Assembly (NCBI GenBank): GCA_013239625.1 | Contig: MU054049.1 | Span: forward strand, 693,015-757,014 | Source: Lama guanicoe | Lineage: Eukaryota | DNA: 64,000 bases | Direction of reading: 5' to 3' | Shown: positions 1-64,000 of the stretch, in pieces | Position numbering within the stretch: position 1 is the stretch's first letter | Layout: every line of letters begins with the position of its first letter | Position numbers and translations under genes: made by a program | The notes under the pieces: generated by a model | The model's database searches: none | What the model was told of the DNA's origin: nothing | The model's input: the letters and a program-made list of their open reading frames with translations, nothing else

Positions 1-2539
1 CTGAAGGCCACAGTCAGGGAAGCGGGACACTGAGGAGAGGAATCCTAAAATCCTCTCTCGAGATCCACAAAGTCTGGGTAACTCCATCCAGCCTCCTCTT
101 GGCTCCAGCCTTTTCTGCTCTCCCATCTGCTGTCCCTAGGACTCTGCCATCTGCCTGTCCATCCATCCGTCCATCCATCCCTCCATGTCCGTGCCCCACC
201 CTGAGTTCTAAAGTTTAGTGGGTTTCAGAGCTGCCCAGAGAGCTAGAAACATGTAAGTCTTACCACGAGTTCCTCTGCTGAAAACCCTTTGCTGCCTCCC
301 TCCTCTCCACCCAGGATAAAACCCAAACTTGGCAGGCAGGCCGGTCCTGTCCCCGCCTCCCTCCACCAGCTTCTGGGGCGCAGAGCCCGGGCCAGGCAGA
401 GGGCAGCTGCTGCAAGGTCAGCCCGGCTCTCCATGCGGCGCCTGCAGCCAGGCAGCTCCCACATGTCTGAAGCCCTCTCCCAAGCTCCGCTCAGCCACTG
501 CCTTCCCCCTGTGCAGCCTTCCAGACCATTCTCCCAGCCCTTGAACAGGAAACACAAGTCCACAGGGCCTTGGGCGCTTCTGAGCAGAGGCGATTTTGAG
601 GAGGAGGTGACATGGGAACTGGGGTCTAAGAATGAGAAGGAGATGGGCAGGCGGGCAGGCCGGGGCTGTAAGGGGCACATGAGCAGAGACCACAAGGCAG
701 ACGTGGGTTGGGAGGGTCTGAAGGGACCCCATGGGTTGGAGAGTGGGTGTGACAGAGCATGGCTGAAGAGGCTGAGAACACAGCAGCCCCCTACCCTGGC
801 AACGATCATGGGTCCTGGTGGGCACCGACCCCATTCATGGCTCAGGGGCTCTGGGAAATGACAACTCCCCCAGAGGCCCTCCCAGCACTCAGACTGGTGA
901 GAACGCTGGGCTAAGATGGAGGTGGGGACACAGGGGGCGGGCGATGGTCAAGGACGAAGGCCGAGTCTGCACCTGCACTGGTCCGGGTGTACATCCTGGC
1001 TAAGCCATCCAGGAGTGGAGTGATCGCTCTCCTGGGCCTCAGTCTCTCCATCTACACCAGGGAAGTGATCACACCTGTCTTTAGCGGCTGCCTGGGGCCC
1101 TGCCCCCAGGCACCACCAGGCCCAGGACTGACTCCACATTCCCTACACGGCTTTGTGGAGCCTTCTTCAGACCTTCTTCCACTCCAGGCGCAAGCTGCGC
1201 CCTCAGCACCCTTGGAGCGGAGACGCTCCGGGAGCCCCGTGGGAAAGTCTCGTCCCAGCTCAGCCTCCCGGGGCCTCCCTCCCAGTTTCCTCCCGCTGCA
1301 GGCCCCCTGCGCTCAGGCTACAGGCCTGGCCCACCACTCCCCTTGCCAGGGTCTCTCGGGCAGAGCCTGGCAGGGCCTGGAATGGCTGCACTGAACTTCC
1401 TCAGGGCCCCTGGCACGTCTCAGAGGGGAAGCCTTGCCAAGAACCAGTTCCAGTAGGTTTGTCAGATCCCTGGAAACCCAGCCAGCGTGTGGGTTCCTCG
1501 AGGTCCCAGCCCATGCTCTCCACAGAGCACCGGCTCTGCCACCAGAGAGGAAACTGGCAGAGGCTGCCTTTCCTCTGGGTAGACCTGCTGGCAGGCTCAG
1601 AGCCCGGGCCTCCTCCCCTGCCAGCTACTCCCTGGCAAAGCCCGGCCCTTACTCCCCTCTCTCCAGAATCCCAGGCAGGGACAGGAAGGCTCAGGCCCTG
1701 CACTCAGCTGACTCAGATCCCTGTCCTGGGTGACCTTGGACACAGTCCTCAACCTCTCTGAGCCTCAGTGTCTGCCACTTCACAGGGCTGTGTGCAGCTG
1801 CAGGAGAGCCTACAGCACCAGGCACGAAGAAGCTGGTACCAGGAGAGCCGGGTCAGGGCTCTACCTGCCCCCAGACCCCAGCAGAAAAGGGAGGCAGCTG
1901 GGATTCCCTCTTGGAGCTGAACCCCGAGAGGAGACCTCAGGCCTTCTCTGGCCATACTAGGGCCCTCTCCGGTTGGGGGAAGGGGCACATAGTCAGAAAA
2001 GAGATACATGAGGAAAATAATTCCTAAATTCTCTCCAGAGAGTCACACTTTGGGTAAGCCCCGCCTGTGCTCTACTCCTCTCCCCAGGGCACTTGCCATC
2101 CTCCCTGCATCCACCCCGCGGTTTGTGAATCCGCGGTCCATCACCCCCGAGCTTGTGCCGACATGCACCGGCCTCCTCTCGGTACCGCAGAGCTCTCCTC
2201 CACAGCTGTAACCAATTGGCTGGGCTGTGCCCAAGCCTCACCAACCAACAGGCTGAAATCGGCCCAGGAGAGAAATACAGAGAGAGGCAAACATCGTGGG
2301 GTGGGAGGTGGGGGTCCTGCTCAGAGAAGAAGGAATCCCTACCCTTCCGGTGTTAGCCAGCCCCAACCCAGGCACGGGGCCCTCCTGAGGCCCAAAGAGT
2401 CAAACGTGGGCTGAGCACTGGGCTTGGAGTCCTTAACCCAGAGCTGGCATCCTGCCTGGTCCCCTCAGCAGTGGCGGAGGAGGCGGGGTGTGTGTGTGGG
2501 GGTGATCCTCTGCAAGTTCCGGCGCCCCTAAAGCCTGGG

Positions 2540-3140
2540 TTCTTCATCCTTGCACGTGGGATGCCCACCCACCCCGCGGGAGTCAGGAGGAGGCGTCCCA
2601 GCTCTGCCCCTTCCCCTCAATACGCGCACCCGCTCCGCGAGTCCGGCGACCGGTCTGGAGGCCGATCGCCCGGCAACCCCCGGGCGCCCCGCGATTGGCC
2701 GGCGCAGCGCGGTCCTCGCCCCGCGTGCGCGGGCCCCGGGCTCGAGCGCGCTCTCGGGCCCGGGACACCGCTCCGGCGCGGCTTCTCGGGGCGCCAGCCC
2801 CCCCTCCCGCGCTTCCTGGCGCGGCGGGCACGCAGCAGGCGGGCAGGCGGCAGGGCGGCCGCGGGCAGGCGCGGCACCCGGAGGAGGCCCGCGCGGCCGG
2901 CATCAGGCCCATGGCGCGCCCGGGCGCGGCGGCGCGGCGGCGGCAGGAATGCCCGGCACGCGCGCAGGTAGCGTCTTGCCCGCCGCCGGCCCGCCCGCCC
3001 GCCCCGGGCCCGGACCCGGACCCCGGAGCGAGCGCGGGAGGGAGGGCCCGGGACCGGCGAGTTCCTGGAATGCGGGTCTGGAGGTGGCCCCCGTGGTTCT
3101 CCCGTTTCAGACCTCCGACCCCCTTGTTCCTAACGCGCGA
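2540..3140. promoter_or_regulatory. Intragenic CpG island (intron downstream of the PH-remnant exon)
   Basis: Dense CpG/GC; reverse CCAAT (ATTGG ~2694-2698); GC boxes (CCCGCCC ~2990-3000). Confidence 0.85.
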
Positions 3141-3439
3141 TGTTACAGGCACCCTAAGAAAACCATCAACTCCCAATGACCCGCCCCTTCTTGCTGGTCA
3201 AGGACTCGCTTTAGGAGCTTCCGCTCCCCGCAGAATGGGAAGCAGGTGTTCCAGGTGGAGGCAGTGGAGGCTCAGGGAGGTCAGGTGACTCGTCTGGGTT
3301 TTCCTACAGCTGGGCCGCGGGCCGCGGAGCTGGCGTTCAGGGCTCCAGCTCTCTGCCCGGCTGGGGGCCAGCGCACTCTCGGTGCCAGGGAGGGTGCTTA
3401 GGACTGAACATTCCTGTCTTCTGCAGCCCTGAGCAGTGC

Positions 3440-3560
3440 GAGCATTAATGTCCCCATTTTACAGATGAGACAGCTGAAGCTCAGAGAGGTTACGTAATTT
3501 TCCTAAGGCCACGAAACTAGTAAGTGACAGCTTCAATTCAAACCTACTTTAGCTTTTCTG
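3440..3560 (-). mobile_element. MIR SINE (representative; others at ~1715, 8300, 16800, 21800, 29880, 34470, 47030, 48820, 49980, 50400, 52900, 59620, 62420)
   Basis: MIR core CCCCATTTTACAGATGAGACAGCTGAAGCTCAGAGAGGTT. Confidence 0.75.
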
Positions 3561-3873
3561 CAAAGCCTATGTTCTTCCCAGAGTAAGATTCTGTCCCAGT
3601 GAAAAAAGCCCACAGTCCCACACTTCCAGAGCGTGCAAAGTGTGAGGACCCAGATGGGTGCATCGCCTCAGGCATTCACTAGGAGGGCGGGTGAAGAGAG
3701 AAGCAGAGCTGGAGCCATGCATCACCAGAAGGAAGCATGGCGGTCCCCAAGGGGTCTGTAGGCAGAACTCTGTAAGGGAGGGGCTTTAGGGAGCCCTTGG
3801 TCTGGATGGGGTGGTGGGACTCATCTGAAAGCCGAGTGTGCAGGGCAGGGTCACTATATTTGCTCTTACTAAT

Positions 3874-4733
3874 CAGGGCCTGGACTCAAGTGAGGCAAGT
3901 GAATTTTGCACTACAGTTGCAAAATTAAAGGAGGGGGATGCCAAAATTTTCAGCAATCAAGATAAATATTTTTGGAATATTAAAAAAATACAAATTAATG
4001 CAAAAAGATCCATAATGAACAAAACATCAACATTTCAAATCAAGACAGGATCCAGCCCTGTACTTGCACAGACTTTGGGAGTGAGTGCCTCATTTGCCTT
4101 GCCCTAATCCCACCCACAGGTCCTGTCTTGATTTAAAAGTTTGATATTTTGTTTATCATGGATGTGGCAGGCTAGATAAGGCCCCCCTCCAAAGACATCC
4201 ATGTCCTAATCCCCTAAAACCTGTGACTCTGTTACCTCACCTAGCAAAAAGGACTTTGTGGATGTGATTAAATTGAAGGCAGATTATCCTAGATTATCCC
4301 AGTGGGTCTTAAAAGATGGAGGCAAGGGGAAATTTGACCACAGAAGAGGAGGCGATGTCAGGAGGGAAGCAGACACTGGAGTGATGAGGCCACGACCAAA
4401 GAACGTGGGCAGCTTCTAGAAGGAGGAAGAGGCAAAGAATGCGTTCTCCCCTGGAGCCCGCAGAAGGAACCAGCCCTTCCGATACCACGATTTTAGAATC
4501 ATAAAATCTCAGTTCTGACTTCTAGAACGGTGAGCGAATAAACTCGTGCTGTTTTAAGCTGCTAAATTTGTGAGTCTGTTAGAGCAGCAACAGGAACTAA
4601 CACGATAGGTGTTTCTGTATTCACCTTCATTTAAAAAAAATTCCAATAAAATATTTATCTTGCTTACTGAGTTTTTTGGTGACCCCTTAAACTGTATGCC
4701 CCAGGCCGGTGAGGCTCCCTAGTCTGGGTCCTG
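3874..4733. mobile_element. MER96B-like hAT MITE (palindromic), interrupted by an MLT1 LTR
   Basis: Ends CAGGGCCTGGACT.../...AGTCTGGGTCCTG; inverted arms e.g. AAATCAAGACAGGA vs TCCTGTCTTGATTT and CAAGATAAATATTTT vs AAAATATTTATCTTG. Confidence 0.7.
4163..4604 (+). mobile_element. MLT1 (ERVL-MaLR) solo LTR, MLT1C/D-like
   Basis: TGTGGCAGG...CCATGTCCTAATCCCC...AATAAA...TTTTAAGC...AGCAGCAACAGGAACTAACA hallmarks. Confidence 0.8.
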
Positions 4734-7299
4734 GAGCTGCTGTGGGGGTGGGGGCAGAAGCCCTCCCAAGTGCTGGGAATGTGGGGAGGGGCTCAGGGTT
4801 CTCGCCTCCCAGAGTTCAGGTAAACATGAAGGTGGGAAGGGCCGGTCATGGTGCCAGGGGAACCATAAGTCAAGGAATGCCCTGCCCTAAACCGGCTCGA
4901 AAAGCCTGAGGCTCCCACGGCCCACAGCCCCAGGGCTCTGATCGGCTCCTCATGTTAAAGAGAAGGTTTCAGGGGCTCAGAGGAGGCATCTGCTCCAGGG
5001 GAGGTGGAGCCCTCCCAGGAAGGCAGACAGGCTCTGGTGCTGACTTGCCTTCTCCTGCTGAGCCTCGGTTCCCCCACCTGTATGGTCATAGAATTAGACT
5101 GGCCAATAGGCTCTCAGGAATCCCCTCACTCCCTGCCCCCACCCCAGATTCCCCAGATGGACGGAGGTCTGCAGCTGCCCACATTTAGAAGGTTCTGGAC
5201 TCTGACAGCCACTGCCATAATGAGCTCTAGGTTAAACCCCAGCCAGGTCAACACCAAAGCCACCTTGTGGGGGTCTTTTTAGCCATGGAGCCTGAGGTGG
5301 GGAGGCCTCAGATGGGTGGGCAAAGATAGTCATGAAACTGTCCTCTTGGGGCAGGGCCAGGGAGCTGAGAGGCTAAGGATCTGTCCTCCCACATGAGCAC
5401 CTGGGGACAGGTGACCTTTTGAGCTTATGGGGCTCTCATTTCTGGGCTGGGTCCAGGACCTTGGGAACTACCTCCAGCCTCAGTCTTCCCTCCTTCCCCC
5501 CTCCCCCCAACTATTAAGGCATCACAGATCCAGAGGTTATGGTGCCTGACATCCTTGGATGGGCTCACCCTAGAGGCAACGCTGTCCCTGCTCCCAATCC
5601 TGCTGTGTACTGTTGGCAACTTGCTGAACTTCTCTGGGCCTCTCTGTCCCTCTACAATATAATTTTGATACAACAAACCTTTGTCAAGAGTAGCACACAG
5701 CAAACCCGAGAGCCCTTCCTCTTTCTTCAGATTGATGTGGAGGACCAAGGGAAGAAGCTGAGAGTCAGAGGACCTGACCATGGGGCAGCCGGAGGGCTCC
5801 TGGCATCCTGTTCTCCAGAACCGGCATCCAGCACCAGGGCTCTGAGCTCTAGCAGCCCTGGGTTAGAACACTGGCTTCCTTTGGAACCTGGACAGATGAC
5901 TTGAGCCCCCTTGCTGCCCAGTCTCCTCCCCTGTAAAAGGGGCTATAGCGAGACTGATTTCACAGGGCTACTGTGAGGGTCGGCCGGCCTGCAGAGCCGG
6001 GCACTGGGACACGCTGAATAAACATCAGCTGTCCTAGATAGAGTGGCTCCCTCGGCCCAACTTCTCCCCTTGTGCCTGGGGGTCACCGAGACTTCACGCA
6101 GGTGTCCCTGGCCCATGCCCGCCCCTGGCCTCATCCTAGCAATGGCCACGACAAGCTCTTTTCTAGCCCTGAGATCTGAGCACACACAAAGCCAGGCAGC
6201 CCAACCCGCCAGGGCCTTCCCACCACAGCTGCTGGGAGGGAGGCGGACTGAGTGACCCAGCAAGGTGGGTAAAAGGCAGTTGGTCGAGTGGTGAGCACCC
6301 TGAGTTTCACAGGAAGCAGTGGCGGGCAGCCCCCTGTCAGCCACCCTGGCTGGCTTGCCAGGCTCTCCCAAGATAAGGCAACTGCTCCTCCACCTCCCTT
6401 CTCTCGGTAAACAGCCCCGGGCTCCCTGGCCACCTGTCAGTGGGGCCTGTGGCTGGGGGCTGTTTCCCCTGCCCTGGGATCCAAGCTCACAGGCTCCTGG
6501 GGCACTCACTGCAGGGGAGGAGCCTTGAGGGCTGAAGAGAAAGAGGTCCAAGGGTGCGCTGAGCTGATCCCTGTACCCAGAAGGGGACAGATCTGGACGC
6601 TGTTGAGCGTGGAGCTGGATGGGGTCCAAGGTCTGTCGTGGTAATTCCTCCTCTGCCTGGTATGCAGACCATCAGAGCCCACTAGAACAGGCCAAGGACA
6701 CCAGAACCAGGCTCAAGTGCCCCTTCTGCTGGCTCAGTGAACCCCAGCCCAGATCAGCAACAGTCCTGTCTCTCCTCTTTTGAAAAGGCCACCAGGAAAG
6801 GCCCAGGCCCCCTGGCCTGGTGGGTTCACATTCAGGGGAAATGAAAATAAAACTCTCTTTTTGATTCTCCCAGAAGGGCTGGGATATAGAGTAAGCAGTT
6901 CGGGCGCTAAGTGGTCCACTAGGATCTCAGGCTCCACCACTGCCAGCCTGGGCTGGGGCCAGTGACCTTTCATCCTGAATCTGATTGTGCCTTGAGGGCT
7001 TCCGTTTGGAGATGTCATTCCAGCCGGTAATGACCACGACCATCTGGATTAACAGGGTTGCTTTGTGTCCCTCCAAGTTGTCCCGAGGCTGGATTTTCTC
7101 CATGTCAAGTGTCCTGCCCTGTGGCCTCTGGGAGCTGCATTCATCCCCATGATTTCTGAGCAACTTAGGGCAGGACTGTTGCTCGGTGCTGCTGCCTGTA
7201 AGGCTGGGACAAACAGCTTCTGGGCTTTGCTCGGCAGAGCCCGCTGGGTGGGTGGGAGAGTTACCATGCTCTGAGTTACTGAGGGCTAACCCCGACCCC

Positions 7300-8300
7300 C
7301 AGACTCCTGCATCCAGCTGCCCCCTCCGTGTGCCCACGGGTTCAATGGCTAACAGGCATCTCAAACTCACATGTGCCCAAACGGAGCTGTAATTTTGCTG
7401 CGTCCTCCCAAACTGCTCTACGCTGTCTTCCCCTCTAGGTTAATGACGACTGTCTTTCTGGCCACTTAAACCCCTGGAAGTCCACCTTCACCACCCTCTT
7501 ACTCTCACACCCACATCCAGGAGATCTGGTGGGTTCTACTTTCAAAATAGATTTGAAATCTGCTCACATTCACCACCACCCACCATAGGGTAAGCACCCT
7601 TGTCTCTTCGCCTGAATTACGGCAATAGGTCCCCTGCTTCCTGGCTTCCCTCTCCGGTCAGCGGTCAGAGAGGTCCTTTTGACTCAGTGTCAGATTATGT
7701 CCTTCCTCTGTGATCAGGCTCCATCAGCATCCTTCACCCCCTCCCCACTCCCCCGGCTCACCAGCCTCTGCACTGGTTCAAGACCCCATCAGAGGCTCTC
7801 TGCTTCTGCCGGAACTGCTGCCTGGGTCTGGCACACTTTCATCAAACATCTTCCTGGCCCAGTTTCTCCCCTTCTTCAAATCTTGGTTTGAGTGTCACTC
7901 TCTCATGAGACCCACCCTCACCACTGTCTTTTAAACGGCTCGATTTTTTCTTTTTCTTTCAGTAGCACTCGCCGCCTTCTAACACAGCAGTGCTCAAAAT
8001 GTGGGCCCCAGACCAGTAGCATCAGCATCAGCATCACCTGGGAACTTGTTAGAAAGGCAGATTCTAGTGTACTGGAAACTCTGCTAGGGGCATCCAGTGG
8101 TCTCTCTTTATAAGCCTTCCTCTAGGTGGTTCCAATGAGAACGACTCTCTGCCACGAGATGTACTTTCCCTGTTACTGTCTGTCTCTCCCCATTACCGTC
8201 TGTCTCGGGAGTAGAACAGAAGCTCTGTCTGATCTCCGTTCCTCCCTGTGTCCTGCCTGCATGTGGAAGATGCTCTGCGTTTGTTGGATGAATGAGAACT
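7300..8300 (+). mobile_element. L2 3' fragments with a MER5A-like insert (~7985-8150)
   Basis: L2 motifs CATCTCAAACTCACATGT...TTCAAAATAGATTTGAAATC and tail TTTGTTGGATGAATG; MER5A-like CAGTGCTCAAAATGTGGGCCCCAGACCAGTAGCATCAGCATC. Confidence 0.6.
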
Positions 8301-8516
8301 ATTTAGTACTAAGGGTGCTGAGCACTTTGCATCTGTTTTCTCTTGTTTCTCACGACAACCCTGCAAAGAAGAGATTCTTATTCCCCTTTGGCAAACAGAG
8401 ACACAGAGAGGGTAAGTGGCATGGCTAGGGTCACACAGCAAGTAAGGGGCAGAGCCAGAGCACACCCAGACCACAGCCTGATGCCGAAAGCTGTGCTCAC
8501 TCTGTCTGTTCTCACA

Positions 8517-8599
8517 CTTCAACACAACTGGCTTTGTTAAGCACTTTCCAAGGTACATAAGACCTACCTTCAAGGGTTTGATGGCTCTCTCCAGATAAC
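8517..8599 (+). repeat. 83-bp dispersed direct repeat, copy 1 (copy 2 at 10481-10563)
   Basis: Ungapped alignment, 72/83 identical by manual count. Confidence 0.9.
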
Positions 8600-8781
8600 C
8601 AGGGACAGCAAGGACTCACTCATGAGCATCCACCAGACGCTGGGCGTCCCTGGTGACTCCTTCTCTCCTCTTTCATAGAGAGCTGGTTAGAGGTGCTACC
8701 CAACAGCACCCCTGGGGGCCACGTTCCAGGAGCTGGGCACTGAAGTCCAGAGAGCCACTGGGGAGTGGGGCCCTTTTCACA

Positions 8782-9617
8782 GTATGAGTCTTCTGATCCA
8801 TGAATGTGGGATGTCTTTCCATTTATTTGGGTGTTTTAGTTTCTTTCAACAATGTTTTGTCATTTCTAGAGCATTACGTTTTCTACTTCTTTTGTTAAAT
8901 TAATTCCCAAGTAGTTTATCCTTTTGGATCCTACTGTAAATGAAGTCTTCTTAATTTCATTTTCAGTTTGCTCAGCGCTACTGTATAGAAATACAGTTGA
9001 TTTGTGTATATTGACCTTGTATCTTGCAATCTTGCTGAGTTTTTTTAAGTTAGATCTAACAGATTTCTAGTGGATTCCTTAAGATTTTCTATAAATGAGA
9101 TCACATCATCCTCAAATAGAGGTATTATTATTTGTTTCTTCCTTTCCAATCTGGATGCATTTTATTTCATTTTCTTGCCTAATTGCTCTGGGCTAGAATG
9201 TCTAGTACAACACTGACTATCAGTGGTGAAAGCGAGAATCCTTATCTTGTTGCTGGAAAGCATCCAGTCTTTCTCTGTTAAGCATGATGCTATTTGCGGG
9301 GGTTTTTGTAGATGTCCTTTAGTGCTTTGAGAAAATTCCTTTCCGTCTCTAGACTGTTGAGTGTTTTTATCATGAGAGGGTGCTGGAGATTATCCAGTGC
9401 CTTTTCTGAGTTGATTGAGATGATCATGTGGTTTTTTTTTTTTTGTCCTTTATTCTATTGATGTATCACATTAATTGCTTCTCTGATGTTAAACCATCCT
9501 TGCATTCCTGGGATAAATCTCATTTGGTCATCGTGTACAATCCTTTTATATATTGCTGGATTCAACTTGTTAGTATTTTGTTGATGAATTTTGCATCTAT
9601 ATCCACAAGAGATACTG
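8782..9617 (-). mobile_element. Old L1 ORF2 fragment
   Basis: Typical antisense L1 ORF2 text (TCCATTTATTTGG...CCTTGCATTCCTGGGATAAATC...TTTGCATCTAT). Confidence 0.85.
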
Positions 9618-9947
9618 GTGCTCCAGCATTTCTTCTCTCCCTCACCTGCACCATCATTGCTGTTTTGTCTCCCAACTTAAAAAAATAAACAAAACTCTCT
9701 TTACCTGACTCTCCCCTCCAGCTACTGTCCCCATTTTTCTTTCCCTTTACAGCAAACTTCTTGAAAGAGTTGGCTAGGCTCAAACTCTAAATCCCATCCT
9801 CTTATCCATTCTGGTACCCACTATTATCAGGCTTTATCCCCAGGACTCAACCAAAACCACCCTTGTCCTAGTCACCAATGAACTGTGTCACCATCCGTTC
9901 TCTCCTGGTTGATCTAACAGCAGTGCATAGATACTTCTTCCTCTGAT

Positions 9948-10029
9948 GCTCTCTTCACTTGGCTCAGGGACCCCACTCGCTCCCAGCTCTCTTCACTTGG
10001 CTCAGGGACCCCACTCGCTCCCAGCTCTC
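9948..10029. repeat. Perfect 38-bp tandem duplication (2 copies + 6 bp)
   Basis: GCTCTCTTCACTTGGCTCAGGGACCCCACTCGCTCCCA at 9948 and 9986, followed by GCTCTC. Confidence 0.95.
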
Positions 10030-10480
10030 CTCAAGCCCCTCTGCTAGCTCCTCCTTTGCTCCCTGACTTCTTACCTGGGAGCAGCTCCGGGCTCAGCTTG
10101 GGTCCTCTGCTGCCCCTCCTCGTGCCCACCCAGCTGCATGGCTTCAAACCCCATCTATGTAGCCCCCAAATTCTCTCTCAAACCCAGTCCTCTCTCCTGA
10201 TCTCTAGGCTTAAATGTCAAACTGCCTACTTGATATCTACACTTGAGCCTCTTAACACGTACCCAGACTAAGTCCCAAAGTGAACTCTCTCTCTGTCTTC
10301 CTCTGCACATCCCCTGTTCTTTGACATAGCTAATGGCTAATCCATCCTTCCAGTTGGCTTAGATCAAAACGTCTTGAAATTACCTTGACTTCTCTCATTC
10401 TCTCACCTTTCACCCATTCCAGTAGGGAAATACTATTGATTACACCTTCAAAATACATCAAAATACAAAATACATTAATT

Positions 10481-10563
10481 CTTCAACACAACTGGGATTG
10501 TTAAGCACCTTTCTATATACATAAGACCCACCTTCAAGGACTTGCTGGCTCTCTCCAGATAAC
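10481..10563 (+). repeat. 83-bp dispersed direct repeat, copy 2, inserted in L2
   Basis: Matches 8517-8599; preceded by CAAAATAC(AT) stutter. Confidence 0.9.
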
Positions 10564-12899
10564 TCAGTTCAATCACCAGTGCCATCCTGAGCCAAGCCAC
10601 CATGACCTCTCACCTGAACGATTGTGTCATGAGCTCCTAACTGGTCTCCCTGTTTCTGTCCTTCCTTCTGTCATCCATTCTCAACATGGAAGCCAGAGGG
10701 ATCCCGTTGGAACCTGCATCAGGCTCTGCCACTGCTCTATTCAACATCCACCAATGGCACACCTTGCTCGGAGGGAAAGCCAGAGTCATCACTGTAACCA
10801 GGCCCTCCTGACTGATCACCCCATCACGTCTTCTCTCCCCTGTCACAGACTCTGCTCCAGCCACACTGGCCTCCTTGCTGCTCTTCCAGCATGGACACCC
10901 AGGCCTCTGCCTCTGAAACACTCTGCCCAGATATATGTGTAATTCGCCTTTTCATCTCCTTTACTCAAAGGTCACTGAACGACCCCCCCATCACTTCTGC
11001 TTGCCTTCCCCACCTCATCGGTCTCCACTGTGCCCTCCACCATCCAACCTACGAGGGGCTTCCTTGCTTTGTTTGTTGTCTGTCTCCTTTACTAGAATGC
11101 ACATTCCAAGAGAGCAGGGACCTTGTCCGTCCTACTCACTGCTGTGTCTCCAGCCCCTAGAACACATCCTTGAGTGACTGACTGGCTGCTTGAATAAATG
11201 AATGAATGCCCAGACAAGAGGCACTCCATCCAGGCCCCCCTCAGGCAGGCCATCAGCAGTAACCAGCTCTCCTGACCCACAGGCCGGGCTGTCTGCTGAC
11301 TGCAGCAGGCACGCTGCCCACGTGTGCCTGTCAGAGGTGGCCGCTCTCTGCCAGAACGAACATGCCTGAAAGGGCTCACAGGCTCCGTTATTAAACAGCA
11401 AAAGAAGGGCTGATCCTCTAAGCCTCCTTTCCAGGGGAACCCAGGCTAATAAGAGCTTTGCCAGGAAACCTCAGAGGCTGACAGAGCCCCCCTGCCAGTG
11501 CCCACACTTGTCCAGACATGTCTGCCACCGCTAACCCCTGGGATCTCTGTGTTTCCTCTGTGCTTCTGGTGGAAGGGAGATAAGCGCCTTTGATGGCGGT
11601 TCCTGATGCAATTCTTGTGAATTCTTGGGTGCACAGGCTGAGAAGTCTGATAAGTGCTGGGCCAGGGAGGATGGGGGGTACTGGGGGAGGGGCAGATCTG
11701 GGTTCCAGGTGGGATTCTGCAAACGGTCCCCCTTCTGAGCAAGCACAGGGAGAGACAGAGAGACAGAGACAGACAGACAGGCAGGCACTTGTGCAGGTCA
11801 GGGATCAGAGCAGGGAGACCACGTGCCATACGGCAGCACCCTACACGGGCTGCGGCAAAGCACAGCCTCGGGTCAGAACAGCTGCCTCCACTTCTCAGCT
11901 CTGCTCCTGACTTACAGGCAAACTCCTTAGCCTCTTTGACCTTTAGTTTCCCTTCTTTCCTTGTTTCATTCAGTTTTTGATTTTTTTGTATAGTGAAACA
12001 TGCAGACGTTCAGAAAGTATTAAAACACCTCCATACAGACACGCGCAGTACAGCAAAGGCACACCTGTGTCACGACGGCTGCCATCCTGGCTCGTATGCA
12101 TGTCTCTGCTTCTCTGCTGCCTGATTATCTATCCATAAATAATACCGTTTCCTTCTGCCCTATTTTTTAATTTACATAAATGGAATCACAGCACGTTCTC
12201 GGGCTCCCCTAGTCTCCCAGCATGTTTTTCGGATTCACGTGTGCTGTTGGGTGGAGCTGTAGTTCATTCGTTCTCATTGCCGTTTTCTGTTCTAAGACCG
12301 AATCATCCTTATTTCTCCATATCGTTGCTCAACCCTTAGTACTTTCTGTAACTCATTTAAAAAGTCTCTCCCTACCCAAGATCATAATAGTGTTCTCCTT
12401 TCCCCAGCGCTCAAAGGTGCCACCAGTCATAAATCCAAGTCCACCTGCATTGGCATTGCCTCTGGACCCTATCCTGTTCCACCACCAGCTCACTTTCAAC
12501 CATCTTGCACCAAAGGAAGCCCACGGAGGCTGCAGAAGTTCCCAGGTGGGCTTGGGCTTTCCCAGGCCATTAAACTGGGGCTGTGGGTCAAAGGTGCTGC
12601 AATCACCAGGAGGCAGGGAGGCCCTGGCTAACAGCCTGGCACCATTTATGAAGCCCCCAAAGGTGAGCTTCTGTTCCTGTGATACACGGAGAGAGAGGAC
12701 GTCTGGCTCGTGTGGTCTGAAGATGGCCAGCCCGAAGGCCCCTGTCTCCACACTTGGCAGGGAGTTGGTGGCCCCAGCCCAGCCGGCATGGTGATCCCTT
12801 CTAAAAGCTCTTTTTGTGAAGAATTCCCAGGGACAGGGACCTCCAGAGACAGCTACTGCACAGCTGGGTGGCATCTGTCTTTTTCTTGTGCCCTGTGGC

Positions 12900-13570
12900 T
12901 GGACCATCAGCAAAACCTGCAGCTCCACTTTCAGAACACTTGTCAGCTGACCATTCTTTACTGTCTCCTCCATGTCTTGCCTGCCCAGGCCCGCACCCTT
13001 GTCCAATGACTGTCCCATCCTGCTGCGACCACTCTTGTCTCTCTATGGCCCACCCCTCACATGGTGGCCAGAGGGCTCTTTTTGTAAGTATAAGTCATGT
13101 CTGTCTCCTGCTGAGAGTCCTCCCTGGTGCCCCATCAGTTTAGAACAAAGTCTGAAATCCCCACCATGTCCCTGAGGCCTTGCCTCAGGTCCTCCACCGC
13201 CCCATCCTCACTCTCTCAAGCCCTCTGGCCTTTCTGAGAGTCTTCATGTTCCCACGGCCCATTCCCACCCCAGGGCCTTTGCACTTGCTGATCCTCCCAC
13301 TTGCATGCTCTTCCTGTGCCGCCTCCGGCTCTCCTGGTGACTCCATTAAGTTGGCTTAATGAACAATACCTAATACAACATCCCCTCAGTCCTCCCACTT
13401 ACGCTTCTTTGCTCGCTGCTTTTCTCCCTACTGGACATGACATGTCACCTGCCTATCGTCTGTCCCCCCAGGACAATGGAGGCAGGGAGGGCAGAGCATC
13501 CTCTATTTGGTTTACCACTGAATTCTTAGTGCCTGGAATACTACTCAGCACATTTTAGGCACCTAATAAA
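12900..13570 (+). mobile_element. L2 3' fragment
   Basis: CCATCAGCAAAACCTGCAGCTCCACTTTCAGAAC...CTTAGTGCCTGGAATA L2-like motifs. Confidence 0.55.
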
Positions 13571-14014
13571 AATGCAGAATAAAGGAGGAGGTGGGTAAAT
13601 GGCAAACTTTGTTTTTAGGTCAGAGACAGGGAATGGGTTTTGTGGGCTGTTCAGGGGCCACAAGGCACGACAGAGGGAAGGATGCGGTACCTAGCCATCC
13701 GCTATGACTCCTCAAGTGCCCACTTCTGGCCTAAGTGCAGACCACCACATATACACCCAGTGTTCAGGGTGGGTCTGGATGCAGGGAGACAAGGACACGC
13801 AAGCCACAGGACTCTCTGATTGGAGGAGGGCATTTTGCAAAGTGGCCCAGATCTCCTCTGCCAGGACCTGCTTGGTCCACAGAGGGGTGACTCCTGAGGG
13901 CTGGCAGCAGAAGATGACACTGCCTGTCTGCCGGACGAAGCACGGGGCTCGGCCAGCGGGTCCTCGGTAAGAGGGGTCTGGCGGGCACGGGGCCGGGCGG
14001 AGGGGCGTGATTAC

Positions 14015-14062
14015 CTGGAGACAAGGGTTCTAGAGGGTGAGCATGCGAGCTACGGGCAGTAC
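14015..14062 (-). CDS. ARHGAP22: In-frame 48-nt exon extension via alternative 5' splice site (adds ~[16 protein letters not shown])
   Basis: Open frame continues to a second donor CAG|GTAATC (GT 14014-14013), same phase 1; peptide matches my recollection of the insert in the longer human isoform. Confidence 0.85.
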
Positions 14063-14191
14063 CTCCGCCAAGCGGGGCCCAGATGACCCGGCGGATGGCC
14101 TGCACCCAGTCCTCCATGTCCCGCTGGGAGCTGGCCATGAGCAGGAGCGCCTCGGGGTTGGCCGGCACCTTCTCCCTCTCCCCGGCTCCAC
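14063..14191 (-). CDS. ARHGAP22: ARHGAP22 internal coding exon (C-terminal strand and helix of PH domain), 129 nt, phase 1-1
   Basis: Translates (G)[42 protein letters not shown], recognised as ARHGAP22. Acceptor TCTCCCTGTCTTGCAG|G (AG 14193-14192); donor GAG|GTACTG (GT 14062-14061). Confidence 0.95.
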
Positions 14192-14611
14192 CTGCAAGAC
14201 AGGGAGAACAGGCTTACTGCAGGGACCTCAGCGACACCGGGGTGCCTCCCCCACAGGGGGAGCCCTGACACCAGCTGACTTTTATTCCTGAGGGTGTGAG
14301 AAGGCTGTTTCCCCCAAACCGCCCTGCAACAGCCATGCTTTTTGGTTCTGCATCTGCACCCCATCACGTTCACACCTCACACATCTGTCTTTGGAGCCCC
14401 CTTGGGTTTCTTGTCTCCCTTCGTCTTCTTTGTTATTTTTCTGTATCAAATCAGAAATAATTAAAATCATCCCAGGCCACTATTAGGAAAAAGCACTTAG
14501 GTGTGACACCAGCTCAGAGAAGGTCAGATGCCAGAGAAGCTTTGTTACATGTTTTACTTAAGTCATCTTTGCAAGTCTTTCTTTTTTAAGTTGTGAATTT
14601 ATTTTAGAAAA

Positions 14612-14697
14612 ATTTTTAAATGGAAGTACTGAGAATTGAACCCAGGACCTTGTGCATGCTAACCATGCACTTTACCACTAAGCTGTACCCACCCCTC
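14612..14697 (-). mobile_element. Camelid-type tRNA-derived SINE
   Basis: Reverse complement GGGGTGGGTACAGCTTAGTGGTAAAGTGCATGGTTAGCATGCACAAGGTCCTGGGTTCAATTC with A/B boxes and A-rich tail. Confidence 0.85.
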
Positions 14698-15489
14698 CCT
14701 ACCCCAACTTTGCACATCTTAAGCACATAGTGCAGTGTCACTGTGTGCCTTTAACCGGGGCTCTGACATCACAGCCTGTCCTCCCCCGGGGTGAAGATGA
14801 GACCTGATTCTCCATATGTATTAACGTTACAGAGGCTTGATGTTAAATCAGGTTGGAGCAAACAGTCCAGAACCCTCCGCCTGCCCTCCCCACTCACAGC
14901 TAGATAATGGATCATTATCTAAATGCAGAAAGAGGGAAAAGCTTGGATGAACTGCCTTTTCCCCTCTGGTAGCTCCAGCGGTCCTGGAGCGTTTTCATGT
15001 GTAAATGAATTAATCTTTGAAATGGACAGAGAACAATTTATACCGAACTGAAGGATAGAAAACACAGTCCGTTTAAGGGATTTTCAAGAATAATCTTGTT
15101 TTTACACGCCATTTCCCATCCCACAACGTGTAACTCACCATGAACTGCTGAGGTCCCAGAGCCTCAGACCCTAACTGGGACCACCTGCTGGTGGGGTGAG
15201 TCCCAGGGAATTCCGTGCTCCCAAGGGGGTAAGAACGGTGAGACGCAGGCTGCTCCTTGCTAAAAAGCCTGCAGCCCAGGGACAGGAGTAAGTGCTTACT
15301 GAGTACTGGTACCTGCCTTCCAGGGAACTCTGGAGCAGTCTGTGACCCTTCCAAGCGAACAAAGCTGAGGGACACAGCCGCCCTCCTGGGACTCTCTAAT
15401 CTTCGCAAGAACTCTGCGGGGGGTACTGTGGCTATTTGCATTTGACGGGCAAGGAGACTGAAGCACAGAGTGATTAAGGAACTTGTCTG

Positions 15490-15667
15490 CAGCCACACAG
15501 CTAACAGAGCCTCGGGGAAGGAATTCAGCCCTGCTCGCACCTTGATTTGAGTCCAGTGAGATCTGTGTCAGACCTCTGACCTACAGAACATAAGATAATA
15601 CATTCACGTTGTGCAAGCCACTAAGTTTGTGGTGATCTGTTACAGCAGCAATAGGAAACTAATACAG
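15490..15667 (+). mobile_element. MLT1 LTR 3' part
   Basis: ...CCTACAGAAC...AAGCCACTAAGTTTGTGGTGATCTGTTACAGCAGCAATAGGAAACTAATACA. Confidence 0.75.
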
Positions 15668-15669
15668 TT

Positions 15670-16790
15670 TCTGTTGCTGTGTCTTTGAGGTCACAAATCT
15701 TTTCATTTTCTCTGCCTAATCTGTCATCAATCCTATCCAGTGTATTTTTTCTCTCATATATTGTAGATTTGAGCTCTAGAAGTTTGAGTCTTTAAAAAAA
15801 AATCTTTCATGTCTCTACTTAACTTTCTGAACATAAGAGATACAGGAATAAAAACGGTTTCAATGTCTCCGTCTGCTAATTCTAACATCTATGTCACTCC
15901 TGGGTTGGTTTCAATCGATCGGTTTTTTTTCTCCTCATTACAGGTCATGTTTTCCTGAGTCTTTGCATTCCTGGTATTTTTGGTTAGGTGCCAGACATTG
16001 TGATTTTTAAAGGGTTGGGTGCTGGGTATTCTTGTATTCCTCTAAAGATGTTTATTTAAGCCTTTTTCTGGGATGAAGTTAGGTTACTTGGAAAGGGTCT
16101 TATCCTTATAGATTTTGCTTCTAAGATTTATCAGGTGGGTACAGAGTTCTCAGTATGGAGCTAACTAGTCCCCACTGCTGAGAGGAAACCCTTCTGTGTG
16201 TTCCATGCAAGGCCCAGGAGTCGTGAGGTTTTCCAGGGTGGCAGGTGGGAAAAGGCGCTCTTCCCTGCCCTGTATTAGAGCGGTTGGTGTTGCTTCTGAC
16301 CCTTTCCAGTGGTCCTTCCTCAGTCTCAGGTTAATTCCCTTATATGCACAGGGTGACAGGTTCCCAAGGGAGTTTTCTCTCTGAGCAGCTGTTTCCTCCT
16401 TGGTATTCTACCCTGAAAACTCTTAGATATTTTGGTCTCCCTTGCTCCTTGTTTGCTGTTTCTTTAACTCATGGAGTCAATCCACTGGGCTCCACCTAGG
16501 TCCCCTTCCTGCATCACAGCCTGAAAATTTTCCCAGGCAGAAAAGCCAGGGCTTGTATACGGCTCATCTCATGGGTCTCCCATCTCTTGAGGGTTCACAG
16601 TTCTTCCCTGCCTAATGTCTATCTAGTGTCTTAAAAAACATTATTTCAGTGCAACATTGTAAACTGACTATACTTCAATAACAAAAAATTATTTCATATT
16701 ATTTGTCTTTTTTGGGGGGGAGGGTTGTTTTTGGTGAGAGTATTAATCGGTCCCTGTTGCTCCATCTTATCCAGAAGTGAAAGTCCTATG
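15670..16790 (-). mobile_element. Old L1M 5'/ORF1-region fragment containing a ~35-bp young L1-tail insertion (~16649-16682)
   Basis: T-rich antisense L1M text; insert GTGCAACATTGTAAACTGACTATACTTCAATAAC flanked by near-identical AAAAAA(C)ATTATTTCA. Confidence 0.6.
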
Positions 16791-17545
16791 ACCACGGACA
16801 AGGGCCCAGTGTATGTAAAACACTGTGTAAGACACACCATCACATTTAGTCTTCATAAACACCGTATGAAGCAGGAGTGTTACTGACCCCATTTTACAGA
16901 TGAAGAAACTGAGGCTTGGAGAAGTTAAACCCTTAGCTCACCAACAAACAAGAAGAGGGGCCAGGATTCAGCTTGTTCAACGATAAACTCAATCTCTTTT
17001 TGCAGTGTAAAGCTCCCTCTATGTTCGTGGCAAGGAATACAAGCAAGATAAAATAGGTCATCACAGCAAACGCTGGGATATTCTACAGCATTTAATTGTG
17101 CATGCCTACCTTTTCCTCTGTTCCTTAGGAAAGATTAGTACTAGCTTTAGTTAAGGCAAAAAGTTGTAACCGCAATATTTCAGGAAGACATGCACCATGA
17201 AAAATGGGGGTCTCTTGTTACTGTCTCCGATCTTCCCCTTTTCTTTTATTAAGGAGTTTGTGTGGCCACGGTGTTTCCATCCCACCTTGCCACATATCCC
17301 AGGCATTTGAGGCCCTCTAGAATGGTGCGTAGAGCCCTACGGGGGCCCATCACTCAGCTCCACCAGGGGGAATGCCATGACTTCCCCAAATGTCAGTCAC
17401 ACACCCGTGGGGTGAAGAAAATGAAGGTGCCTACCTTTTCGGGAGAATGAAATGAGCTATTCCTTCAGCTTAGCACCTGGCATCTAACAAGCAGGCACTA
17501 AATATTCACTTTTATTATCACACTCAATTAAATGCAGTCTAGAGC

Positions 17546-17772
17546 AGAATTTCTCCACCTCAGCACCACCGATGTTCTGGGCCAGATACTTCTCCCTTGG
17601 GGTGGTGGGGGGCTGTCATGTGTGGTAGGATGGTGGGTGGCATCCCGGGCTGCCACCCACTAGATGCCAGTAGCAGCCTCTCCCTCCCTCCCTTGACAAC
17701 CGAAAAGGTCTCCATCCATATGTTGCCAAATGTTCCTTAGGAGGCAAAACTGTCCCCAGTTGAGAACCATTG
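17546..17772. mobile_element. MER20 hAT-Charlie DNA transposon
   Basis: CAGAATTTCTCCACC...CACTAGATGCCAGTAGCA...GTTGAGAACCATTG; near 8-bp TSD GTCTAGAG/ATGTAGAG. Confidence 0.8.
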
Positions 17773-17835
17773 ATGTAGAGCAACCAGATCTATACTTCCT
17801 ATGTGGCTAAATGACCTTTAAGATTCTATAGTTGT

Positions 17836-18532
17836 CCTGGGCATATAGCCAAAGAAAAATATAATTTGAAAAGACACATGCACNNNNNNNNNNNNNNNNN
17901 NNNNNNNNNNNNNNNNNNNNNNNNNNNNNNNNNNNNNNNNNNNNNNNNNNNNNNNNNNNNNNNNNNNNNNNNNNNNNNNNNNNNNNNNNNNNNNNNNNNN
18001 NNNNNNNNNNNNNNAATGAACAAATGCTTTTTGCAGCAACATGGATGGCCCTGGACATTGTCATTCTAAGTGAAGTGAGCCAGAAAGAGGAAGAAAAATA
18101 CTATATGTATCACTCATATGTGGAATCTAAAAAAAAAAAACTTATTTACAAAATAGAAACAGACTCACAGACATAGAAAAGAAACTTATGGTTACCAGGG
18201 GGGAAGGGGTGGGAAAGGATAAACTGGGGTTTAAGATTTGTAGATACTACTGTATATAAAATAGATAAACAACAAGTTTCTACTGTATAGCACAGGAAAC
18301 TATATTCAATATCTTGCAGTAACCTACAATGAAAAAGAATATGAAAACAGGAAATTGACAAAACACTGTAAACTGACTATAACTCAATAAAATAAAATTT
18401 TAAAAAAAGAATATGAAAACAAATATATGTATGTATATATGTGACTGAAACAGTATGCTGTACACCAGAAATTGAAACAACATTGTATATTGGCCATACT
18501 GCAATTAAAAAAAAGAATGTAAAAAAAAAAAA
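17836..18532 (+). mobile_element. 5'-truncated lineage-specific L1 (ORF2 end + 3'UTR)
   Basis: GCAGCAACATGGATGG...CTAAGTGAAGTGAGCCAG; poly(A); 16-bp TSD AAGATTCTA(T/C)AGTTGT at 17820-17835 and 18533-18548. Confidence 0.9.
17884..18014. other. Assembly gap
   Basis: N run. Confidence 1.
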
Positions 18533-18649
18533 AAGATTCTACAGTTGTATGACTCCCTCCCAAAGGCACAGCATGGTTTGTCTGAAAACCATCACCGCCT
18601 CTATCACACCAGCTTCCTCCTGTGTTCCTATCTCAGAGCTGGGCAACCA

Positions 18650-19670
18650 GGTGCCCCAAGCGCACAGTGAGTGGGGAGTCACCTGGCCTTTTCCCTTCCC
18701 TCATCCCCACACTAATCCATACTGTTCCCTCATTGAGCTCATCCAGTCTCAGGGCTTTAACTGCTGTCCCCGTGCTGATGACTTCCAAATTCACTGCTCT
18801 TCCGCCCTCCAGACCTCTATCCCCCACCCCTCAGCTCCACTAAGATGGCTCCAGGCCTCTTCCACTCACCAAATATGAAACCCCTCTCCAGGTCTGCCAC
18901 CCTTCTCTTTCCTGGGTGAGGGCAGCTCCACCTTCTCGTTACTTAAGTGGAAACCAGACCCATCCTCAGCTCCACTCTCTCATGTCTCCTATCAGCAAAT
19001 TCTGATGCCTCCTTCTTCAAAATACATACCAATTCTGACCACTTTTCACTGTCCCACCTGGTCCGAGCCCATATCATCTCTCCTCTGGATCAGTGGCATG
19101 GTCTCTCGGCTCCCTCCCTTGCCCTCTATGACCTGTTCTCAAAACATCAGCACAGTGACCCTGTTGAGACACACACCAGCTCACAATCCCACAGTGGCCC
19201 CACTCTCAGCAAAGTCTTTGCAGTCACCTTCCAGGCCCCTGGCCCCCTCGACCGCTACTCCTCCGGCCTCACAGCTTCTCTCTGCTTTGCTCTCTGCTGT
19301 TCCCCGGACGACCAGGCACCTGCCTTTCCTCTGCCCTTGCTCTTGCCAGGAAAGCTGCTCTCCCAGACACCGCCATGACTTGTGCCCTCACCTCCTACCA
19401 GCCTTTCCTCAAATGTCACCCTGGGGAATCCTTTCTGACCACCCTATGTAAACCTCACTTCTCATCACCCATTGCAACCCGGGACCCTCCCCGGTCTTAA
19501 TTTTTCCATAGCCCTTATCACAATCCAGCACACATGCAGTTTATGGGTTTGCATAGTATGTTTATTTATACTGTATATTTTCCATGCATTCCTCTTCTGT
19601 CTGTTTCATAAGCCACCCCAGCACCCCAAGCGATGCGTGGCATGGGGAGGGTGTGCACGGAACTGTGATG
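18650..19670 (+). mobile_element. L2 fragments
   Basis: GAGCTCATCCAGTCTCAGGGCTTTAAC...GCTGATGACTTCCAAAT and CTTCAAAATACATACC L2 motifs. Confidence 0.65.
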
Positions 19671-20473
19671 AATGGAAAAGCAAGAGCTGTAGCAGAACCG
19701 AGGTGACAGGCACTCACTCTAAGGGAGGCACGATGTTAACGAATTGATGGGAAATGGTGTCATCATTCCCATTTTAAAGGAAAAATAGCAAAAGTCCAGA
19801 GATGTTAAGAAACACGTCCAAGCTGTAATAGCAGTGAACCAGGACCCCAGGCAGCCCGGCTCCTAAATTTGACCTCACTCTGCGCTCACTACGTCAGCCT
19901 GGGGCTTGTGGAAGGGGCAGGCCCCTAAGTGACCCAGCAAGGACCCTGCCCAGCTTGTCTTGTTCCCAGCTGGGCTTTCTTCCCCTCGGGGCTCTGGGAT
20001 TTAAAACCTTCCTTTTGTGCCAGAGTCTCTCTTTGCACCCACGCAAGGGGTTCTGGGGAGAGGAGGTGACTCCAGAATACAGCAGATCCTAGCAGGGCTT
20101 CCAGGACAAGATCTACCTTTCACCCTTTCTGTATAAGAATTTTCATAATAAAAAGAAACAGAGTCAAGGACACCTGCAAGCCCATTTTGTGAACATAGTA
20201 GCTCGCAGGACCCTTTCTATGGCATTCAGGTCGAAAAGCTGTCCTTTTGATGTAATTAATCAAGTGATACCTGAATTAGCTCAGGATTTAGGGGAAATGT
20301 TTACAAAATACAAGAAGTCACTATTTGAAGGTGACAACAGCAGCAATGTACAAAGTGTCACAGGGACCACCAGCATCCTACTGACTGCCCAGGGGAGCGG
20401 GGAGCCCTGGGGAGGGCCCCAATACTTGGGTTCTCAGGGGTGAAGGTCAAGTGTGGGGATGCAGCTGTGTAGA

Positions 20474-20785
20474 GCAGCGTAATTCAATGGAAATATTATG
20501 TGAGCCACAGACAATTCCAAACGTCTTAGTAGCTACATTTAAAAACTAAAAAGCTGGTGAACTCATTTTGAATGCTATATTTTGTTTATCCCAATACATC
20601 CAAAATAATACAATTTCTTTCAACACATAATCAGAAACTATTGAGATATGATAGATATATACATGTATTTTTTTGTACTAAGTCTTCAAAATTTAGTGTG
20701 TATTTTGTACTAACAGCACATGGGGACTAGCCACATGTCAAGTGCTCAGTAGCCACATATGGCTGGTGGCCCCGGGCCTGGGCAG
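20474..20785. mobile_element. MER33/MER3-like hAT-Charlie element
   Basis: GAAATATTATGTGAGCCACA...GCCACATGTCAAGTGCTCAGTAGCCACATATGGCTGGTGGC. Confidence 0.7.
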
Positions 20786-21124
20786 CTGTCAGACAGCATA
20801 GACGGGGGCTGCAGAGGAGGGGAGAGCCCACCACCCCCAGACTTCCTGAGACGGCTCGTGTGTTTGCACATGCACGCACTTGCTCGGCCAGCTCTGGGTA
20901 ACGTCGAGAAGCCGGCTGGGTTTTTCCTCCCCTGCCTATCCCTGCCAGGCTGCCCCAGCCTGAACCAGAGCAGAGGTCCAAGCATCCCACGAATCTCTGT
21001 CATCCTGTCTTCACTCAGTTTCTCTTGCTGGCAGTCACTGAACGCCACTTGCCCTTCCAGGGTTAATCACCACCCCCAGCCTGATGTCCCTGCAGCCTGT
21101 CCTTGACCCTGGCTGTCCACTTAC

Positions 21125-21176
21125 CCCTGGGCAGACGCCTGCTCCTCTTCAGATGCCTGGCGAGGCAGAAAGGCAT
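21125..21176 (-). CDS. ARHGAP22: ARHGAP22 alternative first coding exon: MPFCLARHLKRSRRLPR(G)
   Basis: ACC-ATG at 21176, 52 nt open, consensus donor GGG|GTAAGT (21124-21119), phase 1 matches exon at 14191. Resembles my recollection of the N-terminus of a short human isoform. Confidence 0.8.
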
Positions 21177-22329
21177 GGTGTAAGAAGTGGTGGGGCCGTG
21201 GCGGCAGGAGCGGCAGCCAAGCTCGGCAGGGCCAGGGACAGATGCCAGGTGCACGCGGGCTGGCAGTTTGGGTTTGTTCGTGTGGCTGGAGGCAGAGGCT
21301 GCAGCCTCTGGGCTGTCTGTGCTCTGCCAGTGGGCGGAGGGTGGGGGGGTACCAGGCACTTTTTGTCTGCCCTGGGGAACTTCTGTACTTCTCAGTGCCC
21401 CAAAGCCGGGACTATCCTGGGCGGAGCGGGGCGAGGAGGAACAGCTGGGTTCCTGCGGGGCCCTCCAGCTGGTGCTGGTGCACCATCTGCCCTGGTTTCC
21501 TACAACGGAAATCCCTGGGCAGGTCCCAAGCACTGACCACCTTGCACATGCCAGCTTGCATTCTAGGACTGAGAGCACATGGAGTGCCACCCGGCTGCCT
21601 TTGGGTCCATCCCTTGCCCCAGCATGCGAGGAGCTGAGAGCATAGGGCTAGACCCCTGGCTCCATCAGCTTTGTGTCTCTGGGTCCTCCTCTCCAAGTGG
21701 AGATTCAGGGAGCCTTCCTCAGTGGGTTGGTGGAGACTAAACGAATACGTAGGAGAAAGCTGATGCAACGTTAAGTGCTTACTGGCCACCTACTCTTTTT
21801 ACGTTTCCGTCTCTTCATCAGCAAAATGAGGCCAATAACTGGACCTACCTCTTGAGGTTCTGGTGAGGGTTGAATGAAACAAGGATGCCAGAAGCTGGGC
21901 ATGGCACCTGTCCGTGCTTCCTACGTGCCATCTGTAGTGACCATCATCCCTATGTCACTGCAGGGCAGCTGGAACTCCAGAAGCTTCCAGTGGCCCAGGG
22001 CCACCCGGCTAGGAAATGGCACAGCAGGATTTGGATTTAGCAGTTTGGGGTTCTTTCCACAAAATCAGCTGCTACCCTTATGGTGCACCCCCTGATCCTC
22101 GGGATAAAGAGCCCGAGACAGCCCCCTTGCCCAGCCTGGCTGCCTCTCCGGTATCACTCACTCCTCCCAGCGCACAGTGTCAGGAGCCTGGACCACAGGC
22201 AGCTCCGGAACTGTTTACCTGCCTTCCTTTAGATGGAGCCTTCCTCAGCACGGATGTACCCAAAGCCAATGCTCTGTTTAGTGCAGACGCACTGGCCGCG
22301 TCCCCACCAAAGTCAGTGACAATACAAGC

Positions 22330-23590
22330 ATGTCCAACATCACCACTGTTATTTAACATTTCCTGGAAGTATGTGCCAGTGCAATTAGATTAGAAAGAAA
22401 ACATAAAACTATAAAAGCTGGAGGGGAGGGCCTGGTCTTATTACTATTTGTGGTTATTATTTATTTGTGTGGAGAACCTAAGTCAATAAACTGAAAATCC
22501 ATCGCAAGCAATGAGAGAATTTGGTACAGCAGCCAGATACAAAATTAATACACAGAAACCACAATCCGTTTATAAATTAGAAGAGACAGAAATGCATATC
22601 ATCTGTCATAAGTAGGAAAACTCAAACAGAGATGCCAATTTCCCCAATTTAGTCCATAAATCAGCACAATAAAATACAATCGTATTTCTTTTTAAATTAG
22701 GCAAGTTGAGTCTAAAATTCTTAAGTAAAAATAGCAAATGCATTTTTGTAAAAAAAAAAAAAAAGAATAGTGAAATCAGACCAGCCCTAGCAATTACTAA
22801 AACAGAGTGAAATATACAGCTGCGATAATTAAAGCAACGCAGTACTGCGCAACATGAAAACAGACTCAAACACATTTGGGAGCTTGGAATAGAATTAGGA
22901 AGTTATTTCAAAGGGGCCGATACAAGATGGATTCTTCAGTAAATGGCATAGGAACAACTGAACAGCCACCTAGAGCAAAATTATCAAGTTGGAAACTTAT
23001 ACCCCATCTTACAACAAATAAAAAAAATCATGATGGTTCAGAGATTTAAAGATAAAAAAATGAAATCACAGAAGTACCAAGATCCATCGTGGGAGAAATT
23101 TTGTTTAATCTCGAAGTGGGAAAGGTCTTTCTAATACGACTCCAAAACCAGAGACCACAAAAGAGAATCTCACTACAGGAAAGTTAAAAACATTTGCAAG
23201 GCAAAGAAAAGACAGTGAAAAGACAAATGACAAAAGGAGAGGGGTATATATTCATCAAATGAGATGCTTTGCAGGTACTAAAAAAAAGGAGGATGCAGCT
23301 TATGCTCAGAATGTCCTCTGCTAGATACTGTTAAATGAAAAAGCCAAGGGCGGAGTAACATGCTACCATTTTTGCAAACAAAGGGAGGGAGGAAGGAAAA
23401 ACAGAAATATTCCTGTTTGTGCAAAATACCTCTGGAAGGAGACAAAGACATTGGGAGCAGCAGTTCTTTGGGGCGGAAAGTGGACAGATAAAGGAAAAGG
23501 GGGCAGGGAGGCCGGCTTTTGGACTTTTGATATTTGTACCATATTATTTATTTGAAAAAAATAGATGAAAATGGAGTTTAATAGAAAGTG
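22330..23590 (+). mobile_element. Degraded L1ME-like ORF2/3' fragments
   Basis: A-rich; CACCACTGTTATTTAACATT, CAGATACAAAATTAATACACAGAAA and other L1 ORF2-like motifs. Confidence 0.65.
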
Positions 23591-23836
23591 ACAAGTAGGA
23601 AAGAAATCTCACATCCCCTGTGGGCTGCAAGCTGTGCACAGTGGAGGATGGCGGTGGATGGTGGGCACGCTGGCACGTGGGGGTCCCTCAGAGCTGGGTG
23701 ACCAGCTGACCGAGGGGTGTGGGGCTCACAGCTGGAGGACTGACCCGAGGGGGACCGGTGAGGAAAGGGGACAGAGCCTTACCAACCTGGTAATAAAGAT
23801 TTTTGCACCACTTCTTTGTGCAACATAATTTGACAA

Positions 23837-24370
23837 TAGAGTGGTCTTCCCTTATCCGTGGGGGACACATCCCAAGACCCCCAGCGGATGCCCCAAACTG
23901 CAGATAGTACCAACCCCTGTATGTCTGATATTTCTCCTGTACATATATACATGCCTGTGATTAAGTGTAATTTATAAATTAGGCATATTAAGAAATTAAC
24001 AATAACTAGTAATAAGATAGAACAGTTATAAAAATATCCTGTAGTAAAAGTTATGTGACTGGGACACCTTGACAGTCGATTGGATAACCACGAGGGCTGC
24101 TCAGTGACTAAGGGGCCGGCAGCATATTCTGTGTGGATCTGCTGGACCAAAGGGTGACTAACCCCTCCGTGGGACACAGCAAGACAGCATGAGACTTCAG
24201 CACGCTACTCAGAACGGCGTGGATTGTTCTAAAGCTGATGTCTTGTTTATTTCTGGAATTTTCCATTTAACATATTTTCAGACCACAGTTGACCGCAGGT
24301 AACTGAAACCACAGAGACCGAAACCACCACGGAAAGCCAAACCATGGATCAGGGTGGGGGCACTACTGTA
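23837..24370. mobile_element. MER44-like (Tigger7-derived) TcMar element
   Basis: CCCTTATCCGTGGGGGACACATCCCAAGACCCCCAGCGGATGCC...GTTGACCGCAGGTAACTGAAACC...ACTACTGTA. Confidence 0.8.
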
Positions 24371-24508
24371 TCTCTCAGAATTTTAAATGACTCAGCCATC
24401 CTCCCTAGGGGATTTACCCTTCAGATAAATTTGCACATGTGCATAATTAGGAGGCAGTGAGAATAACAGGGAACAACTTAACCGTCCATCAAGTTAAATA
24501 AATAATGT

Positions 24509-24645
24509 CGTTTTGCTCTTTTGGTGGGGGGAGGGAGGAAGTAATTAGGTTTATTTATTAATTTTTTAATGGAGGTACTGGGGAGTGAACCCAGGACCTC
24601 GTGCATGCTAAGCATGTGCTTTACCACTGAGCTATACCCTCCCCC
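24509..24645 (-). mobile_element. Camelid-type tRNA-derived SINE with 14-bp TSD
   Basis: SINE body; TSD TAAATAAATAATGT at 24495-24508 and 24646-24659. Confidence 0.92.
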
Positions 24646-26299
24646 TAAATAAATAATGTGCTGGTTCAGTAAACGATGTCCATTCAAATAAAAGGTGGTG
24701 GTGGAACTATGTGATACGGAGTGATGTATTATTATGTGGAGAAAGCAAAATACCGCGTGAAGCACATGCTTCCATTTGTATAAGAGGGGCAAGGACACAC
24801 CGGGGTGCCTATTTCTGAAAGGACAAGCAGGACCCGGGGACCCGGGCTTGCTTCAGGGGAGGAGGTGAGGGGCTCAGGACACGAGGCTTGCTTTTCCATA
24901 GGCCCTTTGAAGTGTTTGCGTATGTTATCACAGGCACAGAGCGCTTTCTTGAATAAAAATTGTTTCTTTTCCTTGTTAAGAGAGGTGGTGGCCCCTGGGT
25001 TTGGCCCTGCAGAACTCAGACCTGCCCTGTGCTTTGAGTACTTTTCGTTTAGGAAAATGTCTCAAATGTCCTGCAGTCGGTTTGCGGTCCAAGTTCCCCT
25101 TTGGCCAGCCTAGCCCCACAGCAGTTTCATTTCTCCAAACCAGCATCTCCCTGGGAAATCTTCTTTTGTGGTTCTGGGGATGTTTGCATTTTTAGGGAAT
25201 CCGTGCAGCACCCCATGGGAAAACTGGGGCTGTGATTTTTCTCACAGGGACAATTGCAGAAGTGAAGGAAGGGGCCAGCTGGGGAAGGCTCAGGCCTGGC
25301 CAGAGGGTCCCCTCTGAAGCACAAGGCCGGGCTCTCCCTTCCCTGGCAAGAATTCCACACAACAGCCCCTCTCCTCTGCCTTCAGGACACGTGCCCGCTC
25401 ACTGCTTCCCACTGGGGCTCCTTTTGATTGGCTGAGGGGACCGTTTCAGCCCCACCAGCTAGTCTCCATAGTGGACCCCCTAGGTACTCTGCCCTACTTC
25501 TTGTGCCCAAGATATACCACGTACTTCATGCCTTATTGTCTTTGCACATGCTGTTCCCTTTTCTTGGGATCCCTTCCCCCTTGTGTCCACCTGGAAAACT
25601 CCTACCCATTCATCAAGACCCAGCTCAAATATCCACTTCTCCATCACCTTCCCTAACTGTTCCCCCCTCACCCGCTCCCAGTTTTCCTTCTCCCACTCTC
25701 CCCTCCACAAAAGGTGTTTTGAAGGTCTATCATGTGCCACACACTGAGCCATGAGCTGAGGACACAGCAGTGACAAAACCATGAGTCCCTGCCTCTTGGA
25801 GAAGGCAGCCAAGCTGGGGAGACAGGCTTGAACCATTATCACAGATGCAAAACCACCGTGGGGAGCAAGAGCTAGGGTGGATTCCTGAGGCGGGGTCAGG
25901 GTGGGGGTCAGGGTAGGGGTAGGGGTGGGGTGGGACAGCCTCCCACCCACAGCTCTGCCCACCTGGCTCTGGGCCTGGCCTGACTCGGCCCCCTGCTGTC
26001 TCCTGACCTGCCCGAGAAGCCAGGCCTTAGCAGTAACATGGCACTGCCCAGACTGGAAAACATCACTAACTGTTAGGGCAGTGCCCGCCCACCCCTCACC
26101 TCCATTTTAAAATAACTTTTGTGCAGGAAAAAAAATAAGTTAAAAATAGCAACATATGGAAATGGAACATGCCAGTTTCAGATGAAGAGCTGGTTCTGAA
26201 CTGTTCCAGGGTGGGGAGGGTTGTGGTGGAGGAGGGGTGGGCCTGGCACTTGGAGGTGAGGGGAAAATATGTGATTTATGCTCAGGGACCTGGAAGGAA

Positions 26300-26430
26300 T
26301 GATTATATTACATTATAAAATACTATATTAGCAAATTTATAAAATATTATATAAATCACAGAATATAAGTTATAAAAATAAAAAAATGAAATTTAAAATA
26401 TATATTATATTATAAAAATGGAAAATAAAG
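26300..26430. repeat. AT-rich low-complexity tract
   Basis: Almost only A/T (TATTATATAAA-type units) in a GC-rich neighbourhood. Confidence 0.7.
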
Positions 26431-29400
26431 GAACATTCATTGCCCTAAGAAAGGAAAAGGGAACATTTATGAAGTTCGACTTCCTTACATTCCTTGTACA
26501 CCATTGGACTCAACCCCTCCTATGAATGTGCGCAGGGATATTTATTTCTACCATGTTACAAGCAACGTCAGCTGCAGAGGTAACAAGGGCCCCCAGCTGC
26601 AGCTTTACTGGTCCTGCCGCCCCCACACTGCTTGCAAAGGCGGGCACCCCTCCAAGCGACTCCAGGAAGTCAATGGTCTGATCGTATTACCACCCCTACT
26701 ATGTGCAGGAGAAGCTGGGGCCAGTGGGTGGGTTTCCCAAGCCCTAGGAATCTAGCAAGTGATGGAAGCTTGATTTGCACTGAAGACCCACCCCAGTCTC
26801 CTCCCAGCCCCAGGTTCCCACCCTCCTGGATCTCCCCTTCAAGGCTTCTTGCACCTCTCCTGACCCCTAACGGAGGGCTTCGTCCAGGTGGGCGCTTCGG
26901 CATTTGTTAAACGAATGACTAAAGCACCAGTGGGCTGGCAGGAGCTGTTATTAACTGCGGGGGCCTGGCGCCTTTCCCTACCTCACGTTGCTGCTGAGAA
27001 CGTGTCCCCTAATACCACGTGGTGTCTTAGCCTGGGTTCCCCCGAACCAAAGCCAGAGACCGGGCTTGGGAAGCAGGGCAGGGAACGGAACAGGGAAGCT
27101 GGGACAGCCCACAGGGACACCGGATCCAGCTGGCTGCTGTTTGGGAGCCTGGGGCCTCCACCCTGGTGGTATGGTCAGTGCAGCCTTCCAAAGGGTGTAT
27201 CAGAATTGCCAGCCTGGGGACAAAGGGGGAGAGGTACCGATGGGCTCCAGTCAAGTGCGGTCCCGGGGGCTTTAACTTCCCTCTCCCCATCCCCCAACCC
27301 CTCTTCCCCTGACCCCCCCCCATCTTTCTTTCCTCTACCCCCCTTCCCCTTCCTTCCCTGCAGGTTTGACCAGTGCAGGAGACTTCAGGCAGGCTGGGCC
27401 TGGTCTAGCCTGCATGTGTAGGGAGCCTCTTTCTTTCAGTGAAGCAACAGATACTCCTCAAGACCCTACTGTGTGCATGGCATGCAGGGGAGGGGTAGAG
27501 GGGGTGCCTAAGTAAAGAGGACAAGCAAGGCCCTGCCCTCCTGGAGCTTACTCTTTGGGAAAATGGACAAAGGATGAGGGAGCAAATCAGGGAAGGAGGG
27601 AGCTCAGATGGGGCGACTGCAGCCGAGATGGGGTGGGGTTGCCCATATTGGAAAGGCCTGTCTGAGGGGTCCTTGAGTTGAGAACTAAGTGACTAGAGGG
27701 GCCGGTCCAGGCACAGAGGGTTGGGGGATGGGCAGCAAGTGCAAAGGCCCTGAGGTGGGAAAGGCCCTGAGGTCCTTGGTGTATCTCAATGCCCCCAGTG
27801 GGGCATAAGTGGGTCCAGAGGCAGCTAGGAGATTCTGGCAGGTGTCTGGTGGGGAGAAGCAGTGGCGTGGGTGAAGGCGTGACGATCGCCCGGGTTCAGG
27901 ATGTCTTGGTCTCGGTGGTGATCCAGAGGAAGTGTTAGCACAAAGGTCAGCCTCTGGGGCTCCAAGCCTCTGCCCCTCCCCCACCGGCCCTGGGACATAA
28001 GTGGAGCCAAGGCAGGCATGGTACCCAGTGCCGGTGGGAGAAGGGGGTGTCCTGAGTCCCACCATATCTAGCTCACTGTCTCCAGAAACTGCACATTTTA
28101 GACTAAATTTAGAAAATAAATAAAAATCACTTTGTGACTGTAAGCATCAATTATAAAAATGCCAGTGGCATCCCCTCCCACCCCCCTCACAGCTGATTCC
28201 CACCTCAGGCTCAAGCCCAGCTGCTTGAAAAGCACAGCCCCCAGGATGCTGCTCTGACTCCCTTTTCCTCGCTATTGGCTCCCTGTGCCCAAGCCCCGCA
28301 GTCTGGCATCATGGGGGAAGGCCCGGGCCACGGGGCAGGGGCTGACCATCATCCAAGGTCCCGGATTAGAGCCCTATCATTGACACCAGCCCGTGCCTAC
28401 ATCGCCACCTCTCCCTCTACCGGGAGGACGTTCTTGTTTGTTCCCCGGTGCTGGATGCCGCCCTCCTGGACAAGGGCTTCAGAACCGCTGCCCGGAAGGA
28501 CATTCTACAGTCCTCTCATCACACAACCCACCAGGCACCGGGCTGGGGACGGGGGACACAGAGATGAAGCCCTGGTCCTCAGGGAGCCAGGGGCAAGCAG
28601 GTCAGCCATAGACTGGAAGCAGCCCAAGACGCCAAATTAGCAACAGGAAGGAAGGCTGCCCTTTCCTTCGGGGAGGATGTACTGCCTCTCTACTCTTTCT
28701 TATGGAGATGGAGGTAAGCCCCTTCCCCAGTTCTGCATCACAAAACCTCCCCATCACAGGAACTCTTCCTAGTGGGGGGAAACCCCGATGGCGGCCGGGA
28801 GAGGTGGGGGAAGGGGGTTCATACCGTTTCCGCCTCCCCCGGGGGTGAGTTCAGACCCCCTCCCTGAGGCCAGGTGGCGGCAGTCTCCGCAGAACCTGGC
28901 TGGAGTAGGGGGGCTAAATGAAGAGACTGGGGCTGGGGAAAGTGACCTGCCAAGCAGGGGTTAAGTGACCAGGGCCTAGGGGACTCCAAGCCCATGATCT
29001 ACCCACCCAGTACTGTGCACTCAATCCAGCCGCCTCTGTTCCTTTCTGCCTCCACTAGCCGGCCCCGCGGAGCCACAAAATCTATGCTGGGCACATGAGA
29101 AATTCCTTAATTCGAGGTGGACCCCATGGATCTCTTTCTGATGCTCTTTTCTTCTTTGCATGGTTTCCCCGCATGTGGGCCCACCTCCAGCAGGTGTGTG
29201 AGACCTCAGGGCTCACCCTCTTCTTAAACCAAATTCTTCAGGATTTTTTAAAAAACAATATACTATTTTTATAAATGGCCTCCTTCCTGGATGCCAGGTA
29301 TAAACAACCAGACAAGAAGTCCTGCCAGGGCCAGGATGGAGGTTTAATCTGTTCACTGTTACTCAGCACCACTCCCCAGCACAACTCCAGGAGGCAGCCA

Positions 29401-32400
29401 TTCACATGGTAGTAGAAGTTCCTGGAACCTTCTCGGGGCAGCCATTTAATAATACAGTTTTAATAAATGGCACCCCAGTGGCTGACATTCACACTGTGGT
29501 TTAAGTGCCTTCCCACCTCCTTCCCTGGGGCAGCCATTCTCATTGTAGTCTAAAATGATTGGCGCCCTCTGGAGGCCCCACTCCACACTGCAGCTTCTGT
29601 GAATCCCTCCCCAGCTGGAGTTAACATGGTGGCCTCCATGTTTCCACATTTAAGCCTCAAAGCAACCTTAAGGAAGGTCTTATCTTTCAGCATCTTACAG
29701 AAGAAAACTACCTCAAACTCCCAGCCTGAGGTCAGAGCTGAGATTTTACGCTTCATCTATTTGTTGTCCAGTGCTTTTCCCTTCAGCAGAACTGGCAGGG
29801 CTGGGGAGCAAAACCTCAACCATCCAGCCTCTCCGGGCCTCCTGCCTAACCCAGTCCCACAGCAACCCCCAAACTAGACCTTGTGAATCCCATTTTCCTG
29901 ATGGGGAAACTGAGGCATGAAAATGCCGAGTCTCTTGCCAGAAGTCCTGCAGTCAGTGAGTGACCTGGGCCTGCCTGTCTCAGAGAGGGCCTGCTTCCCA
30001 GGGCTGCCCTGCCTTCCACCAGGATGGTCAGAATCCAGTCCAACTGCCAGGGCTCAAATGCGGGGGTGGCCACCGTCCATACTGAGGTGGGTGTTGTCCT
30101 TTACATGGTGTGCTTCGAGGACCCCCAAACCATCCCTGGGGTGTCAGTCTCTCACCTGACCCTCACTCCAAACAGATCTGCCCTGCCAGGCAGGCCCTCG
30201 TCAAGGGTCACACCCCATGCTGGCTTGTGTAACTGATCACAGGGTGGCCCAGTGTCCCTTGTGAACAGCTGTTAGTAGACACTCCTCAGAGACCTGCAGA
30301 GGACATTTAAAAACCCACCACTGGGGCCTGGCTGGCACAGCTGCTCAAAGAGGGAGCTGCTGGCCTGGCTGCCAAGCCTTTCAGGGCAGCGAGGTCTCCC
30401 TCCAGCCACTCTCAGACACACAGGAAGGCCCACTGCAGGCCCTTCGCCTCGGGCACAGGCTAGGACAGCTAAGCTGCCTCCTTTTGGAGGAATGTCTGAC
30501 TTTCTGTACAACACATGGTGCCATTGGGGGAAAAGAGAAAAACTGAAAAGTCATCAAACACTATGAACAGATGGACCGCACCTGGGGCTCGAGCCACACC
30601 TGGAGGGGCCACAGGAAGGTCTGGCCAGAACATCACTGCCTGGCCGGCAGCTGCGTGAGGGAGGGCCTGGAGGTTAAGTGTAGGGGACACAGCACACGGT
30701 CCCGTTGGCACGGTAAAGGCTCTGAGAGGTCCACCGGCAGAGAAAATCCTCAACTCCACTCAGTTCCGCTCAGCTTCTCCCAGGGACTGTGAAACGCATT
30801 GCCAATGGCAACGCCTGTTAACCTCCTAAGAGGCCCCAAGAATGCGTGTTCCTGAGAAGATGCTGCGGGCGCTGCTGAGGTGGGGAAGAGAAAGGGCACT
30901 ACTGTGCCACATGTCGTGATGGAACAGCATGGACACAGAGGGAGGAAAGGTGCCAGAGCCCTGCCTTCTGCATGCAAACGGCTTCATCCCTGTGGGTCCC
31001 TCCCTGATGCCCCTCCCTCATCTTTGCTCCTGTCCATCCACCCAACTGTCTGTCCGTGAGCAAGCCTGGGTGTGGCCTGATGACGGGCTGGACTAGACCT
31101 GGCCTCCTGGGGAAAGGCTACCGTGAACCGCACAGTCTCATTTACAGAGAGCCGAGTGCCCTCTTGCACTCCCGCCGCCGGCCAGCCTGGCCCAGGATGC
31201 GCTGCAGGCCAGCGTGGGGGACCAGAGCCCATGCCATGCCGGGCCCCACGGGGCCTCGGCTGCCCGGGAGCACCCAGGACGGGGAGAACCCCAGCTCCCC
31301 GCCCGTCAGTCGGGTGGAGGGACGCCCTCCAGCTGAGGCCAGATCGGGATGCCCAGCACAGCAGAGCTTTGTTTCAGCCTCCACCATCCATCGCCGCACA
31401 GACGCTCCCTGAATGGCACTGTTGTGGTATTTTAAGAAGATTCTACAAATAGCACTAACTCAGAATGGGCCTCAGAGCCAGCGCATGAATGCTGCAGGCG
31501 AGGGCGGGCCAGCCTGGGAGCTCGAGCCAGGACAAAGGGGCCTCACAGGGGAGGCAGGGCAGGATGCTGGGTGACCCGGGCCTTTTCCGGGGCTCCATGG
31601 CCTCATTTCCCCCAGACTCACCCAGCGGCACCCCCTCCTCCATTGCCCGGTCCTGGTCAGTGGCTTCTCGGGAGTTTGTTGGGAAAGAGCAATTCCCCAG
31701 CCCCTCTGAATAAAGAAAGGGGCTGCAGCATCCTTTCGGCGCCTGCTTCTCCCAGATTTCCAGGGATTTCACGCACTGATGGTGTCCTGCGGGTCATGGA
31801 GGAGGGGGGCACAGGAAGGAAGGATGTCCTCAGGTTTTCATGAGAAATCACTTTATTACGTAGCCAGAGACCCACAGTCCTAGCAGCCAAAGACCTTTAA
31901 CTAGAATCTTTCCAGAAGAGTCCATTCTTGAGACTTGAAAGACAGCTGAGGGAAGAAACAGCCTGGATTTTGGGGTCATTCAGACCTGACCGGCGACATT
32001 TGGGTGGCCAGGGGCAAACTATTTATCTCTCAGCCTCGATATCTTCATCTCCAAAGCCCACAGTATCCAACGACCCTGGCGGGGAAGGTTGAGGAGTGGG
32101 AGGCAGCGCATGCGCTGTGCTTGGCACCGACAGAGCTCAGCAAACTCAGCCTCTCCTCCCTCCCAGATGAAAGACCGTGTATTTAACGCCATGCATAAAA
32201 CGTTTCTAAACTTGGTGGAGAAACCTGGCAGGCATCAAGGGAACCCCTCTTGACCCTGTGAATCCACAAAAACATCGGGGTTATGGAGTTAACGCAAATG
32301 AGCAAGGCAGGACGGTCGAGGGGGCCCGGGCCTGGGGCAGAGTAGAGACTTAAGGTGACATAAGCCTGTTGTGTCCCGTCTGGTACTTGGAAATGTTGAG

Positions 32401-35209
32401 ACAATGGAGGAAGGATCATTTATGACAGAGCTGCCTGACTGCCCAGAGCATTCTGAGCAGGGGCCATGGCCGAGGGGCTGACTGGACATCCAGCTGTGAG
32501 ACATGGCCTGAAGGCTGGCTCCCCCCGTACCCATGGGCTCCCTCCCCCAACCCTCATCTTGCCTTGAATGACTCTTGAATGTCTGGCCCCTTCCCTCCAT
32601 TCCTCCATTTTGGCGTAAGGAAGGTGTGATAGCCACTCTGTAAGTGGCCCAGCACAGAACCTGCCCTCAATTCATAGGGACTAAACTAGAACGCAGTTAG
32701 GCAGCCTTATTCAGGACCGGACTGGGGCCCCCAGACTCAGAGACTGTGAGCGAGGTCCCCACTGGCCTACTGACATGGTGGGTGGCCTTAGGCAAGTCAT
32801 TTTCTCTTTGGGGAGTGTTTTTTTAAGACTCACCTAGAAAAGGTCAGGCTAGGTGATCTCAGAGGACCTGAGGACCTCCCAAGCTTGCGCCCTCTCAGCC
32901 TGGACATTACATCTCTAAGTCCCCATGTTTTGATCATTAGCAAGATGATAATCAGAGTGGACTCTCTCCTTGACCCTCCTTGGGAAGACTTCACAGGAAA
33001 AGACCTTGCTTGTTCCCGAAAATGGATTGGGGCGAGGTAGGTAGGGGTCTGTTCGCAGGCAGGTGGCCCTGAACATGGCTTCTGGGACCTTGCTAAGTCA
33101 GAGGTACAGGTGTTTCCCTGAGGATCCCAGAGCCTGCTGTTGTGGGGAAGGCAGTGTTTGGTGTTGGTGGGGCTCATCCTACACAAGCCCTTTTTCTCCA
33201 CACCCTCGCCCCCTGGCAATAGCCTGGTGAGGCACTGCTTTCCCAGCCAGGTGACACCGAAGTCCCAAGCCCAGGCACAGCCAGACGCACCGCAGGTCAA
33301 AGTGGGAGAGTCTGGATTTGAACCCAGAGCAACCTGATTCCAAGGCCATTCATGCTGTCGCCCCACCCTGTCCCCATTCTGCACCCCCTTGGAGAGCCCC
33401 CTGGAGGGATGTGGGCCTCTCTGTGTCTGACTCTCCTCAACAGTAAACCGAAGAAGAGGAAATTGCCCAGTCTCAAAGATCTCTCCTTGCTCCCAAGTTC
33501 AGGGCTCTCTGCCTCCAGAAATTTTGGATGCAGGCTGCATGGAGTTCAAAATCCTCAAAAACAGCTATGCAGGGACCAGGATCAATCAGAATCAAAGTGG
33601 GTCCTAAGCCACATCTGGTACTAGGTGGCCAGGTCCTAGAGAGTGGGGAGGCAGAGGGGCCCGGGAAGGCTGGGGGCAGTGACAAGTCACTAAGTGGTAC
33701 GGAAATGTTCCAGCGGTTTACAGACCCCCTCGCTGCTCTGGTGAGCTCCCTCTGAATGTCCACTGTGGCCGCAGACCTCCTGGGCTGGAAGGTATCTGAG
33801 GGCCTGTGGGTTAGGGCCCTGCTTTGGGGAGGCGTGAGAAGGAGGGTGGGGAGCAGGTGTAAAGGGCCCCGCGCCCACTTCTGAGCCACACCTCATGCTC
33901 TGTGCTTGCAGAGACAGTCACATGGTGGTCAGGGCCACTGTGACCTCACTGCTGGTGACAGGGCCTTTCGTAAAAGACCGAACTAAACCCCTGGGATGCC
34001 CAAGCCTGCATGTCCCTGGCGTGTCGAGGTGAGTGCCAACTTGTTAACCATCCCTCCTGCTGCTGGTGCTGCTGGCTCCTGGGTGTCCGCGTGGAATCCT
34101 GTCGTTGGTGGGGACTGAAGCTATCAGCCGCGTGAGCCCTCAGTCTGGGTGAGAGGCTGTGCTCGGGGCAGCGCCCAGCTCCAGGAATGACTCCCATCCC
34201 CCAGATCCAGTGGGGGCCGGATATCAGAGAGGAACCGGCCCGGCTTCATGGCCTGGCTGAAACCACAAAAGAGAAACGGCTGGGTTGAGACTGACTTCTG
34301 ACTTTTTCCAAACTGAATGTGACCCGGGAGTATCCAGTCCCTTTGTTCCGAGTTTCATCAGTAAAGGGCAAATGCTGCTTTTTGTTTTACTCTCACTTGG
34401 GGGTTCTCCACTGCCAGATGTCAAAGTGAACACCTGGCTTGGAGCTGCGTGGTATTAAAATGAAACAGAGTGCCGGTTAGGACTGCAGACTCTGGTGCCA
34501 GACAGCCTGCGTTGGCTTCCCAGTTCTGAGTGGCCTAGGGCAGGAACCTCTATGCCTCAGTTTCCTCGTCTCTAAATGAGACTGATAGCAGAATCCACCT
34601 GAGGCTAAATGAATTCCTATATACAAAGTGCTTAGGACAAGGCTTGGACCCTAGTGAGTGTCACATGTGTTATAATTGCTTTTATTTCAAGAAAACAACA
34701 CTGGCCTCATCATTTTTTAGCCCTACCCTGAGCCTCAAATAACAAATAATAATCATTTCCATGATTGAGCATTTTTCTGTGTGCCAGCAGCCTCATAGAC
34801 AGAGGCCAATTTAAATTTTCCCTTGACACAAGCTGGTGAGGTTGCTAGTATCCCAATTTACAGACAAATGTAGTAGCCCTCTTTGGCTCAGAGAAGTAAA
34901 CTGTCCCCAAGGCTGCACAGACAGTATATGACAAGAGCCAGAATTCAGCACCACGTCTGCCCACCTCCCAGCTGCATGAGCTTACATTTCACACTACCTC
35001 CTTGAGACCAAGTCCTGAGGCACCTTAACTCACCTCCAAGCCACCGCTTAGCATTGGGGTAAAGGTCAGGTAAGAAGGGCAAGGCCTGGACCAGAGAAGA
35101 TCTAAGTACCCGCCCACCTACCTTGGGGTGAATTAGCATCTCAGAAAGTCCCATCCCAGGACATTGTCGCAATTTGACCTGCCTTGCAGCTCCCTGAAAA
35201 AGTCCCATT

Positions 35210-35579
35210 TATAGAGCATTGTCATTATGTGACCTGACTCACTCTGTGGAAAAACCCTATCTGCAGGACATTGTCCAAAAAAAATCAGTGGTAATTCATT
35301 AACATTTCTGCTGCCTTAAACTGTGACACTAATTGGGCCAAATAAGCTCTGGACAAAGGGAAGATCTGGGGATGGAGAAATCTTCTGGGGGCTCTGAACA
35401 GCTCTGATATATTTCTGGAGATCTACAAGGCCGTGTACATGTGTAGAGCTGTGCCAGTGAACAGGAAAGACTAGAGAGGTCTCCACCTCTCACTTCCGGC
35501 TGACTTTGAGTCCCAGTACAAGTAGGAAGTGAAGATTAAGTCACAGTCATGAATTACCTAAGCATTGAAGGTGTGTCCC

Positions 35580-35612
<33 letters not shown>

Positions 35613-38600
35613 AGCAAAGGGTAGCAGACTTATTGGTTAGAGGCACTTAGTGATATCTCTGAAAAATCATTATCTGACCACTAAACAAATCAAGAAGAGA
35701 CTTCAATGGCTGTGTACTACAGATTTTATAAATTTAGTCCAGGAAAGTCACTAAATAAACAGCTACACCAGTAATAACAACAAAAGCAGGGGAAGAAAGG
35801 GAATCTGATTTGCAGAGGTGCCACACTGTATTATGTACAATGTCCACCTTTCAAGAAAAGACTACAAGATACACAAAGAAAGAAGAAAGTATGGCCCATA
35901 CACAAGGGGGGGAAAAAGCAGTCAGTAGAAACCACCCTTGGCCCAGATGTTAGACTTACAAGACAAAGATTTAAAATCAGTTATTATAAATATGTTCAAA
36001 GAAACCATGTCTAAAGAATTAAAGGCAGATATGACTGATATCTCACCAGATAAAGAATATCAATGAAGGGATAGAAATTATAAAAAGAACCAAACAGAAA
36101 TTCTGGAGTTTAATAGTACAGTAACTACAATGAAAAATTCACTATAGCGAATTAAGAGCAGATTTGAGCTGGCAGAAGAAAGAATCAGTAAACCTGAAGA
36201 TAGGTCAACTGAGATTATCCAATATGAAGAGAAAATAGAAAGAAAGAAAAAAAAGAATGAAGAAAAATGAACAGAGTCTTAGAAACCAGTGAGACATCAT
36301 GAAGTGTACCAACATACGTATAATGGGAGTCCTAGAAGGAACGGAAAAAAGCAGGTAGAAAGACTATTTGAAGAAGTAATGGTTGAAAGCTTCCCAAATC
36401 TGTTGAAAACCATTATACATCCAAGAATCTCAATGAACTCCAAATATGATAAACTAAAAGAGATTCATATCCAGACATATCACAGTCAAGCTGTTTAAAG
36501 ACAGAGAATCTTGAAAGAAGCAAAATGATTCATCACATACAAAGTGTGTATAACACTCACTATATAAAACAGTTAACTTCTCATAAAAAAAAAAAAAGGA
36601 AACCAGAAGGTGGTGGGATGACATTGTCCAAATGCTGAAAGAAAAAAAGACTGTCAACCAAGAATTCTATACCCAGAAAAACCATTTTCAAAAACGAAGG
36701 AGAAATTAAAACTTTGCCAGATAAAGAAAATCTGAGAAAATTCAGTTATCTGTCCTATCAGATCAGTACTATAAGAAACTCTAAAGGGAGTCCTTCAGAA
36801 GAAATGAAAGAACATTAGATGATCACTTGGGTCTACAAGAAGAAATTAAAAACACCAAAAAAGATAACTATAGTTAAATATAAAAAACAGTATAAATATA
36901 TTTTTTCTAGCTCTTTTCTTCTATCTGGTTTAAGAGACAACTACATGGAGCAACAAAACTGTGTTAATGGACTTCTAATGCATTAAGATGTAATTATTAT
37001 GGCAATAATGGCATAAAGTGGGGAGAGGGAACAGAGCTCTATTGGAGCAAAGTCTCTGAACACTATTGAAACTAAGGTAGTATTAATCTGCACTGCATTA
37101 AAAGGCTAATTGTAATCCCCAGAACAAACACTAAGATGGTAACTTTAAAAATACTGTAAAGAAACATAAGGAAATTAAAATGGCAAAGTGAAAAATCACA
37201 TAAAAAGGTGGTGGCAGTGAAAGACTAGGACTAAAAAGACATGAGTCATACAGAAAGTAAGCAGCAAAATGGCTGGCATAAATCTACATTACCAGTAATT
37301 ACACTAAATGTAAGTGTATGAAATATTCCAATAATAAAGGCAAAGGCTGACAGAATGGATTTAAAAAACAAACTATATGCCGTCCACAGGAAACACATTT
37401 AGATTTTAAAATACAAATGAATTGAAAGTGAAATAATGGAAAAAGACATACCATGTAAACAATACCCCAAAGAGAGCTAAAGTGGACCAAATATCGAACA
37501 AAACAGACCTTAAGATAAAAATGTTACTGGACACAAACAAAAAGATTTTATAATGAAAAGAGGGTTGATCCAGCATGAATATCTAACAATTGTAAACTGC
37601 CCTTACATAGAGTTCCATAGCTCACGAAGTAAAATTAGAATTGAAGTGAGATTCAACAATTATAGTTGGAGATGTCAGTACTCTGCTTTCAATAATTGAA
37701 CAGCTAGGCAGGAAATCAATGAGGAAACAGAACACTTGAACAACACAATGAACCAAGGAGGTCTAACTTACAGGACATCTCACCCAGCGAGAGTGGAATA
37801 CACACTCTTCACAAGTGCACATGGAATGTTCTCTAGTATAGACCATAAGCTGGATCCTAAAGCAAATCTTAAATATTTAAAAGGATTGAATAAAACCAAA
37901 TATGAAAGTGTATTCACTGACTATAGAGGAATGAAATCAGAAATCAACAGGAAAAGGAAATTTGGAGAATTCATAAATATGTGGAAATTTAACAATCCAC
38001 TCTTACATAACTGAAGAAGAGATCACCACAGTTTTAAGAACATTTTGAGATGAATGGAAATGAAAACACAACATGTCAAAACTTATGGGATGCAGCGTGC
38101 TTAGAAGGAAATCTATAGCTGTAAATGTCCACATTATAAAAGAAGAAAGATGTCAAAGCAATAACCTAATCTTATACCTTAAGAAACTAGAGAAAGAACA
38201 AGCCAAGCCCAAATCAAACAGATGGAAGAAAATAATGAAGATTGGAGGGGAGAAAAGTTAAATAAAGACTAGAAAAACAATAGAGAAAACCAATAAAAAC
38301 AAAAGCTTTGGTTCTTTCAAAAGATTACCACATTTGACAAAATTTAGCTAGACTGACCAAGAAAAAAGAGAAGACTTAAATTACCAAAATCAGGAATGAA
38401 AGAGGGGACATCACTGCCAACCTTGCAAAGATCAAAAGGATTACAAGGGAATAATATGAACAACATTATGCCGAAATTAGATGACTTAGATGTGGAAGAA
38501 AAATTCCTAGGAAGGCATACAGTACCAAAACTGACTCAAGAAGAAACAGAAAACTCTAAGTAAACATTTAACAAGAGATCAAGATAATAACTTAAGCATT

Positions 38601-39250
38601 TCTAACAATGCTTCACTAATAAATTCTACCAATCATTTAAAGAATTAGTATCAGACAGGTGAATTTTACAAACATTTAAAATATAATATCAATTATTCAC
38701 AAATTCTTCCAAAAAGTAGAAGAGAAGGGAATGGTTCCCAGTGGTTCCCAGCCAGTATTCCTCTGCTAACAAAAACAAAGACATTGCAAAGAAACTACAG
38801 GCCAACATCCCTTATGAATACAGACAAAATATTAGTAAGTCCTCAACAAAATACTAGTAAAATGCAATCCAAATGCTTATCATTTGATGAATGGACAAAC
38901 AAAATGTGACATATTCATACCATGGACTATACACAGCCATAAAAAGGAACGAAGTAGTGGTAACACGCTACAACGTGGATGAACCTTGAGAACATTATGC
39001 TAAGTTGCTAAAAGACCATATATTGTACAAAGTATGCAGTTTCGGGCTGCAGGTCAAGGCGGGTAGGGTTGTCTCAGGAATAGGAAGTGACTACTAAGGG
39101 CATCAAGTTTCTCTTTGGGGTAATAAACACGTCCTAAGATGAGATTATGGTGATGGTTGCATAACTCTAAATATATTAAAAACTATGCTGCTGCAAAATC
39201 TACATGGATGGAGTCTATGATATGTGAAATACATCTCAAAAAAAAAAAAC
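35210..39250 (+). mobile_element. Old L1M element: 5' region, ORF1, ORF2 endonuclease, internal deletion, 3' end
   Basis: ORF 37736-38014 (YRTSHPARVEYTLFTSAHGMFSSIDHKL) resembles the L1 endonuclease; ORF1-like 35940-36830; L1 3' end from ~38870; poly(A) at ~39238-39249. Confidence 0.85.
35579..35610. repeat. (CA)n microsatellite
   Basis: About 15 CA units. Confidence 0.95.
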
Positions 39251-40399
39251 CGTTTAAAAGAGTCTGGTGATGGGCGTTTAGGGGCAGAGCCCAGCAGAAG
39301 GTGTAATTCTGGATGTGTATTAGCTATAAAGCTGAGGCAGGTAGGTTAAAGGGAACTATTGGAATTCACTTCACTTGGATGCACCCCACTGGGGCCCAGG
39401 CTTCCTGAAGGAGCATCCCCTTATTGTGCAAGGACCTGCAGACTAAGAAGATGAGAAAACACACATCAGGCAATTTCCTTGCCCTCTCCCTCCGGGAGTT
39501 CAGGACTCCTCGGCTCTCTGGGAGGCTTGCTGTCCTAAAGGCCAAGGTCAGGGACTTCAGGCTCCCCCAGGACTGGCTCCTCTTTGGTGCGGACCGTGGC
39601 TATGTGCTGCTTAAACAGACCTGCTCAGAAACTTGGTCCGCTGACCTCTCCTCACAGTGTCACACCCTCCCCCAGATGAGTGCTGGCTGAGCCCCTCTCT
39701 GAGCAGGTGGGAAAAGGCATTTGGCCTCCAGATGCCCCGTGGCTAGGGGCACATAGCAGTTCTGAGTTTCCTCAAAAACCTGTCTAAGGTTCAAGCTGAC
39801 AGGGATCTTGGAGACCAACCAGTCTTGCCTGCTTCCCTCTTCACAGATGAGGAGAGGAAACTGAGGCTCTGAGTGGTAACCCAGCCAGAAAGGAGCAGTG
39901 TTAGGACGAACACCTGGCCTCCGCCAACCCTGGAGGTCGGCATAGCTGTCCCCATTTATAACTGGGGGTGCAGAGGCTCAGAGAGGGGTCCCCTGGCTAG
40001 CAAATGAAACCAAATCCTCTTCCTGAGGCTGGTTCCCATTTTTGCAAAACCCAGAGGACTTCTGCCCCAGGGCATGAGAATGGGGAAGAGGTAAACAAAA
40101 AGGGACACTTCCCAGAAACCAAGTGTGACCCCTGCAAACCCTGATCTATGGAGACCTCAGGGCTCGGGGCCCCAAACACAATCCCTGGAGCAAGAGGCTC
40201 CAACATTCTGACACATCCTTCCAGCCACATCACTGTCTTTGAGGTCGAGTCAGACCTAAGTGCTCCCACGCCGCCTGGCTTCTGCCAGCCTTCCCAGTGG
40301 ACAGCAAGAGACAGAGCCTGCCCTGCCTTCAGGGAGCTTCTGGCTCAACGTGGCAAGGGGACAGATTTTCTGAACTGACACTCTGTTGTGATGGGTGTA

Positions 40400-40950
40400 A
40401 GGGAAAAGTACAGGACGGCAAGTGAGCAAGTAACCGGGGTCAGGGAAGGCCCCTCAGGAAAGACAAATGCTTAGGGCCAAACATTGGGGTCCGCAGGTCA
40501 AGAGCAGGGGAAGGTGACTTCAGATAGACAGAAGAGCATGGGTGATGCCAGAGTGGGGAGAGGTCTCGGGACACTGAGGGAAGTGAAAGCAGGCCAGCTG
40601 TGAGCGGATGCTGGTGAGTGCAGGGGTGCTGGTGACCATACCGGCCTCCTGTGAACGGCGCTAAGAGTTCACTGTGGACGCCGCTGGAGGCCCTGAGGAT
40701 TTCCGAGCAAGGAGTGATGGGACCTTGGCAGAGTCACTGGCTGCAGGTGGAGGATGCACTGGATCGGGGGAGGGTCTAAGAGGACAGAGCCATCGGGAGG
40801 CCACTGCAGTGGCAGGCGGGGGGCTGGGACCTGGGAGCTGGCATGGATGGAGGCAAGCAGAGGGATTCAGGTGCATTTTGGAAATGGAACTGGGGGGACC
40901 TGGCAACGGCGAATCACAGAAGGATGAAATTGAGAGTTCCGATTTAGCTT
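40400..40950 (-). mobile_element. Degraded L2 (antisense)
   Basis: GGGGTCAGGGAAGGCCCCTC...GGATTCAGGTGCATTTTGGAAATGGAAC antisense L2 motifs. Confidence 0.5.
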
Positions 40951-43900
40951 GATTAACTTTGGCTGCTCTAGTCCAACGGAGGTGTCAAGCGGGTCTGGTG
41001 CTTAGGGCGAGGCCTGGCCTGGGGAAATCACTGTGACTAAAGGAGCTGCCAGCAAGAGGGCTGAGCAGTGGGGGCAGAAGTGAGCCGAAGGAGCATGTGC
41101 TTGTGCAGGTCCCTGGGGGCAGCGGCAGAGAAGGAGCAGCTGGGGAGCCGAGGCCCTGTGGAAAGCCCTGCCTTATTTTCTCTGTGGGTTGACTGCTCCT
41201 CCTATGAGACCCAGCTCAGGCACCCACTGCTCTGGGCATCCCCTGAGCCAAGCCCTTCTAGAGCCTCCAGGCTCATCACTCCCTGTCTGTCTTCTCAGCT
41301 TGCAGCTTGGCCGACTGTTTCCGGGGCCTCTACTTGGCCAGGCTGCGGGCACACTGGGGGCAAACACTGCACCCTCCCTGACTCTTTGTCCTCATGCCCA
41401 GCCCGAGGCCTGGCGTGGAGTGGCCAGCGAATGATTGTTAAATGGACAGCCCAAAGCCTGGATGGTGGCTGCCTATTAGCAATCTTGGAAGATTTTGTGA
41501 AAAACGGAATTTTCTCAAGAAAGTGGGCTCAGAGGCTGTATCAACTGTTTACACAGGAGAACCAGACCTCTCACCCCTGACTCTGGGATGGCCAAGTGAG
41601 GGGCACCTCTCTGCCCAGCAGCAGTGTTCCTGCCCGGCCCACTGGCCTCTGCACCCTGGCTACCAGGCACCCCGACCAGCCCTTCGCCCATCAGGAAAGG
41701 GACAAGGAGTCTGGGTCCAGTGCCTCATGCTGTCACTCAAAGTGATACACCCAGTGGGGCTGGACTCTCCCAAGTGGGCTGCCCTGGGATTCCCCGGGTG
41801 CCAGGAGCCACGAGCAGGTGAAGGTGAGCGCAACTTTCCCCCTGCCCTCTTGCCAGATTCTCTTTGGAGTGTCGTGCCAGACCACAGGGGTGACAATATG
41901 ACCGCCAGTTACAGGAGACAGACCCTCCCCAACCAGGCACCGGAGAGAATGAAATGAACCGAGGGCAGCAGGCCAGGGTCTCAGAGATGGCTCCAGGCGT
42001 GGGCCACCTTCCCGGGGCTTGGCCCCTTCTCAGGCCCAACTGAAGGCACCGTGAGAGGGTGTGGTGTGTGCAGGGGCCAGAGAGGCCCAGGCGGGGTGGA
42101 GGGGGGAGGTCAGGAGGGGGTGCTGGAGACGGTGTCAGGTAACGCCAGCAAGGTTAAGAAGCTGGGCCTTCATCTGCAGGCCCTGTGGGGCCAAGATGGG
42201 GTTTGAGAGGGACACAGGGTGACAGGAGCCACGCATGGGATGCTGGCCTGGGCTGTGGGCTAGAAGCAGCAGGGATGAACTTGGGATGACTGGTCAGGAA
42301 AGCCAGCGCAGTCAAGAGGATGAGGGTCTCCACAGGGATTGCAGTGACCTTAGGGGCAGGGATGGGGACACTGCCCTAGGCAGGATCTCAGGAGCTGTCA
42401 GCCTTTGGTTATGGGGAATGAAGCACGGGGCAGAGCTGAGAGCCTGGAAGCTGGGAGAAGGGACGGGAGGGAGTGCTGGACTCCAGCTGGAGTTCTGGAT
42501 TTGCAGGCTGGAGGGGGGCACTGCAGAGGTGGGAGGCAGAGGATTTGGGGGCTGTTTCCTTAGAGGTGATCACAATAATGCCCAGGGAGGCAGGCAGGGC
42601 TGGGCAGGGGCTGTCGCGGGGGAGGAAGGTGGGCGGCTCTCAGGTGCTCAGAGCACCGGGATGGTTCACCAGGTCCAGCACCGGCACGGGTGTCAGGGAC
42701 AAGGGTAGGAGGAGCAGAAGGGGGATGCAGGGACCAGCAGACTGCTCCTGGGGGCTGATGATGGAGGGAAGGAGACGTGGGCTACGCTTGTGGCATGTAC
42801 AAGGGTAAGAGATGGGTTTAAAAAAAATGTTCTGATGAATGACTGAGGCAGGTTTGTGGGCTGAGAGAAGGAGCCAGTGGAAGGGAGGGTGAGGGTGCTG
42901 GGGCCAGTCAGGACATGACAGGGGACAAGATCCCGGAAGACAGGAGGGCTCCCAGTGCTGAGACCAACCGGAAGCATGAGGGGCAAAGAGTGGCAGCAGG
43001 GGGCCAGTGCACCTCAGAGGTCTCAGGGACCCTCAATCTGCCCTTGCCCCCTCCCTGGCCTAGAACAAAAGCTGCCTTGGTGCTGCCCTCCTGTACGACT
43101 TCTTCCTCCAAGTCTCAGCCTTGGGCCACGATGCAAAGTTGAAGCAAATGAAATCTGCCACTGAACAGACCCACCACAGAGCTCAACATAGCAGAAGCAC
43201 CTGGAAACATCTCCCAGAAACAACGAAATCAGACAGTGTCCTCAGAGTTCAGAGCAAGTCCGCGAGGGTGTAATCCTTCTCTGCACATCAGAGCCCCCTC
43301 GCTGACCTTTTGACTTCTGCAGAAGCCCCCGGGACCCAGGATGGCTCCATTTGTAACAATCTGTCTCGCATATAATAGTAAATGTGATTAATATCACAGC
43401 ATATCACGCCCCACAACGCACCTGGAGCAATCCCTCCCCAGGTCCAGGCTGCCCACCTGCAGCTCCACCACTAGCAGGAGAGCAAGTGTCCCCTGGAGAG
43501 AGAGCCAGGCTTTGGATTTTAAAGTCATGTTGATTAGATCCCCTATGGTGACTCCAGCACGTGCTGTAGTTTTGCTGCTTTCTTCATGGGGTTTATTGTT
43601 TGAGTTTGCCTGCTTTATCAAGTACACTTTTACCCAGGGATGACATGATCAACTACCCTGTCGTAAAAATTTTGATTCAGAAATATCCAAGAATGAAGTC
43701 AAGAACAACAGCTGTTGTCTTGGGAAAAGTTATACCAATGACTAATGAACTCTCTTTTGATCTTAAATTAAAAAAACACATTTTTCTAAACTGGAAAGTC
43801 AGAAAGCTTCTTCACAGGTACCTTGTAATAGCTAAACACACACCACACACCACACACCACACACCCCAAACTTTATTGCTGCATCACTGCTATGACAACT

Positions 43901-46196
43901 GGGTCACAGTCCAAAGCAGCATTTCTCAAAGTGTGTTCAAAGATGTGCTTGCTGGAAGATGCTCGATGAAAGGCGAGTTGCCAGGGACTGTATCTACCGT
44001 CCACCTGATTTGGAGTTGCACCGATGTGTTGGAAGCTCTGAGAAGTCTTGCAGTGAAAAACTTTCCAAACTTCGATAACTCATCATTTCTAAGTTTATGA
44101 CCAAGGGAAACGTGCCCCCTGCTTGTAGCAGTACCAATTTGGAACAATGGTCCAAACTGTCTCCTGCCTAGCCAGACTGGCCACATGGCTTCAGATGTGT
44201 TAAATGAGGCGACGACATTTAAACATTTGAAGATTTTACATCAAAAACTAAATGTCTGCCTTCCTTGAACTGCAGACCAACCTTCCTGCCTGCCAGTGGC
44301 TGGCTGCCCGCTCTGGACAGGGCAGGCTTACTCTGACACCACAATGCTCCCCAGCCCCTCCTGCTCCAGGCTTGATCAGCTCTGCTAATCTACATGGGCT
44401 TTGGGAATTTGTGGGCCCTTCAGACTGGGTCCCTGTTCACAGGCTGCTGTGGCCAGCTGTGCCTTAGGATGCGTGGCAGGATGGGGGGCAAACTGGGAAA
44501 AATTCCTACACCAGGCCTGGTCATTACCTGGATCGGTATAGCCTGGGGTCCCCAGCCTGGCAGGCGATGACCCCGCCTCCCTTCCAGGCCTGTCAGTTGA
44601 GTCCTCCCTAATCAAGGCCTTGCAAATCCACCCTTACTTCTGGGACTCTGGCTCCAACTCCCTGCAGGGTTTACTGAGAAATGGTCAGGAAAGATGAAAG
44701 CTGCAGCCAGCCCCCAAGTGAAATCCTTCCTGCTCTGCTCTGGGCTCTGGGCTGCCCTCGGCCAGGATGCAGCTGGACCCTACCCTCTGAATCTTATTGT
44801 AGCCCTGGCCACTGTGACAGCCAAGACATGCTGGCCCTCGGTCTCCTCCCTCCAAACATGAAGCCCCACATGCAAAATTCTTTTTTAAATCCAAGCTAGG
44901 AAAACTGTTGCTCTGGAGTAATGAAAACCATGTAACTATTCATATTTGGTTTTAGCTGCAAAAAGACTCAACCATAAACACTATCTTACAGTCAGACTAA
45001 CTCAGTTCTCTTTGCTCTATACGACCTGTTTAAACGTAGGATCCAATTTAGTTGTGTTATGTTTATTACACATGTTATAAGCTACCTCAAACCCTTTGCG
45101 AAACTAACCTGTGTATTTGTGCCATCCTTAACGTCACCTGGACAAGAATCCTTCAAGCTGTTTGACACATTTACACCTTTATCAGACCTTTCCAGGATAT
45201 ACTTTTCAAGGAGCCGGAGCCTGGCGCCCATCCTGGTAAAGCCTGGCTGACCATTCGGTTTACAGGCAAGGCTTCCCAGACGCACGTTGTCATAACAGTC
45301 CCTAGTGAAGTCCTTAAACACACAACCTCACAGGCTCTTCCCCAGAGCCTAGCCAGAAAGGTCAGGGTGGGGCCCGGGAATCTGCATGTTTAACAAGAAG
45401 TGGGTGCAGGGCACGTGGGTTTTAGGTTCCGGCGAGTTTAGGGAGCGCTGCAGTAAAGGGTTGTATCACTATGTTTCTGACAATCAACAGGGATCGTTTC
45501 AGGCAGTTAAGGGTTAAACTGGAAGGGCCACGGCCCAAAGGAGGCCGGACCTCAGGCTGCCGCCAACGGCTTCAGCGCGTTTCTCGGCTCGGAGCCCTCT
45601 CCAAGCCCGCCGCATTCCACAAGCAGCTCCCCTTGAGGTTCTGCCACGACTTTTGGAAAACTCTGAGTCGGGGCCCCTGGGTCCAAGTTAGTGACAGAGG
45701 CAGGCGAAGAGAATGAATGGCCCCGCTCCGAGGCGGTTAAGCCGCAGAGGCGGCGCCGGGCGCAGGCCAGGCTCCCTCTGCAGAGGACCTGCGGGCGGGG
45801 CCGGGCGCCGGGGTCTCCGCCGCCCCAACCTTGGACTTGGTGGACCCGCGGCCAGCACTCCCCGTCCGCTCCGGGCCCCGGAGGGCGGGCGCTCCCCTCC
45901 GTTCGGCTCCCCTCCCACCCCGGAGCCGGACCCTAACCCCCATCCGGGCTCCGCGGAGCAAGAGGAGCCCCTGGACGCGCGCGCTGCAAAGTTCGGAGAC
46001 TCTGGGGGAGTTGTAGCCACATCTGAGCCCTTTCCAAGGCGGGGGCAGATGTCGGGTGGCCCAGGGGAACCGGCGACCAGTCCCCGATGCGGGGCTGGCA
46101 GCCCCCAGTGGCGGCTGGAGGGAGCCGGCGGGACGCGCGCCGCGCGGGAGCGCAGAGGTCCCGAGCCTGCGGCGCACGTGCGCGCCCGAGAGTTAC

Positions 46197-46248
46197 CTTT
46201 GGGCGCTCGCAGGTGTCCCCTCCAGTCTTTGCAGCAGCACAGCCCCAT
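46197..46248 (-). CDS. ARHGAP22: ARHGAP22 candidate alternative first coding exon: MGLCCCKDWRGHLRAPK(G)
   Basis: Strong Kozak GCCATGG (ATG 46248-46246) inside a CpG island, 52 nt open, donor AAG|GTAACT (46196-46191), phase 1, in frame with exon at 14191. Confidence 0.72.
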
Positions 46249-46615
46249 GGCAGCGGCCCGCGCCCGCCGCTCGCCTCCAATGCCTGACACACCGCCTGCT
46301 GCCCGTGCCCCCGGAGCGGCGCGGCCAAGGTCTGGCCTCCGGGCAGTGCCCAGCCTGGCGCGGGGCTGCGCGCGTGGCCACCGGCCCGGCCGGTCCCTTC
46401 CCCTCACTCTCCGTCCGGGTCCCGCGCCTCGGGCATCCCGGCCTCCGGGCAGACCCTGCTAATCAATAGGAGAACGCGCAGATCGCGCCGGCCGCGCCGC
46501 CAGCCCGCTTTTATCTCCGCGCGCCGGGGCGGCCCCGCGCCGGCTCCCTGCCCTCGCGGGCGCCCTCCCCGCGGCCCGTTACTCTCCTGGGGCGCCGAGC
46601 TGCGCGCTCGCGACG

Positions 46616-46633
46616 GGCCGCCAGGGGGCGCTG
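46616..46633 (+). promoter_or_regulatory. CTCF binding motif
   Basis: GGCCGCCAGGGGGCGCTG, essentially the CTCF core consensus. Confidence 0.75.
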
Positions 46634-48282
46634 TGCGAGAGGGCGCGGTCTGCGGCTCCCTCCCCTGCCCGCAGGGAGCTGGCTAAGTATGCCGGGCGTT
46701 GATACCAACCCACCGCAGACCAGAAGGAAAGGTCCCCTCGTGGTGCAAGTGCGGCGGCGCCCCTCCCCCAGCATCCTCTAAATAGTTACCTCTTGGGTGA
46801 CTTGGGGAGCGTCTACCAGGGCCACTCTGCTTTCAGTTTCCCAGCTCACCTGCACTCTACAACTGTGAGTTGCCCAGGCTACCCCCAAACCTGGCTGGGC
46901 TACCTATGGACTGTGTGACTTGGGGTAACCCTTCCTCCCTGAGACAACTCTCCTGAAATGTGCGGGAAAGGCCGCTTCAGATGTCATTTAGCACAAATTA
47001 AAGGTTTGATGGTATCAAGTTATTCAAACACTTCGTGCTCAGTTTCCTCATCTATCAGATGGAAAGACTAATAGAACAGCTTCATTGGATCTTTGTGGGG
47101 ATTAAATGAATACATATATATGATTTAGGACACAACTGGCATGTTGCTAAGTGCTTTGTAAGTGTGAACCATCATCATTATCAACTGTTGGTGAGGATTT
47201 GGGCAAATGGACACTTTTGCCAGAAGAGTTTGTTTTGGTGCAATCACTTTGGAAGCTAATGTTCATTTGCTCTGCTTATTAAAACAAAAAAATGCTAATA
47301 CCCTGGGACCAAGCAATTTCATTTCTCAGCATGCACTCAGCCCCAACCCCTAGGAAAACCTCTACTAGGCTTTTCATTGCAGCCTTGTTTGTAACTGCAA
47401 AAATTGAAACCAACAGGATGATCAGCAGTCAAGGGGTCATCAAATACACTGGCATTTTCATAAAACGAAATACTGTATCAAAGGAGGGAGATGCAGCTGA
47501 ATGTTTAAGATCTGTGGATTCATAGCACTGATGTAAAGCACACACCCTAAGAATTATTACTATACTATGTAATACCCACTCTATGCTGGGTACTGCTCTA
47601 GGCACTGGGTCTAGAAAAACACTCGGGAAGAAAAAACAGCAAATCTAGAGTGGTTCCCTCTAGGGAGACGGTGAGTGACAAGAGTGGATTGAAAGTGGGT
47701 GTCGAGGGAATTTAGCGTTCTTATAGTGGTCTAATTTCTTTAAAGGAAGGTATATTTACATGTTATTGTGTAATTAATCTAATGAGAGAAATTATTTCAA
47801 CTATCTGGCAGAGTAGGCTTCTTAATACTAGATTCTCTCTCACCCCTCCAGCTCCTAGGGTCTGTTCCTTCCCCTGAAACGGGGCTGTGGTCAACCTCTG
47901 ATGGCCTTGGCTGGGCTGGCATTTTCTCCTTCCCTTCCAACCCCCATCCCATCTTGAGAACACAGAGGCAGTCGGGAAGAAGAGCAGAGGCGAGGCCAGG
48001 CCAGAGGCAGAGGCTGCCAGCGGCATGGAGAAGAGTTAATGGTGGGGGTGCGGGAGGCAGGGAAAGAGAGGAAAGAATAACTTGGAACAGGGAAGAGGTT
48101 TTCCCAGGAGTTAAGTCTCATTCAAAGAGGAGATTAACACCAGTGGGACAGATTTCTGCCTCCCTCTAACTGTCCAGAAAGACCAGGATGAGGCTTCTTC
48201 AGGGAGAGAGGAGGCTTGTCCTGCACCCGATCCAGCAAGAAAGATATTTTCATTTCATGACATGTAGGCGGGGGTTACAAAA

Positions 48283-48422
48283 NNNNNNNNNNNNNNNNNN
48301 NNNNNNNNNNNNNNNNNNNNNNNNNNNNNNNNNNNNNNNNNNNNNNNNNNNNNNNNNNNNNNNNNNNNNNNNNNNNNNNNNNNNNNNNNNNNNNNNNNNN
48401 NNNNNNNNNNNNNNNNNNNNNN
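48283..48422. other. Assembly gap
   Basis: N run. Confidence 1.
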
Positions 48423-48970
48423 ATTCAGGGAGAGCATGTGCGGGGAGCGAGCCCCCGGGTGATTGTCCAACGGCCAAGTCCTACATTTGGAAAGCAAGAT
48501 TTAAAAGAAAACATCACAGCGGCCATTGTGGGCTGCTTGTTTATCTTTCTAAGACGAAGTAGCAAAGCAGGATCATTTCAAACGAGCCTATTACAGAGGG
48601 TCAGTATCCCCACTGAACCATTCAAATACATTTTGGGATACTCAACTTTTCAAAGGGGCTTTAAATATCAACTCCCAGGGAAGTTTACAAGACAAAACAC
48701 AAGGCAAGAGCTTATGGTATTATTGTCCTTGGTTTCACACACTTTAATTCCTGATTTTACATCGTTTTCTGGTTGTGTGTCTATTCCCTAGTAGGGAAGG
48801 AAAATAACAGTCACTATGTGTTTCCCATCATGTGCCAGGCAACTCACAAGTCCTATTATCTCAATTAACCACAGGACAACCCTATGAGGCAGATGTCGTT
48901 AAATTCAATTTACAGAGTAAGAAACTAAAGTTCAGAGAGGTGAAGAGACTTGCCCAAGACCAATGAAATG

Positions 48971-49136
48971 NNNNNNNNNNNNNNNNNNNNNNNNNNNNNN
49001 NNNNNNNNNNNNNNNNNNNNNNNNNNNNNNNNNNNNNNNNNNNNNNNNNNNNNNNNNNNNNNNNNNNNNNNNNNNNNNNNNNNNNNNNNNNNNNNNNNNN
49101 NNNNNNNNNNNNNNNNNNNNNNNNNNNNNNNNNNNN
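48971..49136. other. Assembly gap
   Basis: N run. Confidence 1.
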
Positions 49137-49439
49137 GTGTAGAGTCATGGGCTGCAACTGGAAAAGCACACACTGAGCATGGAATTTGCCTGAAAACTCA
49201 AAGTCCCTGAACTCATCATGACCCCACATCATCTTGAATTGAGCCAAAACATAAAGATCACTTGGTGCTGCAAGGCTCCAGCTGAGCTCAAGCCACCAAT
49301 TCCAGAAAACTGACCAGAGAGATGGGGACCTCTGAGCATCCCATGCACCATGGGAAAGCAGAACCAGAACCAGGGGGTGGGTATCCAGGGAGTGCAATGG
49401 GCTCTGAGAGAATAGCTGGATGTCAGCTTTGGAGGACAG

Positions 49440-49865
49440 AGGCTCCGGTGGGGCTGAGGCCACCCCCAGACACCCAGAGCTCCACACCCTATGTGGTCCT
49501 GTGCCCTTGAATCTGGGCTGCCCTGTGACTTGCTTTAACCTACAGAAGGTGACAGAAGTGAAGTGACTCTGGACCAGTCCTGGGCCTAAATCCTCAGGCG
49601 CATGGTAGCTTCTCCTGTTGTCTTCTAGGGAAAGCCATCTCCTTGTAAGCAGTAGGACCACTCAAAGACCGCCATGCTCCCGGAAGCCCAGCCCAGCCAT
49701 GTGGAGAACTGAGGCCAGGGCCAGCGTGTGAGTGTGGTGGTCCTCCAGCTGATGGCAAGTAGAGCAGAGACAGTTGTCCCTACCAAGCCCTGCCCCCGCT
49801 GCAGAGCAGAGGGCTACATGTTGAAGTCACTAAGCTTTGGGGTACTTTGTTAGGCACTAACACAT
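49440..49865 (+). mobile_element. MLT1 (H/I-like) LTR fragment
   Basis: CCCTTGAATCTGGGCTGCCCTGTGACTTGCTTT...AAGTCACTAAGCTTTGGGGT. Confidence 0.6.
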
Positions 49866-51499
49866 CTGAAATGGGGGTCGTATATAACACCAGTAGCTAA
49901 CGCTGCCTGCCCTGGTGGCGAGCCAGGCTACGAGAATGACCTTCCATTCAGAATCAGAGCAGGCCTATGTGTTCGGTACCATCATTATTTCCACTTTAAA
50001 GAGGAGAACACTGAGGCACAGAAAGGTGAAGAAATTTACACAAGTAATTCACACAGCTGGTGAGCTTGGGTTAGAACACAGTCTGTCTTGCTTCAGAGCC
50101 TACGCTCTTAACTCTATGGTAGATATTTTGGTGGGAGAAGGGACAGCACTTGGTGATGGATTCGTGCCCCATGGATCTAAGGCATGTCCGTGGGTGAGAC
50201 CTGCGGTAAAACAGACAAATCCTGGGGAGCGCTAGACGGCGTCCAGCAGGATGACCACGTAAGGATCACTGCTTTACTGCTTTTCAGAGTAACATCTGTT
50301 CCCTGGCAGCCCTGACACCTGGTAGAGAGGGCTTCTTGAAGATAAAAGCACTTTGTAGACCACTTATTGCAAAGCTACCCCATCCTGGTGCTGGTACCTG
50401 ACAGGCATTATGTCATTTAATTTTCACAGCAGCCCCATGATGGTGATAGGTCATCACGCTCATTTTACAGGTGAGAATATGGACACCTGCCCAGGTTGTG
50501 TGAGCTCTCAAAGTCACAGAGCTGATAGGTGGGAGAGCCTGTCCTTGCATCCAGGCAGTCTGACCACCATAGATCTCCTTCTTAATGACCTGTCCCCTGC
50601 CTCCTGCCTCCTGCCTCTTAGAGGTGAAGGTCTCCATCTGGTCCTGCTTCCCCCTCTCTCATCCTCTCCTCTCATCATAGTTCTGATCTGTGTTAGAAGT
50701 TTGGCCAAAATCCAGTGTGCACACGCCATACGTACAACACTCACAGACATTCTGGAATTGGAAGGGACTTTACATTTTAATACATCCTTATTTTTCCTGG
50801 GAAATCTGAGGTCTAGAGAGGCTAGAGCTACTCCACGTCAGTCACTTCTTAAGGACCTACTATGTGCCGGGCACTGAAGTTGTTAGTGACGAGTTGGGGC
50901 TACCCCAAGTCAACTTCAGTTTTTGCTTTGAAACAGAGAAATGAGAAGCAGAATAGAGGCCTCTCCCACCATCTCTCAAGATATGTTTTGTGCATTTTTG
51001 CCACAGTGCATGGAAGCCAACTGATTTGAATGTAGCTAGTCAGTTAAACATCGTTTAACTCATCGTTCTGGGTTTTTTTTTTTTTTTAATGAAGTATGTG
51101 ACTCTGGGAAAGGTAGAGTCTGTCTGAAGTAAGCCCACACTGCTTTGTGCTAGAAACAGCTGTGGATCCCATATGGACTGGTATATGTTTTCCTTTCTCT
51201 TAATGAGACTTAAGTCTCATTTTTCTTTTTCCCTTGGCTACCAGGAAACTCAGAGAAATTTCAATTTGTCTCTGGCAAGTATGAAGGCCTTAAAGTGGCC
51301 TTCACATTTCTGTTTTTGTTTCCTGATTTTGCTTTTCTATTTTTATTTGCATTTTCTTGGTTCCTTAATATTTAAAATTTTTACTATTGGGTTACCGTCA
51401 TTTCATTCTACGTGTTCTCATTACAAGTCATTTCAAATCCTTTGTGGATTAACACAGTGGTATAAGTTAATAAGTAAATGTAATACCTCCTATTTTAAA

Positions 51500-51878
51500 C
51501 TAGGAGTTAATAAACTTTTTCTAAGGGGCAGATCATAAAACATATTTAAACTTTGCCTTATGGTCTCCATAGCAACTACTCAGCTCTGCCCTAGCAGGAT
51601 GAAATCAGCCATAAACAATACAGAAATGAATGGGTGTGGCTGTGTTTCAATAAAACTTTATTTACAAAACAGGTGGTGAGCCAGACTTGGCCTGTGAGCT
51701 TTTAAAGGGGAGTGGTAATTAGATTTATTTATGTATTCTAAAATTATTATTATTATTATTATTTTAGTGGAGGCACTGGGGATTGAACCCAGGACCTTGT
51801 GCATCCTAAGCATGCACTCTACCACTGAGCTATACCCTCCCCCTGGCCTGTGGGCTTCATGTAGTTTGCAACCCTCTG
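51500..51878. mobile_element. MER58A hAT-Charlie element split by a SINE
   Basis: GCAACTACTCAGCTCTGCC...AATGAATGGGTGTGGCTGTGTTTCAATAAAACTTTATTTACAAAA...GTAGTTTGC. Confidence 0.8.
51702..51843 (-). mobile_element. Camelid-type SINE nested in MER58A
   Basis: SINE body; TSD TGGCCTGTG(A/G)GCTT at 51688-51701 and 51844-51857. Confidence 0.92.
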
Positions 51879-52724
51879 TTAAGAAGACTTTCAGAGCACT
51901 GGGAAATTGTTTCCTCTTAAGTTGGGAAGTATTTGGCTTAGGGGAAAAAAAGTGAATTCCCATCTCTAAGAAGTGGGGATTCTATCCAAGACGTCCAGTT
52001 TCCACTTCTGGGTGACAGATTAGGGAAAAGCAGCTGCACAAACTGTCTGGACACTTGGCTCTCGGGAGAGGCACGCAGTGCCGGGGAGGGGTCAGTCCCT
52101 GACTCAGCGGGCTCTGAAGTCTGCCAGCGAGAGGCCGTTCTCCTGCACATTTGCTGTGCCTACTCCTCAGGGCGGGGGGCACGGGGGGCAGGGCCCTAGA
52201 GATGCCCGACCAGCCGGATTCCCCGGCTCCGGCCAATGGGCCTTCAGCTGCTGAGGACGTTGTTCGTGGAAGGAATGTGTCTGCAGCTCCAAATTCCCAC
52301 AGCGAAAGACAAGGGGCATCGTTGGGGAGAAATTCCTGGGCCACATTTTTCTTGCTGTTCATGTGGCCTGAAGCCATTGAACTTGGCCAGACTGCCCAGA
52401 GAGGGATTTTACAAAGCCCATTGTCCTTCCCGAGGTCTCACTCCCAGCCCTGCTCCCACCTGCTCTTTCTGTCTTTCTTTCCTCCCCCTCCCCCTCTCCC
52501 AGGAGAAATGCACCATGGGAAAGAGCAGGAGGCCATGGCCATGGCCCTGAGGGCTTTTGCTCCCTGTCCAGGGCTGACTGGCTGCCGAGACAGGGGCCTT
52601 CCTGGTGGCTCTGATGGCCTCAGAACTTTCCATGCACTACAGGGGTGGGAGGGAGGTGGTCTCAGCTGCTTACCAAGGAAGTCACCAAGTGGGATGCTTG
52701 CTTTAGTAATAAGGGCAACACATT

Positions 52725-52854
52725 TAAAAAAAATATTTTTTTATGAGGGTGGTAATTAGGTTTATTTATTATTTTTGGCAGAGGTACTGGGGATTGAACC
52801 CAGGACCTCGTGCATGCTAAGCACGCACCCTACCACTGAGCTATATCCTCCCCC
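52725..52854 (-). mobile_element. Camelid-type SINE
   Basis: GAGGTACTGGGGATTGAACCCAGGACCTCGTGCATGCTAAGCACGCACCCTACCACTGAGCTATATCCTCCCC; TSD AAG(G/A)GCAACACA. Confidence 0.9.
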
Positions 52855-53499
52855 AAGAGCAACACAAATTAAACATCTGCTCAATGCCAAGCATTGAGCT
52901 TTCTATATATATTAACTCAAACTCCACAAGAACCCTCCTATACCCCCATTGTACTGATGGGGAAACTGAGGAACAGAACTGCTAAGTGAGTTACCTGGGA
53001 TCCCACAGCTAGTAAGTGGAAGAGAGAGGGTTTGAACTCAGGGGTCTGGCTCCAGACTCCTTTTCAGTCTGTGTGATCCCCTCAGCTGGGCATTCCATTA
53101 GGGATACTGCCCTAACAGCGAGTCTCCACAGTGACAGCAAAAATCCAGTGGACAGTGCATTTGCATAGACAGGACCTGAGCACTTCTGAAGGCTCCCAGC
53201 ATCCCCACGTGCCACAGAAGACCCACTGCCCTGAGCCAGGCCCACCTGGTGTCTGGGCCGCTTTGCTGAGGACAAGGCACTGTGAACTGGGGACTAATTA
53301 GTCCTCCTTGCTGCTGTCACCATTGCTGCTGCAGCTGCTGACAGTGCAAGGGCGGGACCTCAGCCCTGCAGTGCATCTCCCTGAGTGAGTGTTTGCAACG
53401 TGCCAGCCCCCAGGATTGGCGATTTGCATACCTTATCTATCTTAGACATAACCACCCTGAGACTGAGTATAAACCCAGGCCACAGATAAGGAAATCTGC

Positions 53500-53900
53500 A
53501 CGTTAATCAGGTAATCAATGCTGGCTGCTGTAACGAAACAACCGCAAATCTCAGAGCCTTAACCCCATAAACACACATTCATTAGCGCTCAGGACACCAT
53601 CCTGAGTAGGTCAGCATGAAAAGGGGGAGGGAGGGGGGCTCTGCTCCAGGCAGTCACTAGGGGACTCAAGCTCCTTCGAGGACCTAAGTGTCCTCCCCTG
53701 GATCCTTTCCATCTGCTTGTCAAGGAGGGGAGAGGAAGATCTCAGGGGATTTCAGGGGCTGAGAGCAGCCTGCAGCCACACTCCCACCCACATTCCATTG
53801 TCCAGAGTTCAGTCACGTGACCCATCTTACTGCAGGGGGAGCCTGGAGAACTGTCTGCAAGGCCATAGGAAAGGGAAACAGGTTTGGCTGCCACCCTGGG
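53500..53900 (-). mobile_element. MLT1 (J/K-like) LTR
   Basis: GGCTGCTGTAACGAAACAACCGCAAATCTCAG...CACATTCCATTGTCCAGAGTTCAGTCACGTGAC. Confidence 0.6.
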
Positions 53901-55515
53901 GCTCAGAGGTGCTGTGAGGGGCAGCTGGGCTATCTGACGCCCAAGACTGCATTTTGCCTCTGTGCTTACTACCTTGGCTGCAAGTGATGCCAAAGCCGTC
54001 TGACTTGAATTCCGACTTCCATCATCTTGAAAGACCCTCAGTCCTTCAATGAGGCAGTGGATGGGGCCAGAGGTGCTGAAGGGCTGTGAGGCTTTACTGG
54101 GACACTAAGTGCCCAGCGGCCTTCCGTTTCTTCACAGAGCTGCAGCCAAGGCTGCTGGGCAGGGTCGGGGGGAGGTGGGACTGGGAGAATTTCAGCCCAG
54201 AGGAGAGAGGCGGGGATGGTAGAGTCCACAGAAAGGGGTTCAAGTCCTTGTGCTTGCTGCTGCCACCTAGTTGTGGAAGGAGAAAGCGCAGGGCAGCCCA
54301 GCTTCTCATTTCTGGTTCTGGTGGGCAACTGTCCAGGCCACTTTTGTCCCATCCTGATGCCTATCAAGTTTCTTAGCTGATGCTGGCCTTGGCCAAGTGT
54401 CTAAAGCGTAGATGCTAGGATGGGTGAGGTCCCTGTTCCCTGGGGTTTTGCTGTGGAAGCAACAACTCCTCCAGGGTGTTCTCCCCAGGCCTCAGCATTC
54501 CGTCTGTCTGGAGGGCTCCCTGCCTGGTAAGGCAGGGCCTCTGGGGTATGACTGTGGACTCCCTTATAGACCACTCCCACAGGGCGCCAGGCGGCCCCAG
54601 GATGGTCAGGGCATGGGGCGGGCCCCTCCCAAGCTGGCCATGGTGGCCGCCACGGGATTACAGCTGTGTAGGAAAGGGCTGCTGGGTGCCACAGTGATAC
54701 CCCATGGGGAGGGAGTGGGCGACCGAGTTTCTGCAGGGATACACAGCATCTCTGGCACATGACCTCCTGCGTGGGGAGAAGGCCCACAAGCTCCTTGTGT
54801 TCCATGCTGTCAGATCACACACACACACATACACAAAAACACACACACACACGATTTCTATGGAAAGCTGGCCTCAGATGGCCCCATCAGACCCAGTTCA
54901 GTATCTGGTAAGTCCCCACGACCATCATTTCTCACCCCCCTAGTTACTCAGTACCAGGCAGAGCTCACTAACCCCAGGGCCTTTATTTCCAGGGCCACTT
55001 CTCCCTCCCTGCAGCCAGGCCTTGGTACCTCCTCAACACCAAACCCTAAGAAGCATTTTTCCAACTGTGGACTCCAACTGAAGTCATGACGTCAACTCAG
55101 TGGGTCTTGGCCAATAAATATTTTGTAAAATGAGGCAGAATCTCCGAGAATAGAAAATGCCATTGGCCCTGCATACAGGAACAGTATGTTTCTGTGAGAC
55201 CCTTGCTCCCGTGTGTGCCTGGGCCCTCGGGTGGGATGGCGTGTCTACTTCTTGTTGTCAAAAAAGTGTGAAAACACTATGGTGGTTGGTGTATCCAGCT
55301 CATCTCATTCCTTCCAGAAAACTTGGGCTCTTTGTACCAATTAGTCGACACGTTTCTCTTCCTCTCCAACTCTCCCGACAGAGTCCCCGTCTGCTGCGGG
55401 CCAAAGAAAGGGCACAAAATCTCTGCCAAACCACTCAAAAATACAAAACACCCCCCCACCGCCCCACCCCCAGCCACGAGAGGTCCCGTTAAGCACTGAT
55501 CCCAGGACGCGGGCT

Positions 55516-55829
55516 GCTTACTGGCCTGGCATTTGCGTATCGAAGAGGGCCACTTAAGTGACCCTTCACAGAACAAAGAAGATCAGCCTCTCTCAATTTA
55601 AAAGAAAAGAAAACCCTCCTCGCAGCCGCACATTCTTTCAGTGGAGGCTCCCGCACGGCGGGCTGGACCGGCCGCACTTTGGTCTGACTCATCCGGTGGG
55701 TTGCTCGTTCCCTCTCCAGCATCATTCCTGAGACAGTTATTTCTGGAGCGCCTCTCTGTGCCAGACACGGGAAACCGAAGACCAGAGCCCCCTGTCCGAC
55801 GCCCCTTCTCTGCGTGCGTGCGTGCGTGC

Positions 55830-55860
<31 letters not shown>

Positions 55861-55900
55861 ATGAAGACGCCCGCTCCCCCTCCCTCTCCAAGCCCGTCCT
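55516..55900 (-). promoter_or_regulatory. Candidate promoter / non-coding first exon or enhancer
   Basis: Locally CpG-enriched unique sequence; AP-1 TGACTCA 55685-55691; TEAD CATTCC 55723-55728; donor CCA|GTAAGC (55521-55516); upstream (TGCG)n(TG)n. Confidence 0.45.
55811..55860. repeat. Compound (TGCG)n(TG)n microsatellite, Z-DNA prone
   Basis: 50 bp of uninterrupted purine-pyrimidine alternation. Confidence 0.95.
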
Positions 55901-56469
55901 CCCAGAGGGAGGCACCGCCCACTGCTGGTGCGTTCTGGCCCCACCTGCCCCAGCTCAACCCCAGCTCTCCAGGATGCCGGGATTCTCATCATGCTTGCCC
56001 TGGGGTGGGAGGGGCCCCTCACGCATATGAGCATCTATTAGGTTCCAGGCGCTGCTGTATTCTGCATCCTTGCCAAGGCCCATGAAGATCATTACGATCC
56101 CCATTCAATAAGGCTCAGGAGAGAGGTGACTTGGCAAGGCGTGCGCACGGCCGGGATGCAGCCAGTCCTTTCCTGGGATCTGGGACTCCTGAGGCTCTGT
56201 TCTTCCCGCTCAACCACAGGCAGCACTTGGAAGTGACCAGGTGGTGCCACAGGCGGAGCAGATGATGGGGCCATAGCTTGGGTAACAAGCCTCACAGATG
56301 GAAGGGCTGTGCAGGAAGGTGAGGGGCCCTCAGGGGGGAGGAGGGGAGGAAGGGAAGCCAGGACTTCCGGGTTTGGGGCCTTAAGAGTGTGGGCTGGATT
56401 CTCCAGGCCAATGAAAGTTGGTCCTGCTGCGAAGAGCCTGTGGCTCTGGACATTTCACCCATAATTGCA

Positions 56470-56812
56470 TGGCTGTACCAAATTTGCTAGGCTGCTGTAA
56501 CCAAGGACCACAAACTGGGCAGCTTACAACAACAGAAGCTGGTTCTCACAGGGCTCTGGAGGTCATAGTCGAACATGGAGGTGCTGGCAGGGCCAGGCTC
56601 CCTCAGAAGGCCCTAGGGCAGCCTCTGTTCCAGCCTCTCCACTGGTTCTGAGGTTGTGGGAATCCTTGGCCTTCCTTGTCTGGTAGCTGCATCACTCCAA
56701 TCTCTGTCTCCATCCTCACATGACCTGAACTAACTGCATCGGTAAAGAGCCTATTTCCAAACAAGGTTACAGTCCGAGGTTTCCAGTGGATGTGAATTTT
56801 GCGGGGACAACA
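56470..56812 (-). mobile_element. MLT1 (B/C-like) LTR
   Basis: GGCTGCTGTAACCAAGGACCACAAACTGGGCAGCTTACAACAACAGAA...CCTATTTCCAAACAAGGTTACA. Confidence 0.8.
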
Positions 56813-57175
56813 GTGACCTTCCTCCCTCCTTTCCCAGTCACAGCCTCCCCAGCTCTGCTTCCTCCAATGCAAGTCTGCAGAAAAGCTTTGGGGAAAGTTG
56901 TGCTCTGTGAACCCAGGAAGGTGTCACTGACCTTGAGAAAAACTGACAAATCTGGTGGGTTTTTTTTTTTTTTGCTGTTTTTTGTTTTGTTTTGTTTTAG
57001 TGCTTATAACACCAGTTTTTAACATTCTGGTATTCTAGAATAATGTGCTTTTAAAAACTGCAAAAAGTCAGGTATTTTTGTGATATATATTTTAAAAATT
57101 GGAATCATTTACACCTGGGATATGCTTCAATAGAAGTTTGGATGTGGTAAGAAAAACTTGTTTAGAAAGTGGTTT

Positions 57176-58660
57176 CTATCTTCAGCAAGTGGTGTTGGGA
57201 AAGTTGGATAAACACAGGTAAAACAGTGAAGTTAGAACACTCCCTCACACCATACACAAAACTAAACTCAAAATGACTTAAAGACATAAGACAAGACACG
57301 ATAAACCTCCTAGAAGAAAACAAGCAAAACGTTCTCTGGCATAAATCTTAGCAACGTTCTCCTGGGGCAGTCTACCCAGGCAATAGAAATAAAAGCAAAA
57401 ATAAGCAAATAGGACCTAATTAAACTTATAAGCTTTTGCACAGCAAAGGAAACCATAAGCAAAACAAAATGACAACCGATGGAATGGGAGGAAATATTTG
57501 CAAATGATGCAACTGACAAGGGCTTAATTTCTAAAACATACAAACAGCTCATACAACTTAATAACAAAAAACCAAAAAAACCCAACCCCTAAATGGGCAG
57601 AAGACCTAAACAAACAATTCTCCAGTGAAGACATACAAATGGCCAATAGGCATATGAAAAAAATGCTCAATATTGCTAATTATCAGAGAAATGCAAATCA
57701 AAACTATAATGAGGTAGCACCTCACACCAGTTAGAATGGCCATGATTCCAAAGTCCANNNNNNNNNNNNNNNNNNNNNNNNNNNNNNNNNNNNNNNNNNN
57801 NNNNNNNNNNNNNNNNNNNNNNNNNNNNNNNNNNNNNNNNNNNNNNNNNNNNNNNNNNNNNNNNNNNNNNNNNNNNNNNNNNNNNNNNNNNNNNNNNNNN
57901 NNNNNNNNNNNNNNNNNNNNNCTGGAGGGAGCTGTAATTCAAAAAGATACATGGACCCCAATGTTCATAGCAGCACTATTTACAATAGCCAGGATATGGA
58001 ATCAACCTAAATGTCCATTGACAGATGACTGGATAAAGAAAATGTGGTATATAGCTACAATGGAACACTACTCAGCCACAAAAAAGAATACAATAATGCC
58101 ATTTGCTGCAACATGGATGGACCTGGAGATCATCATCATCATTCTCAGTGAAGTAAGCCAGAAAGAGAAAGAAAAATACCATATGCTACCACTTATCTAT
58201 GGAATCTAAAAAAAAAAGACACAAATGAACTTATTTACAAAACAGAAACAGACTCACAGACATAGAAAACAAACTTATGGTTACTGGGGGAAGGGGTGGA
58301 AAGGATAAATTGGGAGTTTGAGATTTGCAGATACTAACTAAAATATATATAAAATAAACAAGTTTCTACTGTATCGCACAGGGAACTATGTTCAATATCT
58401 TGTAGTAACCTCTAACGAAAAAGAATATGAAATGAATATATGCATGAATATGACTGTAATATTATGCTGTACACCAGGAATTGACACATTGTAAACTGAC
58501 TATACTTCAATTAAAATCAAATAATCTTGTAGTAGCTCATGGCGAAAAAGAATATGAAAATGAATATATGTATATTCATGTACGACTGAAAAATTGTGGT
58601 GTACACCAGAAACTGACTATAACTCAATAAAAAAATTAATGAAAAATAAAATAAAATTAA
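57176..58660 (+). mobile_element. 5'-truncated lineage-specific L1 (ORF2 C-terminus + 3'UTR) with a second 3' tail
   Basis: ORF 57736-58209 (DTWTPMFIAALFTIARIWNQPKCP...WIKKMWYI) is L1 ORF2 C-terminal domain; 3'UTR end repeated at ~58520-58660. Confidence 0.92.
57758..57921. other. Assembly gap
   Basis: N run. Confidence 1.
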
Positions 58661-58953
58661 ATTAAATGAGTTACTACGTGTAAAGTGCTTAAAGGAAAAA
58701 AAAAAGTGGTACATGTTCTTCCATAATCCACAGCAGGGAATGGAACCAAGGTGCCTCTATTGAAACATTAAATCCTTACTCTGGTTCAAAGACATTCCAA
58801 ACCAGTGCCCTTCAGACACAACTAACTGCTCCCTGTGACCCAGCCACCGGACCCATGGGATCACCTACCCAGAAGAACACTGCCGAAGAGGAAGACAAAC
58901 TAGAAACAAAAAAACCTAGAGCTCATGATCAATTAAAAGATATAGCCCCCTGA

Positions 58954-59040
58954 GGGGAGGGTATAGCTTAGTGGTAGAGCGCATGATTAGCATGCACGAG
59001 GTCCTGGGTTCAATCCCCAGCACCGCCATTAAAAAAAAAA
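58954..59040 (+). mobile_element. Camelid-type SINE
   Basis: GGGGAGGGTATAGCTTAGTGGTAGAGCGCATGATTAGCATGCACGAGGTCCTGGGTTCAATCCCCAG + poly(A). Confidence 0.92.
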
Positions 59041-59837
59041 GTAGCCCCTGCCAACCACAAAAAAGGAGGTTAAAAAAAAAAAACCTAGAGAATTGAATAA
59101 GAAATAAGATTATCTGAAGATAAAGAACCCAAAGGATAAGTTTAAAATTTAGCTTGGAACAATTTCTCAAAAATATTACAGCACCTACAAAAAATGGACA
59201 CCAAAATATGTTCATGATTCAAAAAGAACATCAAACAGTATGATTTCATTTCAAGTGTTCATTATCATTAAAATTTTCTTTATTTTATAAAGCCTGGTTT
59301 GTTATTTTTGAAGAATATTTTATTAATTTCATCCACTAATATTTTTTATTAGAAGGGTAATAATTTTAATGTTTATATTTCATGGGTTTATCTTTTCCCT
59401 TGGTGCGTTTCATACATCCATAATTTTTATTTGAAATGTATAAAATATTTAGCTTCACTGAATTCACAAATTTTATGTATTCTGTACACCTTTTTGTGGA
59501 AAATATTGATAATGAATGCTGACGTTTTAGAAGTGCAGGGAATAAATAGCCACATACCTGTGAGTTATTTCACTCTGGCAACTGCAGTTGCTAACGTCTC
59601 ATCAATTAGCAACTGCTAACCATGTTCCAGGCACGTGCATAATGCTCTACATAGAGCTGCTTTAACTGAGTCCATTTTACAGATGAAGAGACCAAAGTTC
59701 AAAGGGTTATATGATTCACTCAGATCTCAGACTTGGGCAGAGGCTGAGCCAGAATGGAATCTCAGACAGTGTGATGGACCACCTCGCCCTTAACTACAAC
59801 CGCACAAGACAAATAACTGGGGGTGTCATTATCTACA

Positions 59838-60266
59838 CTAGGGCTCACAGACTGAGACCCTTATAGAGAGATCAGGCAGCTTAAGTTGAACAGAGAAAGC
59901 AGGAGGCGGGGGGGGGCAATAGGGAGTGGTGGGGATTCTGGCTAACTGGAGAACACTCTGGCTCTGTCAGAAAGGGGCAGCTATTACTGAGCTCCTGCTA
60001 AGTGCTTCTATGGAGAAGGCGGGCCCAAATTTACCCTCTAGAAATCTATATTATCTATGGGTAAAATCTTTCGCTTTTAAAATACTTAGCAGGGGGTATG
60101 TGGCTCAGTGGTAGAGTGTGTGCTTAGCACGTGCAAGGTCCTGGGTTCAATCCCCATTACTTCCATTAAAAAAAAAAAATTCATGAGCCAGACGAAATAT
60201 GTCTTGTGGGCCAGAATCAGCCCACGGGTAAATCAAGTCCTGGTTTGCAGCTCAGTTTGCAGCCTG
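59838..60266. mobile_element. MER102-like hAT-Charlie element with nested SINE (60092-60179, +)
   Basis: GAGTGGTGGGGATTCTGGCTAACTGGAGA...AAAGGGGCAGCTATTACT; SINE GGGGGTATGTGGCTCAGTGGTAGAG...poly(A). Confidence 0.65.
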
Positions 60267-61914
60267 AGAACTAGACTCAATTCTTGTCACCATTTGCCTC
60301 TCTCTAACCATCCCTTTAGCTCCCTTCTTGCTTTTGAGATGCTGCTTCTTCATTGATTTAATTTATTAAGCATCTTAAAGAGCCAGGCACCTGGCTCTGC
60401 ATCCTCCCTCAGGAGCGCAGGGTCCAGGGTTGGGTAGCACTGATGCTGTTCCGCTTGAGAGCATTGATTTGCATTTTAATATGCACACAAGCCCCTCAGG
60501 ACGTATTGCTATAACCCAGATTCCCTTTCAGTAGCTCCCACGTGATGCCAATGCGTGATGTGGTCCACGGACCACTTCTTGTGTAGGAAAGACCTAGACT
60601 AAAAGAATGGCCTCGTGTCTAAGAAAGTTCCTAAGCTGAAGGCGCCCCGTAGGAGGAGACTGTGTACCTGGGCGTGGCTTCCCAGAGGTGACCTGGGTCG
60701 TCCAACCCCCCACCCACTAATCCCCTGCCACATTCCTCCCCACATCCTAATTTATCTAAAGATTTAGTCTAGCTGAGATCACTCATGAAGAATGTTATCT
60801 CCATCTTTGTCCTGGGCTGGCACTCAGAAGATACCTCCTCCTGCACATCACCCTTTCCTATCCGGTGCGCCTATCTCTAGCTGAGGGATGTCTGTCTGCG
60901 CCTCTCCATGTCTTAAAGCTGCGGTGCCCAGCACCCACCTGGGCTCCTGTCGGCAGCCAAAGATGAGACCCCAGAGGGGGACTCGGCTGAATGGGACCCC
61001 AGACTCCACCTTGTACCAGTTACATGACTTGGGACAAGTTAGCCCTCTGGGCTTCAATTTCCACCCCTGTACAACAGGACTGTGAGGTCCACTCGCCCAG
61101 GTGTCAGGAAGTTTGAGCCAATACACTGTAAGGTGCCCTTCCCACTTCTCTTTCTAAATAGAAACTCAACAAATGACTTTAAGAATCTCCTGCTGTTCGT
61201 GTCCTGTGGAGAATGTTAAGATAGGGACCTCATTTCTATTGCTGTCCCAGGAACACGACCAGGTACTCTTGAAGGAATGAGCAGGTTTCACTGGTGAGTG
61301 GCCCTTTCAGTCTGTCAGCCGGCAAATGTGTACGCGTACCTGGTCTGGGTCAGGACATACAAGGGGCAGACATACAGGACAGGGGCAGGTGGGTGGCAGT
61401 CACAGGGGCAGGGGACCGCCACACACAGGTGTCCGCAAACTCAGGAAATATCAAGTAAGCTGTTAAATGGTGCATTTGCCAAATTTCAAATAATACTCTC
61501 AATGTTTTCCAGGTGCAACACCTCTAAGAAACAAGGGGCCCAACTGTCAATCAATAAATAAACCACAGAAAGGCCAGAAGGTCACAAAATGCAGAGAAAG
61601 TGCTGGATTTGCTACACTTTTTAATTATAAACAACTGGGCCCATTGAATTAGATCTACGGGCATTTTATCTGAAAAGGTGTCTGGAGGTTGTAGAAAAAC
61701 ATATTGAACACAGTATTTGAAAGGTTACTGATCATTCTTTAAAAATAAGTTTATCATTTGCTTCTCAATTTTGCAGACACCTCGAATAATACTTGCCAAA
61801 TTTTATTGAGTACTTAACACAGGCCAGGTATTATCTTAACATACAGGTGCATCATAACATAACACAAAAACATTATGAGATATGGACTTCTTTTAATGGT
61901 CAATTCATTTTAAA

Positions 61915-62204
61915 AAATTTTTTTAATTAATTAATATATTTTCATTGAAGTATAGTCAGTTCACAATGTTGGGTCAGTTTCTTGGTGTACAGCGAGGTAT
62001 GTACTTAAAAAAAAAAACCTTTTTCTTTGGAAATAATTCTAGATTCACAGGAAGTTGCAAAAAACCGTACAGCGAGTTCCCAGGTACCCCGCACGCAGCC
62101 TCCCCCAATATTAACATCTAACTACAGGACAATATAAAAATCAGGAAACTGACCTTGGTACAATCCACAGAGCTGATTCAGATTTCCCCAGTTATACATG
62201 GACT

Positions 62205-62252
<48 letters not shown>

Positions 62253-62400
62253 GAGCGGGGGGCGGTCTATATAAGTTTTATCACATTGCAGCTATATAAA
62301 CTATCACCACCATCGAGATACTTAATGGTATCATCAGAATAAGGCTCCTCTGTCCCCCTTTACAATCACATCCAATTCCTTCATCCTCATCCCTAACCCA
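61915..62400 (-). mobile_element. Short young L1 tail (~61915-61993) plus old L1M 3' fragment containing (TG)n (62207-62249)
   Basis: TTGAAGTATAGTCAGTTCACAATGTT; TTCTAGATTCACAGGAAGTTGCAAAAA L1M 3' motif; TG run. Confidence 0.75.
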
Positions 62401-64000
62401 AGGTACAGGTACCTTAATTATCCTCATTTTATATATGAGGAAACTGAGGCATAAGGAAGTTGGCAACTTGACCAAGGTCATATAGCTAGTAAGTTCTGAT
62501 GCTGGCTTTTGAATTCTGTCATTAAAGTGACATTGTAGGGAGGGGTTCGCAGGGAGCACGTGGGGATGGAGTCCAGAAGGGCTTCCTAGATCACTGATTT
62601 GGGTCTTAAATAAAAAGTATTGCTTACAATTGGGGACCGCTGGAACGTCAGACCCCGAGGGCGTGGAACTGAGGGCTGGATAAACCCTGCTCCCCGAAAA
62701 GTGAATCCATGTCGTCACGGCTGCTAGCCTGGGCTTCTGTGACCTCACAGTGACTCAGTCATCTTTATTCCCAAACTGCTTCCCCCTGTCTGTCCTCTCT
62801 TAGTTGCCCAGCAACCTGGCAACGATCCTGGACTCCACCTCCAGCATCCCGTCCCTCACCAGGTCTGGCCATTCTGCCTCCCAGCCATGCCCTCATCCTC
62901 CTGGCCCCTGCTTGCTTCCAGCCTGTCAGCACACAATGCTGGCTGCTCTAATAAAGCAGCCCCAACTGGTTCTGGGTCCCGCTTGTTCCCCAACACTCAG
63001 TCCAGTCTGCTCGTTGTTGTGAAATACGATCATAACTTTCTGGTTTAGGAAAAGAGGAACAGTAGCTCCTTATTGCTGATAAGACAGTCCAAACGCCCAA
63101 GCACAAGGCTGTTTGGGACCTGACCCACAGCAAATGGCTCAGAGTTAGCTAAGCTGTCTCACGCCCCAGGGTATGGGCACAACTGTGCGGGTTCTCCTCC
63201 CGTGCCCATCTGGGCCAGATACTGAGCACCAGGCCAAAGTTATAGGTTGGACTCAGACATGGACCTGCCCCTGAGGAGATCTAAGTCTGTTGAGAGGAAC
63301 TTAAGTGCCCCCAAACGAAAAGGTCAGAAACCAAGGGGTGCTTCCATTCATGCGTGAAAGGTGCAACCACAGAAGTGAGCACAGGTTTGAATGAGAAGCC
63401 CCGAGGTGGGTGGGAGAAGGCGGGTCCCCTGGCTGGGACGAGGATGACAGCAACAAGCCTGGAGTCTATCTGGGTCCATGCTTCTCTGCCCTGGCCAGGG
63501 CGGGACCCTCCCTGGAGTCCTTGCAGGCCAAGCAGGGAGCTCTCCCTGTGCAGGTCAGAAGGATGTGGGTCAAGGAGTCAGGGAGTCACACCTGCCGAGG
63601 TGAGACTGAGCCAGCACCCTGGGGTAAGGACTGTGTTAGGCACTCAGAAAGCCAGGCTGCCCTGAAGGTGCGGAGCCCTGGGTGGGCCACTAAAGGCTCC
63701 CTCTAACTGGCCTCATTTAAGAGGGATGGTTTCCGTTTAATCACCTAACGGACCAGACCAGAGCCTTGATCTGCAAGGATGCTGACATGGGCCCCGCCTC
63801 CCAGGGCAACATGCTGGTGGGCACCAGGAGGTCCATTTAAAGGCCCCTCTGCCTCAGCAGATCAGGATGTGTGTGTGGTCTCTGCAGCAAATGGGGACCA
63901 AGGGCAGAGGACAGAGGGCGGAGTGGCCCAGGGCCCAGGGTCAGGGCTGGACAGGGGAGAACACGGGGCTGGGGTGGGATGCAGGGAGCATGCCCAGCAC

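Follow-up and report, generated by a model that had tools for sequence, protein, structure and literature searches.

Two alternative 52-nt coding start exons of ARHGAP22 in the guanaco genome and their probably independent origin

Sequence comparison places two short coding start exons found in Lama guanicoe in the gene ARHGAP22, which lies on the minus strand and hosts both. They are most plausibly two known alternative first exons of this gene that are joined to the exon for the tail of the PH domain, and a separate origin of the two is the reading we consider probable, with roles for their N-termini proposed below. The stretch of DNA analysed, called the window here, is 64,000 nt long and contains a large intron of ARHGAP22, with the last PH-domain exon on its 3′ side. 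This intron would hold two internal promoters, each with its own short coding first exon (A or B), and both exons would be spliced to the same acceptor at 14191. The term 52-nt exon refers to the coding part alone, from the ATG to the donor. The features, with a slash at each exon-intron junction, are:

14063..14191, minus strand: shared acceptor exon, 129 nt, which codes for the final strand and the C-terminal helix of the PH domain, phase 1 in and out
14015..14062, minus strand: 48 nt by which the shared exon is optionally lengthened through a second donor (CCAG/GTAA), adding 16 residues
21125..21176, minus strand: coding part of exon B, 17 codons plus 1 nt, starting MPFC, with the ATG at 21176, donor GGG/GTAAGT and basic residues at 10-14
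46197..46248, minus strand: coding part of exon A, 17 codons plus 1 nt, starting MGLCCC, with the ATG at 46248 and donor AAG/GTAACT
45301..47000, no strand: CpG island of 1.7 kb that encloses exon A and presumably serves the putatively acylated short isoform as promoter

The limits that the initial annotation gave for the two segments (46248-46197 and 21176-21125, each 17 codons plus 1 nt) were confirmed. The shared exon at 14063-14191 is 100% identical to the Camelus ARHGAP22 models, and it gave 98 matches in the representatives search, with ARHGAP22 as the best; each exon was used as a query on its own. The acceptor at 14191 reads ..cag/GT GGA.., so that glycine becomes residue 18 after either A or B. 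The 48-nt extension is kept in the camel models P0113, P0233 and P0216 and skipped in P0215 and P0182, and in pig, ferret and marmot the members of isoform pairs differ by these same 16 aa. The product started from A or B would be a RhoGAP protein of about 610-635 residues, as seen for A in camel and as expected for B from other mammals. Of the PH domain, a protein of this type would retain no more than the 42 C-terminal residues, and so it would lack a working one; the A- and B-type isoforms of other mammals have the RhoGAP Pfam domain and no PH Pfam match. The proposal that promoter choice selects among several N-termini for a single RhoGAP body agrees with many mammalian models, in which either A or B is joined to the PH-tail exon. 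An ATG with an open frame and a GT is by itself no proof of an exon, since 448 mechanical candidates of this kind on the same strand (14192-64000) fit the acceptor, 12 of them being 52 nt long. Many small database proteins (for example P0003, P0010 and P0257) begin with a short upstream ORF stretch; these stretches were considered as extra first exons and rejected as intron read-through before the acceptor.

Exon A is old: it occurs from frogs to mammals, which by protein comparison dates it to at least the tetrapod ancestor. In tblastn, Camelus ferus isoform X5 (P0113) matches at exon A with 100% identity over its residues 1-18. About 60 protein clusters share this N-terminus and together cover all eutherian orders, Camelus ferus included; it also occurs on the transcript-size Logan contig P0154, which encodes 631 aa on 2424 nt. 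The frog forms have 14-16 codons, and a word search with the Xenopus isoform for non-mammalian forms of A matched frogs alone. The invariant residues of A include Gly2, Leu3 and Trp9. A PROSITE-type N-myristoylation pattern is true for A of the window and of Camelus and Nannospalax, for four frogs and for an ARHGAP22-like protein of sardine, and false for B. Exon A offers Gly2, three cysteines and a lysine, a combination that would most likely act as an SH4-type myristoyl/palmitoyl anchor. The earlier description of A as dual-acylated holds at the level of the motif, with the myristoylation pattern and three adjacent cysteines kept from frogs to mammals; the literature searched held no relevant report on lipidation of ARHGAP22 or on its N-terminal motif. 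The CpG status proposed for the two exons was also correct. Exon A lies in a CpG island (GC 0.70-0.79 and CpG observed/expected 0.72-1.0 over 45700-46699), and this island promoter would drive A. Exon B lies outside any island, with a CpG observed/expected ratio of 0.24-0.46, and its promoter would be of the non-island type.

Exon B is eutherian-wide and far less constrained than A. There are 16 distinct eutherian forms, all joined to the same PH-tail exon and always 17 codons long (P0164-P0181, P0217-P0223). They are annotated in pig, warthog, blue whale, Rousettus, mustelids, otter, walrus and panda, and further in felids, squirrel, marmot, kangaroo rat, sifaka, capuchin and elephant, sifaka and capuchin being the two primates. 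The recurrence of the same 17-codon N-terminus with the same junction in models from three eutherian superorders led us to reject B as a chance ORF. A word-based search of limited reach gave 135 matches, none of them a B form from a non-eutherian. Xenopus has a different basic mini first exon at the same place, without likeness to B (score -9). The orthologues across Eutheria have a mean identity of 65%, and camelid and elephant share 10/16 residues. Positions Pro2, Phe3 and Leu9 are the best conserved, and with few exceptions the 16 forms have basic residues at positions 7, 10, 11 and 13. The B peptide of the window contains six Lys/Arg and one His, with Asp/Glu absent, and its Leu5 is camelid-specific, the other orthologues having Pro or, once, Ser. 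Of the polybasic/Cys character assigned to B earlier, the basic cluster is well founded and the cysteine is not, since Cys4 is replaced by Trp in felids, Propithecus and Cebus and by Ser in Marmota. The basic cluster at residues 10-14 that follows Pro2-Phe3 would most likely serve as a patch for electrostatic membrane binding or for nuclear import.

The likeness between A and B is nominally unusual but fragile, and it is too weak to show copying. As the initial annotation described, the two peptides align without gaps, with identical M1, C4, R14 and P16 and conservative L/F3, K/R7, R/K10 and K/R17. Both coding parts are 52 nt long and both end in G. The equal coding length and phase noted earlier are real, but the phase is no signal of kinship, because any in-frame first exon at this acceptor must end in phase 1. 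With Met1 excluded, the BLOSUM62 score of the pair is 15 (residue-shuffle p = 0.0024-0.0027), and the shuffle p value for the camelid pair is 0.002-0.008 under BLOSUM45/62/80 and PAM250. Among the 985 peptides of at least 17 codons that ATG-started ORFs of the window yield, none reached a score of 15 against A, and one did against B. A family-level column shuffle gave p = 0.008. The identities, 3/16 non-Met residues, are unremarkable (p = 0.19), and position 14 is variable in both the A and the B family. At the nucleotide level 25/52 positions are identical (codon-shuffle p = 0.017). Local alignment of the exons with their 300-nt flanks scored 12 against a null of 13.8 ± 1.7, and the flanks compared separately by dinucleotide shuffles gave p = 0.72 upstream and p = 0.47 downstream. 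Across species the resemblance held in part: shuffle p values were 0.003-0.014 in pig, whale and elephant, but the camelid pair ranks second among the 16 B orthologues, for which the median score is 9, and the score is negative in felids and Cebus, the likeness being gone where Cys4 is Trp. The length is kept in all 16 B forms, and Cys4 is variable. The caution that 17 residues are too few to establish homology still stands.

In view of the above, different origins of the pair can be considered. If the two exons arose independently, as is probable, their matching lengths and the residues that agree by position (Cys4, basic residues at 7, 10 and 17, Pro16) would most likely be coincidence, to which comparable selection on short N-termini that are basic and contain Cys may have contributed. 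This is in agreement with the observation that the best-conserved residues of B, Pro2, Phe3 and Leu9, do not match the invariant Gly2, Leu3 and Trp9 of A. Separate origins are also favoured by the missing DNA likeness, the identity count, the high rank of the camelid pair with loss of the resemblance where Cys4 is Trp, and the unlike basic mini first exon of Xenopus. Against it count the equal length, a coincidence of about 1 in 35 judging from the 12 of 448 candidates, and the matrix-based likeness, which at p = 0.002-0.014 is not trivial.

Alternative exons are known to arise by tandem duplication, and B could be a strongly diverged duplicate of A that was copied within the intron in an ancestral mammal, a possible but on balance unlikely course of events. 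The copy would have lost Gly2, two cysteines and the CpG promoter and been rebuilt as a basic N-terminus, while retaining the length, the junction (Pro16, basic residue 17 and the split Gly) and Cys4. Such an origin would account for the 17 codons of both exons in all eutherians seen, for the ungapped likeness in the camelid and in pig, whale and elephant as well as at family level, and for Cys4, Arg14 and Pro16, which are ancestral in B by parsimony. However, DNA likeness is absent both in the exons and in the 300 nt on each side, where similar flanks or promoter elements would be expected of a duplicated first exon, and the promoter types differ, one being a CpG island and the other not. The three identities are within chance. 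Since the first nine residues of A have hardly changed since the ancestor of frogs and mammals, nearly all divergence would have to fall on B, and with B orthologues that are 65% identical to each other, an identity of 19% to A would require a several-fold burst in the stem lineage. The place of the camelid pair near the top of the species range reflects a selection effect. The equal length is not old inheritance, because B is seen in eutherians alone and A of frogs has 14-16 codons. An ancient duplication should have left both copies wherever the older one occurs, and what was found is A in frogs and eutherians and B in eutherians alone among the 135 matches of the word search, whose limited reach lends such an absence little weight. 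The ancient duplication put forward in the initial annotation is therefore not upheld, given this distribution, the shorter frog exon, the lack of DNA likeness and the drop from a score of 15 to a median of 9.

The more elaborate form of this idea, a homologous two-member cassette, is doubtful. Here an old acylated anchor exon would have been copied in a stem mammal, the copy would have become a polybasic tail under another promoter, and the choice of promoter would swap the membrane targeting of a Rac-GAP. If true, the locus would be a miniature, functionally diverged variable-first-exon locus.

Transcription of B in this animal is hinted at by RNA data. In RNA-labelled runs 0.13-0.48 of the sampled words of 20900-21500 were present, compared with 0.9 in DNA-like runs; the share of a third to half found in several studies is what an expressed portion of some 200-300 nt would give. 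That B is unused in the camelid, as a conserved relic or an annotation artefact copied between models, with A and the far-upstream promoters as the active ones, is very improbable: the retrieved Camelus gene models lack the B N-terminus, Leu5 is peculiar to camelids, the camelid-elephant identity of 10/16 is near that of weak constraint and mechanical ATG-plus-GT candidates are abundant, but B retains an intact frame and ATG, its length of 17 codons and a consensus-like donor, GTAAGT, independent pipelines (NCBI models and Ensembl-derived UniRef) give B in three eutherian superorders, and the word shares of the RNA-labelled runs differ from those of DNA-like runs as described.

ARHGAP22 switches Rac off in cell migration, angiogenesis and synapse function, and its location in the cell decides the effect. 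A and B are already annotated as alternative first exons in other mammals, and the notion of twin exons adds little to this as long as homology is not shown. The PH-less isoforms of ARHGAP22 would come in two conserved kinds, one probably lipid-anchored and one basic-tailed, and this matters for the reading of knock-outs and of isoform-specific expression studies. A published mouse gene trap of ARHGAP22 is said to lie in intron 3, which is probably the intron that holds the A and B promoters. The acylation motif of A, conserved from frogs to mammals, would be cheap to test.

Proteins of the A and B type belong to a published class of PH-less ARHGAP22 products, the class of p68RacGAP. This short isoform, described by Aitsebaomo et al. 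2004 as cited in PMC4059726 and PMC4049857, derives from the same gene, has the same architecture (RhoGAP and coiled coil, no working PH domain) and falls in the same size class as the A and B models, which have about 606-636 residues. The open-access papers searched mention neither an acylation motif nor a second basic N-terminus for ARHGAP22. The paralogue ARHGAP24 also makes N-terminally truncated isoforms without a PH domain, p73RhoGAP or RC-GAP72 (PMC4049857), and the family has kept the homologous exon boundary ahead of the PH tail. Equivalent mini first exons of ARHGAP24 and ARHGAP25, for which a check had been suggested, were not encountered, none of the representatives having one like A or B; where these proteins are slightly extended upstream, this looks like read-through of the intron ahead of the acceptor or a start inside the shared exon. 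The protocadherin alpha/gamma and UGT1A loci likewise have several first exons with their own promoters that are spliced to one constant acceptor. Their exons are long, plainly homologous and accompanied by conserved promoter elements, whereas A and B have 17 residues, a marginal likeness in protein and none in DNA, and unlike promoters. The N-terminus of A resembles, by motif alone and with no homology implied, the SH4 signals of Src-family kinases and G-alpha-i/o: it has Met-Gly2, an allowed residue 3, cysteines at 4-6, a small residue 6 and Lys7.

The initial annotation had described two equal 52-nt start segments in the window, and their coordinates, lengths and peptides were confirmed on the minus strand. 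Both can be joined to one downstream exon of ARHGAP22:

46248-46197, minus strand: coding part of exon A, 17 codons plus 1 base, ATG at 46248, followed by GTAACT
21176-21125, minus strand: coding part of exon B, 17 codons plus 1 base, ATG at 21176, followed by GTAAGT
14191-14063, minus strand: shared ARHGAP22 exon, with a pyrimidine tract and cag before it and GT after it
14015-14062, minus strand: extension of the shared exon to a second donor (CCAG/GTAA) 48 nt downstream, from camel models and paired isoforms

The shared exon, which codes for the last strand and the helix of the PH domain, is the sole ARHGAP22-like coding exon found downstream of A and B within the window; the RhoGAP exons and the upstream PH exons are located outside it. 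Its first two bases complete the split codon, giving Gly at residue 18 with either first exon. Camelus ARHGAP22 models are 100% identical to the window over the shared exon and over exon A. Use of the second donor adds 16 in-frame residues to the PH-tail exon, which are both present and absent among camel models; in pig, ferret and marmot, likewise, one isoform of a pair has them and the other does not.

Because an ATG with an open frame and a GT is no proof of an exon (448 such mechanical candidates on the minus strand are compatible with acceptor 14191), proteins with A or B N-termini were sought. The shared exon, searched alone against 1.84 billion representatives, retrieved a Nannospalax ARHGAP22 (database protein P0006, 541 residues) whose residues 1-17 are those of exon A. 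Word searches with full-length database proteins as queries, limited to the N-terminal 40-60 residues, gave about 60 clusters with A-type N-termini, from primates, rodents, pigs, ruminants, whales, carnivores, horses, bats and a hedgehog, and including Camelus ferus isoform X5 (P0113). One A-type N-terminus comes from a Logan contig of transcript size. B-type N-termini occur in pig, warthog, blue whale, Rousettus, ferret, stoat, otter, walrus, panda and several cats, and further in red squirrel, marmot, kangaroo rat, sifaka, capuchin and elephant; none was found in a camel model by the N-terminal word searches. Every B form has 17 codons and is joined to the same shared exon. For the guanaco itself, RNA-labelled runs contained 0.13-0.48 of 56 words sampled from 20900-21500, with DNA-like runs at about 0.9; these shares fit an expressed part of 200-300 nt and bear on transcription, not on splicing.

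Since protein models in many species start with A or B, both exons are already known to public annotation. Of the earlier proposal of a promoter-selected menu of N-termini, the menu is borne out by the models joined to the shared exon and is already present in databases, each start presumably having its own promoter. Pfam detects RhoGAP but no PH in the short isoforms. The models show two first exons that use a single acceptor and products that lack the PH domain. Full-length camel isoforms carry two further N-termini, MLPTASS.. (P0214, P0215 and P0182) and MLSPK.. (P0216 and P0233), whose far-upstream start exons lie beyond the window; together with A and B this makes at least four coding start exons. 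CpG islands inside ARHGAP22 introns at 55301-56000, upstream of exon A, and at 2301-3500, downstream of the shared exon, could be extra promoters or belong to unrelated transcripts.

Two papers describe p68RacGAP as an endothelial ARHGAP22 isoform without PH domain that goes into the nucleus with Vezf1 (PMC4059726; PMC4049857), and one of them also mentions ARHGAP24 isoforms without PH (PMC4049857). A mouse gene trap of Arhgap22 is reported to have its knock-out cassette in intron 3 (PMC8639580). By full-length exon count this is probably the intron bearing both presumed internal promoters, and short isoforms might escape the trap, depending on where the cassette inserted.

The suggestion that A and B are twins from an ancient duplication is unproven and the less likely reading. 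It is kept in play by a protein likeness and an equal length that together exceed expectation. The BLOSUM62 score of A and B, Met1 excluded, is 15 (p = 0.0024-0.0027 with B residues shuffled; p = 0.003-0.008 under BLOSUM45, BLOSUM80 and PAM250), and was reached by 0 of 985 window ORF peptides against A and 1 of 985 against B. A column shuffle over both families gave a mean pair score of 2.8 versus -17.4 +/- 7.3 (p = 0.008). The chance of equal length is about 3% (12 of the 448 candidates are 52 nt); equal phase is dictated by the common acceptor. Identities number only 3 of 16 (p = 0.19), so what carries the signal is the kind of residue matched (Cys, Pro, Arg) together with the mildness of the mismatches. 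The camelid pair is, moreover, among the most favourable: scores against A over 16 B forms run from 16 to -12 (median 9), the camelid ranking second, with p = 0.006-0.010 for whale, pig and elephant and 0.08-0.12 for a cat and Cebus, which have Trp in place of Cys4 (BLOSUM62). The best-conserved B positions, Pro2, Phe3 and Leu9, mismatch the invariant Gly2, Leu3 and Trp9 of A, residue 14 is variable in both families, and DNA alignment of the exons with 300-nt flanks was no better than dinucleotide shuffles.

Residues 4 and 14 vary among B orthologues (P0173, P0178, P0219, P0220 and P0221 among others). Cats, a sifaka and a capuchin have Trp instead of Cys4, and a marmot has Ser. At residue 14 the camelid codon is CGT; elsewhere the residue is His, Cys, Leu, Gln or Ser, mostly one base away from CGT, His or Cys being the products expected from CpG decay.

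The ages of the exons also weigh against duplication. Short ARHGAP22 isoforms of the frogs Xenopus, Hymenochirus, Discoglossus and Pelobates share their first eight or nine residues with A, on exons of 14 to 16 codons, so that A arose before frogs and mammals diverged and came to have 17 codons only later. A sardine ARHGAP22-like protein has a Met-Gly start of 17 residues, including one cysteine. Among the matches found, B is restricted to eutherians, from Afrotheria to Laurasiatheria. With A nearly unchanged since the frog-mammal ancestor, almost all change would fall on B, yet B orthologues keep 65% identity across Eutheria, and a copy of A would need a burst of change before the eutherian radiation. 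The presumed promoters are also of different kinds, with a CpG island around A and none at B. We regard B as unlikely to be a duplicate of A; independent origin is the more probable history. Xenopus tropicalis ARHGAP22 (P0085, P0243) has two mini first exons ahead of the PH-tail exon, an MGLCCC type of 14 codons and a basic type of 13. The latter, at the same position, showed no likeness to mammalian exon B on comparison, and a short basic N-terminus seems, from these sequences, to have arisen twice.

The N-termini may serve different functions. B has Pro2 and lacks acidic residues; with its conserved cluster of basic residues at 10-14 it could act as an electrostatic membrane patch or a nuclear-import patch. 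Of its initial description as a polybasic/Cys N-terminus, the basic part holds and the cysteine does not: it is not conserved, which makes a palmitoyl role unlikely. In A, Gly2 stands in a context that matches the N-myristoylation pattern, next to three cysteines and a lysine, a match kept from frogs to mammals. The motif suggests that A would substitute for the PH domain as a lipid anchor, resembling SH4-type anchors in its Gly2 myristoylation pattern with neighbouring cysteines.

What the first reader, a model, noticed from the sequence alone, without database searches (positions are those of the whole stretch)
46191..46253. CpG-island first exon encoding a myristoyl/palmitoyl anchor (MGLCCCK) that would replace the ARHGAP22 PH domain
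Seen: minus strand GCTGCC-ATG-GGG-CTG-TGC-TGC-TGC-AAA-GAC-TGG-AGG-GGA-CAC-CTG-CGA-GCG-CCC-AAA-G|GTAACT, i.e. a strong Kozak, 17 codons and a phase-1 donor. It joins the exon at 14191 in frame, giving [31 protein letters not shown]. Established: Gly2 with a small residue at position 6 and Lys7 fits the N-myristoyltransferase consensus, and adjacent cysteines are typical S-palmitoylation sites, as in SH4-type dual acylation. The exon at 14191 supplies only the last strand and helix of the PH domain. Inference: this promoter makes a PH-less, constitutively membrane-anchored Rac-GAP isoform. I cannot tell whether it is already annotated.
Basis: partly seen in the sequence, partly recalled or inferred. 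Interest (0 to 1): 0.85.

Follow-up and report, generated by a model that had tools for sequence, protein, structure and literature searches.

The report
Annotated ARHGAP22 first exon, likely lipid anchor
This is a real and already annotated alternative first exon of the Rac-inactivating gene ARHGAP22. It swaps the membrane-binding PH domain for a 17-residue tail whose first residues (Met-Gly-x-x-Cys-Cys-Lys/Arg) are kept from fish to mammals and look like a fatty-acid membrane anchor, though nobody has yet shown that lipid is attached.

Summary
On the minus strand, ATG 46248 opens 17 codons (MGLCCCKDWRGHLRAPK) in a CpG island. They end at a phase-1 donor (46197|GT) and join exon 14191-14063 in frame.

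It is not new as a gene model. Eighty-four fetched database proteins start MG[LV]CCC joined to the same next exon (a few skip it). They include human TrEMBL A6NJ38, chimpanzee "isoform 4" and rat and mouse "isoform 3". A PH-less ARHGAP22 isoform, p68RacGAP, was published in 2004, and the 609-622 aa forms weigh 67-68 kDa.

Two things are added here:
- Frog (MGLCCCRDR...) and 25 teleost clusters (MGPVCCKPD...) have the same 17-codon, phase-1 exon.
- Residues 1-8 are conserved about as well as the RhoGAP domain. Residues 9-17 are not conserved at all.

The window's peptide fits the N-myristoylation pattern and resembles the Fyn SH4 motif. Most teleosts carry Pro3, which breaks that pattern, so the Cys-Cys-Lys/Arg palmitoylation core is the safest inference.

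No searchable paper links ARHGAP22 to acylation. Lipidation, membrane anchoring and use of the exon in this species remain inferred.

The parts
45401..47000 (.). CpG island holding the alternative promoter and first exon
   Evidence: 1600 bp, GC 0.687, CpG observed/expected 0.81; the 46001-47000 bin has GC 0.699.
46509..46514 (-). TATA-like ATAAAA. It would place a transcription start near 46475-46485. This is inferred, not shown.
   Evidence: Read directly (gcggagATAAAAgcgggc). No 5'-end data were obtainable.
46404..46436 (-). Possible 10-codon upstream ORF (MPEARDPDGE) in the 5' UTR, out of frame with the main ORF and in a weak initiation context
46197..46248 (-). Coding part of alternative first exon E1a: ATG plus 16 codons plus 1 base. 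It encodes MGLCCCKDWRGHLRAPK.
   Evidence: 100% tblastn match to the annotated isoforms P0133 and P0167.
46191..46196 (-). Phase-1 splice donor GTAACT. With the exon end AAG it matches 8 of 9 consensus positions (MAG|GTRAGT).
14063..14191 (-). Shared exon, phase 1 in and out, encoding G-GAGEREK...APLGG. It carries the last beta-strand and C-terminal helix of the PH domain.
   Evidence: Pfam PH profile positions 80-104 of 105 only.
14015..14062 (-). Optional 48-nt extension of that exon up to an alternative donor CAG|GTAATC. It adds [15 protein letters not shown]-type residues.
   Evidence: The same insertion is present in annotated 622-636 aa isoforms.

Best explanation
The window holds an internal CpG-island promoter of ARHGAP22 on the minus strand.

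Gene structure:
- The first exon supplies a strong-context ATG and 17 codons (MGLCCCKDWRGHLRAPK).
- It splices in phase 1 to the exon at 14191. In some annotated mouse and mouse-lemur models it splices directly to the following GIFGQ exon instead.
- The product lacks the canonical N-terminus, including the Akt/14-3-3 site Ser16, and lacks nearly all of the PH domain. It keeps the RhoGAP and coiled-coil regions.

Proposed mechanism, all steps inferred:
1. The initiator Met is removed and N-myristoyltransferase acylates Gly2. Small Cys6 and basic Lys7 favour this.
2. The weakly membrane-bound protein is then S-palmitoylated on Cys4, Cys5 or Cys6.
3. This gives an SH4-like two-signal anchor that tethers the Rac-GAP to membranes without a PH domain and outside Akt/14-3-3 control.

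The exon and its M-G-x-x-C-C-K/R core are ancestral to bony vertebrates.
For: Shown:
- The sequence and frame are as described.
- 84 fetched proteins start MG[LV]CCC. Apart from three annotated exon-skipping isoforms, they are joined to the homologous exon. They come from rodents, primates, carnivores, ungulates, bats, a hedgehog and Xenopus.
- Named examples include A6NJ38_HUMAN, Pan 'isoform 4', and rat and mouse 'isoform 3'.
- The rat 610-aa and another 631-aa form sit on Logan contigs of 2262 and 2424 nt. Contigs that short can only be spliced cDNA.
- 25 teleost clusters start MGPVCCKPDRLKKQHLQ|GG. Most keep the 17-residue length, and all join the same next exon.
- Identity by region:
  - Residues 1-8: 1.00 mammal-mammal, 0.88 mammal-frog, 0.65 mammal-fish.
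  - Residues 9-17: 0.00 mammal-frog, 0.09 mammal-fish.
  - Linker: 0.29-0.43 for the same comparisons.
  - RhoGAP domain: 0.75-0.83 for the same comparisons.
- M1, G2, C5, C6 and K/R7 are invariant in all 109 sequences.
- The window peptide and all 84 tetrapod sequences fit the PROSITE N-myristoylation pattern (a relaxed form of the pattern is quoted in PMC1885993).
- In Fyn (SH4 motif), Gly2 and Lys7/9 are needed for efficient myristoylation, and dual acylation is needed for membrane binding (PMC2133112).
- Ser16 and the PH domain mediate 14-3-3 binding in the canonical form (PMC3429473). Both are absent from this isoform.
- RNA-labelled runs from three studies hold 23-42% of the sampled words of 45900-46800.
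Against: - No acylation, localisation or activity data exist for this N-terminus in anything I could search.
- 24 of 25 teleost orthologues have Pro at position 3, which the myristoylation pattern excludes. From my own knowledge, Pro3 also hampers removal of the initiator Met. Myristoylation may therefore not be the conserved feature.
- All anthropoid primate models with this N-terminus that were returned (535-539 aa) have a split RhoGAP match.
- p68RacGAP was reported as nuclear when co-expressed with Vezf1 (PMC4059726). The tag position in that experiment is unknown to me.
- Use of the donor in the window's own species was not shown, because read laying returned nothing.
Confidence: 0.68

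Rival explanations
1. The anchor is palmitate only, as in GAP-43. Cys5/Cys6 (plus Cys4 in tetrapods) with the neighbouring Lys/Arg are S-acylated without prior N-myristoylation. Gly2 is conserved for another reason.
For: - The universally conserved core is C5-C6-K/R7.
- 24 of 25 teleost sequences have Pro3 and fail the myristoylation pattern.
- From my own knowledge, N-terminal Cys pairs next to basic residues are palmitoylated without myristate in GAP-43 and PSD-95.
Against: - Gly2 is invariant in 109 of 109 sequences, including the Pro3 fish.
- All tetrapod sequences fit the myristoylation pattern, with Lys/Arg7 as in Fyn and Src (PMC2133112).
Confidence: 0.17
2. The exon is real and coding but its N-terminus is not lipidated. 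The conserved MGxxCCK serves something else, such as a protein contact, metal or redox chemistry, an N-terminal glycine degron, or a constraint at the DNA or RNA level within the promoter or 5' end.
For: - No experimental lipidation data exist.
- The exon lies in a CpG island, where DNA-level constraint is possible.
- Codon-level selection could not be measured because no orthologous DNA could be fetched.
Against: - Conservation is at exactly the residues that acylation needs.
- It stops abruptly after residue 8 within the same exon.
- It survives complete turnover of the flanking residues between fish, frog and mammals.
Confidence: 0.1
3. The transcript is mostly non-functional. Either it is promoter noise with a chance ORF, or translation really starts at a downstream Met such as MASSQRD in the next exon.
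For: - Some database models start at MASSQRD (P0142, P0265).
- A short uORF may precede the ATG.
Against: - The ATG has a strong Kozak context.
- The ORF, its length and its phase are kept from teleosts to mammals.
- Spliced cDNA contigs encode it.
Confidence: 0.04

Closest known systems
Annotated ARHGAP22 isoforms starting MGLCCCK (A6NJ38_HUMAN, Pan troglodytes 'isoform 4', rat and mouse 'isoform 3', many XP_ models), and probably the published PH-less isoform p68RacGAP
   Same: - The 17-residue N-terminus is identical and joins the same next exon.
- The 609-622 aa forms weigh 66.9-68.3 kDa, which fits 'p68'.
- p68RacGAP is described as the short isoform lacking the PH domain (PMC4059726, PMC4049857).
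   Different: - Nothing differs at the sequence level. The window simply carries the genomic copy.
- I could not check that p68RacGAP has this N-terminus rather than one of the two other PH-less starts, because the 2004 JBC paper is not held.
SH4 motif of Src-family kinases, especially Fyn (myristoyl-Gly2, palmitoyl-Cys3/Cys6, Lys7/Lys9)
   Same: - Both have Gly2, a Cys at position 6 and Lys7, with cysteines close to the myristoyl-Gly. From my own knowledge, Asp8 is also shared.
- The logic is two-signal membrane binding (PMC2133112).
   Different: - There is no Cys3. The window peptide has three consecutive Cys at positions 4-6.
- The motif is attached to a RhoGAP rather than a kinase.
- Acylation is untested.
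PH-less isoforms of the paralogue ARHGAP24/FilGAP (RC-GAP73/p73RhoGAP)
   Same: A shorter isoform of a FilGAP-family Rac-GAP that lacks the PH domain and is expressed in endothelium (PMC4049857).
   Different: The ARHGAP24 short forms seen here start inside the shared exon (MTANHET...). They carry no Gly2 or Cys-cluster motif.
AKAP18-alpha/AKAP7 N-terminus (recalled from memory as MGQLCC, myristoyl-Gly plus two palmitoyl-Cys)
   Same: It has an MG-x-x-C-C arrangement like the teleost MGPVCCK and the tetrapod MGLCCC.
   Different: It is recalled from memory only and was not checked here. It is an unrelated protein.

Membership tests
Annotated ARHGAP22 alternative-promoter isoform (MGLCCCK start) | The first-exon peptide is identical to the annotated isoforms | tested here: met
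   P0133 and P0167 residues 1-18 match window 46248-46195 at 100%; 57 of 84 sequences have exactly MGLCCCKDWRGHLRAPKG.
Annotated ARHGAP22 alternative-promoter isoform (MGLCCCK start) | In-frame phase-1 junction to the GGAGEREK exon | tested here: met
   The junction was checked exon by exon.
Annotated ARHGAP22 alternative-promoter isoform (MGLCCCK start) | The exon is transcribed and the donor is used in the window's own species | tested here: inconclusive
p68RacGAP (Aitsebaomo et al. 2004) | Same N-terminal sequence as the published cDNA | not testable with these tools
   The paper is not held. The only support is the mass match of 66.9-68.3 kDa and the description 'lacking PH domain' (PMC4059726).
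N-myristoyltransferase substrates | Gly at position 2 and a fit to the pattern G-{EDRKHPFYW}-x(2)-[STAGCN]-{P} | tested here: met
   the window peptide and 84 of 84 tetrapod sequences pass. A relaxed form of the pattern is quoted in PMC1885993, which also says the pattern gives many false positives. Only 1 of 25 teleost sequences passes, because of Pro3.
N-myristoyltransferase substrates | Covalent myristate on Gly2 | not testable with these tools
   This needs metabolic labelling or mass spectrometry. No report was found.
SH4-type dual-acylated N-termini | Cysteine(s) within a few residues of the myristoyl-Gly, conserved across species | tested here: met
   Cys4-6 are present in the window. 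Cys5 and Cys6 are invariant in 109 of 109 sequences from mammals, frog and teleosts.
SH4-type dual-acylated N-termini | S-palmitoylation and acylation-dependent membrane binding | not testable with these tools
   No data were found. This needs acyl-exchange or alkyne-palmitate labelling and fractionation.
PH-domain-containing ARHGAP22 (canonical) | Complete PH domain | tested here: not met
   the canonical form matches PH profile 2-104 of 105 at 83 bits. MGLCCCK isoforms match only profile 80-104, at 18.7-18.9 bits, below the 25.1-bit cut-off.

The most novel reading that the evidence does not exclude
ARHGAP22 has carried a lipid-anchored, PH-less isoform since the common ancestor of bony vertebrates. 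Its MG-x-x-C-C-K/R anchor has been overlooked. The endothelial isoform known as p68RacGAP would then be a membrane-tethered Rac-GAP that escapes Akt/14-3-3 control. Earlier localisation studies would have masked the anchor if they used N-terminal tags or artificial delta-PH constructs. A second 17-codon first exon in the window (MPFCLARHLKRSRRLPR, polybasic with one Cys) may be an alternative membrane-targeting head on the same body.
Probability: 0.45. Interest if true: 0.55.

Novelty: new member of a known kind. Interest (0 to 1): 0.4.

Why it matters
As a gene model this is ordinary, because the exon and its isoform are already in UniProt and RefSeq-type annotation.

What may matter is the function.
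- If the conserved head is acylated, ARHGAP22 has two ways of reaching membranes, chosen by promoter. One is a regulated PH/14-3-3 form. The other is a lipid-tethered form.
- That would change how Rac inactivation in endothelium, neurons and migrating tumour cells is interpreted.
- It would also mean that N-terminally tagged constructs do not report the behaviour of the short isoform.

The fish-to-mammal conservation of only the first eight residues makes this a cheap and well-defined experiment.

Tried and rejected
- **Read laying.** No junctions, 5' ends or depth were obtained. No letters of 45362-45397 were sent to any collection, paper or findings search afterwards.
- **The look-up of encoding contigs.** No orthologous DNA or cDNA contigs could be read, so dN/dS, promoter conservation and 5'-UTR mapping were not possible.
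- **Metagenome contigs.** I chose not to scan them for the exon, because hits could be human host contamination.
- **Joined model.** The joined spliced model was never submitted. Exons were searched separately by reference, and full-length relatives were reached through database proteins.
- **Papers.** Searches for MGLCCCK and GLCCCK found nothing. Searches for ARHGAP22 with myristoyl or palmitoyl found only incidental co-mentions. The p68RacGAP paper is not held.
- **The search of earlier findings.** It returned nothing by place or by the word ARHGAP22.
- **Chance ORF in a CpG island.** Rejected on the annotation and conservation evidence.
- **E1a and E1b as duplicates.** I considered that the two 52-nt first-exon coding parts are duplicates. 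They share 25 of 52 identities, reached by 1.6% of codon shuffles. This is suggestive only.
- **Sauropsids, marsupials, afrotherians.** Not seen in the returned sets. The searches were capped and clustered, so this says nothing about absence.

Full report
**Observation**

On the minus strand the window reads GCTGCC-ATG-GGG-CTG-TGC-TGC-TGC-AAA-...-AAA-G|GTAACT.
- The ATG is at 46248-46246 and the last exon base is 46197.
- The 17 codons translate to MGLCCCKDWRGHLRAPK.
- One base is left over, so the donor is phase 1.
- The initiation context is strong, with G at -3 and G at +4.
- An in-frame TAG lies upstream at 46461. The only other ATG in the 312 nt upstream opens a 10-codon out-of-frame uORF at 46436.
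- The exon sits in a 1.6-kb CpG island at 45401-47000, with GC 0.69 and CpG observed/expected 0.81.

The proposed acceptor exon is real.
- The acceptor is ...tgttctccctgtcttgcag|G at 14191.
- The exon is 129 nt, ends at 14063 (GAG|GTACTG), and is phase 1 in and out.
- It encodes [43 protein letters not shown].

**What it is**

I searched the 42-residue exon by reference against 1.84 billion representative proteins. One hit, P0006 from Nannospalax (541 aa), begins MGLCCCKDWRGHLRAPKGGTGEREK.

Using that database protein as a query, and later the first 40 residues of the rat protein P0106, gave 64 clusters with this start. Counting cluster members, 84 fetched proteins begin MG[LV]CCC.

They include:
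- A6NJ38_HUMAN, 539 aa.
- "ARHGAP22 isoform 4" of Pan troglodytes.
- "Isoform 3" of rat (610 aa) and of mouse (622 aa).
- D3Z1Y5_MOUSE.
- Many RefSeq XP_ models in rodents, lemurs, carnivores, pigs, whales, camels, bats and a hedgehog.

Two of them sit on Logan contigs of 2262 and 2424 nt (rat P0106 and P0194). Contigs that short can only encode 610 and 631 residues if they are spliced cDNA.

Local tblastn of these proteins against the window places residues 1-18 at 46248-46195 (100% identity). The next residues fall at 14192-14061.

The exon and its junction are therefore already annotated.

Exons were handled separately by reference, and full-length relatives were reached through database proteins.

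**Literature**

PMC4059726 and PMC4049857 both describe p68RacGAP (Aitsebaomo et al. 2004) as a short ARHGAP22 isoform.
- It lacks the PH domain and is expressed in endothelial cells.
- It binds Vezf1.

The 609-622 aa MGLCCCK forms have calculated masses of 66.9-68.3 kDa. The two other short mouse forms weigh 61.8 and 63.1 kDa. p68RacGAP is therefore probably this isoform. I could not confirm it because the paper is not held.

**What the isoform loses**

- Pfam gives the canonical protein a full PH domain (residues 39-144, profile 2-104 of 105, 83 bits).
- The MGLCCCK forms keep only profile positions 80-104, below the family threshold.
- The canonical N-terminus also carries Ser16, the Akt site and main 14-3-3 site. 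The PH domain is required for 14-3-3 binding (PMC3429473). Both are absent from this isoform.
- Some annotated mouse and mouse-lemur models join exon 1 directly to the GIFGQ exon and drop the PH remnant altogether (P0256, P0271).

**Conservation (new here)**

Xenopus tropicalis isoform X1 (XP_002940376) starts MGLCCCRDRKNLSSGDK|V....

A search with the first 60 residues of a sardine protein found 25 teleost clusters starting MGPVCCKPDRLKKQHLQ|GG.... Most keep the 17-residue length, and all join the same next exon.

Across 109 sequences, M1, G2, C5, C6 and K/R7 never vary.

Identity by region, in an alignment of 13 full-length isoforms:

| Region | Mammal-mammal | Mammal-frog | Mammal-fish |
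|---|---|---|---|
| Residues 1-8 | 1.00 | 0.88 | 0.65 |
| Residues 9-17 | 1.00 | 0.00 | 0.09 |
| Linker | 0.76 | 0.29 | 0.43 |
| RhoGAP domain | 0.96 | 0.75 | 0.83 |

Selection has therefore acted on the first eight residues only, about as strongly as on the catalytic domain. This is protein-level evidence.

**How it most likely works**

The window peptide and all 84 tetrapod sequences fit the PROSITE N-myristoylation pattern anchored at Gly2. A relaxed form of that pattern is quoted in PMC1885993, which also warns that the pattern is permissive.

The arrangement of Gly2, Cys6 and Lys7 is that of the Fyn SH4 motif; from my own knowledge, Asp8 matches as well. In Fyn, Gly2 and Lys7/9 are needed for efficient myristoylation. 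Myristate plus palmitate together give stable membrane binding (PMC2133112).

My best reading (confidence about 0.68) is as follows:
1. Gly2 is myristoylated co-translationally.
2. Cys4, Cys5 or Cys6 is then S-palmitoylated.
3. This tethers a PH-less Rac-GAP to membranes, outside Akt/14-3-3 control.

Every step of that mechanism is inferred.

The main caveat is that 24 of 25 teleost sequences have Pro3, which the pattern excludes. The universally conserved element is thus the Cys-Cys-Lys/Arg core. A palmitate-only anchor is a serious rival (about 0.17).

"Constitutive" anchoring is not supported, because S-acylation is reversible.

The anthropoid primate models with this head (535-539 aa) also lack about 69 residues of the RhoGAP domain. 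Their Pfam match is split. An intact GAP from this promoter is documented in rodents, lemurs, ungulates and carnivores, but not shown for this species.

**RNA in this species**

Seven RNA-labelled runs from three studies hold 23-42% of the sampled words of 45900-46800.

This fits a first exon of roughly 200-380 nt. It also fits a start about 30 nt downstream of a TATA-like ATAAAA at 46514-46509.

**Novelty**

No paper in the searchable library contains the peptide, and none links ARHGAP22 to myristoylation or palmitoylation. Supplementary proteomic tables and UniProt feature lines could not be searched.

- As a feature of the genome, the exon and isoform are already known.
- As a predicted lipid anchor, it would be a new member of a known kind (SH4-like or GAP-43-like acylated N-termini).
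- The new supporting fact is the conservation of its core across bony vertebrates.

I rate the interest as moderate (0.4). It is a clean, cheap hypothesis for Rho-GTPase biologists, not a surprise of principle.

Noticed in passing
window 21125-21176 (minus strand): A second alternative first exon of the same design. ATG at 21176 opens 17 codons (MPFCLARHLKRSRRLPR) plus 1 base, with donor G|GTAAGT in phase 1. Pig, whale, mustelid and squirrel models join the homologous exon (MPFCPARYLKKSRRLPR...) to the same GGAGEREK exon. It is polybasic with one Cys, so it may be another membrane-targeting head. Its 52 coding bases share 25 identities with the MGLCCCK exon, a level reached by 1.6% of codon shuffles.
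   Followed up: partly
window 2816-2912 (minus strand), in the CpG island at 2301-3500: A third alternative first exon, MGLMPAARASSGCRACPRPPCRLPACCVPAAP. It is 93% identical to rodent models (P0171, P0257, P0262) that join it to the GIFGQ exon, which lies outside the window. At the expected donor the window reads CAG|GAAGCG with no GT, so the exon may be unused or spliced differently in this species.
   Followed up: partly
window 14015-14062 (minus strand): An alternative donor CAG|GTAATC lies 48 nt downstream of the normal one. It adds 16 residues ([15 protein letters not shown]...), as in annotated 622-636 aa isoforms of several mammals.
   Followed up: yes
database proteins P0131, P0133, P0135-P0141, P0154, P0155, P0164 (not in the window): All anthropoid primate models with the MGLCCCK start that were returned are 535-539 aa. 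They lack about 69 residues in the middle of the RhoGAP domain (Pfam match split into profile 1-44 plus the rest). They look like projections of a single exon-skipping transcript. Whether an intact-GAP form exists in these species is open.
   Followed up: partly
window 46404-46436 (minus strand): A ten-codon uORF (MPEARDPDGE) would lie in the 5' UTR if transcription starts near the TATA-like ATAAAA at 46509-46514.
   Followed up: no
window 55301-56000: A further weak CpG island (GC 0.58, observed/expected 0.67) lies upstream of the studied promoter. No ARHGAP22 coding exon was matched there by tblastn.
   Followed up: no
P0080 (Sardina pilchardus 'ARHGAP22-like', not in the window): A teleost paralogue has a different 17-residue head, MGQDCSTLTRNKTQNHQ, joined to the same exon. 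It has Gly2, Cys5 and Ser6 and passes the myristoylation pattern.
   Followed up: partly
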